A DNA stretch of 64,000 bases, taken from the IMG/VR virus record IMGVR_UViG_3300022752_000028; one strand, 5' to 3'. This DNA comes from an uncultured virus (IMG/VR IMGVR_UViG_3300022752_000028). Taxonomy: Duplodnaviria; Heunggongvirae; Uroviricota; Caudoviricetes. Position 1 is the stretch's first letter, and each line of letters begins with the position of its first letter. The position numbers and the translations under genes are program-made. The notes under the pieces were generated by a model. That model saw nothing but the letters and a program-made list of their open reading frames with translations. It was not told the origin of the DNA and did not search any database. This document shows positions 1 through 64,000 of this stretch, one piece after another.

Positions 1-129
1 GGGTCACGGATACATCGAGATCCTCTGCAACGACGGTACGCTCAAGACGGTCTTCTACGACGCTGTGGAAGCCGTCGAACCCGTGCAACAGAACGCAGCT
101 GTGGTATGATGGAGGGGCAAGGAGGCACA

Positions 130-405
130 ATGAGCCGGTTCCAAGCGGGTGAGCGAATTCTGGAAATCAAGGAGGAAATCATCGACCTTGTCCAGGAGGC
201 GATGGACCTCATGCGGTACGAGGGCACGGACACTGAGCGTGAGCGCGCTCGGGGCTACTGGTACGCCCACATCCGCACGGCCCTGGATGAGGACAGCGGA
301 TTCATGGGTCGGTCGATGTGCACGATGGAGGACTCCGCCCGTGAGCTGATGGCCGAAGAGGAGGATGAGGCGGAGGATGAGCTCCTCGATGAGGACGCCT
401 TCTAA
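130..405 (+). CDS. hypothetical protein with acidic C-terminus
   Basis: Element at 80, AAGGAGG, ATG 130. Confidence 0.8.
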   Translation: MSRFQAGERILEIKEEIIDLVQEAMDLMRYEGTDTERERARGYWYAHIRTALDEDSGFMGRSMCTMEDSARELMAEEEDEAEDELLDEDAF

Positions 406-435
406 ACCCGTGCGGGCAATCCAGACTGTGGTATA

Positions 436-460
436 GTGGCGTTGTGGTCACAACGACCAC
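436..460. repeat. Palindromic insert GTGGCGTTGTG-GT-CACAACGACCAC inside the -10 region (copy 1 of 3; others 1045-1069 and 22951-22972)
   Basis: Identical at 436 and 1045; 3 nt shorter at 22951; flanked by ATA on both sides. Confidence 0.9.
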
Positions 461-490
461 CATACTAACCAAGCCAACAAGGAGGGCACA

Positions 491-994
491 ATGAGCACGG
501 AACGCAAGAACTACTGGAAGATGTACCAGATCGTCAAGGGCAGCAATCTCGATGGGAGCGAATGCCGCGACCCTGACACTGTTCCACTTGAGGCATACCC
601 GGACACGCCCACGTTCAAGGCGGGCGACGTCGTCAAGCTCGATAAGGTGGCAATGCGCAAGTTCTCCGACGACGGGCGTGCGTCCGAGGGCAACTACGGC
701 TCGCGCTTCCTCACGCCCGAGGACCGGCTCCAGTATTGGAACGATCTCACCTCGTGGCATCGGAACGAAGCCAATGGCTCAACTGCCACGCTCGAGCAGC
801 TCCTGCACATGGCAGTGAACACGGTCGCGTACATAGGCGTGCACTGCAAGTTCGCTGACCGCTACACCGTGGTCGTGCCTGATTGCACGTACCTGGGCGA
901 CTGCTCCACGCCCCGTTGGGAATACTGCGAGGTGCGGAACAACAGCACGGGCGAGCAGTTCGTGATTGAACGCTGCTTCCTTACGCTGGCCTAA
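491..994 (+). CDS. hypothetical protein
   Basis: Element at 407, AAGGAGG, 167 aa ORF. Confidence 0.8.
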   Translation: MSTERKNYWKMYQIVKGSNLDGSECRDPDTVPLEAYPDTPTFKAGDVVKLDKVAMRKFSDDGRASEGNYGSRFLTPEDRLQYWNDLTSWHRNEANGSTATLEQLLHMAVNTVAYIGVHCKFADRYTVVVPDCTYLGDCSTPRWEYCEVRNNSTGEQFVIERCFLTLA

Positions 995-1100
995 CCAAAG
1001 CCCGGGTGTAGGGGTCCCGTGCGGCCCCTGCACCTTGTGGTATAGTGGCGTTGTGGTCACAACGACCACCATACTGACCCAACCAACAGGGGAGGCCAAG

Positions 1101-1712
1101 ATGGCGAAGAAGGCGGCTGAGATCATCAACGGTTACAAGGTGCCCGGAGGTCGCGGAGGTGCTGCCGTGGCGAAGGCCTGCCAGCTGATCATCAAGCATC
1201 CGGGCATCAAGCAGGGGGATCTCCTGGCGGCTGTGACCCGGTGGTCGTATCTGAACCACTCCACGGCAAGCTGGATCACGTCTCCGGGCTCGAAGTCACC
1301 GGCGGGGCTCCTCTGGTCCCGACAGAAGGTGGGGCGGTCGTTCGGATGCTTTCCCAATGAGCACACCCACCTCCTCGGAGATCCGCGGATCCGTCTCCGT
1401 GAGCAAGTCCTCAAGGACTTCAGCGTTGACTGGAAGGCGGCAGGTTCTCCCGTCCCAGGTGACCTCATCAGTTACTTCCGGCCCCGATGGGATGAGAACT
1501 CTACTCAGGAAGTGGAGATGGGGCTGATGACCGGGTTCGTCAAGACGTTCTATAACGGTGCCACCTACAAGGATGAACTTCTCTCCAGCTTGGATGGCCT
1601 GGACGACCTGGACAACTTCACGGATGGCAGCTTCTGGATCACTCCGCAGCTCAGCCTTGAAGGTCGGCTTCAGGCCATTCCCATCCACACGATCCGTAAG
1701 GAGGCAGCATGA
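1101..1712 (+). CDS. hypothetical protein
   Basis: Element at 1016, GGAGG, ATG 1101. Confidence 0.8.
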   Translation: MAKKAAEIINGYKVPGGRGGAAVAKACQLIIKHPGIKQGDLLAAVTRWSYLNHSTASWITSPGSKSPAGLLWSRQKVGRSFGCFPNEHTHLLGDPRIRLREQVLKDFSVDWKAAGSPVPGDLISYFRPRWDENSTQEVEMGLMTGFVKTFYNGATYKDELLSSLDGLDDLDNFTDGSFWITPQLSLEGRLQAIPIHTIRKEAA

Positions 1713-1993
1713 AAAACCCACATCGTCCGTCGTCCCTCACCGTCATGGGCGTGGCGGACATCATCCTGGGCCCGATCGCAGCGGAGAAGGGCTTCGAGAT
1801 CGGCTTCAATCCCGTCCCCTCCGGCGATGCACTCCTCGAGGTCGACTGGCCGGACACTCACGTCCTCACGGACGAGGAGCTGACGACCTTCAGCAAGGCG
1901 GCGAGCAAGATGCTGGGGGTGAAGGTGGAGCTCCAGAAGATCCTCGGTGGCTACGACATCGTGCCCGTGCGGGAGGCCACACCCGTGGTATGA
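1709..1993 (+). CDS. hypothetical protein
   Basis: AAGGAGG and ATGA overlap with the upstream gene. Confidence 0.75.
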   Translation: MKNPHRPSSLTVMGVADIILGPIAAEKGFEIGFNPVPSGDALLEVDWPDTHVLTDEELTTFSKAASKMLGVKVELQKILGGYDIVPVREATPVV

Positions 1994-2013
1994 TAGGGTC
2001 ACGGAGGTGATCG

Positions 2014-2358
2014 ATGATCAAGGTCTGTCGTCACTGTGAGGATGAGTTCGAGACCACGTCGCGGGCGAAGCAGATCGCCGGTGGCAAGATCGATGAGTGT
2101 CCTGACTGCTCTGAGGAATCGGGCGAGGTCTACGTCGGTCTGACTGCTGGTGACGGAAAGGTGGGCGAGTGCACGATCATGGCCTTCAAGGACCCGAAGG
2201 CTGCGTCCCAGTACGTCAGCAACTGGCAACGGTCGACCGGGTACCACCGTGGTAAGTCCTGCCAGCTGGGTGGGACGACCTCGTTGGACATGTCCTACAC
2301 GGGTGCGCGGATGGTGGGACAGTTCGGTGGGAACGGGAACCACAAGGGCAAGGCGTAA
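2014..2358 (+). CDS. hypothetical protein with CxxC..CxxC zinc ribbon
   Basis: CRHC and CPDC motifs; GGAGGT RBS. Confidence 0.75.
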   Translation: MIKVCRHCEDEFETTSRAKQIAGGKIDECPDCSEESGEVYVGLTAGDGKVGECTIMAFKDPKAASQYVSNWQRSTGYHRGKSCQLGGTTSLDMSYTGARMVGQFGGNGNHKGKA

Positions 2359-2409
2359 GTCCCGTGCGGGCAGCCTAGATTGTGGTATACTAACAGCGTG
2401 GAGGCAACG

Positions 2410-3711
2410 ATGGCTAACAAGACGACTGATACGGGCATTCCTGGCTACAACACTGCGACGGACGCGGAGGTCGAGGCCTTCAGCCTGGATGCCTACTGCA
2501 TCCGGCTCCTCCTGACGGAGCCCTTCTTCGCGGAGGTCATGCGGAACATCACCAAGATCCGGGACGAGAAGATCTCCACGGCGGGTGTCACCTCCCGCGA
2601 CGGAGACCTCTACCTCTACTGGAACCCGAAGTTCTGTGCCTCCATGCCCGGTATGGAGATGATCGGGCTGCTGAAGCATGAGTGCTACCACCTCATCTTC
2701 CAGCACTGCACCACCCGTCGGATGGAGCCCCACAACGTCCACAACATGGCCACGGACCTCGCCATCAACAGCATCATCCCCTACGATGAGCTTCCCAAGT
2801 GCGGCCTCATTCCCGGCCATGCCCTGAGCTACGGACACGTCACGGACCCGGAGCAGCTCGCTCGACTCAAGAAGCTGTCCGACATCATCCAGAACGCCCC
2901 GGTCGGCAAGTCGGCTGACTGGTACTTCAGCTACCTCCTGGAAGAGATGCCGGAGCTGGCTGACGGTGGTGACGGCGAAGGGGAAGGCGGCATCGGTATG
3001 GATGAGCACGAGGGCTGGGGTGAGATGTCTGACGAGGAGCGGGCAGTCATCAACGGCAAGGTCAAGGAGGCGGTCGGACGGGCGGTCAAGCAGTGCGATC
3101 GGAACGGCCAGTGGGGTTCCGTCTCTGCGGAGATGCGTGAGACCCTCCGGAAGATGGTCGAGGATTCGGTCGACTGGAAGCGAGTTCTCCAGAACTTCGT
3201 CGGAACCTCGCAGCGACTGAACAAGTCCTCCACCCTCCGCAAGCTGAACCGGAAGTACCCCTACATCCACCCCGGTGTTCAGCGGAGCCACACGGCACAT
3301 GTCCTGGTCGCGGTGGATATGTCTGGCTCGGTTGGCGACTCCGACCTCGAGCGGATCTATGCAGTCCTCGGAGGAATGGCCAAGCGGGTATCCTTCACGT
3401 TCCTTCCGTTCGACTACACTGTGGACGAAGCGAACATGTTCGAGTGGAAGAAGGGGCAGAAGAAGCCGCCTGTCCGCTTCCGTTCCGGCGGAACCTCCTT
3501 CATTGCGGTCAATGAGTTCGTCAAGAAGCACCGCTCCGAGTATGACGGAGTCATCATCTGCACGGACGGTGAGGCGGAGGACCCCGGTCCCAGTCCGATC
3601 AAGCGGGCCTGGCTCCTTGTCCCGGACACGAAGCTCCTCTTCAATGCCCACAACGGAGACATCGTCGTCAAGATGGACAAGGATCCGAACAAGAAGGCCC
3701 AGGCGGCTTGA
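2410..3711 (+). CDS. DUF2201-type protein: N-terminal putative metallopeptidase (HExxH) plus C-terminal VWA-like domain
   Basis: LKHECYHL, NMATDLAIN, VAVDMSGS (MIDAS), GGTSF, IICTDG. Confidence 0.85.
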   Translation: MANKTTDTGIPGYNTATDAEVEAFSLDAYCIRLLLTEPFFAEVMRNITKIRDEKISTAGVTSRDGDLYLYWNPKFCASMPGMEMIGLLKHECYHLIFQHCTTRRMEPHNVHNMATDLAINSIIPYDELPKCGLIPGHALSYGHVTDPEQLARLKKLSDIIQNAPVGKSADWYFSYLLEEMPELADGGDGEGEGGIGMDEHEGWGEMSDEERAVINGKVKEAVGRAVKQCDRNGQWGSVSAEMRETLRKMVEDSVDWKRVLQNFVGTSQRLNKSSTLRKLNRKYPYIHPGVQRSHTAHVLVAVDMSGSVGDSDLERIYAVLGGMAKRVSFTFLPFDYTVDEANMFEWKKGQKKPPVRFRSGGTSFIAVNEFVKKHRSEYDGVIICTDGEAEDPGPSPIKRAWLLVPDTKLLFNAHNGDIVVKMDKDPNKKAQAA

Positions 3712-3737
3712 ACCGCCTGGGCCCCTTGGGTATCAAC

Positions 3738-3977
3738 TCACTTGGCAGTTGATGTGTTGGTTGTGGCTGGGGCCACTGTGGCGTCGGTTGTCGCGGGTGC
3801 GGCAGCGGCGTCAGCAGCGGGGGTCTCAGTCGCAACAGGTGCTGCAGCAGCGGGTGCTGGGGCAGCCTCGACGGCAGGTGCTGGCTCGGCGGCGGGAGCG
3901 GTCTCCTCAGCCTTGTCAGCGCAGCCGGCGAGCAGTGCAGTGGCGAGAATGGCCGCTGCTGTCTGGATGCGTGTCAT
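3738..3977 (-). CDS. Ala/Pro/Thr-rich lipoprotein
   Basis: MTRIQTAAAILATALLAG-C lipobox; AAGGAGG RBS on minus strand. Confidence 0.8.
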   Translation of the reverse strand: MTRIQTAAAILATALLAGCADKAEETAPAAEPAPAVEAAPAPAAAAPVATETPAADAAAAPATTDATVAPATTNTSTAK

Positions 3978-4078
3978 GTTGTCCTCCTTCTGCAGTAAGT
4001 ATACTGAGCTCGAGGGAGGTTTATCGGTCCCGTGCGACAAAAGCGGGATGTGGTATGATGGAGGCATAAGGAGATAGG

Positions 4079-4375
4079 ATGTACACTCTGGTTCAGGAAG
4101 GTTTCAAGCCGCTCGCTGAGGTTGAGATGCAGCGCGTCGTCGACGCCGTTGACGGTTTCCTCAGTGCGGGGGATCAAGTCCGATTTGAGTCGCTGGCGGA
4201 CGACGTCATCACTCACGCCCTCAGGCCAGGCTGGCTGTCGATCTGCTCTCGAGTCCCCACCCGGCTGGAGATCATGTCCGCCTGCTGCCTCCTCGAGGGG
4301 CAGGGTCGACTCCGCTTCGACTTCATCGAGGGCCTCATGCACGTGGCGTCGGTCCCGTGCGGGCGCAGCGAGTAG
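4079..4375 (+). CDS. hypothetical protein
   Basis: Element at 4029, AAGGAG RBS. Confidence 0.7.
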   Translation: MYTLVQEGFKPLAEVEMQRVVDAVDGFLSAGDQVRFESLADDVITHALRPGWLSICSRVPTRLEIMSACCLLEGQGRLRFDFIEGLMHVASVPCGRSE

Positions 4376-4397
4376 TGGTAGAATAACAACACATTAA

Positions 4398-4441
4398 GAC
4401 CCTCATCAACCTGCTACGTGATATGTAGTAGATGAGGTGTC
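4398..4441 (+). promoter_or_regulatory. RBS-sequestering hairpin with putative late promoter GATATGTA at its loop
   Basis: 4398-4419 pairs with 4423-4441 and covers SD GAGGTG 4434-4439. Confidence 0.7.
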
Positions 4442-4443
4442 AA

Positions 4444-5043
4444 ATGCAAAGATTCTTCTTCATCTACAAGACGACGAACATCAAGACGGGGCAATACTAC
4501 ATTGGAAAGCACGTCACCAACAAGCTTGATGATGGCTATATCGGTAGCGGAACTAAGCTAAGATCGGCAATCAGAAAGCATGGGAAAGACTGCTTCAAAT
4601 TTGAGATTGTGACATTCTGTCATTCCAATGAGGAGCTTAATCTTCTTGAAGAACAGATTGTTACACAACAAATAGTTGATGATCCTTTGTCCTACAATCT
4701 GAAGATTGGCGGGCATGGTGGGTGGGATCACTGCCCATCAAAGGGAAGAAAGCTCTCAGAAGAGACACGAAGAAAGATGTCTGAGTCTCGCGCGGGCAAA
4801 CCCAGAGCAAAGCGAGGCCCAATGTCTGAAGAAGACAAGCAGTGGCGTTCTTTAGCACTAAAGGGACGTAGGAATCCAAAAGCTGCTGAACAGCTTAGAG
4901 AGTATTGGGACAGGATCAAATCTGATCCCGATGCTTTGGCAGAACTTAAAGAGCAGAGATCACGCCAGCAGAAAGACAGATTTGATTCTGATGAGTTCCG
5001 TGCTAAGCACTCAGCCGGTGTCGCTCGATCAAAGAAGACGTGA
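4444..5043 (+). CDS. GIY-YIG homing endonuclease with NUMOD3-like repeats
   Basis: FIYKTTN..YYIG, YIGSG, YNLKIGG, LSEETRRKMSES; AT-rich island in a GC-rich region. Confidence 0.9.
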   Translation: MQRFFFIYKTTNIKTGQYYIGKHVTNKLDDGYIGSGTKLRSAIRKHGKDCFKFEIVTFCHSNEELNLLEEQIVTQQIVDDPLSYNLKIGGHGGWDHCPSKGRKLSEETRRKMSESRAGKPRAKRGPMSEEDKQWRSLALKGRRNPKAAEQLREYWDRIKSDPDALAELKEQRSRQQKDRFDSDEFRAKHSAGVARSKKT

Positions 5044-5115
5044 CCCGTGCAGGCGGTGCAAACCGTGGTACAATAGACAGGTAACCAACCAAGACAACCA
5101 GCCAAGGAGTTCAAA

Positions 5116-6171
5116 GTGGACATTCGCACCGCCATCAACACGATCCCCGTTCTTCCCGCTGACATCTCGATCATGGTCCGTGGCCCCCACGGCATCGGCA
5201 AGTCCCAGATCTTCGCTCAGATCGCGGAGCGGCTCGGCCTCGAGCTGATCGACCGCCGTCTCAGCCAGATGACGGAAGGCGACCTCCTCGGCCTCCCGGA
5301 GCTCGTGGACGGTGTCACCCGGTTCTGTCCGCCGGACTGGTACATGTCTGCCTGCAAGGCTCCGAAGGTGGTCCTCCTGGACGAGTTCAACCGCGGAACT
5401 CCCGAGGTGCTGAACACGGCCATGCAGATCACCCTGGACCGTGAGCTCAACGGATGGAAGCTCCACCCGGAGACCCGCATCTACGCTGCGGTCAATGCCT
5501 CTGCTGAGTACTCGGTCAACGAGCTCGACCCGGCACAGGCCGACCGGTTCTGGACGATCGACCTCGAGCCTTCCAATGAGGACTGGCTCAACTGGGCAAG
5601 CTCCTCCGGCGTCGACTCGGTCATCATCGACTTCATCCGTCAGCACCCCGGTGAGCTCCGTCACAAGGGTCAGATGGAGCCCGGACGGGTCTACCCCTCT
5701 CAGCGGTCCTGGGATCGACTCGATCGCTCCCTGAAGGCGGCGCGGATGGCTCCGGCTGACGTGGCTGGCAACATCCCGGACGGGTTCTACCCGGTGTGCC
5801 TCGGATTTGTCGGGGTCGAGTCCGCCCTCAAGCTCCGCGACTTCGTCAAGAACTACGACTCGGTCATCTCGGCGGAGGACCTCCTCAAGAACTGGAAGAA
5901 GCTCAAGGGCAAGGTGCTGAAGCTCAACGCTGACAAGCAGAATGCCCTCCTGGAGAAGCTCCTCGACCACTGCAAGGGGAATACCTGGTCGGTGGACGAT
6001 GCGAAGGTCATCCAGGAACTCCTCGAGGGGATCTCCGGTGAGATGATGGTCAGCTTCTTCAACAAGGTGATGGAGACCAACCAGGTTGGCAACATCCGCA
6101 CGCTCCACAAGCTGATTGGCCCCACCCTGGTCAAGGCCATCAGCAACTCGGACGTGACCAAGAAGAAGTGA
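5116..6171 (+). CDS. MoxR/dynein-related AAA+ ATPase (AAA_5-like), likely partner of the DUF2201/VWA protein
   Basis: Walker A GPHGIGKS, Walker B VLLDEFNR, LDPAQADRF, SQRSW; GTG start with AAGGAG. Confidence 0.88.
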   Translation: MDIRTAINTIPVLPADISIMVRGPHGIGKSQIFAQIAERLGLELIDRRLSQMTEGDLLGLPELVDGVTRFCPPDWYMSACKAPKVVLLDEFNRGTPEVLNTAMQITLDRELNGWKLHPETRIYAAVNASAEYSVNELDPAQADRFWTIDLEPSNEDWLNWASSSGVDSVIIDFIRQHPGELRHKGQMEPGRVYPSQRSWDRLDRSLKAARMAPADVAGNIPDGFYPVCLGFVGVESALKLRDFVKNYDSVISAEDLLKNWKKLKGKVLKLNADKQNALLEKLLDHCKGNTWSVDDAKVIQELLEGISGEMMVSFFNKVMETNQVGNIRTLHKLIGPTLVKAISNSDVTKKK

Positions 6172-6400
6172 GGTTCCTGTGGAAGCTGCTGTCCGCCCCG
6201 CTCCGGCAGCTCCACTCCTTGGTTGGCAGGGCGCTCGAGGCCCAGAGCGGGGCACCTTCCCTTCAAGCGGTTCCCACAATTCACACGGAGCCACCTCAGA
6301 AGCTGACGGTGACTTCTGTGTGGGTTGCTTGGTAGGTAACCCATCTCGCGCAATAAAAGCGAACACAGAGCAACTGGCAGCTGTTTAACACGGGGCTGGC
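6172..6400 (+). ncRNA. Candidate structured RNA (pseudoknot plus multibranch stem), function unknown
   Basis: Stem 6179-6191/6204-6215; its loop 6195-6203 is complementary to 6245-6253; stem 6301-6321/6363-6382 encloses two hairpins. Confidence 0.45.
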
Positions 6401-6419
6401 TACATTGTACAATGATTGC

Positions 6420-6665
6420 ATGCGTTTATGCCAGCTCTACATCGTCACCGCCACAGGCTACTACACTGCCATCCAGGGTGCTCGGCCCGTCCAAGACCTT
6501 GAATTGCTTCATAGATTGATCCCCTACGTCGAGGCGCTGCGCCCAGGACGGGGTCGGTACTACGACCTGCACGTCGCGCACCTCACCGAGGACTGGATCC
6601 CGGACGACCTGTCGCACATAGCGATGGTCAAGCTGCAAGAGAAGTTGAAGGCTCAGCTCCCCTGA
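6420..6665 (+). CDS. hypothetical protein
   Basis: ORF ends immediately before the element at 6666. Confidence 0.55.
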   Translation: MRLCQLYIVTATGYYTAIQGARPVQDLELLHRLIPYVEALRPGRGRYYDLHVAHLTEDWIPDDLSHIAMVKLQEKLKAQLP

Positions 6666-6702
6666 CCCGTGCGCATCCCACGCACAGAGGTAGAATGAGA
6701 CC

Positions 6703-7068
6703 ATGCGACGCTCCAACAAACTCAAGGTTCCTCCCGCGGTCCGACAGGCCGCTCGTCAGGTCGCCAAGCAGGAGGGCATCAAGGGCCTGGGGAAACCCAA
6801 GCTCCAGATGACCGACGGGGTGGCGGCTGCCAAGATGCGCGAGCAGTTCCGCGAGCAGAAGCGGACCAAGTGGCGCTGGCAGGAGGGGGACATGGTCCGC
6901 TTCCGGGACATCCACCTGGGTGAGACCCTGATGGGCATGGTGATCTCAGTGGACGAAGCCTACGAGGCACTGACGGTGACCTGCCCGGTCGGCATCCGTG
7001 TGATCGGATGCAAGGCAGCGAAGCTGGTCGATCGACTCGACGACCCGTGCGAAGACCCGAGTGAGTGA
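6703..7068 (+). CDS. hypothetical protein (KOW/SH3-like GDxV motif), probably leaderless
   Basis: ATG 6 nt after TAGAAT, no SD. Confidence 0.7.
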   Translation: MRRSNKLKVPPAVRQAARQVAKQEGIKGLGKPKLQMTDGVAAAKMREQFREQKRTKWRWQEGDMVRFRDIHLGETLMGMVISVDEAYEALTVTCPVGIRVIGCKAAKLVDRLDDPCEDPSE

Positions 7069-7099
7069 TATACTAACCAAGCCAACCAAGGAGGCAATC

Positions 7100-7348
7100 A
7101 TGGCTCTCATCATCACCCGACCCACCCAGTCCACCACCTTCAACGACGGCACCGGTCGCAATGCGATCCTCCGGAACGACAGTGGCCAGCACTTCCTGGT
7201 CTCGGAGGTGCACCGCACCCCGGCTCCGGGTCACCGCATCGACGAGACCCTGGTCTTCCCCTGCACGGCGGAGGGAGATGTGACCGACTGGTGTGAGGTG
7301 TGGAGTGGCAATTCCGTCGAGGACGTCCTCAGCACCTTCAACGGCTGA
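7100..7348 (+). CDS. hypothetical protein
   Basis: Element at 7044, AAGGAGG. Confidence 0.75.
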   Translation: MALIITRPTQSTTFNDGTGRNAILRNDSGQHFLVSEVHRTPAPGHRIDETLVFPCTAEGDVTDWCEVWSGNSVEDVLSTFNG

Positions 7349-7360
7349 AAGGGAGGCATC

Positions 7361-7582
7361 ATGGCCGACACTACCGCACTCCTCGCCACGGCACTCGAGA
7401 ACGAGGGTGCGCTCCTGCTCAAGCTGATCAGTGAACTCCAGAATGAGGATCTCTTCGACTTTGCGCGGAGGATCGCTGAGCTGAACCCCAAAGCCGGGAG
7501 CAGTTCAACTGATGAGATCCTCTATGTTGCGCACAATATCAAGAACATCGAGGCTGCGCTGGAGAACTTCTACGCTGTCTGA
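7361..7582 (+). CDS. hypothetical protein
   Basis: GGAGG RBS. Confidence 0.7.
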   Translation: MADTTALLATALENEGALLLKLISELQNEDLFDFARRIAELNPKAGSSSTDEILYVAHNIKNIEAALENFYAV

Positions 7583-7633
7583 CCCGTGCGCTGCACCCAA
7601 CCTGTGGTAGAATAACGAGGCAAGGAGGATAGA

Positions 7634-7978
7634 ATGGCAACACGGAGCGTGATCGGCTACATTCAGGAGGACGGCTCTTTCCTGGGTGTCTACGCGCACT
7701 ACGACGGTTATCCCAGTGGTGTGGGCTCGAACCTGCTGAAGATGAACCCTGACGACATCAAGACCATGGTGACGGCAGGCATCATGAAGGGCGGCATCCG
7801 TGCCATCAACAGCCCCGATCTGGCCGAGGTGGAATACTTCGAAGAGCACTGGCCCGAGGCGTGCCGGACCCAACTCCCGGGCGGTGAGGAGTACGACTAC
7901 ATCCTCGACACGGACGGCAGCCTGACCTGCACTGACAGCCAGGGGAACGACATTCCTCAGGACCAGTGGCGTCGCTGA
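7634..7978 (+). CDS. phage hypothetical protein (MxTRSxIG...YxHxDGYP type)
   Basis: Element at 7583, AAGGAGG; motif pattern recurrent in phages. Confidence 0.8.
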   Translation: MATRSVIGYIQEDGSFLGVYAHYDGYPSGVGSNLLKMNPDDIKTMVTAGIMKGGIRAINSPDLAEVEYFEEHWPEACRTQLPGGEEYDYILDTDGSLTCTDSQGNDIPQDQWRR

Positions 7979-8035
7979 CCCGTGCGGGTCGACCAAACAG
8001 TGGTAGAATAACCAAGCCAACCAAGGAGTTCAATC

Positions 8036-8782
8036 ATGCGTATCAAGGTTCAGGACGGTTTCGAGTGGGGCACCTCTCTCCAGGACATCGTGGTTCCGGA
8101 GGGCCTCCGCAACAAGCTCCCCTCGGGTGTGGACTACATCGACTCCGCCCTGGGTGGGGAAGGTTTCACCCCGTCCGCAGTCACCCTGTTTACGGGTGAG
8201 GCTGGTGCCGGAAAGACCACGATGACCCTGACGCTGGCTGACCAGCTGGCCCGTGCCGGAAACACGGTGGTCTTCAACACGGGTGAGGAAAGCCTCCTCC
8301 AGGTCAAGATGACCGCGGATCGGCTCGGACTCCTCGGGGCTTTCAAGGTGGGCGGAGAGATCCACGTTCCGACCCTCCTCAAGAAGTGCGATGCCCTCCG
8401 CAATTCCCCGAAGTGCAAGGGCAAGCCGTTCTTCCTGTTCATCGACTCCCTCCAGTGCATGGACGACGGTCACTACCCGGACGGGCAGACCAACTCCAAG
8501 TCTGCGGAACGTGCTCTGGCCATGTTCACGGATTGGGCGAAGGCCAACTACACCAATCCGGTCGTGATCGGACAGGTCACCAAGTCGGGCAACTTCCAGG
8601 GCTCCAATACCCTGAAGCATATGGTGGACTCGCACATTCACCTCTCCGTGGAACGTAAGGACCCGGACCTGGCTGGCTGTCGAATCCTCGAGACTTCCAA
8701 GAACCGCTTTGGCAGTTCGGGCATGAAGCAGATCATGGCAATGACTGATGGTGGCTTCAAGATGATCGGACAGACCATGTGA
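8036..8782 (+). CDS. radA: RadA/Sms-like RecA-fold ATPase, ATPase domain only
   Basis: GEAGAGKTT, TGEES, FIDSLQ, GQVTKSG, LKHMVD, SKNRFG signature; lacks the N-terminal zinc finger and the Lon-like C-terminal domain. Confidence 0.85.
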   Translation: MRIKVQDGFEWGTSLQDIVVPEGLRNKLPSGVDYIDSALGGEGFTPSAVTLFTGEAGAGKTTMTLTLADQLARAGNTVVFNTGEESLLQVKMTADRLGLLGAFKVGGEIHVPTLLKKCDALRNSPKCKGKPFFLFIDSLQCMDDGHYPDGQTNSKSAERALAMFTDWAKANYTNPVVIGQVTKSGNFQGSNTLKHMVDSHIHLSVERKDPDLAGCRILETSKNRFGSSGMKQIMAMTDGGFKMIGQTM

Positions 8783-8837
8783 GGAGCCCGTGCGAGCGGG
8801 GTTCGATGTGGTACAATAAGCAGGTAAGGAGGTAACA

Positions 8838-9437
8838 ATGGCTAATCGGACCTCGCCCTCGGCGACCATGACCCTGGAAGAAGTCGACGCGCTCGTCGAC
8901 ACGGTGCTCAACAAGAAGACCCGGCACCTCGTCGACCCGGTGAAGCTCTGGGAGACGGGGCTTGCGCAGGCCAATCGGAACTACGTCGAGGCCCGCTGGC
9001 CGGCGAGCCGGCAGAATGCCGTCAGCCGACGCTCAAACAAGCTGAGCGATGCGTTCCGGGCGGTCCGCGGCTTCTACGAGGCGCAGTGGAAGATCGACCG
9101 CGTCTGGGAGATCAGCTACCGTGGGAAGTCCTACTACGAGCGGTGGGATCTGGGCTTCGTCTGCGCACGGACGGACGTCGACGCTGCCAACGTCGGTTGG
9201 GCGAAGTACGCGACGATGATCACGGTCTGGTCGGATGTCATCCGTCGCGAGGGGCTCGCTGTTCGTGAAGTGAAGCCTGGCGGCTGGTCTGAGGCCAACA
9301 AGCTGAACATGGAGAAGGCTGCCCAGTTCAGCAAGAAGATCGCTGAGGTGTCGGAGTCGATCAAGCAGTATCAGGCGAAGCTCGACGGTTACCGTCAGCA
9401 GCAGCTCCTCCTCCTCGAGGAAGTGCACGGTGGCTGA
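8838..9437 (+). CDS. hypothetical protein, C-terminal coiled coil
   Basis: Element at 8787, TAAGGAGGT. Confidence 0.8.
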   Translation: MANRTSPSATMTLEEVDALVDTVLNKKTRHLVDPVKLWETGLAQANRNYVEARWPASRQNAVSRRSNKLSDAFRAVRGFYEAQWKIDRVWEISYRGKSYYERWDLGFVCARTDVDAANVGWAKYATMITVWSDVIRREGLAVREVKPGGWSEANKLNMEKAAQFSKKIAEVSESIKQYQAKLDGYRQQQLLLLEEVHGG

Positions 9438-10164
9438 GATCAGCTGGGACGACATCGAGGCGCTGGACGCGAAGCTGTTGGCGCTGGGCTTCGGTGATAC
9501 ATGGGCAGGACGCTTTGTTCATGATACTGTATCATCTCGCCAGATGCCCAGGGGACGAGGTATCACGATCCTCGAGGAGTTCCTGGCCCGTGACTGGATG
9601 CCCATCGCTCTCCTCGCCTCAGCAGCGGAGGAGCTGATCCCGAAGTCGGAGGTTGACGGGGCGTGGCTGAGGAAGTTCGCTGAGACGGTGCGCAGCGGCT
9701 ACGGCATCCCTGATTGGAAGATGCAGCGCTTCGAGGAGATCAAGGCGAAGCTCACGGCGGGAGCAGCCCGACATCTCACAGCAGAGGAGCGGCAAGTCGT
9801 GGGGGCCCTGAAGCAGCTTGCCGAAGGACGACACCCCCGTTGGTGGGCTGAGCGACCAGGACAAGCCGCGCGATTCAGGAACATCATTCAGTCGGTCGAG
9901 GCGGGACAGCCCATCTTCGACGCCGATCTCAGCTGGGCGAAGACGCTCTTCAAGGGTGCGCTGGTTGAGCTGACTGACAGCAAGCACCCGATCGGTGAGC
10001 TTCGCTACGTCGACGGGGAGATGTGCTACATCGTCTCATCCCCGTACGTCCATCCAGAGTGGAAGCAAGTCGTCATCGACATCGTTCAGGCAGGGAAGAG
10101 CCAGATGCGCCCGGTGTACTACAGCAAGATCAAGATCCGCGGACCCTCAAAGAAGGAGCAGTGA
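9430..10164 (+). CDS. hypothetical protein
   Basis: 244 aa ORF overlapping the upstream stop. Confidence 0.75.
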   Translation: MAEISWDDIEALDAKLLALGFGDTWAGRFVHDTVSSRQMPRGRGITILEEFLARDWMPIALLASAAEELIPKSEVDGAWLRKFAETVRSGYGIPDWKMQRFEEIKAKLTAGAARHLTAEERQVVGALKQLAEGRHPRWWAERPGQAARFRNIIQSVEAGQPIFDADLSWAKTLFKGALVELTDSKHPIGELRYVDGEMCYIVSSPYVHPEWKQVVIDIVQAGKSQMRPVYYSKIKIRGPSKKEQ

Positions 10165-10466
10165 TGGAAGAAGTGAAGCGCAAGCGTGGCCGTCCCAGGA
10201 AGGTGCAGGTTGAGGCACCCGTCGTTGAAGCAGCTGATCCCATCGACCAGCAGCTCCTCCCTGCAGGCAGTGAGTTCGCTGTCGGAGATGTGGGTGCTTG
10301 GGTGCTAGGGACAGAGGTGATCTACTTCAGGGTGACGGAGCGCGTGATCCAGCCGGGTGGACGCGTGTGGTTGAAGGGGACGCAGAAGGGAGACATGCTG
10401 TCTGTCTATCTACCAGAGAACGAAGTGCGTCGACGACGTGGTACAAGCACACCTAGCGTGGTATGA
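10164..10466 (+). CDS. hypothetical protein with AT-hook motif
   Basis: KRKRGRPRK; AAGGAG RBS. Confidence 0.7.
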   Translation: MEEVKRKRGRPRKVQVEAPVVEAADPIDQQLLPAGSEFAVGDVGAWVLGTEVIYFRVTERVIQPGGRVWLKGTQKGDMLSVYLPENEVRRRRGTSTPSVV

Positions 10467-10473
10467 TAAGATC

Positions 10474-10683
10474 ATGAACAAGCAATTCAATGACGGCGAC
10501 AGTGTTAGAGTTCTAGATCAGAGCGGGAACGTCTGCGCGGAGGGCGTCTACCGCGGCACAGGCATCCCAGCGCGGGAGCTGAACGCACGACACCCAACGT
10601 TCCAGCACTACGCCGTGATCGTGGAGGGGGAGATGCGTTACTACCCAACCGGCTTCCACTCGCTGATCCCAGCCAAGCGCTGA
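10474..10683 (+). CDS. hypothetical protein, probably leaderless
   Basis: ATG 6 nt after GTGGTATGAT. Confidence 0.65.
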   Translation: MNKQFNDGDSVRVLDQSGNVCAEGVYRGTGIPARELNARHPTFQHYAVIVEGEMRYYPTGFHSLIPAKR

Positions 10684-10684
10684 C

Positions 10685-10924
10685 GTGGAGAAGGGTGAGC
10701 TCGTCAGAGTGCGTCTACTGCGCAACTGGATGGGTGACGAGTGGGACGAGGAGTGGGGTGTCGTGGTCGACTACAGGCCCAACATCTTAGGTGGATCAGC
10801 ACACATCTCAAGTGGCATCATCAATACACCTCTGCGCGGTGAGGTGCTCGTCCTCAGCTACAAGGACGGCGGGATGTCGTGGTTCGATGAGAGGAACGTG
10901 TATCTCGTGCGGGAGAGAGAGTGA
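10685..10924 (+). CDS. hypothetical protein
   Basis: Tightly packed ORF. Confidence 0.6.
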   Translation: MEKGELVRVRLLRNWMGDEWDEEWGVVVDYRPNILGGSAHISSGIINTPLRGEVLVLSYKDGGMSWFDERNVYLVRERE

Positions 10925-11175
10925 GTGATACGATAGAACCACAGGAGGCATGCGACATGGCGTTCAGCGAACCCACGGCAGGCGGCACGGTGGCAGGATC
11001 TGATGGGGTGACGGTCTACGAGGTGTGGCAGTTCAAGGGATCCCGACGGGAGTGGGAGTGCACCTGCACCGGCTATCGCACGTTTGGCAAGCCCTGCAAG
11101 CACATCAGCGCGGTGCGGGACGCCGTCAAGAGTGGCAAGCGGGGCAGTGGGGTCATCAGCGTCTTCGGCGGTTGA
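10921..11175 (+). CDS. SWIM zinc-finger protein
   Basis: WECTCTGY..PCKH (CxC..CxH). Confidence 0.8.
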   Translation: MSDTIEPQEACDMAFSEPTAGGTVAGSDGVTVYEVWQFKGSRREWECTCTGYRTFGKPCKHISAVRDAVKSGKRGSGVISVFGG

Positions 11176-11177
11176 TC

Positions 11178-11933
11178 CTAACCCACCGAGCGTGAGATAT
11201 CGTATGCGCGCTGCATCTCTGCGTGTAAGATATCGAGCGCTCCGATCTTACGCAGGCCCTTGAACGCGAGGTTCTCGATGGAGAGCTCCCCCTCCTTCTC
11301 TAACCCGCTGCGCCTAAGCTGTCTCACGCGCGCCTTCAGCTTCTTCACGCGCGATATCTCTTGCTCCCCAGGGTGCGCGCGTAGAGCAGCTATCGCACGG
11401 TGGATATCTCTTGCGTAGACGCGCGCTTTACGCTCAGCCGCGCGGAAGTCGACGTCGTCGTATGTGCCCCAGCGTGGCGGGATGGGCTCCGCGATCCACT
11501 TGTCTTTCATGAGAGAGTAGACACCGCTGAACCACTGCACCTCGTCGACGTCCTGGACGTACACCTCAACTGGGTGGCCGTGCACGGTGACGTCGTGCTC
11601 CTTGTCCCACAGCGCGGTGCGTGCCTTGAAGTAGGAGCCCACCAACTCCTCGTAGTCAGAGACGTCGGAGTACTGCACGATCAGATGGACGTCGAGGTCG
11701 GACGTCTTTGACCAGCGATACCCCGCGCACGACCCCGTCAGCGTCACGTCGATCAGCTTCGCGCGGCCCTTCTCCATGTCGTCCCAGACGTCCTGCGCGA
11801 TCGTCATCAGCGCTTCTCTGATGCCGCTCTGCAAGCGGTGTCCGCGCCAGATGTTGGGCTCCAGCACGTCTTCCGTGCGGATGATCTGCTGAATGACGCC
11901 CCGCAACGAGGCTGTGTCGAAGTCTGTGGCCAT
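11178..11933 (-). CDS. DNA polymerase beta-superfamily nucleotidyltransferase
   Basis: LTGS..SDLDVHL..VEVYVQ; GATAGTTA 5 nt upstream of ATG. Confidence 0.85.
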   Translation of the reverse strand: MATDFDTASLRGVIQQIIRTEDVLEPNIWRGHRLQSGIREALMTIAQDVWDDMEKGRAKLIDVTLTGSCAGYRWSKTSDLDVHLIVQYSDVSDYEELVGSYFKARTALWDKEHDVTVHGHPVEVYVQDVDEVQWFSGVYSLMKDKWIAEPIPPRWGTYDDVDFRAAERKARVYARDIHRAIAALRAHPGEQEISRVKKLKARVRQLRRSGLEKEGELSIENLAFKGLRKIGALDILHAEMQRAYDISRSVG

Positions 11934-12028
11934 GGTAGTAACTATCGACCTCGAGCGCACGCAGACAAAGCCCGCTCAACTCCCGTGCGGGTGGACAGAG
12001 CTGTGGTATACTGGGGGCAGGAGGCAAC

Positions 12029-12253
12029 ATGGCCAGCAACGATCTCAATCAGCTCGCGGACATGATGGTGGATTGGGCAGGGTACGACATCAACCGCATC
12101 CTGACGAACTGCGAACCGGACACGGGTACCACCGTGGCGTCGGTGGAGTTCATCAAGTGTCTGCTCTGGACGCTCAGCCAGGAGCCCGAGGCCCGTCGGT
12201 GCCTCCAGAGCCTCACCACCCAGGCACAGGCCGAATGGCGGTATCGAGGCTGA
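12029..12253 (+). CDS. hypothetical protein
   Basis: Element at 11982, AGGAGG. Confidence 0.75.
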   Translation: MASNDLNQLADMMVDWAGYDINRILTNCEPDTGTTVASVEFIKCLLWTLSQEPEARRCLQSLTTQAQAEWRYRG

Positions 12254-12313
12254 TCCCGTGCGGGCAATTCAAACAGTGGTATACTAACCAAGCCAACAAG
12301 GAGAGGCAAACAA

Positions 12314-12655
12314 ATGGCCAGCAAGAACGTGAAGGTGATCGAGGTTTCCCAGGTCGACGGCAAGCTCACGGTGGTCGGAACGGTCGGTGAGACCCCGTTC
12401 ACGGCCTCCCCCTTCCAGTGGGGCTCCAAGATGCTGATGAAGGTCGAGGCGGAGGGCCTGGATCGAGGCAGTCGAATCGCGATCGGACACGCGGCCAAGA
12501 AGGCCCTGAAGGTGGCCGAACTGGCCCTGCCCGAGGCGGTCCTCAAGCGGCCTCGGAAGCCCAAGGCGGAGCCCGTGCAGGCGGAATCCGCCGAGGCGGT
12601 GGTCGAATCCGACGTCGAGCTGACCACCCTGGATGAGGCCCTGACCGAGTCCTGA
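12314..12655 (+). CDS. paralog family A protein (copy 1)
   Basis: QWGSKMLM..DRGSRIAIGHAAKKA..LPEAVLKRPRK shared with 18079 and 23887. Confidence 0.88.
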   Translation: MASKNVKVIEVSQVDGKLTVVGTVGETPFTASPFQWGSKMLMKVEAEGLDRGSRIAIGHAAKKALKVAELALPEAVLKRPRKPKAEPVQAESAEAVVESDVELTTLDEALTES

Positions 12656-12712
12656 GCTCGGCCCGTGCGGGCATTCCGGTCCGTGATATACTAACCCAGC
12701 AAAGGAGGAATC

Positions 12713-12988
12713 ATGGTCAACGGCATCTGTCACTGGTCCGAGCGTCAAATGATCGACCGTAAGACGCTCGGCTACGCTGATCTGACTGTCTACCGTGTGC
12801 CGGTCACGCTCAATCCGAGCAGCCCGGACCCGGTCACGGCCCTTCAGACGGCCCTCACGAGCCGGAACAGCAGTCCGCTCCGGCTTTCGAGCTGCGGATC
12901 GACCCACTACCACCTGGTCAACCTGGCGCAGGGTGCTGATGGTCAGGCTTTCGCGGAGATCGAGGTCGAGGTCAACATCGGTGAATGA
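12713..12988 (+). CDS. hypothetical protein
   Basis: Element at 12662, AAGGAGG. Confidence 0.75.
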   Translation: MVNGICHWSERQMIDRKTLGYADLTVYRVPVTLNPSSPDPVTALQTALTSRNSSPLRLSSCGSTHYHLVNLAQGADGQAFAEIEVEVNIGE

Positions 12989-13043
12989 CCCGTGCGGGTG
13001 AATCCAACCGTGATATACTAACAAGGCAAGGAGGAAAGGAATC

Positions 13044-13310
13044 ATGGCGGTCTTCGAAGGAAACAACGTCAATCTGGAATACGGTGACCTGGAACTCACG
13101 GAGGAGTTGGAGGAGGCCCTTTGCCTCCTGGATGATTCCTGTCGGGGTGGTTCCGGGGGAACCTACGACATCTTCGAGTCCGATGAGGATGGGGCGGAAT
13201 GGGAAGCCGTTCCCTGTGATGGACCCTACGACACCCTGTACTTTGTGGAAGGGGACTGGACCGAGAGCTTCAATCTTCAGGATGATGAAGAGGAAGAGGA
13301 AGAAGAGTGA
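13044..13310 (+). CDS. acidic protein, paralog family B (with 22998)
   Basis: EAL.LD.SCR.GSGG..DI...W...DGP.DT.Y shared. Confidence 0.8.
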   Translation: MAVFEGNNVNLEYGDLELTEELEEALCLLDDSCRGGSGGTYDIFESDEDGAEWEAVPCDGPYDTLYFVEGDWTESFNLQDDEEEEEEE

Positions 13311-13367
13311 TCCCGTGCATCGTGTCTGGTCAATGGTAGAATAACCAAGCAAACCAAGGAGACAATC

Positions 13368-13559
13368 ATGAAGGTCAAGCAGCTCATCGAGCTTCTCTCC
13401 CAGTTCGATCCCGAGGCACCCGTCATGGCAGCTTTCCCATCGGGTCAGAACCATCTCGAACGGTACGACACCGAGGTGATCCACGTGGAAGAGCTCATGC
13501 GCTACGATGGGACCCGCCCTCTCATCAGCGTCAGCAATGCCCATCTCCTGGATGATTGA
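13368..13559 (+). CDS. small protein, family C (MxVxxLIxxL..P)
   Basis: N-terminus similar to 14586 and 20668. Confidence 0.75.
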   Translation: MKVKQLIELLSQFDPEAPVMAAFPSGQNHLERYDTEVIHVEELMRYDGTRPLISVSNAHLLDD

Positions 13560-13609
13560 CCCGTGCAATCGATCCTGATCGTGGTATACTAACCCAGCAA
13601 GGAGGAAAC

Positions 13610-13903
13610 ATGGCAACCATCTTCATCGTCAATCACTCGATCTCGGGCCCCTACGCCCAGTGCTTCAGCTCCTATCACAAGACGGAAGAGGAGGCTGCGG
13701 AGGCATTCTTCGAATGCAAGCAGTCCGTCGGAGAAGACCCGGTCCTGATCGAGCTGATCGCCCTGGACACGGAGACCCTGGACGCGGTCACCCACTGCGG
13801 ATGGGAGGGGACCTGCTTCGACCTGGAGGAAGAGGAAGCGGATCTCGAGGCGGAAGGAATGGCCGACTACGAAGATGATGGGATCTGTGAGGGATCCCCG
13901 TAG
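13610..13903 (+). CDS. acidic hypothetical protein
   Basis: Element at 13560, AAGGAGG. Confidence 0.75.
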   Translation: MATIFIVNHSISGPYAQCFSSYHKTEEEAAEAFFECKQSVGEDPVLIELIALDTETLDAVTHCGWEGTCFDLEEEEADLEAEGMADYEDDGICEGSP

Positions 13904-13957
13904 GTCCCGTGCGGGTCGTCCCACCTGTGGTATACTAACGGAGCAAAGGAGGACAGA

Positions 13958-14179
13958 ATGAAGAAGACCAATCAAGAGTTCGTGGAAAGTCTCTCTCCCG
14001 AGGACGCGAAGAAGATCCTACTTGACGCAGTCTGGGCACTCGAGAAGATCGCGATCAACTCCAATCCCGCACGAAACCCACCCCCGGTGCTCGCGTGGAA
14101 CGTCCTCGCAAAGTACGGTTACTACATGACAAATGTACCGGAAACGCAGGGATGGCATCCTAACGGGTTCGAACCGTGA
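13958..14179 (+). CDS. hypothetical protein
   Basis: Element at 13906, AAGGAGG. Confidence 0.75.
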   Translation: MKKTNQEFVESLSPEDAKKILLDAVWALEKIAINSNPARNPPPVLAWNVLAKYGYYMTNVPETQGWHPNGFEP

Positions 14180-14230
14180 CCCGTGCATCCTGACTTGAGT
14201 GTGGTATACTAACTGCGCAAGGAGGAAGGA

Positions 14231-14533
14231 ATGGCTCTCAATCTCACCACCATCAAGAAGAACGGCATCACTGGGGTCACCACCAAGCGGGAATGCCAGA
14301 TCGCTGGTGCCGGTTGCCAGTATCTCGCGTCCAATCCCAAGCCTGGTCGCCAGGACTACTACACACCCAGGACGGACAACCCCAAGGATATCATTCCCGA
14401 AGGCACCATCCTCAAGGTCCTTTCCGTCCATCCTGCGGGCACCACCTACGGTCCGGCACACATCACGGTGGCCTCCCCTTCCGGTAGGACTTTCGATATC
14501 ATGGCACCGGATCTTGGCAAGCTTTGCCAGTGA
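14231..14533 (+). CDS. hypothetical protein
   Basis: Element at 14180, AAGGAGG. Confidence 0.75.
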   Translation: MALNLTTIKKNGITGVTTKRECQIAGAGCQYLASNPKPGRQDYYTPRTDNPKDIIPEGTILKVLSVHPAGTTYGPAHITVASPSGRTFDIMAPDLGKLCQ

Positions 14534-14585
14534 TCCCGTGCAGGGGAATCGAGCTGTGGTATACTAATCCAGCAAAGGAGGAATC

Positions 14586-14777
14586 ATGACGGTTCGAGAG
14601 CTCATCAAGGAACTCAAGCGTGTCAGCCCTGATGCTGAGGTGGTAACCGATGGGATCGGTCCTGTCTCCCTGGCCTTTGAGACCTGGCCCATGTCTTCTA
14701 CTTCAACTGCAATTCCGGGCAAGGTCACCCTCGCAGTTCGAAACCCGTGCAACCCGCCCAAGCCTGCGGTAGAATAA
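14586..14777 (+). CDS. small protein, family C
   Basis: MTVRELIKEL..PDAEV; reads through the next element. Confidence 0.7.
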   Translation: MTVRELIKELKRVSPDAEVVTDGIGPVSLAFETWPMSSTSTAIPGKVTLAVRNPCNPPKPAVE

Positions 14778-14959
14778 CAAAGCAAAGGAGGAAAGATGAC
14801 ACGCAAGTTCACCATGAAGTTGATCCGGGGCATGGAGGAGGGACTGATCAGTCCGACGGTCCTCGCGGAGAACCTGCTCGGATACATGAGCGAACGGGAG
14901 GTCGAGGACTTCGCCCGCGCTGAGGGTTACTTTGAACACGAGGAAGAGGAGGAAGAGGA

Positions 14960-15202
14960 ATGAACGAGCTCATTCGAAAGATGACAGTCATGTTCAACAA
15001 CGGCACCCCGCTCGAGGAGATCAAGGCCTTCCACCAGGCACACGCCATGGAAGTTGTTGATGCGCTCCTCGAGGCACGCTCGACCCCTGAGGGCGAAGCG
15101 ACCTTCACGTCGGAGCTCAACGCCCTGATCAAGGAGACGCGCGAGGCAGCCGGCCTGCCACCCAGCGTCTCGGTGCGGTCTCAGTGGGACCCGTGCGCCT
15201 GA
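14960..15202 (+). CDS. hypothetical protein (preceded by small ORF 14796-14963)
   Basis: ATGA coupling, GAGGAGG. Confidence 0.65.
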   Translation: MNELIRKMTVMFNNGTPLEEIKAFHQAHAMEVVDALLEARSTPEGEATFTSELNALIKETREAAGLPPSVSVRSQWDPCA

Positions 15203-15242
15203 AACGAACTGTGGTAGAATAACAAAGCAAACAGGAGGTCAA

Positions 15243-15491
15243 ATGGCAGTTCTATTCGCGCGAGACAACAATCCAGGCGAGGCAGGCATCGGTTACGTCA
15301 TCAGCGTCTGGGACGATAAGCATGCCGTAGATTGGATCGTGTTCGATGAAGGATCGAAGCCGGACTTCGATCGCGTCCGGCAGTTCCTCTCGAAGCATCG
15401 TCCAGGCTACGCCTTCGATGGATCGAATCCTGGCAAGATCTTCAAGAACTGGGAGGATTACGTACAGGATCAGGAGACCCGATGGCAGTGA
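15243..15491 (+). CDS. hypothetical protein
   Basis: Element at 15190, AGGAGGT. Confidence 0.75.
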   Translation: MAVLFARDNNPGEAGIGYVISVWDDKHAVDWIVFDEGSKPDFDRVRQFLSKHRPGYAFDGSNPGKIFKNWEDYVQDQETRWQ

Positions 15492-15547
15492 TCCCGTGCA
15501 CCGATCCCGCACAGTGGTAGAATAACAGAGCCAACCAAGGAGGCACA

Positions 15548-15796
15548 ATGCGTCACTTCATCTTCCTCATCGGTTCCACGGACGACTTCGAGAGCCTCGA
15601 GGATCTCAAGAACACCTACTTCAACGGCAACGACACCTACCGCAACATGTCGGTGTTCCCAGTCAGCCTCTCCGAGGTCTGCCAGGTGGCCGGGTACGAC
15701 ACCCTGGAGGAGATCGCCACGCTGATCGGCCGAGGAGAGGCGATGACGGAAGGCTGGTGCCTCGACGATACCCTTTCCACTCTCCTGGAGGCCTGA
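15548..15796 (+). CDS. hypothetical protein
   Basis: Element at 15493, AAGGAGG. Confidence 0.75.
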   Translation: MRHFIFLIGSTDDFESLEDLKNTYFNGNDTYRNMSVFPVSLSEVCQVAGYDTLEEIATLIGRGEAMTEGWCLDDTLSTLLEA

Positions 15797-15991
15797 ATCA
15801 TGACGAACACTGAACTCTACCTTGAGCTGAACGAGCTCGTCTCCCGGTACCTCAACGACAGCGGTGATCCCAGCATCCTTGCTGAGGCCCTTCGCGAGCT
15901 TGCGGACGACGTCTTCGAGGAGGACGAGGACGAGGAGTAACCCGTGCAATCCACCTGATCGGTGATATACTAACCCAGCATAGGAGGCAGC

Positions 15992-16270
15992 ATGGTCAAC
16001 GTCGGTGACACGGTTCGATTCCACGCGGAGACGGAGGGCTGGTCGCTGGATGACTGGGCGATGGAGCCCGGTGACGGCTTCAGCCAGTTCGTGGGGCGGC
16101 TGGATGGCCTCCTGGCTGAGGTGACTGCGGTCGAAGTGGAAGGTGAAGAGGGTGAGGTCTGCTACGTGGACCTCGTCTTCCAGGACGGTGAGATGCTTGA
16201 CGCGGTCTGTGTCGTCCACCTCGAGCCGATCGACCGCAAGGTCCGGGTGCTCGCGGCTCGAGCTGCCTGA
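15992..16270 (+). CDS. acidic hypothetical protein (KOW/SH3-like VGDTV)
   Basis: Element at 15941, AGGAGG. Confidence 0.75.
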   Translation: MVNVGDTVRFHAETEGWSLDDWAMEPGDGFSQFVGRLDGLLAEVTAVEVEGEEGEVCYVDLVFQDGEMLDAVCVVHLEPIDRKVRVLAARAA

Positions 16271-16317
16271 CCCGTGCAATCCCTCACCCACGCTGTAGAA
16301 TAAGAACAGGAGGTAAG

Positions 16318-16557
16318 ATGACCCAGACCCGCCCCGCCTACAAGCCCATCTCGATCTTCGAGGAGCGCATCCAGCACGCCCAGATGGGCGCTGCCAACAT
16401 GGCCTCCTTCCTCGCGGCTGATGCGGCCATCAACGAGCTGCTGCTCTACGAGGCTGAGATGTCTCAGGCGGGGGGTGGTGCTCCGGAGCTCTACACTGGG
16501 ATCGAGATCCACATGAAGTGGTCCGCTCTGGATGCCTTCTCGATGGGGGACGCGTGA
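16318..16557 (+). CDS. hypothetical protein
   Basis: Element at 16271, AGGAGGT. Confidence 0.7.
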   Translation: MTQTRPAYKPISIFEERIQHAQMGAANMASFLAADAAINELLLYEAEMSQAGGGAPELYTGIEIHMKWSALDAFSMGDA

Positions 16558-16681
16558 GCAAGACCCGAAAGGCGCTGCAGCTCGTCATGACGCCAGTCGT
16601 CGTGGTCGGCATCTACACGTGGCTGATCCGCGAAGCCTATCGGGACCTGCGCATCATGCTCAAGAAGCAGGGAGGTGACAA

Positions 16682-17005
16682 GTGAGCTTCCCCGCTGTCA
16701 TGTTCCTCCTCGGTGTCGCAGCGCTACTAGCGGGGCGTACCATATCTCACAGGCAGGATGACGAGTGTGGGATGCATCTTGCGCACGGCATCTCAGGCAT
16801 AACATATCTCACGCTCCTCATCTGGGGCACGCTGCCCATCGTCGCGCTCTGGAGCATCGTCCGCGCGTTCAAGTTCCAGTTCTATCCAGACACCTGCCAG
16901 CGGCAGCGCCACGAGTACTACCCGGAAGCTCTGCTCCCAGTCGTCGCAGTGATCACTGTGCTTCTCGAGCTAGGCGGCTGGGCCTTCTTCCAGTGGATAC
17001 GTTAG
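16682..17005 (+). CDS. small membrane protein
   Basis: Three hydrophobic segments; GGAGGT RBS. Confidence 0.65.
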   Translation: MSFPAVMFLLGVAALLAGRTISHRQDDECGMHLAHGISGITYLTLLIWGTLPIVALWSIVRAFKFQFYPDTCQRQRHEYYPEALLPVVAVITVLLELGGWAFFQWIR

Positions 17006-17146
17006 GCCCGTGCGTGCGGGATAGGTAGTGGTATGATGTGGGTGTGGAGGAGATGGTGGAATACGGTCCCTACGATGTCATCAATCTTCTTGCAGCGATA
17101 GGAATTGTCATAGCAGCATTCAAAGTCATGAAGTAAGGAGGTCAAC

Positions 17147-17353
17147 ATGGCTCGCTCTCTGAAGGACGTCAACTCCAAGCACCGCGTCAAGCGGACGCTC
17201 GAGACCATCCGACTGCTCCGCGGCTTCGACCGGGCTGCCCACTTCGCGGCAGGCGGAACACCCGCCGACTGGCGGGGCCGATCGGACGTCCGCCCCGACA
17301 AGCGGAAGGACGGGAACCGACGGGCTTGCCGAGGACCCGTGCGGGACGACTGA
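17147..17353 (+). CDS. basic hypothetical protein
   Basis: TAAGGAGGT RBS. Confidence 0.7.
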   Translation: MARSLKDVNSKHRVKRTLETIRLLRGFDRAAHFAAGGTPADWRGRSDVRPDKRKDGNRRACRGPVRDD

Positions 17354-17383
17354 CATGTGGTATACTGGGGGCACGGAGGCAAG

Positions 17384-17581
17384 ATGCGGCACAAGGCACC
17401 CAGGTTCAAGGTTGTCAAGGTCATCAACGGGGTGGAGTTCGGTCTGGTCAAGATCGCGGGCTTCCAGTGGGTCACGAACTCGGGCAACCCCACGGGCTTC
17501 GAGCTGAAGGACGCCGAGCGGTGGGCAGTCCAGCTCGGGTCGGGGTACGAGGTTCTCCCGTGCGTGCCCAAGGCCCAGTGA
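17384..17581 (+). CDS. hypothetical protein
   Basis: Element at 17336, GGAGG. Confidence 0.7.
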   Translation: MRHKAPRFKVVKVINGVEFGLVKIAGFQWVTNSGNPTGFELKDAERWAVQLGSGYEVLPCVPKAQ

Positions 17582-17806
17582 TATACTAACCCAGCAAGGA
17601 GGAAAGGATGCGAGACGGATACGACAACTACGTGGAGCCCCAGGTCGATGAGAACGAGGGTGAGGACTTCGTGGTCGAGGACCACCCGACCCCCGAGGAG
17701 GTCGCGGCCTTCTGGGCAGAGGTCCGTCCCGACAACGGGATCCCGTTCTAACCAACCCGTGCGGGCAATTCCAACTGTGGTATACTAACCAGGCAAAGGA
17801 GGACAG

Positions 17807-18019
17807 ATGGACAAGACGGCTCTCAACGGCATCATCTTCTCGATCATCACGGGCATGGTCATTGGCACGGTGGCGGCTCTGGCCACCCCGCCCGAGGCCT
17901 CTCACGCGGCGGACAAGGCTCAGGTGATCGTGGATGAGGTGGAGGTCGAGGCCTTCTTCGTGCCCGAGGGGCACGTGGGGCCTGTCGTGGCAACTGAGGC
18001 GGATGGGTCGGTGTTCTAA
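17807..18019 (+). CDS. small membrane/secreted protein, family D (with 23502)
   Basis: TM helix then EVEAxFVPxGHxGPxVA. Confidence 0.75.
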   Translation: MDKTALNGIIFSIITGMVIGTVAALATPPEASHAADKAQVIVDEVEVEAFFVPEGHVGPVVATEADGSVF

Positions 18020-18078
18020 CCGACCCGTGCGGGTTCTTCAAACTGTGGTATACTAACAAGGCAAGGAGGAAAGGAATC

Positions 18079-18486
18079 ATGGCGAAGGAGAAGATCGAGA
18101 TCAAGGAGATTCAGGCGACCGACAAGGGGTTCAAGGTCTCCGGAACGGTCGGTTCCGAGGCTCCGATCGACTTCGTGGCCACCACCTTCCAGTGGGGCTC
18201 GAAGATGCTCATGAAGGTCGACGACGAGTTCATGGACCGTGGTACTCGAATCGCGGTCGGTCACGCGGCAAAGAAGGCCATTCGGTCGGCAGGCCTGGTC
18301 CTTCCCGAGGCGGTCCTCAAGCGGCCCCGCAAGCCCAAGGCGGAGCCCGTGCCCGAGGTCCCGAAGGAGGACTTCACGGGCAAGACGGTCAAGGAGCTCA
18401 AGGAACTTTGCCGTGCACGTGGAATTGCTGGCCATTCCAAGGACGGCATCAAGAAGCAGGACCTGGTTAACATGCTCCAGGCATGA
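18079..18486 (+). CDS. paralog family A protein (copy 2) with C-terminal Rho-N/SAP-like helix-extension-helix domain
   Basis: Family A core plus KTVKELKELCRARGIAGHSK..KKQDLV. Confidence 0.85.
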   Translation: MAKEKIEIKEIQATDKGFKVSGTVGSEAPIDFVATTFQWGSKMLMKVDDEFMDRGTRIAVGHAAKKAIRSAGLVLPEAVLKRPRKPKAEPVPEVPKEDFTGKTVKELKELCRARGIAGHSKDGIKKQDLVNMLQA

Positions 18487-18497
18487 TAGATACTAAC

Positions 18498-18620
18498 GTC
18501 GAGCCTGAGGGAATGCAGTCTTACCCGTGAGACTGGTCAACATTCACACGAACCTCAGGCTCGACCTGCTTTTGCGCGATATGTATTGATGACATTGAGA
18601 GTCGTGTCTCGTGTCATTAA
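18498..18620 (+). promoter_or_regulatory. Structured leader upstream of the HNH gene (13-bp perfect inverted repeat, inner stems, GATATGTA motif, second hairpin)
   Basis: GTCGAGCCTGAGG 18498-18510 / CCTCAGGCTCGAC 18553-18565; hairpin 18586-18620. Confidence 0.6.
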
Positions 18621-18632
18621 TCACGGTGTATC

Positions 18633-19181
18633 ATGTCAACAAAGAAGTATCCTGTAACGTGCGTTGACTGCGGCGAAGTTAGGTTAGTCGGCCGCCCAGG
18701 CAGGAACAGCAGATGTAGAAGATGTGCAACAACATTATCAGGCGCATCACAGTGTGTCAAGCTCAAGAGAAGCGAATCACAGCGTCTGGCAATGGCCAGA
18801 CCAACAACGAAAGAGATTCATAGCCAGAAAGCACGTGAGAATGCTCTAAGACAGAGTAACAGTGATGAATTCAGAATTAAGATATCACTGTCGCAAGGCG
18901 GAGATGGTGATCTTAGTCGAATGAATCGACGCTGTGATCGAGAAGATAAGCTGTGGAGAAAGCAGGTCAAAGAACGTGACAACCACATGTGTCAAATTTG
19001 TGGCACGAATGAAGATCTACATGCACATCACATCAAGCCCAAATCATCTTTCCCTGAGTTGAGACATACTCTGTCGAACGGGATAGCACTGTGTCAAACA
19101 TGTCATCTGGAGGAGCATAGAGTCATGAAGAACAATAGCGGCATCACCCGTGCGGGTCTCGTGACCCTCCTGGAGGGGTGA
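18633..19181 (+). CDS. HNH endonuclease with N-terminal zinc finger
   Basis: CVDC..CRRC; RDNHMCQICG..LHAHHIKP..NGIALCQTCH; lower GC. Confidence 0.9.
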   Translation: MSTKKYPVTCVDCGEVRLVGRPGRNSRCRRCATTLSGASQCVKLKRSESQRLAMARPTTKEIHSQKARENALRQSNSDEFRIKISLSQGGDGDLSRMNRRCDREDKLWRKQVKERDNHMCQICGTNEDLHAHHIKPKSSFPELRHTLSNGIALCQTCHLEEHRVMKNNSGITRAGLVTLLEG

Positions 19182-19453
19182 TGGACGAGAAGCATCTCCG
19201 GCTCGCCCTCTACGGGGCGAGCCTGGTTCTCCTTCAGGCCCTGATCGTCGGGCTCCTCGTCGACAGCCGTGCTCGGGCGCGTGAGGAGCGACAGCACGAG
19301 GCTGACCAGGCGTCGCTCAACATGGAGCTGGACCAGATACAGAGCGACGTCGAGCAGCTCCAGCAGCGGGTCGACAAGCTGGACCAGCGGCTCACGCGAA
19401 TAGAGGAGCTGGTCGAGGAGCTGGTTGAGGAGCGTGACCCGCCCGCTCTCTGA
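19178..19453 (+). CDS. TM helix plus coiled-coil protein
   Basis: Hydrophobic N-terminus, heptad repeats. Confidence 0.7.
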   Translation: MMDEKHLRLALYGASLVLLQALIVGLLVDSRARAREERQHEADQASLNMELDQIQSDVEQLQQRVDKLDQRLTRIEELVEELVEERDPPAL

Positions 19454-19504
19454 CCCGTGCGGTCTCTCCGAGCTGTGGTATACTGGTCAGGCAAAGGAGG
19501 CAGA

Positions 19505-19762
19505 ATGACCAAGACCCTCAGCATCCACCTCGGCAGGGACATCTACTTCCAGATCGATGGCCAGTGGATCGATGCTCCCATCGACCTCGAGCAGTTCAAC
19601 GAGGACACGGGTGGGGACCCCATGAAGTTCTACGGGGCCATCCTCGAATGGGCCCAGGCCAACGGAATCACCCACATCGAGGACCAGAACCTCTTTGAGA
19701 TGGGCTATGATGATGGGCCCATCACCCTCCAGGAATATGGGGACCTGATCAAGGACTTCTGA
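19505..19762 (+). CDS. hypothetical protein
   Basis: Element at 19454, AAGGAGG. Confidence 0.75.
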   Translation: MTKTLSIHLGRDIYFQIDGQWIDAPIDLEQFNEDTGGDPMKFYGAILEWAQANGITHIEDQNLFEMGYDDGPITLQEYGDLIKDF

Positions 19763-19814
19763 GTCCCGTGCGGGCAGTCTGACCTGTGGTATACTGATCT
19801 CACAAGGAGGACAG

Positions 19815-20258
19815 ATGGACTACGATCCCAACAACAGTGGTCACCGCACAGCCCTGGCCACTGACATCCGCGCCACCCTGACCGGCCTCGGCTTCACCCG
19901 AAAGGACCTCGGGGCTGGGACGCGTGAGGAGGTCTACTTCAGGGCCTCCACCCGCATCCGTGGGGTCGAGATGCGGATCTACACGTCCATCGTGGACGGC
20001 GAGGTCCGGGATGTGGGCGGCGATTCGATCAAGGTCTGTGCCGTCTACGGGATGAAGGACGGCACCACCCGTGGCCTGATGAAGGAGCGGCGGGTCTTCC
20101 GGACCGGACAGCTGGAGGAGATCGCCGGTCGGGTGAAGGACCGGATTCGCCTGGTGGCCGGGGACATCAACGGGGTTCAGATCTGCCGGTGTGGTGGCCC
20201 GATGGGCAAGTCCAAGGCGGGCAAGGTCTACTGCATGGACCTCTGCTGGAAGCGGTAA
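19815..20258 (+). CDS. hypothetical protein with C-terminal Cys cluster
   Basis: Element at 19765; CRCG..YCMDLC. Confidence 0.8.
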   Translation: MDYDPNNSGHRTALATDIRATLTGLGFTRKDLGAGTREEVYFRASTRIRGVEMRIYTSIVDGEVRDVGGDSIKVCAVYGMKDGTTRGLMKERRVFRTGQLEEIAGRVKDRIRLVAGDINGVQICRCGGPMGKSKAGKVYCMDLCWKR

Positions 20259-20310
20259 GACCCGTGCGGGCGATCCGAACCGTGGTATACTGACCCCACA
20301 AGGAGGCAAC

Positions 20311-20610
20311 ATGGCTCAGAAGACCTGGACCCGGACCGAGATCGAGACCCTCATCAACACCAACGACCGCGCTGTGGAGCGGGCCATGGTGGCGATCTGG
20401 GAGCGGCAGACCCGTGACGAGCAGGCCACCGAGACGACCCGCCACCACAACGGCATCGGGTTCTCGGGCTGGACCGCCAAGTCGGGCACCTACTTCGCCA
20501 ACTGGGTCCGCTCCGGTCGGTCGCTCTCGGGCAAGCACCTGGCGAAGGCCCGCAAGATCGCCCTCCACCACGCGGGGCAGCTCACGCGGATCGCGAACGG
20601 CGAGGGCTGA
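20311..20610 (+). CDS. hypothetical protein (RQTxDEQ..NGIGF type)
   Basis: Element at 20261, AAGGAGG. Confidence 0.8.
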   Translation: MAQKTWTRTEIETLINTNDRAVERAMVAIWERQTRDEQATETTRHHNGIGFSGWTAKSGTYFANWVRSGRSLSGKHLAKARKIALHHAGQLTRIANGEG

Positions 20611-20667
20611 TCGACCCGTGCAGGTGGTCTACACCGCGGTATACTGAACACAGGAAGGAGGCAAGCA

Positions 20668-20838
20668 ATGACCGTTCAAGACCTGATCTCCCTGCTCCAG
20701 GACTTCCCGCCCGAGCTCCCGGTCCGGTTCTCTGCCGACATGGGATGCATCGAGACGAGCACGCCTCTCATCACGTTCAGCGAGACGGGGGATGAGCGGG
20801 GGCCGGAGCACGTCGTCCTCATCGACCTCGACGGCTGA
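20668..20838 (+). CDS. small protein, family C
   Basis: MTVQDLISLLQDFPPELPV; AAGGAGG. Confidence 0.7.
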   Translation: MTVQDLISLLQDFPPELPVRFSADMGCIETSTPLITFSETGDERGPEHVVLIDLDG

Positions 20839-20891
20839 GACCCGTGCGGGTCGTCCCAACTGTGGTATACTAACAGAGCAAGGAGGACAGA

Positions 20892-21098
20892 ATGCCCACC
20901 CGACTCAATCTCAAGACCGAGACCCTCGACGCCTTCGTGAACAACTTCCCGGGCTGGACCCTCACCACCTGGAAGGTGGCCCGCTTCGGGTGGCACTTCG
21001 AGGTGACCGGTCCGAAGGGCACCTGGAACGGTGGCGGGTTCTACAACGAGCGGGAGGCGAAGAGCGCCGGCCTCCAGTCGATCTACCGCGCGTCGTGA
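20892..21098 (+). CDS. hypothetical protein
   Basis: Element at 20841, AAGGAGG. Confidence 0.75.
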   Translation: MPTRLNLKTETLDAFVNNFPGWTLTTWKVARFGWHFEVTGPKGTWNGGGFYNEREAKSAGLQSIYRAS

Positions 21099-21152
21099 CC
21101 CGTGCAACGCGTCCCATCCGTGTTATACTGATCCCACAAGGAAGGAGACAAC

Positions 21153-21443
21153 ATGGCCCAGCTCACCCGTGACCAGCTCGAGACCCAGCAGGAGAACATC
21201 CACAACGCCCTCGTCGCGGCGAAGCGGGCGATCCGGACCCAGTTCGAGGCGGGGCTCGTGGGCCAGACGGTCCTCATCCAGCGGACCCTCAAGGACCCGA
21301 TCTCGGGGGACAAGCACGACGTGGAGATCGAGGCCACGATCACGGGGCTCCGCTGGACCTACGAGGATGAGATGGAGCTCAAGGTCACCTACACCCACCC
21401 CTTCACGGGGGAGGAGATCCTCGCCACCGCCCCGATGTTCTGA
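21153..21443 (+). CDS. hypothetical protein
   Basis: Element at 21099, AAGGAG. Confidence 0.75.
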   Translation: MAQLTRDQLETQQENIHNALVAAKRAIRTQFEAGLVGQTVLIQRTLKDPISGDKHDVEIEATITGLRWTYEDEMELKVTYTHPFTGEEILATAPMF

Positions 21444-21714
21444 CCCGTGTGGGCGATCCGAACTGTGGTATACTGAGCAGGTAAGGAGGACAGATGAACA
21501 CCGAGCTTCGTAACCAGAGCACGCTCGACCTTCAGGAACTCGCGCAGGGGAAGGGGACGATCGCCCAGTGCGCGCGACGCATCCTCGAGGAGCGGGAGGC
21601 GGCGTCCCAGCGTCTGGCCCAGATCTGTCGTGAGGTCGCTCGAGAGCGTCGGGCCTGAGGCCCGTGCGGGTCGTCCCATCTGTGGTATACTAACAGCACA
21701 AGGAGGAGGTTCTC

Positions 21715-22038
21715 ATGGCACACTTCGACACGTCCCTGGTTCTCGAGGCGATCACCAACGAGGTCCTCGCCGACCACGAGACCAACCGCCAGATCATCGA
21801 GCTCATCGAGGACACCCGCGACACGGAGCGCGGGGCCGAGGGCGACCGCCAGCAGCTCGTCTGGGGGGTCCTCGAGCTGGCCCTCCGGCAGATGGCCAAG
21901 AGCCAGCACGGCCACGACCTCGTGGTGGGCTTGATCGACCAGCTCATGGAGGAGGCCCGCCAGGAGTCGCTCCAGCAGATCCGGTTCATGGCGATGGGGC
22001 TCACCCGCGAGGAGCTGGACGCCGGGTGTCCCATCTGA
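21715..22038 (+). CDS. hypothetical protein
   Basis: Element at 21661, AAGGAGG. Confidence 0.75.
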   Translation: MAHFDTSLVLEAITNEVLADHETNRQIIELIEDTRDTERGAEGDRQQLVWGVLELALRQMAKSQHGHDLVVGLIDQLMEEARQESLQQIRFMAMGLTREELDAGCPI

Positions 22039-22085
22039 CCCGTGTAGGTGGCCGGGATGGTGGTATACTGAACGCAGGAGGACAG

Positions 22086-22304
22086 ATGACCCAGCAAGAT
22101 CTCAACTTCACCCAGGACAACGCCAACCGCGAGATGGTGGCGATCTCGGTGGAGATGGACCGTCTCCTCGCGCGGATGGCGCAGCTCGGCCAGCACCAGC
22201 ACGCCTGGCGCCGGGGTGCGGCCACGAACTTCCTGTGGGAGGCCCACGAGCGTCTCAAGGACGCGCGGACCAACCTCGAGATGTCCTTGGGGCTCAATCG
22301 GTAG
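22086..22304 (+). CDS. hypothetical protein
   Basis: Element at 22039, AGGAGG. Confidence 0.7.
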   Translation: MTQQDLNFTQDNANREMVAISVEMDRLLARMAQLGQHQHAWRRGAATNFLWEAHERLKDARTNLEMSLGLNR

Positions 22305-22358
22305 GTCCCGTGCGTACCCTCCGACCTGTGGTATACTGAGACCAGGAGGTAAGGAACC

Positions 22359-22562
22359 ATGCGAACCTGTCAGATGTGTGGTGATGAGTTCAATCCCCGT
22401 GGTATGATTCGAGGAGCTCAGTGGGCGAACCGGTGTAACATGTGTCAGGAGGTCGACCACGAGGTCGAGACCATCCAGGCTCAGACCGAGCGAATCATCA
22501 ACGGTCAGGGAGCTGAACGAGCGAAGGCTGCCCTGGCTCGAATCCGGACCGGGAAGCTCTGA
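22359..22562 (+). CDS. small CxxC..CxxC protein
   Basis: CQMC..CNMC. Confidence 0.7.
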   Translation: MRTCQMCGDEFNPRGMIRGAQWANRCNMCQEVDHEVETIQAQTERIINGQGAERAKAALARIRTGKL

Positions 22563-22615
22563 GTTCCCGTGCGGGCAATCCGAACTGTGGTATGATATCC
22601 AAGCAAGGAGGAACC

Positions 22616-22918
22616 ATGAGCAACATCGACTTCACCCCCACCGCCTACACCGTCACCACCCCCGGCAGTGGTAAGCCCGGACGGTACGAGGGCGAGAACT
22701 GGAAGTACGCCATCGAGGGTGCCAAGAAGGAGTTCGCCCGGCTCACCGAGGCCTACCCCAACCTCGCCCGGTTCGTGGTCCCTGACCACTTCGTCCAGGA
22801 GTACTGCCGGGACTACGACCGGAACCTCTGGGGAGGAGGTCGTGGCTTCGGGGTCCACGGTGACCGTCCCTTCTTCGAGCTGGCTGAGAAGGGGCTGGCT
22901 GAGGCGAAGTTCAACTGA
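22616..22918 (+). CDS. hypothetical protein
   Basis: Element at 22566, AAGGAGG. Confidence 0.75.
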   Translation: MSNIDFTPTAYTVTTPGSGKPGRYEGENWKYAIEGAKKEFARLTEAYPNLARFVVPDHFVQEYCRDYDRNLWGGGRGFGVHGDRPFFELAEKGLAEAKFN

Positions 22919-22997
22919 GTTCCCGTGCGTGTTCTACCAACCGTGGTATAGTGGCGTTGTTACAACGACCACCATACTAACCAGGCAAGGAGGACAA

Positions 22998-23225
22998 ATG
23001 GACAAGAACCAGACGGTCAACGGACGGTACACGACCTTCAACCTCGGCTCGACCACCCTCACCCCTCGGCTTCAGGAGGCCCTTCAGGTCCTGGATCGAT
23101 CCTGCCGGTTTGGGTCCGGTGGGGAATGGGACATCGAGCGGATCCCGGGTGGCTGGTCCGCGACCCCCGATGGACCTTTCGATACGGTTTACTGGAATGG
23201 AAAGAAGGGGACCTGGAAGGAGTAA
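22998..23225 (+). CDS. paralog family B protein
   Basis: Similar to 13044. Confidence 0.78.
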   Translation: MDKNQTVNGRYTTFNLGSTTLTPRLQEALQVLDRSCRFGSGGEWDIERIPGGWSATPDGPFDTVYWNGKKGTWKE

Positions 23226-23277
23226 GTCCCGTGCGGATGGTCTGACCTGTGGTATACTGACCCAGCAAGGAGGAAAG

Positions 23278-23442
23278 ATGGAGACCAAGATGGACAAGGC
23301 TCTCGATACGATCTTCAACTGGGGACATGGCTTTGGCGGCCTCCTCTTCATGATGCTGGTGGCTGCCCCCATCCTCGGTGTCCTGATCGTGGGGTTCATC
23401 CAGGTGATGGTCCTCGGGTTCGAGGTGGTCGGTCTGGTCTGA
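23278..23442 (+). CDS. small membrane protein
   Basis: Long hydrophobic stretch; element at 23228. Confidence 0.7.
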   Translation: METKMDKALDTIFNWGHGFGGLLFMMLVAAPILGVLIVGFIQVMVLGFEVVGLV

Positions 23443-23501
23443 CCGACCCGTGCGATCGATCCGAACTGTGGTATACTAACCAGGCCAACCAAGGAGAACC
23501 A

Positions 23502-23660
23502 ATGATCGCTCTCATCCTCACCTTCATCACCCAGCTCAACATCACCTCCACCCCGGTCGCCCAGGTCGAGGTGGCCGAGGCTGAGGTCGAGGCGGTGTTC
23601 GTTCCGGCCGGTCACGAGGGGCCCATCGTTGCGGTCCCCTTCGATGAGGCGGCCTTCTAA
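23502..23660 (+). CDS. family D protein
   Basis: EVEAVFVPAGHEGPIVA. Confidence 0.7.
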   Translation: MIALILTFITQLNITSTPVAQVEVAEAEVEAVFVPAGHEGPIVAVPFDEAAF

Positions 23661-23886
23661 AGGTCCCGTGCGCAGCAATCCAACAGTGGTAGAATAACAA
23701 GGTAAGGAGGTCAAATGGTCAACTTCACTCTCATCGCTTCGGTCTTCTACATCGCGCTCGGTTCCGGCATCATGGGCTTCGCCCTGGGACACGCCCAGCT
23801 CGCCTGGCTCGAGGGGCAGGACAAGCTCTGATCCCGTGCGCAGCAATCTGACCGTGGTATACTAACTAAGCAAGGAGGAAGGAAAC

Positions 23887-24231
23887 ATGGCGAAGGACAT
23901 CAAGGTGACTGAGGTGGTGGTTGTGGACGGCAAGCCGGTGGTCCGTGGGACGGTCGGTGAGGTCCCCTTCGAGGCAGCCACCAAGCAGTGGGGCAGCAAG
24001 ATGCTCATGAATGTGGCCGCGGAGGGGCTGGATCGCGGCACGCGGATTGCCATCGGTCATGCGGCCAAGCGGGCAGTCAAGGCGGCCCAGATGGTCCTCC
24101 CGGAGGCGGTCCTCAAGCGGCCCCGGAAGGCGAAGGCCGAGGAGGCGGTGGTCGAGGCGGCTCCTGCGGTTGAGGCGGTTGAGGGTGGGGTTGAGCTGGA
24201 GAGCCTCGACGCGGCACTGGAGGCGGTGTGA
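23887..24231 (+). CDS. paralog family A protein (copy 3)
   Basis: QWGSKMLM..DRGTRIAIGHAAKRA..LPEAVLKRPRK. Confidence 0.88.
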   Translation: MAKDIKVTEVVVVDGKPVVRGTVGEVPFEAATKQWGSKMLMNVAAEGLDRGTRIAIGHAAKRAVKAAQMVLPEAVLKRPRKAKAEEAVVEAAPAVEAVEGGVELESLDAALEAV

Positions 24232-24376
24232 CCGACGACATCGATCCGAAGGACATGCAGACCGATGAGCAGCCCAGGGCCAGGGACCCGCCCGGTTGGT
24301 TCAGCAACTGGACCCTGCAGGACACGCTTCTTCTCGCACTTCTCTACGCGCTCCCCTTCATCATCAGAGGCTGCAC

Positions 24377-24577
24377 ATGACCCATCCCGCTGACCTCAAC
24401 CCCGACCTCGTCCAGGAGATCTACTGGCTCGCCGAGTTCCCGGACGCGGTGCTCGAGATCTCTCCCACTGACCTCTTCTCCCTTCAGGCCCGCCTCCAGG
24501 ACATGGATGATCCTGATCTGACCCCGCTGTACGACACGGTGACAGCCCTGACCTCGTCCCTGAAGCGCTTCCCGTAG
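24377..24577 (+). CDS. hypothetical protein
   Basis: GAGG RBS. Confidence 0.55.
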   Translation: MTHPADLNPDLVQEIYWLAEFPDAVLEISPTDLFSLQARLQDMDDPDLTPLYDTVTALTSSLKRFP

Positions 24578-24681
24578 AGACACGATGCACCGGTTGCTTC
24601 TGGATTGGTTTTTATGCGTGAGATGTGGTGTAACATGGTTTGCTCATTCTGGTTCAACCGGTAGCAACAGGGGAGGCTTCT

Positions 24682-25230
24682 GTGATTAATGGCGAGCTCC
24701 ACGAGGGGGATCTGGTCCGGGTCACTCAGGTGCACCGGTCCACTGCGGTGCGTCTCCCGAAGAAGGGCACAAAGAAGGGACCGGCGGCGCGGGCGAGAAG
24801 CGTCACACGGCGCTCCCCCGAGCTGGGCACCGAGATCCAGCAGTGGCTGGGCCTCGTCATCCGTGTGGGCATCGAGTCAGCCGTCGTCCGGCGTGCCGTG
24901 GTGGGGGAGACACCGGAGGAGTGGTCGATCCCGACCGGCAACTACTGGTCAGACAGCGTCGAGCACTTCAGCATGATGGAGCGCGTCGACCCGAAGACGC
25001 TGCTGCCCTACGTCTCAGCCAAGAACCCGACGGTGCGCAAGGGGGATCTCGTGGAGCTGATGGTGGACGACGAGTGGCGCAGCGGGGTCGTCACCAAGAC
25101 GCTGAGCCGTGAAGTCTGTCTCGTGCTCGTCGACGGCCAGTTGGCCCGGTGCCTGAAGTCGCGGCTCATGATCGTCTCCCGTGCGACCCGGACGAGAAGT
25201 GGTAAGATGACTGAGAAGGAGGAAGAATGA
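24682..25230 (+). CDS. hypothetical protein with two GDLV (KOW/SH3-like) units
   Basis: EGDLVRV and KGDLVEL; GGAGG, GTG start. Confidence 0.7.
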   Translation: MINGELHEGDLVRVTQVHRSTAVRLPKKGTKKGPAARARSVTRRSPELGTEIQQWLGLVIRVGIESAVVRRAVVGETPEEWSIPTGNYWSDSVEHFSMMERVDPKTLLPYVSAKNPTVRKGDLVELMVDDEWRSGVVTKTLSREVCLVLVDGQLARCLKSRLMIVSRATRTRSGKMTEKEEE

Positions 25231-25366
25231 ACCGACCCCGCCCCACTCTCTACGACCTCTACACCTACGCCTACCTGGTCATCCGTGAGCACCGGGAGAC
25301 GATCGCTGAGGTGACCACCCTCATCTTCGCCGCCATCGTCTTCATCCTGTTCCTCGTGGTGATCTG

Positions 25367-25687
25367 ATGCTCGTTCGACAGAGCACCCTCGACCCGACCG
25401 TGACGGTGATCGAGGTGGAGACGGGTGATGTGGGTCCGATGGTCGACCTCCTCGAGACGCGGGGTCACGGCTTCACGGTGCTGGGGATCGAGCAGCGGAT
25501 GGTGGTCGTCGACGGTCGGCTCCGTGCCCGTCTCAGTCGGCACCATCTGCTGGCCATCGAAGCACACGAGATCTCTCACATTCACTTCCCAGATGCAGAT
25601 GAGACAGAAACAGATCGAGCAGCAATCAGGCTCCTGACAGCCATGAAGCAGCCCATGGCTGCCCGTCTCCTTCGTGCGCGGCTCTGA
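25367..25687 (+). CDS. small HExxH metallopeptidase-like protein
   Basis: AHEISH..E. Confidence 0.6.
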   Translation: MLVRQSTLDPTVTVIEVETGDVGPMVDLLETRGHGFTVLGIEQRMVVVDGRLRARLSRHHLLAIEAHEISHIHFPDADETETDRAAIRLLTAMKQPMAARLLRARL

Positions 25688-25783
25688 GATAGTGGTATAC
25701 TAGAGAAGCAGGAGGTAACATGGCACTTCTCATCTTCATCGTGATCCTCTCCCCCGTCCTCATCACCATCGGCTGGATGTTCG

Positions 25784-26062
25784 ATGGAGAAGGGTAGCCT
25801 CGCCGCCATCTTGGGTGACACTGTGATCTACACCCGGCCGGTTGACATCAACGACCAGCGGGGAGCGATCCAGCACCATGCTGGCTTCGTCAGGAAGGGC
25901 GAACGCTGCCTGGTTCTCAGCGCGCGCGATGACTGGAAGGCGACGCGCGACCTGGGCTTAAGCGGCCCGTGGACGCAGATCCTCCTCCGTGGTAAGGTCG
26001 TCTGGGTGAAGCGCTACTACGTCGGACCTCTCGTGCAGACCGAAGACAGTGTGGTATACTGA
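25784..26062 (+). CDS. hypothetical protein (SH3-like)
   Basis: ORF reads into the element at 26030. Confidence 0.6.
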   Translation: MEKGSLAAILGDTVIYTRPVDINDQRGAIQHHAGFVRKGERCLVLSARDDWKATRDLGLSGPWTQILLRGKVVWVKRYYVGPLVQTEDSVVY

Positions 26063-26276
26063 TCTCAGGAAGGAGGAAAGATGCAAACGGACTTCGTCGC
26101 TCTGATCACGATCCACGGTGAGTTCCTCGGTGACGTCAGCCGGACCGAGCTCGAGGCCTACCTGGAGGCGAACGGTCTGAAGCTGGTCGACCACCAGTAC
26201 GGGGATGTCGCCGTGGTCATGTAGATCCCGTGTGGGTCTTCCCGTCTGTGGTATACTAACCAAGCAAGGAGGCACA

Positions 26277-26549
26277 ATGTTCAACTTCATCGACCGCAAC
26301 CTCTCTCTCATCTTCGGCGTGATCCTCTTCGCTCTCCCGGTCGGGGCGATCTGCATGGCGGCGTGCAGTGGGCCCTCGACCCCCGAGGAGAAGGTGGTCT
26401 ACGACGCGTCCTACACCGATCGGGCCAAGGAGGACATGGTCGTGCTCTCCCCCCGACCCGGGGTGGAGTGCTACATCCTTCGGGGTCGTCACAGCGTCGA
26501 GCCACGCGTCATGTCCTGTGTCGTCCTGCCCGTGACGACGGGCCAGTGA
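26277..26549 (+). CDS. putative membrane/lipoprotein
   Basis: Hydrophobic N-terminus, MAAC. Confidence 0.7.
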   Translation: MFNFIDRNLSLIFGVILFALPVGAICMAACSGPSTPEEKVVYDASYTDRAKEDMVVLSPRPGVECYILRGRHSVEPRVMSCVVLPVTTGQ

Positions 26550-26585
26550 CGCAGTAGAATAGACACAGGAACGGAGGAGACAACG

Positions 26586-26906
26586 ATGGACTGCATGAAC
26601 AAGAAGCCGACCCGACTCGACAACACGGTGGGGCTCATCCTCGGGTTGGTCCCCGTGGTGGGCTTCGCAGCCATGGTGGGCTGCACCGACAACCAGCGGA
26701 CGAAGGCCTTCGGCGGCACCATGACGGTGCAGATCCCCTGTGACCAGCAGGTGTTCGACGTCACCTGGAAGGGCGAGGACCTGTGGTACGCCACTCAGCC
26801 CGCACCCAGTGACTGGAAGCCGGCGCAGAAGCGCTTCACCGAGTACTCGTCCTACGGGATGATCCAGGGAGAGGTGGTCCTGAACGAGAGCCGGTGTGCC
26901 TCCTAA
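26586..26906 (+). CDS. putative phage lipoprotein
   Basis: VG-CT..FGGT..VTWK..LWY pattern. Confidence 0.75.
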   Translation: MDCMNKKPTRLDNTVGLILGLVPVVGFAAMVGCTDNQRTKAFGGTMTVQIPCDQQVFDVTWKGEDLWYATQPAPSDWKPAQKRFTEYSSYGMIQGEVVLNESRCAS

Positions 26907-27165
26907 AAGCGGTGGACCGCTGCGAATCAACCCGGGCGATCTCGTGACGGATCGATTCGGACACGGTGTCATCCTGGTGCAGAACCTGTACATGCCAGGA
27001 GCCCGCGACACACGTCTGAAAGTAGGTGATGTGGCGCTGGTGACCTGGGTGGGCCGCGTCAAGGAGGCCCTCAGCGGTGTGAATCGGGATGTCTGTGACG
27101 TCCTGTTCAAGGGTGAGGTGTGGCGGACGAACACGATCAGCCTGCGGGTGGTGAAGGATGATTGA
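26896..27165 (+). CDS. SH3-like protein, tandem paralog 1
   Basis: GDLVTDR..VLFKGExW..LRVV shared with the next ORF. Confidence 0.7.
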   Translation: MPPKSGGPLRINPGDLVTDRFGHGVILVQNLYMPGARDTRLKVGDVALVTWVGRVKEALSGVNRDVCDVLFKGEVWRTNTISLRVVKDD

Positions 27166-27394
27166 GTCTAGAGACATCAAGGTGGGTGACCTGGTGACAG
27201 ACAGGACAGGGACAGGGGCACAGATATTCCAGCACTTGTTCACTCCCCAGCTGCGTCATGTCCGGCTGCGCGAAGGTGAGGTGGGCCTGGTGACTGGGAT
27301 GAAGGGCGGACGTGCCCAAGTCCTGTTCAAGGGTGAGATGTGGCAAGCGAATCCATCACTGCTACGGGTGGTGAGCGATGGCGAGAGAGGTTAA
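27158..27394 (+). CDS. SH3-like protein, tandem paralog 2
   Basis: Same motif as 26896. Confidence 0.7.
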   Translation: MIESRDIKVGDLVTDRTGTGAQIFQHLFTPQLRHVRLREGEVGLVTGMKGGRAQVLFKGEMWQANPSLLRVVSDGERG

Positions 27395-27608
27395 GTTGGT
27401 TAAGTCAGGACAGCTGAGACAGTGGCGCATGAACGCGACGCCTCACGGAGAAGAGACACCCGTCTTCCTGGTGCTAGATCCCTACTCGATCCCCATCCCC
27501 GGATCAGACTGGGCCGACAACGGCTGGTACATCCTCATCGACGGGAAGCAGGAGTGGGTGTGGGAGGGCGACATCGAGGACGACAGCGACGTGCTGGAGG
27601 ACGCGTAG
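27378..27608 (+). CDS. hypothetical protein
   Basis: Packed ORF. Confidence 0.6.
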   Translation: MAREVKLVKSGQLRQWRMNATPHGEETPVFLVLDPYSIPIPGSDWADNGWYILIDGKQEWVWEGDIEDDSDVLEDA

Positions 27609-27679
27609 CAGAGAGAGGCCGCTGACAGCGCGTGCGACAGAGTTGGGCTGTGGTATGATGATAGCACACAGGAGGCAGC

Positions 27680-27877
27680 ATGCTCTGGATCATCACCCTC
27701 GAATCCACCAACTCTCACGGTCACCACACCAAGTCCTGGCTCCTCGACGGCGGGGATCAGGCCCTGGTCGTGGAGGCGGAGGACCGCCTCGAGGCGATCG
27801 CCAAGGCAAAGGCCCGGCTGGACCAGCACACGCTGGAGCACAACGAGGTGGTTGTCCACTGCGTGACCCGGATGTAG
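27680..27877 (+). CDS. hypothetical protein
   Basis: Degenerate element at 27629, AGGAGG. Confidence 0.7.
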   Translation: MLWIITLESTNSHGHHTKSWLLDGGDQALVVEAEDRLEAIAKAKARLDQHTLEHNEVVVHCVTRM

Positions 27878-27935
27878 ATGCAGTCGGGCTCGTGCAGCAT
27901 CGTGTAGACGTGGTATGATAGTCACAGGAGGAAAC

Positions 27936-28253
27936 ATGGCCTACGAACTCACCTTCACCGTCCACCCGCGCGGCACTTCTCAGTGCGACCTCTGCTCCAG
28001 CCGCGTCGGCTACGGCTTCCAGACGACCGCGCACGGCACCCCCATCTTCTTCCACTGCGTCACCTGCGTCTACACGACCTACAGCGAGGTCGAGGTGGAC
28101 GGTGCGCTTCTGGCTCGGGAGCGGCTCCTCGCCCAGATCGAGCAGGCCCGGCGGGATGAGCTCCTCGAGGAGGAGCACTGGCGAGACGAGGTGATGCGGG
28201 CGTGGCTGGACGTCGATGTGGAGCCCCTCGCGGGGGAGCAGGGTGCGGCATGA
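27936..28253 (+). CDS. CxxC..CxxC hypothetical protein
   Basis: Degenerate element at 27889, AGGAGG. Confidence 0.7.
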   Translation: MAYELTFTVHPRGTSQCDLCSSRVGYGFQTTAHGTPIFFHCVTCVYTTYSEVEVDGALLARERLLAQIEQARRDELLEEEHWRDEVMRAWLDVDVEPLAGEQGAA

Positions 28254-28568
28254 AGCCCCTGATCCCGCTCGACCTGCTGATGCGCAGTGTCATTGTCCCC
28301 CTCATCCCGTCCCTCCTCACTACAGGTGAGTGGGACGAGGTCTGTCCCACCCAGGTCGCCGCCCACTTCCCAGGATTGTTCTGATGCGCTGCGTCGCCCG
28401 TCCTCTACATGCGAGCACTGCGCGACAAAGCACCGAAGCCACCCCAGGATGGGCGGGGGACACGGCGCAAGTGGGGGTGAGGTGTAACGTGGCCCGAATA
28501 AACGTGTGACTGCGCTGTGTCTGGTTGCATCGGGCGAGATATGTAGATGCTAGGAGCACAGACAGACA

Positions 28569-29108
28569 ATGGCAACGCAGTTCAACAGGAAGCAGATCCG
28601 GGCACTCATCAAGGAGTCGCTCTACCAGATGGTCAACGAGGGAGCGTCCTCCGAGGAGGTCGAGGGTGTCTACGGCAAAGCCCCGCCCAATGACCTCTTC
28701 GCCATGCTGACGAACATGCACCCCGCGATCGGGGACGCGGTGCAGGCTGCCCTCGACGAGGTCGTCCCTGAGTTCGGTGCGATGCCCGCCTTCAGCGGCA
28801 AGCGCGCTGAAGCGAAGCGCGCCGAGTGGCTCGCAGACGTCTCCACCGCCGTGGGTGAGAGAGTGGAGGATCTCGTCGCTGACGACCCCGACGCAGCAGC
28901 TGAGTGGTCAGAGCTGGGCTACTCCGCTGAGGTCGACGCCTTCAACGCCCTGCTCGACGCCGAGATCGAGAAGCTCGCATCCGGGGAGCTGATGACACGC
29001 GCCGAGAGGGAAGCCGACGAGGAGCGCTACAGCGCCGACATCGCCGACACCGAGAAGAGCCTCAGCAGGGGTTCCAACTTCCTCGGCCCACGCGGCTCAA
29101 GGTACTGA
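28569..29108 (+). CDS. acidic protein with IIREE-type leader (putative internal head protein)
   Basis: RKQIRALIKESL; GATATGTA at 28538. Confidence 0.75.
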   Translation: MATQFNRKQIRALIKESLYQMVNEGASSEEVEGVYGKAPPNDLFAMLTNMHPAIGDAVQAALDEVVPEFGAMPAFSGKRAEAKRAEWLADVSTAVGERVEDLVADDPDAAAEWSELGYSAEVDAFNALLDAEIEKLASGELMTRAEREADEERYSADIADTEKSLSRGSNFLGPRGSRY

Positions 29109-29330
29109 CGTGACCCGCGACCAGGTGGCAGCACTGCTAGACACCGCGATGCGCGAGGCGGTGCAGGGGCGCGAAGAGGCGCGAGCAGCAGCGGAGCGGG
29201 AAGCATACACTCGCGCTTACGCCGACGAACTCCACGCCGACGACAAAGACGCAGACAGCTAAGCACAGACACTCAGCAGGATGATATGTAGCTCCAGACG
29301 CGGCGTCGCCGCCGAAGGAGCTTTATCACT

Positions 29331-30317
29331 ATGAGAATTACCAGAAGCGGGCTGAGAAGGATCATCGCCGAGGAGAGCGCCCGCATCCTCGCAGAGTCGA
29401 AGAAGGGCACACACGAGCGCGTCCCAGGTGGCCACCAGATGCGGATGGCAGCAGGATTCGAGGACGAGCCTGAAGAGGAAGACTGGGACGACGAGGGCGG
29501 GGATGACGACTACTACGGCGACCCAGATCCCTTCGGTGACGATGAAGCTCTGGAGATGGGCTACGAGTACGATCCCTCGTCTGCTGGCTGGAAGAAGCCC
29601 GGTCTCGACGAGGGCGAGGGGCACCACGTGTCACCCCGCAAGAAGCTGGGTCGCTTCCTCGCCACCCACGGCGTGGACGACGAGGCTGTCTTCAAGGTGA
29701 TCAACGCTGTCGTCAAGCGCGCAGAAGAGACAGGTGCTGAGGTGACATCCGAGGACATCACCTTCAACCTCGACGATGAAATCATCGACGCGCTACCCGA
29801 AGACGAAGCAGATGCATGGCACAGCATGCTCGAGGACATCCTCGCAGACGAGATCGATTCCGACGCCTTCGCGGACGCCGAGGCACATCGCAAGGACATC
29901 AGGGACACCGAGCGCAGCCTTGACAGGGAAGAGGGGCTGAGCGACTACGGCGACGACGACACCGAGGGCGGTGACGACTACGACGACGGCGGTGACTGGT
30001 ACCTCGAGGAGGGAGACGGGGGCGACTACGACTACGACTACGAGGACGAGCCCGAAGGCACCGAGATGGGCGATCCCGAGGATCCCTACGGCGACCTGCC
30101 CAAGGGTGAGCATCCACGCGGCGGCCTCGTCCACACGGCAGGCTTCAAGGGCGACAGTCCTGCGAAGTCACTGCTGCGTCGCCGTGAGGAGTTCCCAGAG
30201 CACCCCTCCGGCTTGACCGGGATGGGCGGTCCCTACTCAGAGTACGACCACCTGCACTACGGTGCGGGCATCAACGAAGCACGCTGGGCGAAGCTTGCTG
30301 GCGTCCTGAAGGACTGA
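29331..30317 (+). CDS. highly acidic protein with IIREE-type leader and C-terminal NEARWAKLAG motif
   Basis: MRITRSGLRRIIAEES; GATATGTA at 29283. Confidence 0.8.
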   Translation: MRITRSGLRRIIAEESARILAESKKGTHERVPGGHQMRMAAGFEDEPEEEDWDDEGGDDDYYGDPDPFGDDEALEMGYEYDPSSAGWKKPGLDEGEGHHVSPRKKLGRFLATHGVDDEAVFKVINAVVKRAEETGAEVTSEDITFNLDDEIIDALPEDEADAWHSMLEDILADEIDSDAFADAEAHRKDIRDTERSLDREEGLSDYGDDDTEGGDDYDDGGDWYLEEGDGGDYDYDYEDEPEGTEMGDPEDPYGDLPKGEHPRGGLVHTAGFKGDSPAKSLLRRREEFPEHPSGLTGMGGPYSEYDHLHYGAGINEARWAKLAGVLKD

Positions 30318-30700
30318 TCAGTCAGGGTACGCCCCGTCTCCCCAGCGCTCGCGCTGCAGGGACAGGGACAGGGGGCGCTTCCGCCGATATGGGCCGGGGC
30401 GCCCCTTCTAGTGTGGGCTGCAGGGTAGGCCAGGGCCCCCCGATAAGGGCTAGTAGAGCTGGGAGGGGGCGCTCCAGGGGGAGGGCTAGGGGGGTCCCTA
30501 GGGGGGCGCAAGCTCACCGGCGGGGCTTCCTGCGCTGCGGGGACTAGGGCCACTTGTGCCTCCCGGGAGCGCCGATCACTTTCCACCCCGCTTCCTCGAC
30601 GACAGAGCAGCCCTAGCCCGATGACACCGCCAACACCCCTCCCTGTCGTCTGCAGACCGTGGCTATCCGAGTCTGAGTTGAGCACCCGATCTCCCCGAGG
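30318..30700. other. Non-coding block with dense G-runs on the + strand
   Basis: Many GGG-GGGGGG tracts in 30358-30550; no credible ORF. Confidence 0.7.
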
Positions 30701-30704
30701 ACCC

Positions 30705-30804
30705 AAAATCTGCGCAGCAAAAGTGCCCCAGAGCGCTTGCGGGACAAAAAACTTCCGGGGAAAATTGGGTCACTTTTGACCCTTCTGGGAGACGAAGATA
30801 TGTA
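30705..30804 (+). repeat. A-tract module copy 1 (copy 2 at 32306-32405)
   Basis: AAAATCTGCGC, CAAAAAACTTCCsGGGAAAATT, CTTTTGACC and sATATGTA at identical offsets 0/40/68/92 in both copies. Confidence 0.85.
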
Positions 30805-30822
30805 CTCTGTAGAGGATTTAAT

Positions 30823-31257
30823 ATGAGAATCACAAGCAAGCAACTTCGACAGATTATCCGTGAGGAGTTAATTCGAGAGATGGATGACGGTCCCGGCGAG
30901 GTCCCCGGCTACGGGCAAGAGGGAGATCAATATCCACTGATGAGATCACTAGATTTAGGTGAGGTCGCCGATTCGATGATCCACGCATGGGGTTATGAGG
31001 ACATCCTCGTCATGGTGGATATATTGAGGACAACCAACTTCCGTAGCTCTCCTCAAGCGTTAGAGGACCTTGATAGTGCACAGGAATTATTTGACGACCT
31101 GCTCTCGCCCTTCGGGCTGACAGCTGATCCTGAGGATCGTCGTCTGACCCCTCGTGAGAGTAAGTGGATTGCCGGCCTCTTGGGTGAGATCCAACGACGC
31201 GCGAAGGTCATGATCAAGCTCGACGATGAGCGCCAACTTACAAAATACAACGATTAG
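30823..31257 (+). CDS. IIREE-leader protein
   Basis: MRITSKQLRQIIREELIRE. Confidence 0.8.
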   Translation: MRITSKQLRQIIREELIREMDDGPGEVPGYGQEGDQYPLMRSLDLGEVADSMIHAWGYEDILVMVDILRTTNFRSSPQALEDLDSAQELFDDLLSPFGLTADPEDRRLTPRESKWIAGLLGEIQRRAKVMIKLDDERQLTKYND

Positions 31258-31266
31258 GAGAACATC

Positions 31267-31713
31267 ATGCGGATCACACAACGTCAACTTCGACAGATCA
31301 TCCGTGAGGAGGCATCACTGCTCCTCCGCGAAGCTAAGGCGCCCAAGGACAAGGTTAAGCGGGCACCAACAGCTTACGCAGGTGACACCTTCCTCATCTA
31401 CACCGGTGGAGAAGATCCTGAATTCGGTGGGCCCTCCGGCATGGCCGAGTACTACATCGGCACCAAGGACGATGTCGAGGCCTTCTGCGCCGGTGAGGAC
31501 GTCAAGCTCAAGCCTGCCCCCTCGATCGGCACCCAGCGCCAGTGGGACAACCACATGAACGGCGGTCCCAATCCGATCGCGGTGTGGCTGAAGAAGCACC
31601 CCGAGATCAAGTACGTCCTGGATCAGGACTACCCGGACCCCTTCGGCGCTACCGAGTTCTTCGATGCTGCAGACTGGATCGCCGAGCAGGAAGACGCCGA
31701 GTTCGAGGGCTAA
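31267..31713 (+). CDS. IIREE-leader protein
   Basis: MRITQRQLRQIIREEASLLLRE. Confidence 0.8.
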   Translation: MRITQRQLRQIIREEASLLLREAKAPKDKVKRAPTAYAGDTFLIYTGGEDPEFGGPSGMAEYYIGTKDDVEAFCAGEDVKLKPAPSIGTQRQWDNHMNGGPNPIAVWLKKHPEIKYVLDQDYPDPFGATEFFDAADWIAEQEDAEFEG

Positions 31714-31714
31714 C

Positions 31715-32293
31715 ATGCGGGTCACATCACGCCAGATTCGACAGATCATCCGCGAAGAGGTCAGCCGCCTTCTGAATGAGCAAGGTGCCAACGTCGCCCG
31801 GGTTCGTGAGAGTGAGGAAAGAGATTGGTGGAAGACCACGGAGGAGGAAGACGAGCAGATCCGACAGGCCGAGGAGGCTGCTTTCATGAGATCTCCACTC
31901 GTCAGAGCCATGCATCGCGCCAGGATCTTCCTGGATCCCTATGAGATCAAGGACCTCATTGACCGCGCCGGGTCTAGAAATCCCGACAAGGTGATCGCTC
32001 TCTATAGAAGTGACCTAGAAAGAGCGCGCTCACCCGAGCCTCTCCGCTTCTCTCCTGCTTCGGCACCTGCCGCGCCTCAATATTCTGATCGGGTTGAGAA
32101 AATGGTGACATACTACACTACAGATCCCAGTGGAAGACACTCCTGGAAGACAGGCGCTCGTGAGGAATACGCGGACATGGCAGCGGGAGGGGATGCCGGC
32201 GGAATCCGCGATGAATACTACGCTGAAGGCCCTGAAGGCCCTGCATGGTCCGATTCTGATTTCCAGGACGTCATTGACGCCGTCGATGGTTGA
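31715..32293 (+). CDS. IIREE-leader protein
   Basis: MRVTSRQIRQIIREEVSRLLNE. Confidence 0.8.
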   Translation: MRVTSRQIRQIIREEVSRLLNEQGANVARVRESEERDWWKTTEEEDEQIRQAEEAAFMRSPLVRAMHRARIFLDPYEIKDLIDRAGSRNPDKVIALYRSDLERARSPEPLRFSPASAPAAPQYSDRVEKMVTYYTTDPSGRHSWKTGAREEYADMAAGGDAGGIRDEYYAEGPEGPAWSDSDFQDVIDAVDG

Positions 32294-32305
32294 CTGTAAA
32301 GATCA

Positions 32306-32405
32306 AAAATCTGCGCCGTAAATTTTTTCTCCCGGGTCGTTTTCTCAAAAAACTTCCCGGGAAAATTTTGCGTCTTTTGACCTTTGTGGTCGCGCGCCAT
32401 ATGTA
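32306..32405 (+). repeat. A-tract module copy 2
   Basis: Same boxes and offsets as 30705. Confidence 0.85.
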
Positions 32406-32428
32406 GAACCGTACCCCTGAGCCACCTG

Positions 32429-33094
32429 ATGTCCTATGCGCCCATCCGTCGACTTGTAAGACAGTTCCTCCTCGAGAGCGCTCCTGATGGTGCTTCGCCC
32501 GAGGAGCTGGAGCTGACCGATACACGGAGTGAAGCACCGAAGCCCCCACCTCCCTTTTTCACCCCGATACCCAAGGAGCTAAATCCTGATGAGGGTGCTC
32601 GCCGGAAGACGAACCTCATGATCTGGTTTGGTGGCTCCAAGATCCGGCAGAGAGATGGTGCGCCGCTGCGCATGTTCCACGGCACTAACGCTGCCTTCAC
32701 ATCGTTCAAAGTTGCGCCGGGTGGCCTGTTCGGGCCCGGGATCTATTTCACTGACGATCCTGAGGTCGCCAACCGCTACACGGTCGACGTGGGTGGCTAC
32801 GGACGCCGCGCCGATGATCTTATGTCTGACTGGGAGGCCACACCCAACGTGATCCCAGCGTATCTTCGTGTCCTGCGCCCCTATGTCATCCCGATCGAGG
32901 CATATCCCAATTCGAACTTATCAAATTCCGTCAAAGCTGAGGGCTACGACGGTATTGTTGTCAGATCACCTAATCGACCTTTCTCCATTGTCGTCGTCTT
33001 CGATCCTCGGCAGGTGAAGTCTGCGCTGGGTAACGTGGGTGACTTTGACTGGCGGCAGGAGGACATTGCTCTTGAGGAAGATGGCAGTTTGTAG
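32429..33094 (+). CDS. ADP-ribosyltransferase-like protein (ART-PolyVal type)
   Basis: MFHGT, GPGIYFT, PAYL, GYDGIVV, VVFDPRQVKS. Confidence 0.75.
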   Translation: MSYAPIRRLVRQFLLESAPDGASPEELELTDTRSEAPKPPPPFFTPIPKELNPDEGARRKTNLMIWFGGSKIRQRDGAPLRMFHGTNAAFTSFKVAPGGLFGPGIYFTDDPEVANRYTVDVGGYGRRADDLMSDWEATPNVIPAYLRVLRPYVIPIEAYPNSNLSNSVKAEGYDGIVVRSPNRPFSIVVVFDPRQVKSALGNVGDFDWRQEDIALEEDGSL

Positions 33095-33144
33095 ATTTGA
33101 CCTTTGCAACTCACAGTATATTTAATCTTTGTATCGGAGATGAA

Positions 33145-33603
33145 ATGAAGATCACACAGCGTCATTTAAGGCAGATTATTCGTGAGGAACTTTCTCTTCT
33201 CCGTGAAGCTTCCATCCTCAGTGTGTTCGATAAGCCTAAAGTTGACTCAACTGGCACACAAATTATCATTAAGAAATTAGATGGATCTGCAGCGGTGCCG
33301 TCACAGAAATTAGGTGTCCGTGTTGTGAAAGAAGGACCTTTTGGCGTTCAGCTAAGCCACATCTTCGATGTGTCTGCTTTGTCAATTGACTCGTGGACGC
33401 CAGACGTTCCTGAGGGCCAACCTTTCATGACTGTGTCTTTCACTGTTGCAGGAAATAGAAAGACGGGTATTAAACTTAAAAATAAGGTCGCGCTAAAGAA
33501 AATTGCCGATGCCATACTTGCAAGAACCAAGGCAGAGGGTGAGTTTATACCTTTTGAGAACTTTAGCGCTGCGCTAATTGTCAATTACGACCAGAACAAA
33601 TGA
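33145..33603 (+). CDS. IIREE-leader protein
   Basis: MKITQRHLRQIIREELSLLRE. Confidence 0.8.
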   Translation: MKITQRHLRQIIREELSLLREASILSVFDKPKVDSTGTQIIIKKLDGSAAVPSQKLGVRVVKEGPFGVQLSHIFDVSALSIDSWTPDVPEGQPFMTVSFTVAGNRKTGIKLKNKVALKKIADAILARTKAEGEFIPFENFSAALIVNYDQNK

Positions 33604-33657
33604 TTATTTGCAGCTATCAATAAACATTCTGCTTCCTCGAAGAGGATATGTAGATGT

Positions 33658-34206
33658 ATGGAATTAGAAGCGATACAGCGTAGAATTGCTGAGTTGCACA
33701 CCGCACTCGACCAGATGGAAGATAGCCTGGAATTCTACAAAAAGTTTGTCACGTCACCTAACCCACGACACCGTGGCATTCCATTCATGGCAGCTGCTGA
33801 GGGCTTTGGGTCGTCAAGGTATGATCCATATGGACAATTTCGTAGGGGATTTTCTTCTCTTGCAAACTCACTGGGTTTAGGGCACATCTGGGTGGCGGCA
33901 AATGATCGTGGATGGGTGGTGCTTGTGACACAAGCAAAAAGCATTCTCTTTCCAGATGTTCCGATGCATGTTCCCACAGCCAAAAATCCCAAGCCGCCCA
34001 GGGTGCAGCACGATCCAAAGCGCGCTGAAGTTGCAGTGATTTATCTAGAACGTGCACTAGAAAAGATGAAAAACGATCTCATGCAGTTAGAGAACACTGT
34101 TTCAAGTGATACAAGCTTATTTGACAATAATTCTGGCATAGATGATATTGAGAATCTAACAGAAAATTTATCAATTATAAAAAGAAAAAGATTGTGGAGA
34201 TTTTAA
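33658..34206 (+). CDS. hypothetical protein
   Basis: GATATGTA 5 nt upstream of ATG. Confidence 0.7.
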   Translation: MELEAIQRRIAELHTALDQMEDSLEFYKKFVTSPNPRHRGIPFMAAAEGFGSSRYDPYGQFRRGFSSLANSLGLGHIWVAANDRGWVVLVTQAKSILFPDVPMHVPTAKNPKPPRVQHDPKRAEVAVIYLERALEKMKNDLMQLENTVSSDTSLFDNNSGIDDIENLTENLSIIKRKRLWRF

Positions 34207-36213
34207 ATGAGCCACATACTACGCCAGCTTATTAGAGAAATGAAGCTTATTGATGAGTTAGATAGCTCTCGTGAAAGAGCAAGCTTTAAACCAGGCTCAT
34301 CTCTTCCCAGATCAGGCATATTCTTTGATGATCCAAGAGACACATTAAAGCGCATGGTAACACTTTGTCAGCAAGTTCCAGGAACAGTTGCAAACGTTAT
34401 GCTAGGCGATGACTATGTTGAAAGTTTTGTTCAACTACCCAACAGTGCAGCTTCAAATAATGAAGTTCTTTTATTAGTCAAATACAGTAGGCCAATCAAA
34501 GAATACATAAATTCTTATCGTTGTCGACCAGTAGCTGATTGGGAGCTAGGCGCATCTGGTATTGTTTCAGCTGCAATACGTAGTAAGTACGGATCACTCG
34601 CATCTAAGTACATTGGAATTGCGTCACTTAACACAAATGAAAAAATAGAAAGTGATATTCTTCTTAATACTGATCCTAAATTAGTTTTTTTGATCACAAA
34701 ATGTGACAATCCTCTCTTAAGTTGGGAATTTAAAGATGAGAGATGGAAAAAGTCAAATGTAAAAATAACTTGGGATGCTGTTACTGATACTGTCAACAGA
34801 GGGATGTGGCTTAATCTAATTCCAAAAAATCTTGCCGATTCTATCAAAAATCTGCCATGTTCTCAGTTTGAAGATCCATCTCAAGGATCACAATGCCTTA
34901 TAGGCATGCAGGCAGACTATATATCAACTTTAAATAAAATCAATTCTGCATTGGGAATTGGCTCATTTTTTATTGGTCCTGAACTTGCAATTCCTACAAT
35001 ACCAATAAGCATTACACTGGCTGCATATTATGGAGAAACTGGACACCCATATCTTGCTGCACTAAATTACGTCGGCGCTGCGCTTTCTCTTGTAGCACCT
35101 GCAATGTCAGCTTATAGTAACGTTGCACATCTTCAAAAAGCAGAAGATCTTGCTGAAGTCATCCATGCATCAGCACAAGTTAGAGGTATGAATGCTCTTG
35201 CTGATATGGGAATCATCACACAGCAAGAGGGTGTATTGGCTCAGAGCACATCTTGGCTGTCGGGAAGATCTTTCAATGGTATTTCTTTTAGAATGCTCAA
35301 TGAATTTGCAAAAAGATTTCCAGAAATTGCAGGTAAGCAATTTACTACTGCCAGTGCTGCTGCGCAAGCAGCTGAAGCGGGAGAAAATGTTGTAAGAGGT
35401 TGGGTTCAAGTAGAGGGTGGTTTCAACTGGGTACTGATGGGAGATGAAACGGGTCAAATTTTTAGAGTATTCAAGAATGCAGCAGGGAAAGATGTCATCT
35501 TTACACAAGAAATGACTAAATTTCTTGATTTTGCAGCAAAGCGTCCTGAGATTTGGGTGCGTTACATATATTGGTTCAATGGATGTTTTGGTAAGATAGG
35601 TCTTGGATTAGGAATTTTAGGAGCCAATCTAGATACACTAACAATTGCGGGTGTTTTTGACCCTGAGACTGTTCCTGCTACAAAAGACATCAAGACTTAT
35701 GAATTTGAACCAGTTGATTATAGCACTGCTTTTACGCCACAAGGTAATATTTCATTTAAGACAGGATTTGCTGTACTAGTTAGAAACTGGGCAAAGAAAA
35801 AGATTGATGTTACAAAATTTATTGAGAATACTCCAGAAGGAAGTGTAACAATTGTCAATATCAATGATCCCACAAGAAAAGTAATTAAGAAAACTTGGGA
35901 AATTGTCGAATTAATTACTGCCATGGACAGCATTATTCCAAGTACTGAGGGGAATGTGGGTGTTCCTATCGAACAAATTAAAGTTTTGTATGCAGATAAG
36001 CAGTTTTTTAGTAATTTAAACTATTACATTGACAATCCAGATTATCTTACAGATCCTGACAAATTTGTCTGCAAAGAAGTAACTGATACTAGTACTGAAA
36101 CTGGTAAAAAGACATCAAAAATATGCTATTCGGGGCAAGTTTACAGATTTGCTCCGAATGTATTCTGCCTTGTTATGCCTGAAACAGTTGCTGAAATTGC
36201 AACTTCTAAGTAG
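34207..36213 (+). CDS. large hypothetical protein with leader and central hydrophobic helices
   Basis: MSHILRQLIRE; 668 aa ORF. Confidence 0.8.
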   Translation: MSHILRQLIREMKLIDELDSSRERASFKPGSSLPRSGIFFDDPRDTLKRMVTLCQQVPGTVANVMLGDDYVESFVQLPNSAASNNEVLLLVKYSRPIKEYINSYRCRPVADWELGASGIVSAAIRSKYGSLASKYIGIASLNTNEKIESDILLNTDPKLVFLITKCDNPLLSWEFKDERWKKSNVKITWDAVTDTVNRGMWLNLIPKNLADSIKNLPCSQFEDPSQGSQCLIGMQADYISTLNKINSALGIGSFFIGPELAIPTIPISITLAAYYGETGHPYLAALNYVGAALSLVAPAMSAYSNVAHLQKAEDLAEVIHASAQVRGMNALADMGIITQQEGVLAQSTSWLSGRSFNGISFRMLNEFAKRFPEIAGKQFTTASAAAQAAEAGENVVRGWVQVEGGFNWVLMGDETGQIFRVFKNAAGKDVIFTQEMTKFLDFAAKRPEIWVRYIYWFNGCFGKIGLGLGILGANLDTLTIAGVFDPETVPATKDIKTYEFEPVDYSTAFTPQGNISFKTGFAVLVRNWAKKKIDVTKFIENTPEGSVTIVNINDPTRKVIKKTWEIVELITAMDSIIPSTEGNVGVPIEQIKVLYADKQFFSNLNYYIDNPDYLTDPDKFVCKEVTDTSTETGKKTSKICYSGQVYRFAPNVFCLVMPETVAEIATSK

Positions 36214-36217
36214 AAGA

Positions 36218-36616
36218 CTAAAAATCAATTCCTGTCTGTTTGATGAACCTCTTCACGATTAGACCAGCCTTAGCATTTGCTTGATCTTCGTGAAAGCCAC
36301 CCTCATCCTTCACGGGTCCTGTGATTAATCCCTTCTCCTGCTGCATCATGTGTGTCATCTCATGCGCTAATGACCTGAGGCAGTCAATTATCATTCGACC
36401 TTTGGCATAGATCTTAATTGTATTGTCTCTAGGATCATAAAAAGCAGTCGTCTTAATGCCATGCTTCTTTCTATCATCAACAAAGTAGATGCTGTAGTCG
36501 CATTCTTCGTCAATGCTAAGCTCATTATTGCAGCGGTCAATAAAGTCAGCAATAAGCTTGACATTATCATTTAGATCAGCTAGATCTTTTGAGATGTAGA
36601 GTTTTCTTTTAGACAT
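36218..36616 (-). CDS. zincin-like HExxH metallopeptidase
   Basis: TTAFY..LRSLAHEMTH..E. Confidence 0.75.
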   Translation of the reverse strand: MSKRKLYISKDLADLNDNVKLIADFIDRCNNELSIDEECDYSIYFVDDRKKHGIKTTAFYDPRDNTIKIYAKGRMIIDCLRSLAHEMTHMMQQEKGLITGPVKDEGGFHEDQANAKAGLIVKRFIKQTGIDF

Positions 36617-36798
36617 TCTATCAGTAATTATCTGAACAGATTTCCTTTCTTCTTAAGAGTTATTAAATACTATATCTAATAGATCAGAGAGCACTAAGAA
36701 CCATAGAGGTATCGATCTAGTCTTTACAAGTAGGTATTTTATTGATCTATGTGAACAAAGTCGTAGTGACCACTGATACTTATAGATAGGAGCAGGTC

Positions 36799-37989
36799 AT
36801 GTCAATCTTCAGAGAGCACAAGACGACGGCTGATAGATCTGCATCAGATCGAGCAAGGCACAAGAAGAAGATCGAGAAAGCCATCCGTGATGGAATAACA
36901 GACGTTGTTGCTGATGAGTCGATTATCGGGCACGACGGAAAGAAGAAGATCAAGATCCCAGTTCGTGGCATCAAGGAGTGGCAGTTCATCTTTGGTGACA
37001 ATGAGGGACACAAGCAGGTAGGCTCTGCACCTGGGCAGGACGTCCAGAAGGGTCAAGTTGTCAAGAAAGGTCAGCAGCAACAGCAAGGTCAAGGCAACAA
37101 GGCTGGGAAAGATAAGGGTGAGGAGATGTATGAGGTTGAGATCTCTCTTGAAGAACTCGCCGAATATCTCTTCGACTCCCTCCAACTTCCTGACCTAGAT
37201 AAAAAGAAATTCAAGAAGCTGCTTGACGTTAAGCCCAAGAAACACGGCACACGTCCTCAAGGTATTCGACCACGCCTCGATAAAAAGAAAACAGCGGTAG
37301 AACGCATTAAGCGCCTCTCAGCTTCTAGACGTCAAGGCACGGTTGAGATCAACCCTGAGACGGGAGAAGAAGAGTTTCCTTATCACGACAATGACTTAAG
37401 GTACTACTACATTAAGGATCGTCCCAAGGAAGCGACCGATGCTGTCATCTTCTTCATGATGGATGTCAGCGGTTCGATGACAACTAACATCAAGTACATT
37501 GCAAGATCATTCTACTTCCTGCTCTATCAGTTCTTGAAGCACAAGTACGAGCACATTGAGATTGTATTCCTTGCACATACAACTGAAGCTGAAGAAGTTG
37601 ATGAAGAGCGGTTCTTTAAACGTGCTGCATCTGGTGGGACACACGTCTCCTCAGCACCAAAACTTGCACTTGACATCATCAGCAAGCGGTACCACCCATC
37701 TTCTTGGAACATTTATGCGTTCCACTGCACAGATGGTGACAACTGGGATGAGGACAATGATGCGGCATTTGCTGCATTTAGAGAACTTTCTAACATCTGT
37801 CAGATGGTCTGCTACACAGAGATCGCAATCGAGAGCGAGAGGCCCAGCTGGCAGTCAGATAAGACATCTAAGCTGTGGAATATGCTAAGCAAGATAGAAG
37901 GAGGTCGACTTCGTCTAGGTCTGCTAGGCAGCTCACAGGACATTTGGCCCAATTTTAAACGTCTCTTTGGAGGGCTTCCTGATGTCTGA
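36799..37989 (+). CDS. yeaH: YeaH/YhbH (DUF444) family VWA-like protein
   Basis: DRSASDRARH, MMDVSGSM, SGGT, WNIYAFHCTDGDNW. Confidence 0.92.
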   Translation: MSIFREHKTTADRSASDRARHKKKIEKAIRDGITDVVADESIIGHDGKKKIKIPVRGIKEWQFIFGDNEGHKQVGSAPGQDVQKGQVVKKGQQQQQGQGNKAGKDKGEEMYEVEISLEELAEYLFDSLQLPDLDKKKFKKLLDVKPKKHGTRPQGIRPRLDKKKTAVERIKRLSASRRQGTVEINPETGEEEFPYHDNDLRYYYIKDRPKEATDAVIFFMMDVSGSMTTNIKYIARSFYFLLYQFLKHKYEHIEIVFLAHTTEAEEVDEERFFKRAASGGTHVSSAPKLALDIISKRYHPSSWNIYAFHCTDGDNWDEDNDAAFAAFRELSNICQMVCYTEIAIESERPSWQSDKTSKLWNMLSKIEGGRLRLGLLGSSQDIWPNFKRLFGGLPDV

Positions 37990-39298
37990 TTGGACTTTTG
38001 AAGAATTGCAGTCGTGGGATGAAAAGATCGTTCAGATTGCTAAAAATCATGGTCTTGACTGGTATGAAATTGCTTATGAAACAATTGACTACCACGAGAT
38101 GATTGGTGCAATGGCCTACCACGGTATGCCGTCTCACTTTCCTCACTGGTCGTATGGAAAGTCATTTGAACGCACCCACAACATGTACAACATGGGTCTC
38201 GAAGGCCTGCCTTACGAGCTCATCATCAATTCGGACCCATCTATCGCTTATTTGATGAAGGAGAACCCCCTCTACTTGCAGGTTCTCATCATGGCCCACT
38301 GTGTCGGTCACTCAGACTTCTTCAAGAATAACAGGACTTTTAGAGACACTGATGCAATAAATGTATCAAGACGTTTTAGGAGCGCTAGACAGCGCATACA
38401 GAGCTACATTGAGGACCCAACTATTGGTATTGATAAAGTTGAGGACTTAATTGACTCATGTCATGCCATCCAGTATCAAATAGATCGACGCGGTCGTATG
38501 CGCAAGTCAGAGAAAGAGCTTCGGCTTGACTACATTGGACGCATCAAGAACGATAAGGATGGCAAGTACAAAGATTTCAATATTGACAAACTTCCGCTCG
38601 AGCCTGAGCATGATGTCATGCTCTTCATTACTGAAAATAGTAAGAAGCTTGACAACTGGGAGCGTGATATAATCAATATTGTTCACGAAGAGTCGTTGTA
38701 CTTCATGCCACAGATCAGAACCAAGATCATGAATGAGGGATGGGCATCATTTTGGCACTATAGGATCTGCCATGAGCTTGAACTGCCAGATAGCTTACAC
38801 ATTCCATTCATGAAGTCACATAATCAAGTTCTACGTCCCTGGGGCGGTCGAATCAATCCATATCATCTTGGTTTTGAGATCTTTAAGAAGATCGAAGAAG
38901 CAAAAGGAATTGAGGAGTGTTTCTTTGCCAGAGAGATCCACAATGATGAGTCATTCATCATGGAACACCTCAAGGAAGATCATGCACGTGAGCTCAATAT
39001 GTTCACATACAGTCCAAAAGGGAGAAAAAATCCTGATTGGTCAGTCGACGACGTCGTTGATGATGAGGGTTGGCCTGAGATCCGCAGCGCACTCTTAAAA
39101 TCAATTGGTGGGAATGGAATTCCTATCATATATGTTGACGATGTTGTCAAAGATACACTAATTCTTAAGCACGAGCATGATGGCAGAGATCTAGAGTTAA
39201 ATTATGCAGAAAACTGTGTTAAGCACATCAGTAAGATGTGGAAGGGTCCCATCAAGCTGTTTACTTTGTTAGAAGGCGAACATTTCGAGATTTCATAA
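37982..39298 (+). CDS. spoVR: SpoVR/YcgB family protein
   Basis: HWSYGK, YELIINSDP, HCVGHSDFFKNN, TKIMNEGWASFWH, NPYHLG. Confidence 0.95.
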   Translation: MSDWTFEELQSWDEKIVQIAKNHGLDWYEIAYETIDYHEMIGAMAYHGMPSHFPHWSYGKSFERTHNMYNMGLEGLPYELIINSDPSIAYLMKENPLYLQVLIMAHCVGHSDFFKNNRTFRDTDAINVSRRFRSARQRIQSYIEDPTIGIDKVEDLIDSCHAIQYQIDRRGRMRKSEKELRLDYIGRIKNDKDGKYKDFNIDKLPLEPEHDVMLFITENSKKLDNWERDIINIVHEESLYFMPQIRTKIMNEGWASFWHYRICHELELPDSLHIPFMKSHNQVLRPWGGRINPYHLGFEIFKKIEEAKGIEECFFAREIHNDESFIMEHLKEDHARELNMFTYSPKGRKNPDWSVDDVVDDEGWPEIRSALLKSIGGNGIPIIYVDDVVKDTLILKHEHDGRDLELNYAENCVKHISKMWKGPIKLFTLLEGEHFEIS

Positions 39299-39309
39299 TA
39301 GGAGAGAAG

Positions 39310-41235
39310 ATGGACTTTCTTAAGATTATTCAAAAACAAAGGTCTGGTGCACAGAAGGAGTCCTGGAATGGTACATTTCTCGACTACTTGAGTGAGATCC
39401 AGAAAAATCCAAGCCACGTTAAGCTGGCACACAAGAGAATTGCAGACGCTGTTGAGTCATATGGCGTTGAGCCAATGTCAGATGCAGATCCTCGATGCCG
39501 CAAGCTGTTCGATGGCGACAAGCTGAAGACGTACAACTACTTCAAGGAAGATTTCTACGGACACGAGCGTGTCATCGCCAAGATCATGCGCTTCTTGAAG
39601 TCAGCAGCTCTAAAGGGCGAGGAGAGCCGGCAGGTCCTCCTTCTCATGGGTCCTGTTGGTTCTGGTAAGAGTGCTCTTGCAGATGCTGTCAAGAAGTCAC
39701 TTGAGAAGGCAGCAGAGCCTATCTTCCATCTTGACGGCTGCCCAGTACGTGAGGAACCACTTCACCTCCTGCCACGTTCACTGCGTGACCAGTTTGAGAA
39801 GCTCCTCGGTGTCCAGATCGAGGGTGACCTCTGCCCTGTCTGCCGCCACCGTCTTCTCAATGAGTTCGGCGGAGAGTATGAGAAGTTCCCAGTTGTGCGC
39901 AGCGGCTTCTCTCAGCGCGGACGACGCGGAATTGCTGTTGTTCCTCCAATGGATGCCAACTCCCAGGACGTCTCTGCACTCATCGGCTCTGAGGATATCT
40001 CGAAGCTCGACAAGTTCAGCGAGTCGGATCCTCGCGTCCTTAACCTCGATGGCGCATTCAACGTGGGTAACCGCGGTGTTGTAGAGTTCGTTGAGATCTT
40101 CAAGAACGAGATTGAGTTCCTGCACACGATCCTCACCGCCACACAGGAGAAGAACGTTCCAACTCCTGGCAAGAACGGAATGCTCTACTTCGATGGTGTT
40201 ATCCTCTCTCACTGTAACGAGGCTGAGTGGAACCGCTTCAAGTCTGAGCACACCAATGAGGCAGTCCTTGACCGTATTGTGAAGATCGAGGTGCCATACG
40301 TCCTCGAGCTCAACCAGGAGATCAAGATCTACGAGAAGATGCTTCGTCGTTCTGACTTCAAGGCACATCTCGCACCTCACACGATCAAGGTCGCAGCGAT
40401 GTTCTCAGTCATGAGCAGACTTAAGCCTTCACAGAAGGTTGACATCATGACCAAGATGAAGATCTACAATGGTGAGGAAGTTATTGAGAAGGGTAAGGTT
40501 CGTAAGGTCGATATCAAGGATCTACGTGAGGAGGTTCGCCACGAGGGAATGGACGGTATCTCAACCCGCTTCATCACCAAGGCTATCGACTCCGCTCTGA
40601 CTGACTCTGACAAGAGCTTCATCACGCCAATGCGTGTCATTGATGCACTTATCAAGCAGGTGAAGGAGCAGGTTGTTGATGAGGAGAAGCGCAAGACATA
40701 CCTCGAGCTCCTCCAGAAGTCAATCCGTGAGGAATACCTTAAGATGCTCGAGAGCGAGATTGCCAAGGCCTTCGTCACCGCCTACGAGGAGCAGGCACAG
40801 TCGCTCTTCGACAACTACATGGACAATGCTGAGGCTTATACCACTAAGCAGAAGATGAAGGACCGCGTCACAAATGAGGAGCGTGAACCCGATGAGAAGT
40901 TCATGAAGGCAATCGAGGAGCAGATCGGCATCGTCGGTTCAGCCCGTGATGGCTTCCGTTCCGACGTCACTGCCTACATGTTCACTAAGATGCGCCGCGG
41001 CCAGAAGGTCGATTACAAGTCATATGAACCACTCAAGGAAGCAATCGAGAGCTATCTCATCGCCTCAGTGAAGGACATGGCACGCATCGTGACTAAGTCT
41101 AAGAGCCGTGACAACGAGCAACAGAAGAAGTACTCAGACATGGTTGAGACCATGGTTAAGGACTACGGTTACACACCTGAGTCTGCTGAGGAGACGATCA
41201 TGTTTGCTGCAAACAATCTCTGGAGAGATTCTTAG
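39310..41235 (+). CDS. yeaG: PrkA/YeaG family AAA+ serine protein kinase
   Basis: LMGPVGSGKS, NRGVVEFVE, HCNEAEW, EGMDGISTRF. Confidence 0.95.
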   Translation: MDFLKIIQKQRSGAQKESWNGTFLDYLSEIQKNPSHVKLAHKRIADAVESYGVEPMSDADPRCRKLFDGDKLKTYNYFKEDFYGHERVIAKIMRFLKSAALKGEESRQVLLLMGPVGSGKSALADAVKKSLEKAAEPIFHLDGCPVREEPLHLLPRSLRDQFEKLLGVQIEGDLCPVCRHRLLNEFGGEYEKFPVVRSGFSQRGRRGIAVVPPMDANSQDVSALIGSEDISKLDKFSESDPRVLNLDGAFNVGNRGVVEFVEIFKNEIEFLHTILTATQEKNVPTPGKNGMLYFDGVILSHCNEAEWNRFKSEHTNEAVLDRIVKIEVPYVLELNQEIKIYEKMLRRSDFKAHLAPHTIKVAAMFSVMSRLKPSQKVDIMTKMKIYNGEEVIEKGKVRKVDIKDLREEVRHEGMDGISTRFITKAIDSALTDSDKSFITPMRVIDALIKQVKEQVVDEEKRKTYLELLQKSIREEYLKMLESEIAKAFVTAYEEQAQSLFDNYMDNAEAYTTKQKMKDRVTNEEREPDEKFMKAIEEQIGIVGSARDGFRSDVTAYMFTKMRRGQKVDYKSYEPLKEAIESYLIASVKDMARIVTKSKSRDNEQQKKYSDMVETMVKDYGYTPESAEETIMFAANNLWRDS

Positions 41236-41267
41236 CCCAAATTAGTTAGAGTATTCTTTAACTCTTC

Positions 41268-41304
41268 TAGATGTATCGTATATTTAAAGTATGCGATACA
41301 TCTA
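41268..41304 (+). promoter_or_regulatory. Start-codon-sequestering hairpin with putative late promoter TATATTTA at its loop
   Basis: TAGATGTATCGTATA / TATGCGATACATCTA, 15 bp with one GU pair, covering ATG 41291. Confidence 0.75.
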
Positions 41305-42085
41305 TATTTTTAAGAATTTATTGAACAATAAAGTGTATGTTGGTCAAACAAATAATCCTACAAAAAGAAAATATGAACATATGAAAAATGTTCAAGATGG
41401 TCATAAAGGAATACTTTATTATTCAATTAGAAAGCATGGAGAAGAAAACTTCTTATTTGAGGTTATTGAAGAATGTAATGATCATGAATCAAATGAAAGA
41501 GAGATGTTTTGGATAAAACATTATGATTCTTTTGAGAATGGCTATAATCTAACAACAGGTGGTGATCATTTTTCTCATTCTCAAGCAACTAAAAATAAAA
41601 TAGGTTCTGCATTTCGTGGTAAAACTCTCTCTGATGATCACAAGCAAAAGTTACGCGAAGCAAATTTAGGAAAGAAGCCACCGCCTCATTCTGAAGAAAC
41701 TCTACAAAGAATGTCAAATTCAATGATAGGAAAAAATACGGGTCCTAAGTCTGAAGAACATAAAAGGAAACTGTCTTTAGCACACAAGGGCAAAACTCTT
41801 TCTGAAGAGCATAAAGAAAAATTAAGAAATAAGCCTATAACTGATGAAACTAGACAAAAAATTTCAAATGCTGGAAAAGGAAGAATTGTAACAGAAGAGA
41901 CTAGAAAGAAGCAATCAGAAGCACTAATGGGTATTAAACGAGGTCCACAAACAGAAGAAGTCAAAGAACGTAGAGCACAAAAGTTAAGAGGTAGAAAGCA
42001 ATCAGAAGAAGCAAAGCAGAAGATGCGTGATGCGTGGGCTAGAAAAAGAGAAGAAAGGAAATTGCTAACAATAGATAGTAAGTAA
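41291..42085 (+). CDS. GIY-YIG homing endonuclease with multiple NUMOD3 repeats
   Basis: YIY..KVYVGQT..R..GYNLTTGG; repeated SEEHKxKL motifs. Confidence 0.92.
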   Translation: MRYIYIFKNLLNNKVYVGQTNNPTKRKYEHMKNVQDGHKGILYYSIRKHGEENFLFEVIEECNDHESNEREMFWIKHYDSFENGYNLTTGGDHFSHSQATKNKIGSAFRGKTLSDDHKQKLREANLGKKPPPHSEETLQRMSNSMIGKNTGPKSEEHKRKLSLAHKGKTLSEEHKEKLRNKPITDETRQKISNAGKGRIVTEETRKKQSEALMGIKRGPQTEEVKERRAQKLRGRKQSEEAKQKMRDAWARKREERKLLTIDSK

Positions 42086-42117
42086 ACATTTGCATTTCTC
42101 TGTATAATCAGACAGAA

Positions 42118-43395
42118 ATGCAAATTAGACAACCCAACACGCTCGAGAGAGAAACAAGAAGCTCGCTGGTGGATATTTTCAATGCCCACCACGCGGGCCC
42201 TCTTGCTATTGGTGATCAACAATTTGACGATCTCATTCAAAAGTTCTTTTTAAATAAAAGTAAGAGTGAGATCTTTGAGAGAATTGTCAAACCAATGATG
42301 AAGAGAAATCTCTATGAAGCAGAGGGTAAATCTGCGGGATCGGCAGAGATTTTCTTGAAACTATGTGAAATGCATTTTAATCATGAAGGTAATGCTATTC
42401 TGTCCAAAATAGATTGGAATAAAACTGAACAGCAAATTGCAAAGATGGCCAAGATAAGGCCTACTAGATCAGAGATTTTTAGCTTAATTGACAAAAGAAG
42501 CACAAAAGATACAGTAGAAGTTCTTAAAGAAGCACTAAGTTTGTCATCACGTGATGACATTGTTGAAGTTGTGAGAGCTTATGATGTTAAAACATCAATT
42601 ACAACAGAATTGGGCTGCACATTTAGTGATATTAAGATTGAACCGCTCTACTACACTGTCAAGCCTTGGTCAAAGAACCAGGTCAACATCATTCTGGTTG
42701 ATGGTGTCATAGAAAAGTCAATCCATGTTGAGCACATCCTTCAAAAATCAAATGCTGATAAAGAACCCTACATCATCATTTGTAGAGAAGCAACTGAAGA
42801 AGTTAAGAATGTGTGCAGCACAAATTTTTTAAGGCAGACGACCGACGTCATCCTATGCACCGCACCGTACAGTGAGAAAACAGCACACATCTTCGAGGAT
42901 TTAAAGGTTGTAACAGAGTGTGAAGTTGTGTCACCAGAGATGGGTGATATTATCACGGCACATATCTACAAGAAAGCATCAAAGGTTAGGAAGGTAAGCA
43001 TCAGTCGCGGTGCACTTCTCATTGAGAATGATAGAAGCGATAGAATTAAGAGGCATAGAGACAGCTTAATTGAGAAAATGAACCAGATCAATGATGATGA
43101 TGTGACAGATCTAATTAGAAAGCGTCACAAAGCGATGTCTGGTAGGAAAATTCTAATTAAAGTTGGAAATGACTTGATTATGAAACAGAGAAACATTATT
43201 GAGCAGATCGACAAAACACTGAGAGAAGTTCGTGATGGCGTTGCAAGTGGTATCCTAATGAATGCAGATGTGCTGACTTTCTTGAGTAAAGATGATCTTT
43301 ATCGCCCCGTTCACAGCATCAAGGTTGCAATCGACGCCTATCGATCATTCGTATCAGTGCTATCGAACACTGGGTTAATTCTTTTAGAAGAGTGA
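42118..43395 (+). CDS. divergent chaperonin (Cpn60/GroEL-like)
   Basis: ILVDGVIE, PYIIIC, EDLKVVT, KVSIS, R..AMSG..LIKVG resemble apical/intermediate domains; no GDGTT motif. Confidence 0.6.
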   Translation: MQIRQPNTLERETRSSLVDIFNAHHAGPLAIGDQQFDDLIQKFFLNKSKSEIFERIVKPMMKRNLYEAEGKSAGSAEIFLKLCEMHFNHEGNAILSKIDWNKTEQQIAKMAKIRPTRSEIFSLIDKRSTKDTVEVLKEALSLSSRDDIVEVVRAYDVKTSITTELGCTFSDIKIEPLYYTVKPWSKNQVNIILVDGVIEKSIHVEHILQKSNADKEPYIIICREATEEVKNVCSTNFLRQTTDVILCTAPYSEKTAHIFEDLKVVTECEVVSPEMGDIITAHIYKKASKVRKVSISRGALLIENDRSDRIKRHRDSLIEKMNQINDDDVTDLIRKRHKAMSGRKILIKVGNDLIMKQRNIIEQIDKTLREVRDGVASGILMNADVLTFLSKDDLYRPVHSIKVAIDAYRSFVSVLSNTGLILLEE

Positions 43396-43440
43396 TTTAC
43401 TTTTTCCACCTGGCGTTAATGTTTTATCTAGGAGATAGAG

Positions 43441-43680
43441 ATGGCTACCGATGCCGACAAAGAGATCAATAATCTTGTTGTGACACTTTCATCATTTATT
43501 AGAGATGTTGTGACAACAAATGTTGCAGAGGCAAAGCAGAAAGGTATAGTCAAGATTGATGATGCCGAACTTCGCAAAGTTATAAGCATTGCTGCATCTT
43601 CAATTGAGCAAGCTGTATCAAAAGCACACGGGCAGATCGAGGGAACCAAGCGTGCACTGAGAGAGGTCCGTGGCCACTGA
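43441..43680 (+). CDS. hypothetical protein
   Basis: AGGAG RBS. Confidence 0.7.
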   Translation: MATDADKEINNLVVTLSSFIRDVVTTNVAEAKQKGIVKIDDAELRKVISIAASSIEQAVSKAHGQIEGTKRALREVRGH

Positions 43681-44140
43681 AGGTATTAAGCACTTAATTG
43701 AGTGTCACTGCATTCTTCCACAATATAGGAAGATGGAGAACCCAATTTACCACAAGTTTGTGGTATTCTCTATCATCGAAGACGATGTAGTAGAACCAAA
43801 ATTTGTCCAATGTAATAACTGCTCAATTATCCACAAGATTACAGACGTCTGTAAGTCTGAGATTGTTGCAGGACTTGAATTTTCAAATGCTGTTACAAGA
43901 ATTGATGAAGTTCGTGAAGCTTTACCAGATCAGATTGCATCTTTTCTAGAAAAAGCAAACAGTGACATGGCAACATGGGAAAATGTTGCTTTTCTCCTAG
44001 AGAATAGCTTGGGAGGCTTTGAGGTTCCAATTGCTAAGGAAGAAGTAAGTGGTTTAACTCAAGTGAAGATGTTATCTGTTGATGAGAAAGGCAAGGTAAA
44101 GATCAAAACTGTAACAAGAAATGATATTTTGGAGCCATAG
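43670..44140 (+). CDS. Cys-containing hypothetical protein
   Basis: ECHC..QCNNC..DVC. Confidence 0.75.
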   Translation: MATEGIKHLIECHCILPQYRKMENPIYHKFVVFSIIEDDVVEPKFVQCNNCSIIHKITDVCKSEIVAGLEFSNAVTRIDEVREALPDQIASFLEKANSDMATWENVAFLLENSLGGFEVPIAKEEVSGLTQVKMLSVDEKGKVKIKTVTRNDILEP

Positions 44141-44142
44141 AC

Positions 44143-44376
44143 GTGAAGATAGGTCAAACTGAAATTGATAAGAAGACTAGATCACTCACAAAATGCAGGG
44201 AGATCGTCACAGAGATCAATAATTTTGGCATTAACGACTTTGAAAGACTGCAAATAATTCATTTATTGTCTCTAGAGCTAGAAGATAGAGATTTAATCAG
44301 TGACTTTGCCGAGGTGATCAAGGGATACCGCGGCGACGTCTTTGAAGAGAAGAAAACTGACGCAATTATTCAATAA
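44143..44376 (+). CDS. hypothetical protein
   Basis: GGAG, GTG start. Confidence 0.7.
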   Translation: MKIGQTEIDKKTRSLTKCREIVTEINNFGINDFERLQIIHLLSLELEDRDLISDFAEVIKGYRGDVFEEKKTDAIIQ

Positions 44377-44386
44377 AGGAGAAAAA

Positions 44387-44584
44387 ATGGCAAATCTAAG
44401 TGACCAGTGGGACCAGCTTAAGGTCCTAGTTGAGAGCCTCGAGGTTGATATTCGCAAGAGCCTCAACGGCAACAAGTCTGCAGGTGTTAGAGCTCGTAAG
44501 GGCCTCCGCCTTGTCAAGAATAGTGCAGCTGATCTCATCCGCACATCACTTGCATCTTCTGGTGACACTACAGAGACTGAGTGA
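44387..44584 (+). CDS. histone H1-like Hc1 family protein
   Basis: GNKSAGVRARKGL motif. Confidence 0.75.
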   Translation: MANLSDQWDQLKVLVESLEVDIRKSLNGNKSAGVRARKGLRLVKNSAADLIRTSLASSGDTTETE

Positions 44585-44600
44585 TTTCACTCTAAACATT

Positions 44601-44625
44601 GAAACCCGCCAATTTGGCGGGTTTC
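44601..44625. terminator. intrinsic terminator between convergent genes
   Basis: GAAACCCGCCAA-T-TTGGCGGGTTTC inverted repeat. Confidence 0.8.
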
Positions 44626-44646
44626 TTGCTATTTGAAAGCTTGAAT

Positions 44647-44868
44647 TTAAAGAATATGCTCAGCAAGCTTCTCTATGACTTTCTTCTCAATTTGACAAAT
44701 TCTCATTCGAGTAACGCCTAAAATATCACCTATCTGTTGTAAGGATAGCGGTCCGCGCTTTGAAGCCACTAAAGTGCAATTTTGATACTCGCTTGAATTT
44801 ATCCAGAGCTTGCATGTCTTGTTTGCGCAATCTTTTTTGCAGCTTTCGTGCAATTCGAAGCATTTCAT
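44647..44868 (-). CDS. small sigma-70 region 4 HTH protein with Cys-rich N-terminus
   Basis: LSLQQIGDILGVTRMRICQIEKK. Confidence 0.85.
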   Translation of the reverse strand: MKCFELHESCKKDCANKTCKLWINSSEYQNCTLVASKRGPLSLQQIGDILGVTRMRICQIEKKVIEKLAEHIL

Positions 44869-44934
44869 ATGTTTATTTGAACCTCTCTGTATAATAGTAT
44901 CAAAAACGCTGTTCTTTTACTATAGCGAGGAATA

Positions 44935-46233
44935 ATGACTAAGTCAAGCACGGGTAGGAAGACATTTATAATTGATACATCAGTTCTTCTGTATGATAAG
45001 TGCTCAATTCACTCATTTCCAGGTAACGATGTTGTCATTCCACTCATCGTCCTTGATGAGCTTGATCGGTTTAAGGATAAACCCGGTCTGCTTGGTGAGT
45101 ATGCTCGTTATGTTAATCGTTATCTTGATGACCTAAGAAATGTTGGATCACTTCACGACGGCGTAACGATCAATCATGACCAGACAATCCGTGTAGAAAT
45201 AGACATACACGAAATTCCTGCAAGTCTTGATGGTAACACTGGCGACAATCGGATCATTGCAGCAGCGCTTGCTTTAAAAGCTGCATCAGATCAGCCAGTT
45301 GTGATGGTCACTAAGGACATCAATTTTAGAGTAAAGTGTGACTCTCTAGGAATCTATTCAGAAGATTACTACAAAGATCGAATCGTTCATGATAAGAGCG
45401 AAATCTATTCGGGACAGGCAGAAGTTGAGGCAATTTCTCCCTCTGTAATCAATCATTTTTATGATGATGGCAGTATATCTACAGATCACCTTGATTTTGA
45501 CTTAAACAGTAATCAGTATGTTACAGTTAAATACGGAAATCAGTCTCTAATTGGTGTCCATCGTGACGGAAATGTTGTTCCTCTCATCAATAATCTGACC
45601 AAAACAATCGGCATTACTCCTCGTAATAAGGAGCAAAAGTTTGCCATTGACGCACTGACAAGAGATGATGTCAAGCTTGTATCTATGACAGGTCTAGCAG
45701 GTTCAGGTAAGACTTTCCTTACGCTGATGGCAGGCATGTCAGGAATTCAAGATAAGAGGTATGATCGAATCGTCATCACTCGATCTCTCCAGACAGTCGG
45801 CAAAGAGATTGGATTTTTACCAGGTGACATAGATGATAAGATGAGCCCCTGGTTGTCACCAATTCTTGACAACTTTAGAGTTGCTTTTAAGGATTCGACA
45901 TATTTTGAGATGATGCGCCAGAAGGGCCAGATCGAGGTATCACCTCTTGCCTTCATACGCGGCAGGACATTTAATAATACATTCTTAATTGTTGATGAAG
46001 CACAGAACTCTACCATCCACGAGCTAAAGACGATCATCACAAGAATTGGTGAGGGATCTAAGATCGTCCTGCTAGGCGACACCGACCAGATTGATACTCC
46101 TTATCTTGACAGCCTATCAAATGGTTTGACAGTTATTGTTGAAAAGTTCAAGAAATATGACATTGCAGCTCACATTACCCTAATGAAGGGTGAGAGATCA
46201 GAGTTGGCTACCTTGGCATCGCAGGTCTTGTAA
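44935..46233 (+). CDS. phoH: PIN-PhoH family protein
   Basis: IDTSVLL PIN domain; GLAGSGKT, IGFLPG, RGRTF, DEAQN. Confidence 0.95.
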   Translation: MTKSSTGRKTFIIDTSVLLYDKCSIHSFPGNDVVIPLIVLDELDRFKDKPGLLGEYARYVNRYLDDLRNVGSLHDGVTINHDQTIRVEIDIHEIPASLDGNTGDNRIIAAALALKAASDQPVVMVTKDINFRVKCDSLGIYSEDYYKDRIVHDKSEIYSGQAEVEAISPSVINHFYDDGSISTDHLDFDLNSNQYVTVKYGNQSLIGVHRDGNVVPLINNLTKTIGITPRNKEQKFAIDALTRDDVKLVSMTGLAGSGKTFLTLMAGMSGIQDKRYDRIVITRSLQTVGKEIGFLPGDIDDKMSPWLSPILDNFRVAFKDSTYFEMMRQKGQIEVSPLAFIRGRTFNNTFLIVDEAQNSTIHELKTIITRIGEGSKIVLLGDTDQIDTPYLDSLSNGLTVIVEKFKKYDIAAHITLMKGERSELATLASQVL

Positions 46234-46262
46234 GAGATAGTTATCCTTGCAGGGAATGCTAT

Positions 46263-46577
46263 ATGGGAAGAGTCAAACTAACATCCAGAAATCTTAATAG
46301 GTTCACGAAAGTGTACCCGTATGTTAGAGCTCAACCTCGTTATGCTTATTTTACTAATGAAGAGTTTGTTTTAGAAAGTGCCGTTGTTAATTTTGCAGGA
46401 AGCAATACAGTGACTTACACATTCACAAATTCATATTCAACTGTTCCAACTGTTATTGCAACTGCGCTTAATGACTCATTCAACGTTTTTGTTAGTTCAG
46501 TGTCAACAACACAAGTTGTAATCGGGGCAAGCATCCTAAATAGCGACTCTGCATCAATTGTGGTGGTGACAACATAA
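46263..46577 (+). CDS. putative virion structural protein
   Basis: Beta-rich; GATAGTTA at 46236. Confidence 0.65.
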   Translation: MGRVKLTSRNLNRFTKVYPYVRAQPRYAYFTNEEFVLESAVVNFAGSNTVTYTFTNSYSTVPTVIATALNDSFNVFVSSVSTTQVVIGASILNSDSASIVVVTT

Positions 46578-46810
46578 TGTCTAGAGTATCGACAGTAGAA
46601 ATGCAGTTTGGAACTGCAACACTTGACTCATCAGGTGTTGGTCCTATACTTGTGACAGTGTCAGGATCAGATGCCAACATAGCATTTACTTTGTTGCCAA
46701 ATGAAAATGTGAACATGTCAGCTTATACAGTATCAAATCCTCTCTATGCAATTGCATCCTCAGAACAAAACGCAGTGGATTATAATTACCTCATAGTGAG
46801 CTCAACATAA
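46577..46810 (+). CDS. hypothetical protein
   Basis: TAATG coupling. Confidence 0.65.
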   Translation: MSRVSTVEMQFGTATLDSSGVGPILVTVSGSDANIAFTLLPNENVNMSAYTVSNPLYAIASSEQNAVDYNYLIVSST

Positions 46811-47931
46811 TGGCATCGAAACCACCAGATTTTAAAGCTTCTGGCATTAGAGTTGAGCGCCTAATTGCATCAGGCAGCACAAAGAAACCGCAGTTACTCA
46901 TCTTTAATGAGACGGCTGCAGGAAATGACGGGATTACAGTTGATACAAACGACTTAAAACTGTCTGGAACAGGATCAGATACGTGGCTCTTCATCTCAGG
47001 AGCTAAAGGCGGTAATGATCGTGTAACATTCGGTGGCGATGTCTACATCTCAGGAAGCCTTTTTGGTGTCTCAATCGGTGGAGCTGGAGCAGGCAACTGG
47101 AATGAGCTTAGCCCGTCACCACGTCTCAATACTACAGCATCTGTTGCAATTGCAGGTGGCCTAGGCACATCTTATGCTGCACAGTCTGCTGGATCTGATG
47201 TCTTTTTCTTTGTGTCGGGAAGCATTGCAGGTAAAGGAACATCAGGAACCGCTGTAATCGGTGGCGATGTTGTCACATCAGGTTCACTCTATGCACTAAA
47301 TGGTAATGCTACAGTTTCTTCTGCAGCAGGATCATCAACCATTACATTGACATCTGCTGGTGGTTCGACAACGCTCACAGAGACAAATAGCGGTAACCTA
47401 GAAATTAGAAATACAACACCTGCTGGACAATTTGTTGCAAGCGTTAAGACGTCAAATGGTGTAACATCAAATTTCTTGGATGTTAGGCCCAATGGTTCTT
47501 TGACAGGCTCTGTTATTTCTATCTTCCCGTCGTCGATCTACACGGGTGCAGCAAATCCATTTAACTCATCTGACACGACATTCTTTGTGGCAGGAAAGAA
47601 TGGAGCCAAGGGCGGAAATACAAGAGGCACTGCAGTCTTCGGCGGCGACACTGTCATCTCAGGATCTGCTTATCTTGGGACTTCAAATACAGATAATCTT
47701 GTAGTCAATGGTCGCCTAGCATCTGACATTATACCCGACGGTAATCGAACAAGAAACTTAGGATCCGATACAGCACGTTTTGCGAATGTCTACACGGGTG
47801 ACTTACACCTCAGAAATGAGCGCGGAGACTACACTCTAATTGAAGAAGAAGATTGCCTCACAATTCGATTCAATAAGACAGGAAAACGTTATAAGTTTGT
47901 GTTAGAAAGAGCACCAGAATACGACGAATAA
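46810..47931 (+). CDS. tail-fibre-like protein
   Basis: FFVSG / FGGDxVxSGS repeats; C-terminal YTGDLHLRNERGDYT. Confidence 0.7.
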   Translation: MASKPPDFKASGIRVERLIASGSTKKPQLLIFNETAAGNDGITVDTNDLKLSGTGSDTWLFISGAKGGNDRVTFGGDVYISGSLFGVSIGGAGAGNWNELSPSPRLNTTASVAIAGGLGTSYAAQSAGSDVFFFVSGSIAGKGTSGTAVIGGDVVTSGSLYALNGNATVSSAAGSSTITLTSAGGSTTLTETNSGNLEIRNTTPAGQFVASVKTSNGVTSNFLDVRPNGSLTGSVISIFPSSIYTGAANPFNSSDTTFFVAGKNGAKGGNTRGTAVFGGDTVISGSAYLGTSNTDNLVVNGRLASDIIPDGNRTRNLGSDTARFANVYTGDLHLRNERGDYTLIEEEDCLTIRFNKTGKRYKFVLERAPEYDE

Positions 47932-47983
47932 AAATAATCTTCGCTCCATCAAGATAATTAGTTGATGGGATTAGGAGTTTCTA

Positions 47984-50536
47984 ATGGCATTTGTTGGTAG
48001 TTTATCAGGTTCAGGTGGAGCAAGTAACACAATAAATGTTACAGGCTCAATGATTATTGCAAATCCTGGGACAGGCGGTTTATTTCCTGCCTTCCCAGGC
48101 ACAGACACAGTCTTCTTCGTCTCAGGCGCAATTGACGGCAAGGCTGCAGGTTCACGAACAGTCTCTGTCTTCGGCGGTGACACAGTAGTTAGCGGTTCGA
48201 TCACAATCGGAACTGGCTCAATTAGGATCGACTCCAACGAGATCAGATTCCAAGGCGGCGCAGCAAAGATCACTAGCGGATCAGGCGGTCTCACATTCTT
48301 CGATAGCGGAAATTCAGGAGGTGTAACACTCACATCTCTTGCAGCAGGTGCGGGCGGCGGAGACGTTGACGGTCCAGTGTCTGCTACAGATAATGCAATT
48401 GCTCGATTTGACGGAACGACTGGAAAGATCATTCAAAATTCTGATCTTACAGTCAGTGACTTAGCAGGTGGAGCAGGTGGAACAGTAAATCTGGATACTA
48501 ACTCAGCCGCGACAGTCAATCTCTTTACAACAAATGCCACGTCTGTTGTAATTGGTAAGTCAGGTGGTAGCACTGTTACAACAAACGGTAACATTAAAGT
48601 GGGCAGCAACATAATACAGGCTGCTGATGGTGCTACAGCTTTAACTCTCACATCAACATCTGGCAATGTTGCTGTTGCTGGAGAGCTTACAGTTACTGGT
48701 AATAACATCAAGTCCAGCACCGGTGCAACGGCAATCACTCTCTCCGGCGGCAACGTTATCATCCCTGGCGATCTCACAGTCCAGGGAACAACTGTAACAG
48801 TTGATGCAACAACACTGACCATTGAAGATCCAGTTATTGGACTCGGATTCACAAGCGGTTCAACGGTAACAACTGCAGGGGACCGCGGCTTTATTGGCGG
48901 AATGGATACGGGTGGCAATGTTGCACTATTCTGGGACAACACAGACAGCACATTCACATCTGTTAGGACTTCAACAGGTGCAGGTAACGATCCAGTTGCC
49001 ATCACATCCTACACTCCATTCAGAGCATCAAGCTTCCAGGTTGGCGGTACACCAGGCTCGGCAGTTGCAGCAGGATCGGCATATCTAAGCAGCTCAGATG
49101 CTTTGAATGTTCTCGTCAATCACACAGCAACAACAACATTCACCAAGGCAGGTACACCCACGGTCCAGATTGGAGATTATCTAGGATCATCTGGTGAAGG
49201 CCAGATCAAGGGTGTAACAACTGCAAATGCACTCTCATCTCTGTGGTTATCAGGCACAGTTGTCAATATAGGTGCACCGTCTGTTTCATTCCGCGTAAAT
49301 GAATCAGAACAAGCAACAATTAGCCCACAAACAGGCGGCGGCGGAGTCAGATTTGAAGCACAGACAGGAGGCGCACCTCGTGCCATGGTCATCTCTGGTA
49401 GCCAGACAACGATCGGTTCAAATAATCGTCTCGTGGTCTTCGAAGGTGCTGGCGTCCCATTCCTAACGGCATCAGTGGGTGGTGGTATAGTTAGTCTGAC
49501 AGCTGGCGCGGCTGTTGGTACTGCAAGCGTATTCAACACTGTTTCAACAACTGTTAATTTCGCTCAAGCAGCAACAACCATCAATATGGGAAATATTGCA
49601 GGAACAAACAACGTTGCAGGTGTGACTAAGTTTACACAGGGGCTCAGTGGTTCACTCACCAAGCTCACAGATGGAACATCCTATCTCGTTGCTGGAACAA
49701 ATATTTCTATTGCAACAGGATCTAACGGCGCAGTCACCATCTCAACAGCGGGCGGCGTCGGCGACGTCACAGGTCCCGGATCTTCAACAGACACAGCAAT
49801 CGCACGCTTCAACGGACTGACTGGTAAGATCATCCAGAATACAACGGGCGTCACCATTGATGCCGTAAACAATGTTGTCACATCTGGATCTTTCCAGACC
49901 AAAGATGGCGGTGGAAACTTAGTTGCAAGAATCAATAATAACGGTGAGATAACAGGATCAAATGCACTGTTTAGCGGCGATCTTGCAGTTAACGGCGGTG
50001 ATATTACAACAATAGCCACCACGTTCAATCTCATTGACGCCACAGCAACGACAGTTAACTTTGCAAGAGCTGCGACGACACTCACGGCTGGTGCATCCGG
50101 TGGTTCAACGACATTCCAGGGCAACTTGACAGGATCAAATGTCCTGGTCAACAACACACTTAATGTTGTACAGAATGCAAATTTTGGTGGTGGATTCAAC
50201 GATACAGGACTTACTATCAGCTCTGCAGGTAACTTGTCAACCAACGGCACGCTCCTGGTTCAAGGTACAACCACTCTAAGCGGCTCAGTCTTCCTCGGTG
50301 ACGCGTCAGGTGACAATCTCACATTCAACGGATACGCAGCATCAAGCCTTATTCCCAATGCAACCAACCAATTCGACCTTGGAACACCTGACCTTCGTTG
50401 GCGCAACATGTACACAGGTGACTTACACTTGAAGAATGAACGCGGCGACTGGACAGTGATCGAGGAAGAAGAATTCCTCACTCTTACCAACAATAAGAGC
50501 GGCAAGCGTTACAAGTTCGTTCTCGAAGAGATCTAG
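47984..50536 (+). CDS. long tail-fibre-like protein
   Basis: G/S/T-rich; two GDVxGP..TDxAIARFxGxTGKIIQN repeats; C-terminal YTGDLHLKNERGDWT. Confidence 0.75.
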   Translation: MAFVGSLSGSGGASNTINVTGSMIIANPGTGGLFPAFPGTDTVFFVSGAIDGKAAGSRTVSVFGGDTVVSGSITIGTGSIRIDSNEIRFQGGAAKITSGSGGLTFFDSGNSGGVTLTSLAAGAGGGDVDGPVSATDNAIARFDGTTGKIIQNSDLTVSDLAGGAGGTVNLDTNSAATVNLFTTNATSVVIGKSGGSTVTTNGNIKVGSNIIQAADGATALTLTSTSGNVAVAGELTVTGNNIKSSTGATAITLSGGNVIIPGDLTVQGTTVTVDATTLTIEDPVIGLGFTSGSTVTTAGDRGFIGGMDTGGNVALFWDNTDSTFTSVRTSTGAGNDPVAITSYTPFRASSFQVGGTPGSAVAAGSAYLSSSDALNVLVNHTATTTFTKAGTPTVQIGDYLGSSGEGQIKGVTTANALSSLWLSGTVVNIGAPSVSFRVNESEQATISPQTGGGGVRFEAQTGGAPRAMVISGSQTTIGSNNRLVVFEGAGVPFLTASVGGGIVSLTAGAAVGTASVFNTVSTTVNFAQAATTINMGNIAGTNNVAGVTKFTQGLSGSLTKLTDGTSYLVAGTNISIATGSNGAVTISTAGGVGDVTGPGSSTDTAIARFNGLTGKIIQNTTGVTIDAVNNVVTSGSFQTKDGGGNLVARINNNGEITGSNALFSGDLAVNGGDITTIATTFNLIDATATTVNFARAATTLTAGASGGSTTFQGNLTGSNVLVNNTLNVVQNANFGGGFNDTGLTISSAGNLSTNGTLLVQGTTTLSGSVFLGDASGDNLTFNGYAASSLIPNATNQFDLGTPDLRWRNMYTGDLHLKNERGDWTVIEEEEFLTLTNNKSGKRYKFVLEEI

Positions 50537-50577
50537 TCTTTTTGAAAATAACTAAACATTTAGTTTAGTTCGAGCCT

Positions 50578-50617
50578 AATATCACTCTCATCTTCACGGT
50601 GGGAGTGATATTTATTT
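50578..50617 (+). terminator. hairpin/terminator overlapping the GATATTTA motif
   Basis: AATATCACTCTCATC / GGTGGGAGTGATATT followed by a T-rich run. Confidence 0.55.
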
Positions 50618-50631
50618 CCAGAGAGTAAAAA

Positions 50632-52539
50632 ATGGCCCTTATAGGAACAATTTCAGGAAGTATTGGGGCTGGTGGAGCCCTGACTTCTACCACAGCAATA
50701 TCAGGGACTCTGGTCATTGCCGACTCACCAGCATCTGTGTTTCCAATGCTGCCCGCAGATGTCAAATTCTTTGTGAGCGGCGTGCAAGGCGCCATCGCTT
50801 CAAGCCTCCCCGGCGTTGCCGTGTTCGGCGGTGACCTCAGGGTATCAGGATCTTCGTACTTCACCGACATTGACGTCACTGGTCACGGTGCTGTGGTTGT
50901 CCAGCCCTATGGAACTTCCGCAGGACAGACAGGCGAGGTGAGGTTCAAGGAACTTGCTGCTAATGGTGGAAATTACACCGCACTCAAGGCAGCTGACAGT
51001 ATCGCGGCAAATCTTTCAATCACACTGCCCAATGCTGCTGGTTCAAACGGCAATGTCCTACAAACTAATGGATCCGGAGTAACTTCGTTCGTCGACGTGA
51101 ACGGCTTAGTGACAGGATCACTCAGCCTAGTCACTATAAACGCTTCATCAAATATCACAGCATCTAACATTCTTGCAAATGGTGACCTTGCAGTTAACGG
51201 TGGAGACATCACCACGTCGGCAGGTACTTTCAACCTGGTGAACGCAACGGCGACAACTGTCAACTTGGGAGGCGGTGCTTCTGCGGTCAACATCGGAGCT
51301 GCAGGAAGCGCAACGACATTTGCTGGAAACTTGACAGGATCGAACGCGTTGCTGAGTGGTGATCTTGCAGTTAACGGTGGTGATATAACATCAACATCAT
51401 CAACTTTTAATCTAGTAACAGGGTCTGTTGCTACACTTAATATCGGCGGATCAGCAACAGCCATTACAATCGGATCAGGATCATCAAACAGCGTAATGAC
51501 GTTAAATGGTGTTATTACAGCAAGTAGCGGCAAGATTGCTCTCACAAATGCGGCCGGAAGCCTTATTAGCTTCCCAGTTGGTGGAGGGGCGTTAGGCGCA
51601 CCCACGTTCACAAACTCATCTATCGGTACACGACTTCTTCTATACCCAAGCATAGGTGCTTCTAGCGCAGATTGGGCAATTGGAATGGAGAACCAAGCCA
51701 TGTGGTTTGGTATCAATGTTGCAACTACGACGCCCCGTTTTAAGTGGTATGCAGGAACAACAGAGATTGCAAGCCTAAGAGGTGATGGCCTGTTCACTGT
51801 AACAGGAAGCTTGGCAACTTCCACGGGCAACATCATCGGAGCGCCTGGGTCCGGCGCGAACGTGATGACTCTGATCTCCAGCGGTAATTTGCTCGCAAAG
51901 ATAGACGCCAATAACGATGGTACAGGTCACAAGTTCGCAGTCCTGGACTATAGAGACATTGAACAGTTCACAGTCTTCGAGGAAGGCAATGCAGCGCTCT
52001 CAGGAAGCCTCGTTGTTAGCGGTAGCTCGATACAGACTGTGACGACTACAACCTACAACCTTCTTACAACAGCACTGACTGGTACACTCAATGTTGGAAC
52101 CCTTGCTAACGCTATCGTAGTTGGTGGAACAGTGACAACAAGCAGCTTCACGGGAGCAATGCAGGTTGACGGAAGGACTACACTCTCATCAGTCACTGAG
52201 AAGCTGGTCCCATCAGTCGGCGGAACAGGAACAGTTGCTTATGATCTCGCAGGCGCTAGCATATTCTATGTTAATGGTCCAACCGGTGCCATCACGGCGA
52301 ACTTCACGAATGTTCCGACAACCCCCAACAGAATTATCACTCCCACAGTCATCATCTCACAGAGCGCGACACCTAGAATAGTCAGCGGGGTCCAAATCGA
52401 TACAGTGGCTCAAACGATCAACTGGGCAAACGGAACCACGCCAACAGGAACAGCTAACAAGCAGGACGTCTTCGGGTTCAGCCTCATCAGGTCAGGATCA
52501 ACTTGGAAAGTCCTCGGCCAGATGAGCACATACGGGTGA
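50632..52539 (+). CDS. tail-fibre-like protein
   Basis: GDLAVNGGDIT repeats shared with 47984. Confidence 0.75.
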   Translation: MALIGTISGSIGAGGALTSTTAISGTLVIADSPASVFPMLPADVKFFVSGVQGAIASSLPGVAVFGGDLRVSGSSYFTDIDVTGHGAVVVQPYGTSAGQTGEVRFKELAANGGNYTALKAADSIAANLSITLPNAAGSNGNVLQTNGSGVTSFVDVNGLVTGSLSLVTINASSNITASNILANGDLAVNGGDITTSAGTFNLVNATATTVNLGGGASAVNIGAAGSATTFAGNLTGSNALLSGDLAVNGGDITSTSSTFNLVTGSVATLNIGGSATAITIGSGSSNSVMTLNGVITASSGKIALTNAAGSLISFPVGGGALGAPTFTNSSIGTRLLLYPSIGASSADWAIGMENQAMWFGINVATTTPRFKWYAGTTEIASLRGDGLFTVTGSLATSTGNIIGAPGSGANVMTLISSGNLLAKIDANNDGTGHKFAVLDYRDIEQFTVFEEGNAALSGSLVVSGSSIQTVTTTTYNLLTTALTGTLNVGTLANAIVVGGTVTTSSFTGAMQVDGRTTLSSVTEKLVPSVGGTGTVAYDLAGASIFYVNGPTGAITANFTNVPTTPNRIITPTVIISQSATPRIVSGVQIDTVAQTINWANGTTPTGTANKQDVFGFSLIRSGSTWKVLGQMSTYG

Positions 52540-52543
52540 TCTG

Positions 52544-53293
52544 ATGTATGGCAGGTTCTCAAATTTTGCAGGACCTATCTCAACCCGCCCTTTCACGAGC
52601 GGTAGCTCAATCGTGTCAACAGGACTCATCCTCAACTACGACATCGGTAATGCGTCCTCCTATCCGGGATCCGGCGCGACTGTCACGGATCTTCAAGCCA
52701 ACAGCAACGCCACCCTCTTCAACACCCCGACATACGCATCCGGCTACCTCACGTTCAACGGCACCAACCAGTACCTCACGACCAACACCAACCTCAACTC
52801 GAAGCTGTCTCCGGCAAACACTTCGACAGTGATTTCCATATTCACCTGGGTCTATCCCATGGACAACGGTGTCATTGTCCAGGAGTTAGGCCAGACGACT
52901 CCAAATTCTGGCTGGCATGATTCGCAGATCGAGATGGTCGCCGGGACAATGAAGTTCTCTGTCTGGAGCAACCAGCCGGGATTTTCATCGACCATATCGA
53001 CCCCGCTGAGTGCCTGGTACTACGCAGGTTTCACGTTCGATGGATCAGTCCTGAGAGGTTATGTCAACGGTGCGCTTGCAGTTACATCCGCCACTATAAC
53101 ACGATCGACTCCCTACAACGATGGTGGCAACCTACCGTTACACTACGCCATCGCACACGCAGACGGAACAAACTTGGGCGACGGAACTTTCTCCAACATG
53201 AGACTCGGAGCCCTCCAGGTCTACAACACAGCACTCTCGGCAGCGCAGGTCTCAGCTAACTTCCAGGCTGATCGCAGCAGGTATGGTGTTTAA
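52544..53293 (+). CDS. LamG/concanavalin A-like lectin-domain protein
   Basis: GLILNYD..SYPGSG, WYY..TFDG..YVNG, VYNTALS. Confidence 0.8.
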   Translation: MYGRFSNFAGPISTRPFTSGSSIVSTGLILNYDIGNASSYPGSGATVTDLQANSNATLFNTPTYASGYLTFNGTNQYLTTNTNLNSKLSPANTSTVISIFTWVYPMDNGVIVQELGQTTPNSGWHDSQIEMVAGTMKFSVWSNQPGFSSTISTPLSAWYYAGFTFDGSVLRGYVNGALAVTSATITRSTPYNDGGNLPLHYAIAHADGTNLGDGTFSNMRLGALQVYNTALSAAQVSANFQADRSRYGV

Positions 53294-53832
53294 TGTACGG
53301 AAGAATTTCAAATTTTGCAGGACCTATCTCCTCATTTCCAGCGCCAACAATCGTCTACTCCGCTGGCCTGTATCGCACGACCTACACGGGCTACTTTGCC
53401 GACGACGTCAACTTCTTCGCAACAGCCACTTCGACTGCCACTCTTGTCCAGACGACAGTCATTGAGGAACCGTCGACCGATGCTGGCTCAAACTTCAGCA
53501 TGCAATGGCTTGGATATTTTCGTCCCACGACAACTGAGACCTACACGTTCTTCCTCTCATCGGACGATGCGTCGTACCTGTGGATCGGAAGCAACGCGCT
53601 CTCTGGATTCACTACAGCAAATGCCACGGTCAATAACGGCGGTCTTCATGGTAACATTGAGACGTCAGGGACATCTGCTCTTACTTCCGGTGTCTATTAT
53701 CCTATAAGAATTCAATACGGAGAGCAGGCCGGCGGGGATGTCCTTACGTTCAACCACTCGACCGCGACGATCACCAAGACAACAAACGTCACGGGTAAAG
53801 TCTTCTACAACCCAGCAACCAATGGATTCTAA
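53293..53832 (+). CDS. PA14 domain protein
   Basis: FSMQWLGYF, YTFFLSSDDASYLWI, YYPIRIQYGE. Confidence 0.85.
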   Translation: MYGRISNFAGPISSFPAPTIVYSAGLYRTTYTGYFADDVNFFATATSTATLVQTTVIEEPSTDAGSNFSMQWLGYFRPTTTETYTFFLSSDDASYLWIGSNALSGFTTANATVNNGGLHGNIETSGTSALTSGVYYPIRIQYGEQAGGDVLTFNHSTATITKTTNVTGKVFYNPATNGF

Positions 53833-54033
53833 ATGATCAAAGAACTTCTAAAAGACGAAGAGGGTCAGTCCACCGTCGAGTACATGCTGCTCATCAGCGT
53901 GATCGTCATTGCCATCGTCGCCGCGGCGTACGTGTTCATAGAGCCGTTCAAGCAGGGTGTCCTTGATCTAGGAAAGGACATCAAGAAGATCCTAAGCGAC
54001 GGCAAGATAGGAAGAGTAGGAACAACTCGTTAA
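53833..54033 (+). CDS. flp: Flp/Fap type IVb pilin
   Basis: KDEEG|QSTVEY prepilin cleavage motif followed by a hydrophobic helix. Confidence 0.88.
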   Translation: MIKELLKDEEGQSTVEYMLLISVIVIAIVAAAYVFIEPFKQGVLDLGKDIKKILSDGKIGRVGTTR

Positions 54034-54063
54034 CTACAACGAGGCCAGAAATACAATCTGTTC

Positions 54064-55941
54064 ATGGAAAAACAGATTATTTTTGTTGCTGATCTCTTCG
54101 CTGAACAGTATGCCGGCGGTGCCGAACTAACTTCAGATGCACTAATTGAATCATCACCCACACTTGTTAAGAAAGTTCATGCAAAGAACTTAACAGTTGA
54201 GTTCTTGCAGCAGCATGTCGACGCTTTCTGGATCTTTGGTAATTTCTCATCCATCAACTGGTCGTTGATTCCAGTTATTGCATCAAATCTCCGTTATGCT
54301 GTGCTTGAGTATGACTACAAGTTCTGCCTCCACCGCTCGATTGAGAAGCACACGCACGAGACAGGACAAGAATGTGACTGTCATAAACGCCAACTAGGGC
54401 AATTGGTCGCAGGATTCTACCAAGCAGCTGATGCGATCTTCTGGATGTCTGAGCAGCAACGCGCTCGATACACAGAGCGTTTTCCAAATCTTCTAGGTCA
54501 CAGGAACTCACACATCCTGAGCTCTGTATTTGACGCACGTTTCTTTGACAAGATCAATCAACTTAAGAGCAAGACTACCGACAGAAGTGGCTGGATGGTT
54601 CTTGGGTCAAAATCTTGGATCAAAGGCTATGAAGACGCTGTGAAGTGGTGCGATGATAATGGAAAGAAGTTCCAGAGCTACTGGGATGTTCCGTATGAGG
54701 AGCTTCTTGACACCATGTCAAGCTCTGAGGGGTTTGTCTACCTTCCTCGAGGTGGTGACACCTGCCCACGAATGGTGATCGAAGCGAAGCTTCTTGGTTG
54801 TGAGGTCGTCACCAACGACAATGTGCAGCATGCAGCAGAAAAATGGTGGAATGCCAACCCAGATGACGTCTGTGATTACTTGAAGGATAGACCTGATGTG
54901 TTTTGGGCGGCCATAAATAATGTGATCCAGCATCAACCGACGCTGTCTGGTTACAGCACAACCTACAATTGCGTCGAACAAAATTATCCTTTTGTTGAGT
55001 CAATTAGTTCTCTACTCGATGTTTGCGACGAAGTAGTTGTAGTTGACAGTGGGTCGACAGATGGTACGTGGGATGTTCTTGCGGCGATGGCACAGGATAA
55101 TTCTAAGCTAAAGATTAAGCAGATTGAAGTTGATTGGGATCATCCACGATTTGCATATAAATCCGACGGAATGCAAAAAGCTGCTGCAAGAGATCTCTGT
55201 ACAGGAGATTTTTGCTGGCAACAAGACGTTGACGAAGTAATCCATGAAAATGACTATGAAAAGATTAGGAATCTTTTAACATCTATTCCAAAGAGTGTCA
55301 ACCTTATCTGCTTGCCTGTTGTGGAATTCTGGGGAAATAAAGGAAAGATTCGCATTGACATTAATCCATGGAAGTGGCGCTTGAGCAGGAATCATCCTGA
55401 GATCACACACGGAATTCCTGCAAGTCTACGCATGTATGATGAGAATGGTGAGCTCTACTCGGCACCAGGTTCAGATAGCTGTGATTATGTGACAAAAAGT
55501 ACAGGTGATCTAGTTCCAAACGTTAACTTTCACACACAGAAGACAGAACAGCTACGCCAAGCTGCAATGAGAGATCCTGATGCAATGCATCGGTACGTCC
55601 AATGGTTTACATCAGTTATCCAAAATTTGCCTAGTGTGTATCACTACTCTTGGTTTGATCTTCCAAGAAAAATTAAGACATATAAGCATCATTGGACAAA
55701 ATTCTGGCAGAGTCTTTATAACAGAAAGCAAGAAGATACAACACAGAATAACATGTTTTTTGATAAGCCCTGGTCACAGGTATCTGATGATGAAATCAAT
55801 GATATAGCAGACCGTCTTGAGAGAGAGATGGGTGGTTGGATCTTCCATAGAAAGATTGACTGGAACAATCCTACACCGAGTGTTACGATTGAAAGCGTAA
55901 CTCATCCAGAAGTTATACAAGACTGGTTAGGTGAAAATTGA
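54064..55941 (+). CDS. two-domain glycosyltransferase (GT-B-like plus GT2-like)
   Basis: PRMVIEAKLLG; VVVDSGSTDGT, QQDVDE. Confidence 0.85.
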   Translation: MEKQIIFVADLFAEQYAGGAELTSDALIESSPTLVKKVHAKNLTVEFLQQHVDAFWIFGNFSSINWSLIPVIASNLRYAVLEYDYKFCLHRSIEKHTHETGQECDCHKRQLGQLVAGFYQAADAIFWMSEQQRARYTERFPNLLGHRNSHILSSVFDARFFDKINQLKSKTTDRSGWMVLGSKSWIKGYEDAVKWCDDNGKKFQSYWDVPYEELLDTMSSSEGFVYLPRGGDTCPRMVIEAKLLGCEVVTNDNVQHAAEKWWNANPDDVCDYLKDRPDVFWAAINNVIQHQPTLSGYSTTYNCVEQNYPFVESISSLLDVCDEVVVVDSGSTDGTWDVLAAMAQDNSKLKIKQIEVDWDHPRFAYKSDGMQKAAARDLCTGDFCWQQDVDEVIHENDYEKIRNLLTSIPKSVNLICLPVVEFWGNKGKIRIDINPWKWRLSRNHPEITHGIPASLRMYDENGELYSAPGSDSCDYVTKSTGDLVPNVNFHTQKTEQLRQAAMRDPDAMHRYVQWFTSVIQNLPSVYHYSWFDLPRKIKTYKHHWTKFWQSLYNRKQEDTTQNNMFFDKPWSQVSDDEINDIADRLEREMGGWIFHRKIDWNNPTPSVTIESVTHPEVIQDWLGEN

Positions 55942-56792
55942 AGATCATAACAAATGATTACGGCTGCGGAACTTCATCTTCTATTTTTGACTACAACATA
56001 AAAGATGTCTGTGTTGTTTCTGAGCAAGATTGGGAAAAAGTTTTTGATCTTAAAGATGACGTCTTTCTTGTTGGTCATGATTTTTTGCTGTATATGTGGG
56101 ATACGCCTGAAAAAATCGCAAGATGGAAAGCATATCCACATGCAAAAATTCTTTGGTGCTTTGAAAGAATTGATGCAATTATGTTACCTTGGATTCAAAA
56201 GAGTCACTTTAGTTTAAAGATGGCAACACAATTCGTCGACGACATTTATGCGTGTGATGAAGATGATTGCAACAAGTATAACTTTAAATGGATGCCTCAA
56301 TGGGCCTCACGAAGATTCTTTGATCAAAGAGAAAGCAAGATAACAAATGATACATTTCTGTTTAGTGGTCAAGCAGGAAAGATAGAGTACGGTCCAAGAA
56401 CTTCGTTGCTGAAGTTTAGCCAAGAAAATAAAGAGCTTTCAAGCAAGATCTTTATTTCAAACATCTCAAGGAATTTTTCATGGGATGACTATATTAGTAA
56501 TTTCCTGTCATACAAGGGAATTTTAAATCCTATTGGAACGTTCAAAGGCTTAAACACGAGATCATATGAAACACTTTACGCAGGAAGAATTCTTCTCCAG
56601 CAGTCATTAGGATCTTATGATCGACACTTTGATTTGCTTAAAGACTGTAAAAATGTAAAGTTTTTTGAAACACATGACGACTTATTGCGTATCATTTCTA
56701 ATGAATCTTTAGAGGCTGTTGATGACCTTGATTTCTTCTCAAAAAATTCATTATTTGAAAGGTTCAATAAGATAGGGATAAAAATTGAGTAA
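55938..56792 (+). CDS. putative GT-B glycosyltransferase
   Basis: FSG..R..LNTRSYE; cluster context. Confidence 0.55.
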   Translation: MKIITNDYGCGTSSSIFDYNIKDVCVVSEQDWEKVFDLKDDVFLVGHDFLLYMWDTPEKIARWKAYPHAKILWCFERIDAIMLPWIQKSHFSLKMATQFVDDIYACDEDDCNKYNFKWMPQWASRRFFDQRESKITNDTFLFSGQAGKIEYGPRTSLLKFSQENKELSSKIFISNISRNFSWDDYISNFLSYKGILNPIGTFKGLNTRSYETLYAGRILLQQSLGSYDRHFDLLKDCKNVKFFETHDDLLRIISNESLEAVDDLDFFSKNSLFERFNKIGIKIE

Positions 56793-57681
56793 TCTAATTC
56801 AATGGAAAGATTTTTGTAGACAAATTCCTTGGGTAGCAACTGTCCAAACTTGTAATAATGATTGGACTATTTATGCATCTCTCCAGCAGGCATGTAAGCA
56901 ATTTGACGCAGTTCTCGTCATAGATGATGGATCGACTGATAATACTCTTTTAGAAGTAGATCGCTTTATACGACGTGAAAAGCCACAAAATCTTCATGTC
57001 TTCGATCTTTCATCTATAGATCCATGGCCTGAAATGAAAGCACCTAAAAGAGAGGGCATGGAACCCACAGAAAAGACACAAGCAAAATCCAAGTTTAAAT
57101 CTTATTCATTGGTAAAGCAACTTGCCACAAATTGCATGTGGATTTCAATAGAATCTGATGTTATCATTGCAGATGATGCCAGATCAAGAATGCTAAGTAG
57201 AGTTGAAAAATGGACAGAACCACAAACAGACTGTGAATTCTTCAATCTAGTAATGACAATCGACCCATGGCATGTAAGAAGTGTCTCATTGTCAGAAGAA
57301 AAATATGTCAAACCTGAGGGCATCAAGCATAGACGCGAATACGACCACCCAGGTGACTGGGGACTTGCATTATCGTGGATAGGAGGCGAGTTATATCCAG
57401 GCCCAGATCCTGTCCATCCCTACGGTCCAAACTTCTTGCCCTGGCTTCACAAAAATCAGCTTGGGAAGAAGGGGCAAGATGATACATCACCTTTTGGTTT
57501 TCACATGCTTTCCTACAGAGAATCTGAAAAAGATGCAGACTATTCTTCTAGAAGATTCTTTAAGATTGAAGATATAAAAGATGATGCTGTTGACTGGAAT
57601 TTATTAAAAAGAGTAAGATTTCCTGTCTTGACCAAGTTAAATGAATTAGGACAACGTGAGGTGATTTCATGCGAATGGTAG
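56785..57681 (+). CDS. GT2-like glycosyltransferase
   Basis: VIDDGSTDNT, IESD. Confidence 0.75.
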   Translation: MSNLIQWKDFCRQIPWVATVQTCNNDWTIYASLQQACKQFDAVLVIDDGSTDNTLLEVDRFIRREKPQNLHVFDLSSIDPWPEMKAPKREGMEPTEKTQAKSKFKSYSLVKQLATNCMWISIESDVIIADDARSRMLSRVEKWTEPQTDCEFFNLVMTIDPWHVRSVSLSEEKYVKPEGIKHRREYDHPGDWGLALSWIGGELYPGPDPVHPYGPNFLPWLHKNQLGKKGQDDTSPFGFHMLSYRESEKDADYSSRRFFKIEDIKDDAVDWNLLKRVRFPVLTKLNELGQREVISCEW

Positions 57682-58571
57682 TAACAGGCGGTAGAGGATT
57701 TATAGGAAGCCATTTTGTCGAGTTAGCACTTCGCAATGGTCACACAATTATTGATATTGATAAAATGACATATTGTTCAAATAAGTCTCTGCCTTGGGAC
57801 AAGTATGAAAAATACACCCACATCAAGGAAGATATTGCAGAAATTAAGCATATTCCATTTTGCGATATTATTGTCAATTTTGCTGCCGAGACGCATGTTG
57901 ACAACTCTATCACATGCTGTGGAGAGTTCGTAAAAACTAATATTCAGGGCGTCCACAACATACTTGAACTTCTTAGAGGCAAGGTTTATGAACGTCCAAT
58001 GTTTGTTCAAATTAGCACAGATGAAGTCTATGGTGATACGCTTAGTGGTGATTTTAAAGAAAATGACACACTAAAACCTTCAAATCCTTATAGCGCAACA
58101 AAAGCTAGTGCAGAGCACTTAGTCACGTCCTACCATAGAACTTATGGAATTGACTATCTTATCACAAGAAGCTCAAATAACTACGGACCACGTCAATACG
58201 AAGAAAAGTTGATTTCAAAGTCCGTATCTTGTCTCGCTGAAAATAGGAAAATTCCTCTACATGGCGATGGATCTTATATTAGAGACTGGATTTATGTTAA
58301 AGATAATGCAAAAGCAATACTTGACTTGATTGAATCGGGCATAAAAAATGAAGTCTTCAACATTGCAGGTGGTTTCCAGCTTAATAATAATCAAGTTGTT
58401 GAAGAAGTCTGCAGATGGTTCAACACGAAAGACTGGAAATCTCATGTAACTTACACAGAAAATAGACTAGGACAAGATCTACGCTACTCTATTAATTGTG
58501 AAAAAATTGAAAAATTTGGAATTTTTATACCGAGAAGAGATTCACTAATCGACTATAGGAATCATGAATGA
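57669..58571 (+). CDS. rmlB: dTDP-glucose 4,6-dehydratase
   Basis: VTGGRGFIGS, AAETHVD, STDEVYG, YSATK, SNNYGP. Confidence 0.93.
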   Translation: MRMVVTGGRGFIGSHFVELALRNGHTIIDIDKMTYCSNKSLPWDKYEKYTHIKEDIAEIKHIPFCDIIVNFAAETHVDNSITCCGEFVKTNIQGVHNILELLRGKVYERPMFVQISTDEVYGDTLSGDFKENDTLKPSNPYSATKASAEHLVTSYHRTYGIDYLITRSSNNYGPRQYEEKLISKSVSCLAENRKIPLHGDGSYIRDWIYVKDNAKAILDLIESGIKNEVFNIAGGFQLNNNQVVEEVCRWFNTKDWKSHVTYTENRLGQDLRYSINCEKIEKFGIFIPRRDSLIDYRNHE

Positions 58572-59479
58572 GAAACTATTGTGCGCTGGGTGATTCTAGA
58601 TACCTGCCAAATCTAATTTGTCTGATTGATAGCGCAAAAGAACACTTTACTGAAGATTATATGCTGCATGTTCTTGCTATGGATGATTTTACATTCAATA
58701 AATTAAATTCACTTCGAAAGCATGATAATTTAAAAATTTATTCTATCAATGAGATAAATGAAGATTTTCAAGTCAGAGCTATTAGGTACATGCAGCCAAG
58801 CAGGGAAGCAATTTCAAATGCTCAAGCATCTAATAAAGATCCTGGTTTTGTACAATTTTGCTGGTCATTAGCACCTTGCTTTTCTGATTGGTTAATGACC
58901 AGGATTAAGACAGCAATTACTTACATTGATGCAGACATCTATTTCTTCAATGATATCAAAAGCTTTTTTGATGAATTGTCGACAAGATCAATCGGTCTTG
59001 TAAGTCACAGAATTCCTTATTTGATGACAAGCGGTGAGTTCAATGTTGGGATTGTCCATTTCGAGTACGATTCATACGGAAGATCAGCACTCAATAAGTG
59101 GAAAAGTTATCTAACTAATTCACAAAATAATTACATGTTAGGTTTTGGAACCTGCGGTGATCAAAAATATCTTGAATTATTCTATTCATTCTATAGAAAT
59201 CAAACAGCTGTAATTGATAAAAATTTTGGTCATCTTGCACCGTGGAATGTAACGCAGCACAAATACGAAGATAGAAAAATCATTTGGAAGTCACAGGCAC
59301 AGGACCTGGTTTACTTTCATTTTGCACATTTTGTTATAGAGAGCGAAAACAAATATAGAGCATCTTACAATAATGAGTGGATCTGGGGAGAACCGCTTAG
59401 TGTACACCCATTTGTAAATAAATGCTATGATGAATATCATTCTGCTATGATTAAAGCAAAAGAAGAGATTGCAAGATGA
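58568..59479 (+). CDS. GT-A fold glycosyltransferase
   Basis: YIDAD, FNVG, GDQKYL, LAPWN. Confidence 0.75.
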   Translation: MRNYCALGDSRYLPNLICLIDSAKEHFTEDYMLHVLAMDDFTFNKLNSLRKHDNLKIYSINEINEDFQVRAIRYMQPSREAISNAQASNKDPGFVQFCWSLAPCFSDWLMTRIKTAITYIDADIYFFNDIKSFFDELSTRSIGLVSHRIPYLMTSGEFNVGIVHFEYDSYGRSALNKWKSYLTNSQNNYMLGFGTCGDQKYLELFYSFYRNQTAVIDKNFGHLAPWNVTQHKYEDRKIIWKSQAQDLVYFHFAHFVIESENKYRASYNNEWIWGEPLSVHPFVNKCYDEYHSAMIKAKEEIAR

Positions 59480-60369
59480 AATTGACAGCTGCCATGATTG
59501 TTCTTAATGGTGATCATGTTCTGAAGGAAAGTCTTAAGAGCATATACAACCATGTCGATGAGATCGTAATTGCCGAAGGCCCAGTTAGATATTGGCAAGA
59601 TCGTGGACTTACAACTTCTACAGATCGTACCAATGAAATCTTAGACAATTTTGAAGATCCAGATAATAAAATTCGTGTTCTTCACTCTCAATACGAAGAA
59701 AAAGACCATCAATTTTCTGCCGCGCTATCATTGATGACAAATCAACCTGATTACTTGATTCAAGTTGATAGTGACGAAGTTTGGACTAATGAATCATTAC
59801 TTAACTTAAGACGTCTCTTAGAGACACAGCGTCCAATCTCTGTAGGCGTCCATTCAAACACATTTGTAGGTGGGTTAGATAGAGTCATCTCAGGATTTGA
59901 AGAAAAAACAGATAATTTCTTACGTGTCTTTCGTTGGGAAGCAGGTTGTAGATTTATCACACATAGACCCCCAACGATACAATACGCAAATGGTGAAATG
60001 ACAAGAGGAAGAGGTCATATTGATTCTGATGAAGCAAGAGACATGTACCAGATTTCTATGTGTCATTACTCCTATGTCTGGCCAAGTCAAGTTAAGTCTA
60101 AAATTGACTACTATAAGTCTAAAGTGTCAATGCAGAATTGCATACCAGACTTTTATGATAATTACTGGCTTCCCTGGACAAAGTCTGTTTCAATCGAAGA
60201 AAAATGGGAAATTGAGACCAAAATTCACGGTATGCATGAGTTTAAACCTGAAATTAGAGGCCCAGCTTTTACCAAGCCATACGTAAATTTCCATCCAGAC
60301 GCAATAAAAGTGAACATTGAAACCTTGAAATCTAGAATAGAAAAGGAATTAAATGATGAATTCTTCTAA
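59476..60369 (+). CDS. GT2-like glycosyltransferase
   Basis: STDRT, QVDSDE, HYSYV. Confidence 0.75.
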   Translation: MKLTAAMIVLNGDHVLKESLKSIYNHVDEIVIAEGPVRYWQDRGLTTSTDRTNEILDNFEDPDNKIRVLHSQYEEKDHQFSAALSLMTNQPDYLIQVDSDEVWTNESLLNLRRLLETQRPISVGVHSNTFVGGLDRVISGFEEKTDNFLRVFRWEAGCRFITHRPPTIQYANGEMTRGRGHIDSDEARDMYQISMCHYSYVWPSQVKSKIDYYKSKVSMQNCIPDFYDNYWLPWTKSVSIEEKWEIETKIHGMHEFKPEIRGPAFTKPYVNFHPDAIKVNIETLKSRIEKELNDEFF

Positions 60370-60970
60370 AAGATGGGAAAAAGACTTCGAAATCATTGAA
60401 GATATGAGAAGAGGTAGCGAGGGATCTTTGTGGGGTCACAAGCTTGAACAAGCTGACCATTTTCCTTTACTTAAGTCTTTACTTGATGAAGTTGGTCATG
60501 ATGGTTTACTAATAGATTTAGGTTGCGGTGCCGGTGATCTTTCAAGAGTATGGTTGGGCCGTTACCTTGGTGCTGATCTTGATTGGATATTAGAAGAAGT
60601 TGCTAAAAAATGCAATCCAGCAGCAGAATTTATGAAATTTGATGTCTTTAATGACGATATTAAAGATCTGCCTCCTTCAAAAGCAATTGTAATGAATGCT
60701 TTACTTGACGTTATTGAAGACCCTATTGCAATTCTTCGAAAAGTTTGTCAAGCAGACACAGACTTTGTTGTAGTTCATCGTCAAAAAATAGTAGAAACAA
60801 AAGATGATAAAGTAGAAACAGATTTGAGTTATGGAAATAGCATTGTCCCGGTCTCTAAGATCACAATACGAGAGATGCAAGAAATCGTAGATGACCTGTC
60901 TAGAAACAAAGAAGTCTACATTAAAAAATGGAATGGAGACTATTATAGCTTTACTATACGTGTAAGATGA
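60353..60970 (+). CDS. class I SAM-dependent methyltransferase
   Basis: LIDLGCGAG. Confidence 0.85.
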   Translation: MMNSSKRWEKDFEIIEDMRRGSEGSLWGHKLEQADHFPLLKSLLDEVGHDGLLIDLGCGAGDLSRVWLGRYLGADLDWILEEVAKKCNPAAEFMKFDVFNDDIKDLPPSKAIVMNALLDVIEDPIAILRKVCQADTDFVVVHRQKIVETKDDKVETDLSYGNSIVPVSKITIREMQEIVDDLSRNKEVYIKKWNGDYYSFTIRVR

Positions 60971-62028
60971 AATTCGTAGATCTTGAATTAGAAAATAGAG
61001 AAGCAGCAAAGCTTGTTCATGATTCATATAAACAAATAGAAAAATCTGGCAAATACCTTTTAGGCGATTATCTTTCTAAATTTGAAGAAGCATTTGCAAT
61101 AGATCAAAAAATAAAATCAGTTACTTGTGTGAAGAATGCAACTGATGCTTTGTATATGACTTTTAAGCTTCTTGAATGCGATAAGAGAACAGTGATAGTT
61201 CCTAGCTTTGGTGCATATCCAACAATTGTTGCTGCAATACAGGCGGGTTCAAAAAATATTATTGCAGCGCCTGTTGATGAAAGAATGACACTTGACCTTA
61301 CAAATATTGATGTTCCAAAAGATTCAATTTTAGTTCCTGTCCATCTTTATGGAAACCAGACAGAAATGTCACATCTTGAAAAGATTGCAGAAAACACTAA
61401 TAGCATCATAGTTGAAGATTGCGCTCAATCAACTGGACTTGAAAAATCAAAAAAATCTTTTGTTGCTATTCATAGTTTTTATCCGACAAAACCGCTAGGT
61501 TGCAGAGGTGATGGAGGCGCGATTATCTCAAATGATGAAAAATTTATATCATCATGTAAAAAGTCTCGTTTTTATGGCCTAAATGACGGTGTAATAAATA
61601 CATGGGGCTTTAATAGCAGAATGGATGAGTGGCAAGCAGCATTTTTATTATCAAAATTAGAGTATTATGATGTCATGAATAAGAAAAGGCAGAGCAATGC
61701 AAGTCTCTATAACAGCGCATTCAATAATACTGTCAGGTTTACACAAAACTGTGTTTATCATCAATACGTCACTCTTTGGCGTAATAGAGACCATGTTAGA
61801 GACGTCTTTGAAAGTAATGGTATTCCAACGATGATTCATTACCCAAAGATGCTTAATGACATGCCTTACTTTAAATCATTCATCAACAATAAATCAAATA
61901 AAAGAGTATCAGATCACATCTTATCATTACCAGTTGGCCCACATTTAAGCAACGAAGATGTTGAAAAAGTATGTGATGTTTTATCGAGAATGAAAAATGA
62001 AGTCATTGAATTTACCGACATTTCTTGA
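60967..62028 (+). CDS. fdtB: DegT/DnrJ/EryC1/StrS sugar aminotransferase (FdtB-like)
   Basis: PVHLYG, EDCAQS, SFYPTKPLG, GFNSRMDE. Confidence 0.88.
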   Translation: MKFVDLELENREAAKLVHDSYKQIEKSGKYLLGDYLSKFEEAFAIDQKIKSVTCVKNATDALYMTFKLLECDKRTVIVPSFGAYPTIVAAIQAGSKNIIAAPVDERMTLDLTNIDVPKDSILVPVHLYGNQTEMSHLEKIAENTNSIIVEDCAQSTGLEKSKKSFVAIHSFYPTKPLGCRGDGGAIISNDEKFISSCKKSRFYGLNDGVINTWGFNSRMDEWQAAFLLSKLEYYDVMNKKRQSNASLYNSAFNNTVRFTQNCVYHQYVTLWRNRDHVRDVFESNGIPTMIHYPKMLNDMPYFKSFINNKSNKRVSDHILSLPVGPHLSNEDVEKVCDVLSRMKNEVIEFTDIS

Positions 62029-62377
62029 TCACAAAGTTAACATTGATGAGAGAGGAATTCTAACATCAATTGATAAATTTCCTGACTTTGATGTTAGGAG
62101 ATTTTACCTCATAGAGCCCAAGATGGGCTTTTGGCGTGGTAAACACTATCATAAACAATCAGCACAAATAATTGTTGTCCTTGCAGGGAGAATTGAATGT
62201 AGTGTCAAAGATAATAATTCATCTGAACATGTTGAATTTTCGATGAATGCTGGACAATCTTATTACCAAGATGTAAATCATTCCTTTGCATTTAAATCTT
62301 GTGCTGGCGAGACCAAAATGATTGTTTTCTGTGATAAAGAATTTGATTCTAAAGACTATTATGAAATGGAGCTATAA
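61997..62377 (+). CDS. fdtA: FdtA/QdtA-like sugar 3,4-ketoisomerase (cupin)
   Basis: DERG, RGKHYHK, C-terminal DY. Confidence 0.8.
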   Translation: MKSLNLPTFLDHKVNIDERGILTSIDKFPDFDVRRFYLIEPKMGFWRGKHYHKQSAQIIVVLAGRIECSVKDNNSSEHVEFSMNAGQSYYQDVNHSFAFKSCAGETKMIVFCDKEFDSKDYYEMEL

Positions 62378-63114
62378 TGAATACAATTGCAGCAATTTTA
62401 ACTGTCTATAAGAGAAACAATTTAGACCATCAAATTCGCGCTGTTCTCTCACAGACAATTCTTCCAAAAGAGATCTATGTTTGGCAAAATGAATCACATG
62501 TTGATGCTGCAATTCATAATGATGTTTTAGATTATGCGCATAGACTGAATATTAAGATCTCTCATATTCATTCAAAAGATAAAAATTTTAAATTTCATGG
62601 TAGGTTTTCATTACCGCTGTTGTTGAATACAGAGTATGTTGCTATTTTTGACGATGACACTATTCCTAATCCAAGGTGGTTTGAAAACTGTATTAGAGTA
62701 TCTCAAACGTATAATGCAATTGCCGGTGCAAATGGAAGAACGATTAGAAAAGATGTCGATGAATTATGCACTGGTGACGGCTCTGCTGTACAAAATGATA
62801 CAATAGTTGATTTCGTTGGTCATTGCTGGTTTTTTAAGCGTGAATGGATTCATCATATGTGGAGCTATTCTCCTAACACATTTGATAATGGCGAAGATAT
62901 TCATTTTGCAGCATCATGTATGATAAAGGCCGGAATTAAATGTGTAGTACCAATGCAACCGCATGGTGATTTTTCACTTTGGGGTGATACACATAATTAT
63001 TTAGGTCTTGATGAACATGCAACATGGAAAAAACCAGATCATGGTAGTGTAAGACAGCAAGTCAAGGATTACTGGATTAATATGGGCTGGAAGACTATCA
63101 ATAGTGTACAATGA
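62377..63114 (+). CDS. GT2-like glycosyltransferase
   Basis: YKR, IFDDD, GEDI. Confidence 0.8.
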   Translation: MNTIAAILTVYKRNNLDHQIRAVLSQTILPKEIYVWQNESHVDAAIHNDVLDYAHRLNIKISHIHSKDKNFKFHGRFSLPLLLNTEYVAIFDDDTIPNPRWFENCIRVSQTYNAIAGANGRTIRKDVDELCTGDGSAVQNDTIVDFVGHCWFFKREWIHHMWSYSPNTFDNGEDIHFAASCMIKAGIKCVVPMQPHGDFSLWGDTHNYLGLDEHATWKKPDHGSVRQQVKDYWINMGWKTINSVQ

Positions 63115-63878
63115 TATTGCTGGAAGACTTTAGTGGAAGATTTGGAAATAAGTTTCTCTCTTACAACAATGTGAGGCAAATAGCGCACCGCTTTAACCAG
63201 AAGTGGTGTGTACCTTCGTGGGAGGGCGATTTAATCTTTGAAAGATCCAGCAGTCAGACATCAAATAGCGCAATCAGACTCACACAGACAGACTTGATGA
63301 TGGCTGATTACGAAATTCAAAAAATTCTCGATGCAAATGATGTGATTATTGATCCGCATGCATTAGGTTCAATTTTTTTTAGATTCATTAGTCTAAATCC
63401 TCGTCAGTTTGTAACTAAAAATTTTGATAATAATCACAAACAAGTAGGAATTCATTTTAGAGGAACAGACTTCTTCCAGTGGAACCCAAAATCAATACTT
63501 GATTCTGATTACTACATAGACTCTCTTAAGCTGTGTCTTGATTCTTCTGATGAATTAGAGTTTGTGCTATTTACAGATGATCATAAGCTTGAAAGTTTCA
63601 ACAATGTTTTGTCATTTCTTGAGTCTAATAACATAAAACATAGATTTGGATTATCACAAATAACTGGTAATTTTCTTGATGATTTTATTGACTTAGCTTC
63701 ATCTAGTATAATAGTTTCATCACCTAGCACATTTGCAATTAGTGCAGGAATGATTGGCAACTCAAGAATAATTCACTCAAAGAAGTGGATCGATCATAGG
63801 ATTAGTGAGAATGATAAATTTTGGGTTGATCTGCAAAATACAGGCACAACATTTTACTCTCTGTGGGCTCAAGTATGA
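63111..63878 (+). CDS. GT11 / alpha-1,2-fucosyltransferase-like protein
   Basis: GRFGN, GIHFRGTDF, STF. Confidence 0.75.
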   Translation: MILLEDFSGRFGNKFLSYNNVRQIAHRFNQKWCVPSWEGDLIFERSSSQTSNSAIRLTQTDLMMADYEIQKILDANDVIIDPHALGSIFFRFISLNPRQFVTKNFDNNHKQVGIHFRGTDFFQWNPKSILDSDYYIDSLKLCLDSSDELEFVLFTDDHKLESFNNVLSFLESNNIKHRFGLSQITGNFLDDFIDLASSSIIVSSPSTFAISAGMIGNSRIIHSKKWIDHRISENDKFWVDLQNTGTTFYSLWAQV

Positions 63879-64000
63879 ATGATATTGAACAGTATTGGAA
63901 TTATGGAATGGGATTGCATTCTATTGTTCTAGAGAAGATTATTGAAATTGTTGAAAAAAATGACATAAAACAAGTTGTTGAGTTTGGTTCGGGAGAATCA
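63875..64000 (+). CDS. partial methyltransferase (runs off the window)
   Basis: VVEFGSGES. Confidence 0.55.
   Translation, partial: MNDIEQYWNYGMGLHSIVLEKIIEIVEKNDIKQVVEFGSGES

Follow-up and report, generated by a model that had tools for sequence, protein, structure and literature searches.

Recombining gene cassettes headed by GTGY-type promoter-like elements in an uncultured freshwater jumbo phage

In phage SPO1, the host-takeover region consists of small genes behind consensus sigma-A promoters. The middle promoters of T4 rely on MotA, a class II activator, together with AsiA, and combine a host-type -10 with a phage-specific upstream box, and at the late promoters of the same phage gp55 works with gp33. 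AsiA and gp33 are both covered in the available text of PMC7824862. SigO-RsoA of Bacillus subtilis is, in the available text of PMC8103513, a two-subunit sigma factor with its domains on separate polypeptides. Cassettes built on the promoter-early stem-loop (PeSL) are described, in the available parts of two papers (PMC2839356, PMC4122927), from the T4-type phages RB49/phi1, T4/PST and KVP40/nt-1, and excised mini-circles have been demonstrated for them.

The DNA analysed here, called the window, is a 64-kb stretch of an uncultured freshwater jumbo phage (IMGVR_UViG_3300022752_000028). An exact pattern and a weight matrix together located an array of 55 promoter-like elements at 80..27919, all on the plus strand, each heading a gene and composed of a CCCGTGC box, 13 nt, NGTGG, TAnnnT, an AC-rich leader and GGAGG. 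The boxes start at 80, 407, 1016, 1964, 2361, 4029, 4354, 5044, 6666, 7044, 7583, 7979, 8787, 10904, 11982, 12255, 12662, 12989, 13312, 13560, 13906, 14180, 14535, 14744, 15190, 15493, 15941, 16271, 17007, 17336, 17557, 17756, 18024, 19454, 19765, 20261, 20615, 20841, 21099, 21444, 21661, 22039, 22307, 22566, 22922, 23228, 23447, 23665, 23833, 25178, 25671, 26030, 26227, 27629 and 27889, with 35 of the 55 concentrated in 11982-23833. Exact CCCGTGC occurs 51 times on the plus strand and twice on the minus strand; 46 of the 51 plus-strand copies have the 13-nt spacer and a TAnnnT -10, one (14744) has a 14-nt spacer, and four (8250, 12572, 18346 and 19147) are intragenic and lack a -10. The weight matrix added eight variant boxes: CTCGTGC (10904, 26030, 27889), CCCGTGT (21444, 22039, 26227), TTCGTGC (25671) and CGCGTGC (27629). 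The same scan of the window found no element on the minus strand and none beyond 28 kb. With the strict pattern there were 36 matches in the window and none in any of 100 shuffles. The first-pass annotation had described about 55 co-oriented copies with promoter anatomy, a near-constant 13-nt spacer and none after 28 kb, and all of this held: the spacing is shared by 54 of 55 elements, the extended -10 TG is present at -15/-14 in 51 of 54, and an ORF behind a GGAG/GAGG site follows 54 of 55. From this anatomy, each element is very probably a strong sigma-70-type promoter joined to a leader and a ribosome-binding site. The 13-nt spacers resemble each other above chance (16 pairs agree at 11 or more of 13 positions; shuffle mean 0.7, maximum 5). 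A feature absent from the first-pass annotation is the abutment of stop codon and box: the preceding stop codon ends 0–4 nt 5' of the box in 32 of 53 consecutive pairs, and a stop triplet abuts 38 of 52 boxes, compared with 12% of random positions.

As far as the available text of the two papers goes (PMC2839356, PMC4122927), PeSLs likewise number about 50 in a genome and precede ORFans of hyperplastic regions, unite stop codon, promoter, Shine-Dalgarno sequence and start codon in one short unit, and permit gene gain and loss by an internal crossover of varying position that leaves a chimera. They differ in carrying the Escherichia coli sigma-70 consensus and an AT-rich upstream part, whereas the elements of our phage have a GTGCRR -35 and the end of the previous gene upstream; in their terminator stem-loop, whereas hairpins were detected in only 3 of 55 elements, as mobile inserts; and in that all 55 phage elements lie in one 28-kb block. 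The 29-nt hairpin insert in the -10/leader of the element at 407 (427..466, plus strand) recurs identically at 1016 and in a 26-nt form at 22922, and its presence at the same gene varies between relatives. The array also resembles the SPO1 host-takeover region in packing small genes densely behind many strong promoters, but its -35 differs from consensus sigma-A and its genes are only putative takeover or anti-defence genes. Almost no array gene could be assigned to a family among the 70 window proteins scanned.

Relatives of the window show how the cassettes come and go. The element was found in at least 171 metagenome stretches, and 154 overlapping loci contain 955 element sites, none on the opposite strand; in relatives the array starts a few cassettes to the left of the window's position 1. 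Among 30 clean gene-sized indels, 25 have both ends in elements, and 52 of the 60 indel ends fall inside elements, which make up 14.7% of the region. Clean crossovers map to mutually exclusive places (-2..+7, +9..+10, +21 and +36..+39), and crossovers overall are spread from -2 to +48 of the element. For example, the cassette at 13312..13559 is missing in L045, which has a chimeric element with the crossover at +36..+41, and the cassette at 15190..15492 is missing in L026, where the crossover lies at +36..+39 and 40 of 40 diagnostic bases of the chimeric element are consistent (both plus strand). The contig from which L026 and L062 derive (266 kb) is close to the window phage, at about 97% identity. 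We are confident that turnover proceeds by homologous recombination between element copies, leaving chimeras, as in the PeSLs of T4-type phages; because about 50 nt are common to all copies, ordinary homologous recombination suffices to lose or gain whole promoter-gene units. The repeats had been proposed as PeSL-like recombination joints, and the breakpoints in related genomes bear this out. The shuffling proposed with them stood only in part: there is gain and loss with a few relocations, but cassette order is mostly conserved, so gain and loss outweigh shuffling. One relocated cassette (22307..22565, plus strand) lies elsewhere in L009, L022, L041 and L045, either in the interval from the 18024 to the 19454 cassette or immediately ahead of the latter. 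The 473 distinct cassette proteins form 115 families, 67 of which are not in the window. We read the array as the early and hyperplastic part of this freshwater jumbo-phage genome. Contig joints at several elements (four runs), some of them going back, were also considered, but paralogues can explain them, and contigs can show neither starts nor circles.

Several cassettes carry recognizable genes, all on the plus strand: a DUF2201 metallopeptidase/VWA gene (2410..3711), whose sister-phage orthologues lie behind TTGAC promoters; a GIY-YIG homing endonuclease cassette (4354..5043), missing from close relatives with both ends in elements; a MoxR-like AAA ATPase gene (5116..6171); and a RecA-fold ATPase cassette (8036..8782) with KaiC, helicase and UvsX-like hits. 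A paralogous cassette is present in three copies (12314..12655, 18079-18486 and 23887-24231), as it is in the relative G014. An HNH endonuclease insertion lies within a gene (18400..19138, plus strand), with indel ends outside elements. The array sits in a GC-rich island (1..32000, 56-65% GC, versus 34-52% after 32 kb), and third-position GC is 0.72-0.98 in 15 array genes versus 0.24-0.64 in 10 core genes after 32 kb. Beyond the last element, an element-free stretch of paralogous genes (28300..36300, plus strand) is marked by an N-terminal MRIT..RQIIREE motif, and a late-type motif, ATAnnTA, precedes many genes there and further on. Compared with the relative L062, this stretch shows five indels or replacements. 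Turnover against one relative amounts to 5 events per 8 kb in the element-free 28-36 kb and about 16 per 26 kb in the array; at this equal density, the elements set where breaks fall but need not raise the rate. The window had no Rfam match and no DNA match in the phage collection, and the exact 18-base element pattern was not found in viral contigs.

What sets the array apart from PeSLs is its clade-specific -35 box, since cassette turnover itself is already known from T4-type phages. The first-pass annotation had placed the box at the -35 position and noted that it is not TTGACA; accordingly, each of the 54 elements that have a 13-nt spacer reads GTGCRR at the -35, and TTGAC is near in one of them. 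In relatives the box is GTGTAA, GTGCAA or CTGTAA, with a -35 to -10 spacing that is fixed within each phage: 16 in the window and G014, 17 in G003, 18 in G008 and 19 in G007. Box-class upstream regions number 22 of 138 in G003, 23 of 173 in G007 and 10 of 217 in G008 (reversed controls 1, 3 and 4), while TTGAC promoters number 1-2 in these genomes, against 1-2 in the controls. In the sister records G024-G027, on the other hand, TTGAC promoters number 8-14 (controls 0-1) and box-class ones 0-2. The contrast extends to single genes: orthologues of the MoxR-like ATPase stand behind CTGTAA in G007, GTGCAA in G008 and GTGTAA in G003, and behind TTGAC in G025 and G027. G014 has, within a GC island, an independent array of 32 sites that share the window's box and spacing. 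The -10-only motif ATAnnTA is 2-4-fold enriched in the clade and not in the sisters. In all probability the box is the -35 element proper to the clade of the window phage, and the clade as a whole appears to have departed from TTGACA to a GTGY-type -35. A TGGTAKAAT probe revealed no promoter class in 9 of 10 further records. Our literature search, with subscription papers and supplements outside its scope, found no description of the box, of this group of phages or of a sigma divided within region 4.

The first-pass annotation had suggested an altered sigma region 4 or a dedicated activator as reader of the box, and a candidate is indeed encoded in the window: a 73-aa zinc-binding-type protein (44647..44868, minus strand, divergent from phoH) consisting of a lone sigma-70 region 4.2 helix-turn-helix with four invariant Cys. 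Its profile match to region 4 has a probability of 98.9, and its recognition helix reads VTRMRICQIE, compared with DVTRERIRQIE in a cellular RpoD. In a fold search the zinc protein had no match with E at or below 0.001, the highest-ranking structures being those of region 4 at E 1-5, and no match was found among deposited phages. A minus-strand CCCGTGC at 44954, adjoining its gene, was rejected as an autoregulatory site because it lies within phoH codons and is not kept in L262. Relatives, though not the window, were found to encode an RpoD-like sigma-70 (regions 1.2-4.1) that ends exactly where 4.2 begins. Of the 50 positions of Sigma70_r4, the window protein covers 19-49 and the G011 sigma only 1-18. 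All 9 of the 21 clade records with a region-2 hit have a sigma without 4.2, as do 58 of 77 loci in a wider search and none of seven sister records; the truncated sigmas form one branch (99/85), and nine records carry both the zinc protein gene and the truncated sigma gene. The complex prediction for a cross-genome pair gave a weak 0.35, versus 0.02 for the best control, with 77% contact agreement and a partner pLDDT of 65. Of 157 solved pairs 116 attain the mark for such predictions, as do 2 of 215 mismatched ones, but only 18 of the solved pairs, along with both mismatches, do so at 0.60 or under; likeness to solved sigma-4 structures can also let the halves of a known domain pass. A split sigma that reads the box is plausible.

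Such a pair would have partial counterparts elsewhere. Like T4 middle promoters, the elements present a phage box in place of the canonical -35, which implies a replaced region 4 function; here, however, the box occupies the -35 position itself, and the protein proposed to read it is a true homologue of sigma 4.2 built on a zinc scaffold. MotA/AsiA family hits were absent from the 70 window proteins and the 93 of 384 G007 proteins scanned. A sigma without 4.2, a small partner and a -10-only motif also recall gp55/gp33, but the phage sigma is RpoD-like rather than gp55-like and the small protein keeps an invariant recognition helix. SigO-RsoA, as far as PMC8103513 is available, similarly divides a sigma between two proteins, as in the phages, where Pfam positions 1-18 fall on one protein and 19-49 on the other; it splits between sigma-4 and sigma-2, whereas the phage break falls within region 4, between 4.1 and 4.2, and the phage sigma and zinc-protein genes are far apart, with joint action only putative.

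Under our best explanation, RNA polymerase would first start with the host primary sigma at the extended -10, and the phage would then supply its own region 4.2 as the separate zinc-anchored protein (44647-44868), working with the 4.2-lacking phage sigma or with the host sigma. Recognition of the -35 would shift from TTGACA to the GTGY box, so that phage genes would stay on while host TTGACA promoters lose out. We give about an even chance to this explanation in full, that is, a promoter array with turnover by homologous recombination, a private -35 and a phage region 4.2 as reader. The identification of the reader itself, with either sigma as partner, is tentative, and we hold it at somewhat less than even. 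Its most specific form is possible but on the doubtful side: a large aquatic jumbo-phage clade would have cut sigma-70 between 4.1 and 4.2, with the zinc-anchored 4.2, its recognition helix changed, re-docking on the truncated sigma or host holoenzyme to read a private GTGYRR -35 at a fixed 16-19-nt spacer, and the array would be both its regulon and its recombination joints. New genes would then arrive through the element joints already wired to the plug-in 4.2 module.

Several observations go against this reader. A single TRMRICQ helix pairs with differing boxes and spacings (16, 17, 18 and 19): the guess that all phages with this helix carry CGTGCR-17 arrays failed, since only G014 of 21 records did, other members having different hexamers and spacings. 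Sister phages, whose promoters are plain TTGAC ones, possess a homologous zinc protein in which the helix differs (SFVRIKQ), so reading the early -35 is not a necessary role of the zinc-protein family. In 35 of 35 sequences the truncated sigma is without the extended -10 glutamate, which we take to be E458, whereas the window promoters keep their TG. Finally, TTGAC promoters do not exceed the control in the complete G007, which leaves none to start a cascade. A sigma without 4.2 could just as well have the ATAnnTA motif as its target.

These last points suit a different reading, which we regard as unlikely but by no means negligible, namely that the host primary sigma itself prefers a GTGY-type -35, the elements being plain early promoters and the truncated sigma and zinc protein serving late, clade-specific ATAnnTA promoters, much as gp55 and gp33 cooperate in T4. 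An extended -10 TG is what a sigma with an intact region 3.0 would use, and G007 offers no canonical promoter from which a phage factor could be bootstrapped; the gene of the truncated sigma itself sits behind a box promoter (36 of 51 loci, counted without a control). TTGAC before orthologous early genes in the sisters points to an early, host-read class, and a host lineage could equally explain the link between box class and phage factor because there is only one clade-level contrast. Against this reading, we found no cellular lineage with a GTGY-type -35. Neither 124 genomes of the G033 phylum nor 6 of the G031 phylum exceeded the reversed controls, in a comparison without a positive control, and two exact scans of all species genomes returned 11 and 19 stretches, scattered singles save one phage contig. 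Chloroflexota share the TGTGGTAKAMT extended -10 but have no common -35 in the 42 sites listed; their excess in the exact scan (7 of 19) fell to four independent cases because four hits represent one orthologous promoter, and the hits reflect the extended -10 only. The genome bin G002, which includes contigs of the phage group, has a canonical RpoD and no such promoters outside those contigs, and SpoVR relatives were uninformative on the host. The spacing, which ranges over 16-19 between phages and is near-fixed within each, suits a geometry set by the phage.

Less probable still, and distinctly unlikely in our view, is recognition of the box by a different phage factor, acting like MotA of T4 as a class II activator. 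This would be either a 90-100-aa helix-turn-helix protein whose gene immediately follows that of the truncated sigma, or a protein that the virion brings in. The downstream gene is conserved next to the sigma gene (52 loci with 46 distinct sequences), its product has a helix-turn-helix-like core, and a virion-delivered factor would remove the bootstrap problem. G011 encodes this protein as well as the zinc protein and the truncated sigma. However, the downstream protein is not significantly similar to region 4 (profile probability 0.4), neither the window nor the metagenome loci yielded it, and no fused sigma form was found among longer proteins (two hits, neither a sigma); a fold search with the downstream protein gave nothing above Z 5. 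The integron-like library of the first-pass annotation, with the element as site of a dedicated recombinase, is highly improbable even though the box abuts a stop codon in most cassettes and units move whole, a few of them relocating: integrons have one fixed crossover point, an attC hairpin per cassette and promoterless cassettes read from one upstream promoter, whereas here crossovers occupy scattered, mutually exclusive intervals, no common hairpin is present (median z -0.13; 3 of 55 below -2), each cassette has its own promoter-like element, and no tyrosine integrase was found in 5 of 5 related records, one of them complete and encoding a UvsX-like recombinase, exonucleases and a Holliday junction resolvase, so that the array works like T4-type PeSL cassettes.

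With these data, evolution of the PeSL type is seen in a jumbo-phage group that is uncultured and unrelated; crossovers in its natural populations are mapped to the base, and its small-protein pool holds at least 115 families. Of wider importance is the clade-wide combination of a GTGY-type -35, a sigma without 4.2 and a free region 4.2. Should the host be the one to read the box, there would be a bacterial lineage with an undescribed -35 preference, which would offer a handle for finding the host. If the truncated sigma and the free 4.2 act together, they would constitute a new sigma-factor architecture and an easily tested route to orthogonal promoters.

Fifty-five elements, all on the plus strand, were counted in the window between 80 and 27919 by pattern and variant-box matching. 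The box is exactly CCCGTGC in 47 of them and deviates by one or two bases in the other 8; four further CCCGTGC copies, intragenic and without a -10, lie outside this count. The spacer between the box and the NGTGG-TAnnnT block is 13 nt in 54 elements and 14 nt in one, and 54 of the 55 are followed by a short AC-rich leader, a GGAG/GAGG site and an ORF, in that order. A strict pattern matched 36 times in the window and never in 100 shuffles. The first-pass annotation had described about 55 co-oriented elements with a near-constant 13-nt spacer and a GGAGG-type ribosome-binding site, and these are real. Because the stop of the preceding gene usually lies 0–4 nt ahead of the box (32 of 53 consecutive cassette pairs), the intergenic space is mostly the element itself. 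Three elements (427–466, 1036–1075 and 22942–22978) carry a 26–29-nt hairpin of about −17 to −18.5 kcal/mol in the -10/leader; stem variants occur in related loci (L009 and L042), and a given gene may have the hairpin in one locus and lack it in another. L009, L022, L024, L043 and L131 have another hairpin, of 22 nt, inserted in the ribosome-binding site. These inserts look like tiny mobile palindromes targeting the element.

Seen from the -10, the box reads as CGTGCR with a 17-nt spacer or as GTGCRR with 16 nt. Another phage, G014, carries a separate array of 32 sites of the window type, all on one strand, within an island of 57–64% GC, and has about nine cassette proteins in common with the window (33–61% identity). 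Distant relatives keep the promoter class ahead of the same DUF2201 and AAA genes, with a hexamer and spacing that differ among phages and are near-fixed in each: GTGTAA or TTGTAA at a spacing of 17 in G003 (21/22, with TG in only 1/22), GTGCAA at 18 in G008 (7/10) and CTGTAA at 19 in G007 (13/23). TTGAC promoters did not exceed reversed controls in these three records, whereas the sister records G024–G027 have 8–14 each, some before the same DUF2201/AAA genes, and 0–2 of the box class. Since the clade hexamers stand before genes that in some sister records follow TTGAC, the box is best read as a clade-specific -35, in line with the initial proposal of a non-TTGACA box at that position.

A candidate reader of the box, judged from sequence, is a 73-aa zinc-type protein encoded at 44647–44868 on the minus strand, which would act as a split sigma with a truncated phage sigma. 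It combines four invariant cysteines with a sigma region 4.2 helix-turn-helix, its structure model is confident (pLDDT 90.6), and profile comparison with region 4 gave a probability of 98.9. Its recognition helix is VTRMRICQIE, against DVTRERIRQIE in a cellular RpoD, and the two changed residues presumably correspond to E585 and R588 of Escherichia coli sigma-70, which govern position -33. The family comprises 85 close homologues, 238 stretches in viral contigs and 157 cluster representatives at E 1e-10, and its helix variants include canonical ones. The canonical TRER(I/V)RQ helix was seen in members P0274, P0284, P0287, P0314, P0322, P0326 and P0351, and other types are TRMRICQ, SFVRIKQ and TPSRIKQ. 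A related TGTACA-type motif lies upstream of the zinc gene in 37 of 69 loci, compared with 6.5% of control windows.

Sigma-70 region 2 was detected in 9 of the 21 clade records searched, and all nine proteins stop shortly past an RLRFG motif, without region 4.2. A wider set of 77 loci yielded 58 truncated and 16 full sigmas, three loci being dropped (one mis-picked frame, one cut and one divergent full sigma). The truncated proteins form one branch (support 99/85) and were found in none of seven sister records, four of them confirmed by profile. On Pfam Sigma70_r4, the truncated sigma matches positions 1–18 and the window zinc protein positions 19–49; no fusion form was found in our searches. 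A conserved gene for a 90–100-aa helix-turn-helix protein directly follows the truncated sigma (3735–4019 in the related locus L513, and in relatives); the protein has no Pfam family, no clear fold match and no profile match to region 4 (probability 0.4).

Complex prediction for the sigma of clade record G011 (residues 100–243) and the window zinc protein scored 0.35, a weak pass, with the best control at 0.02, contact agreement at 77% and the partner pLDDT at 65; passes at such a score are more often wrong than right unless the pairing is likely beforehand, and this one could stem from resemblance to solved structures of region 4. On the side of a phage-encoded reader, a cellular group with a GTGY -35 was not found in cellular-genome searches, which were run without a positive control. 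Several points weigh against the split sigma. The clade contrast in box and sigma is one single event, one helix is paired with several boxes, and the sisters' homologous zinc protein has a different helix, yet their promoters are TTGAC. The truncated sigma is known here from relatives and not from the window's own genome; it lacks the extended -10 glutamate in 35 of 35 aligned sequences, yet 51 of 54 window promoters keep the TG. Of 51 loci, 36 have a box promoter ahead of the truncated-sigma gene, a count made without a control. Since the sigma and zinc genes often lie behind box or related motifs, the earliest transcription has to depend on host polymerase acting at box promoters or on a virion protein. 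What the truncated sigma actually recognises could instead be ATAnnTA, a -10-only motif and probable late promoter 10–40 nt ahead of many window core genes (28569–50632, and 36616 on the minus strand). Compared with shuffles, it is 2–4-fold enriched in G003, G007, G008 and G011, whereas the sisters G024–G027 show no enrichment and favour TATTTA.

A metagenome scan for the element returned at least 171 stretches, one of them a 266-kb contig that matches much of the array at about 97% identity. Cassettes mostly keep the same order among relatives; many have been gained or lost, and a few have moved (e.g. the cassette at 22307). Against 16 loci, we found 30 clean gene-sized indels in the array, not all of them independent, of which 25 have both ends within elements; 52 of the 60 ends lie inside elements, which occupy 14.7% of the region and coincide with gene junctions. 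The search for chimeric elements covered 49 events, and 24 of these survived quality filtering. Their cleanest crossovers fall at -2..+7, +9..+10, +21 and +36..+39 from box base 1, and others reach +48. As no single crossover site fits, the pattern points to homology-driven exchange between elements. Spacers are shared at ≥11/13 by 16 pairs, against 0.7 in column shuffles, as would be expected from copying or conversion. The anticipated gene gain and loss with breakpoints at the element, and its role as a recombination joint, are supported; reordering is limited to a few relocations. The suggested integron-like library is not supported: the crossover site varies, a tyrosine integrase was found in none of five related records, and the array is not an integron. 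Relative to the related locus L062, 5 events fall in the 8 kb of the element-free stretch at 28.3–36.3 kb, compared with about 16 across 26 kb of array, and this similar density counts against the array as a special turnover engine. Two of the five events have long end overlaps, and genes there have repeated starts in common, including a paralogous run at 29331–33603 (MRIT..RQIIREE) whose repeated starts lie near the indels. Across the pooled loci, 473 distinct proteins encoded first in a cassette (median 78 aa) group into 115 families, of which 67 have no window member; a Pfam scan of 48 cassette proteins gave four matches at E 0.01, all weak.

By gene content, the window resembles a section of a jumbo-phage genome: it encodes PhoH, tail-fibre-like proteins, homing endonucleases, an ART-PolyVal ADP-ribosyltransferase (32384–33094; missing from the closest relative), a YeaH-SpoVR-PrkA operon (36799–41235) and sugar-modifying enzymes, with a run of glycosyltransferase, epimerase, aminotransferase and FdtA-like genes at 54064–63878 (34–43% GC) that carries on in record G001. 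The closest PrkA proteins in deposited phages come from Thermus phages and from huge phages and share only about 33% identity. In the complete related record G007, which is 293 kb long and has direct terminal repeats, a scan of 93 of the 384 ORFs identified genes for terminase, tail tube, baseplate, a UvsX-like recombinase, exonucleases and a Holliday junction resolvase. Among public runs, the best matches come from freshwater metagenomes. Third-position GC is 0.72–0.98 in the GC-rich island of the array, against 0.24–0.64 in core genes, a composition that suggests a GC-rich host. Contigs C294, C552 and C699 of this phage group were binned within a bacterial genome assembly (G002), possibly a host link or mis-binning.

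The PeSL cassettes of T4-type phages (PMC2839356, PMC4122927) resemble the window array in copy number, in placement and in the way crossovers behave. Their defining features are a sigma-70 consensus promoter and a stem-loop, and the window elements match neither; the array thus functions as PeSL arrays do but falls outside their definition. Split sigmas can work, as SigO-RsoA shows (PMC8103513), although the split is placed differently there. The portion of a jumbo-phage survey (PMC7824862) that covers minimal and RpoD-like phage sigmas and mentions gp33 does not describe a sigma without 4.2. There is good support for reading the region as an array of promoter cassettes whose genes turn over by homologous exchange, which is a known kind; it also carries a so far undescribed -35 code and a split-sigma candidate concrete enough to be tested.
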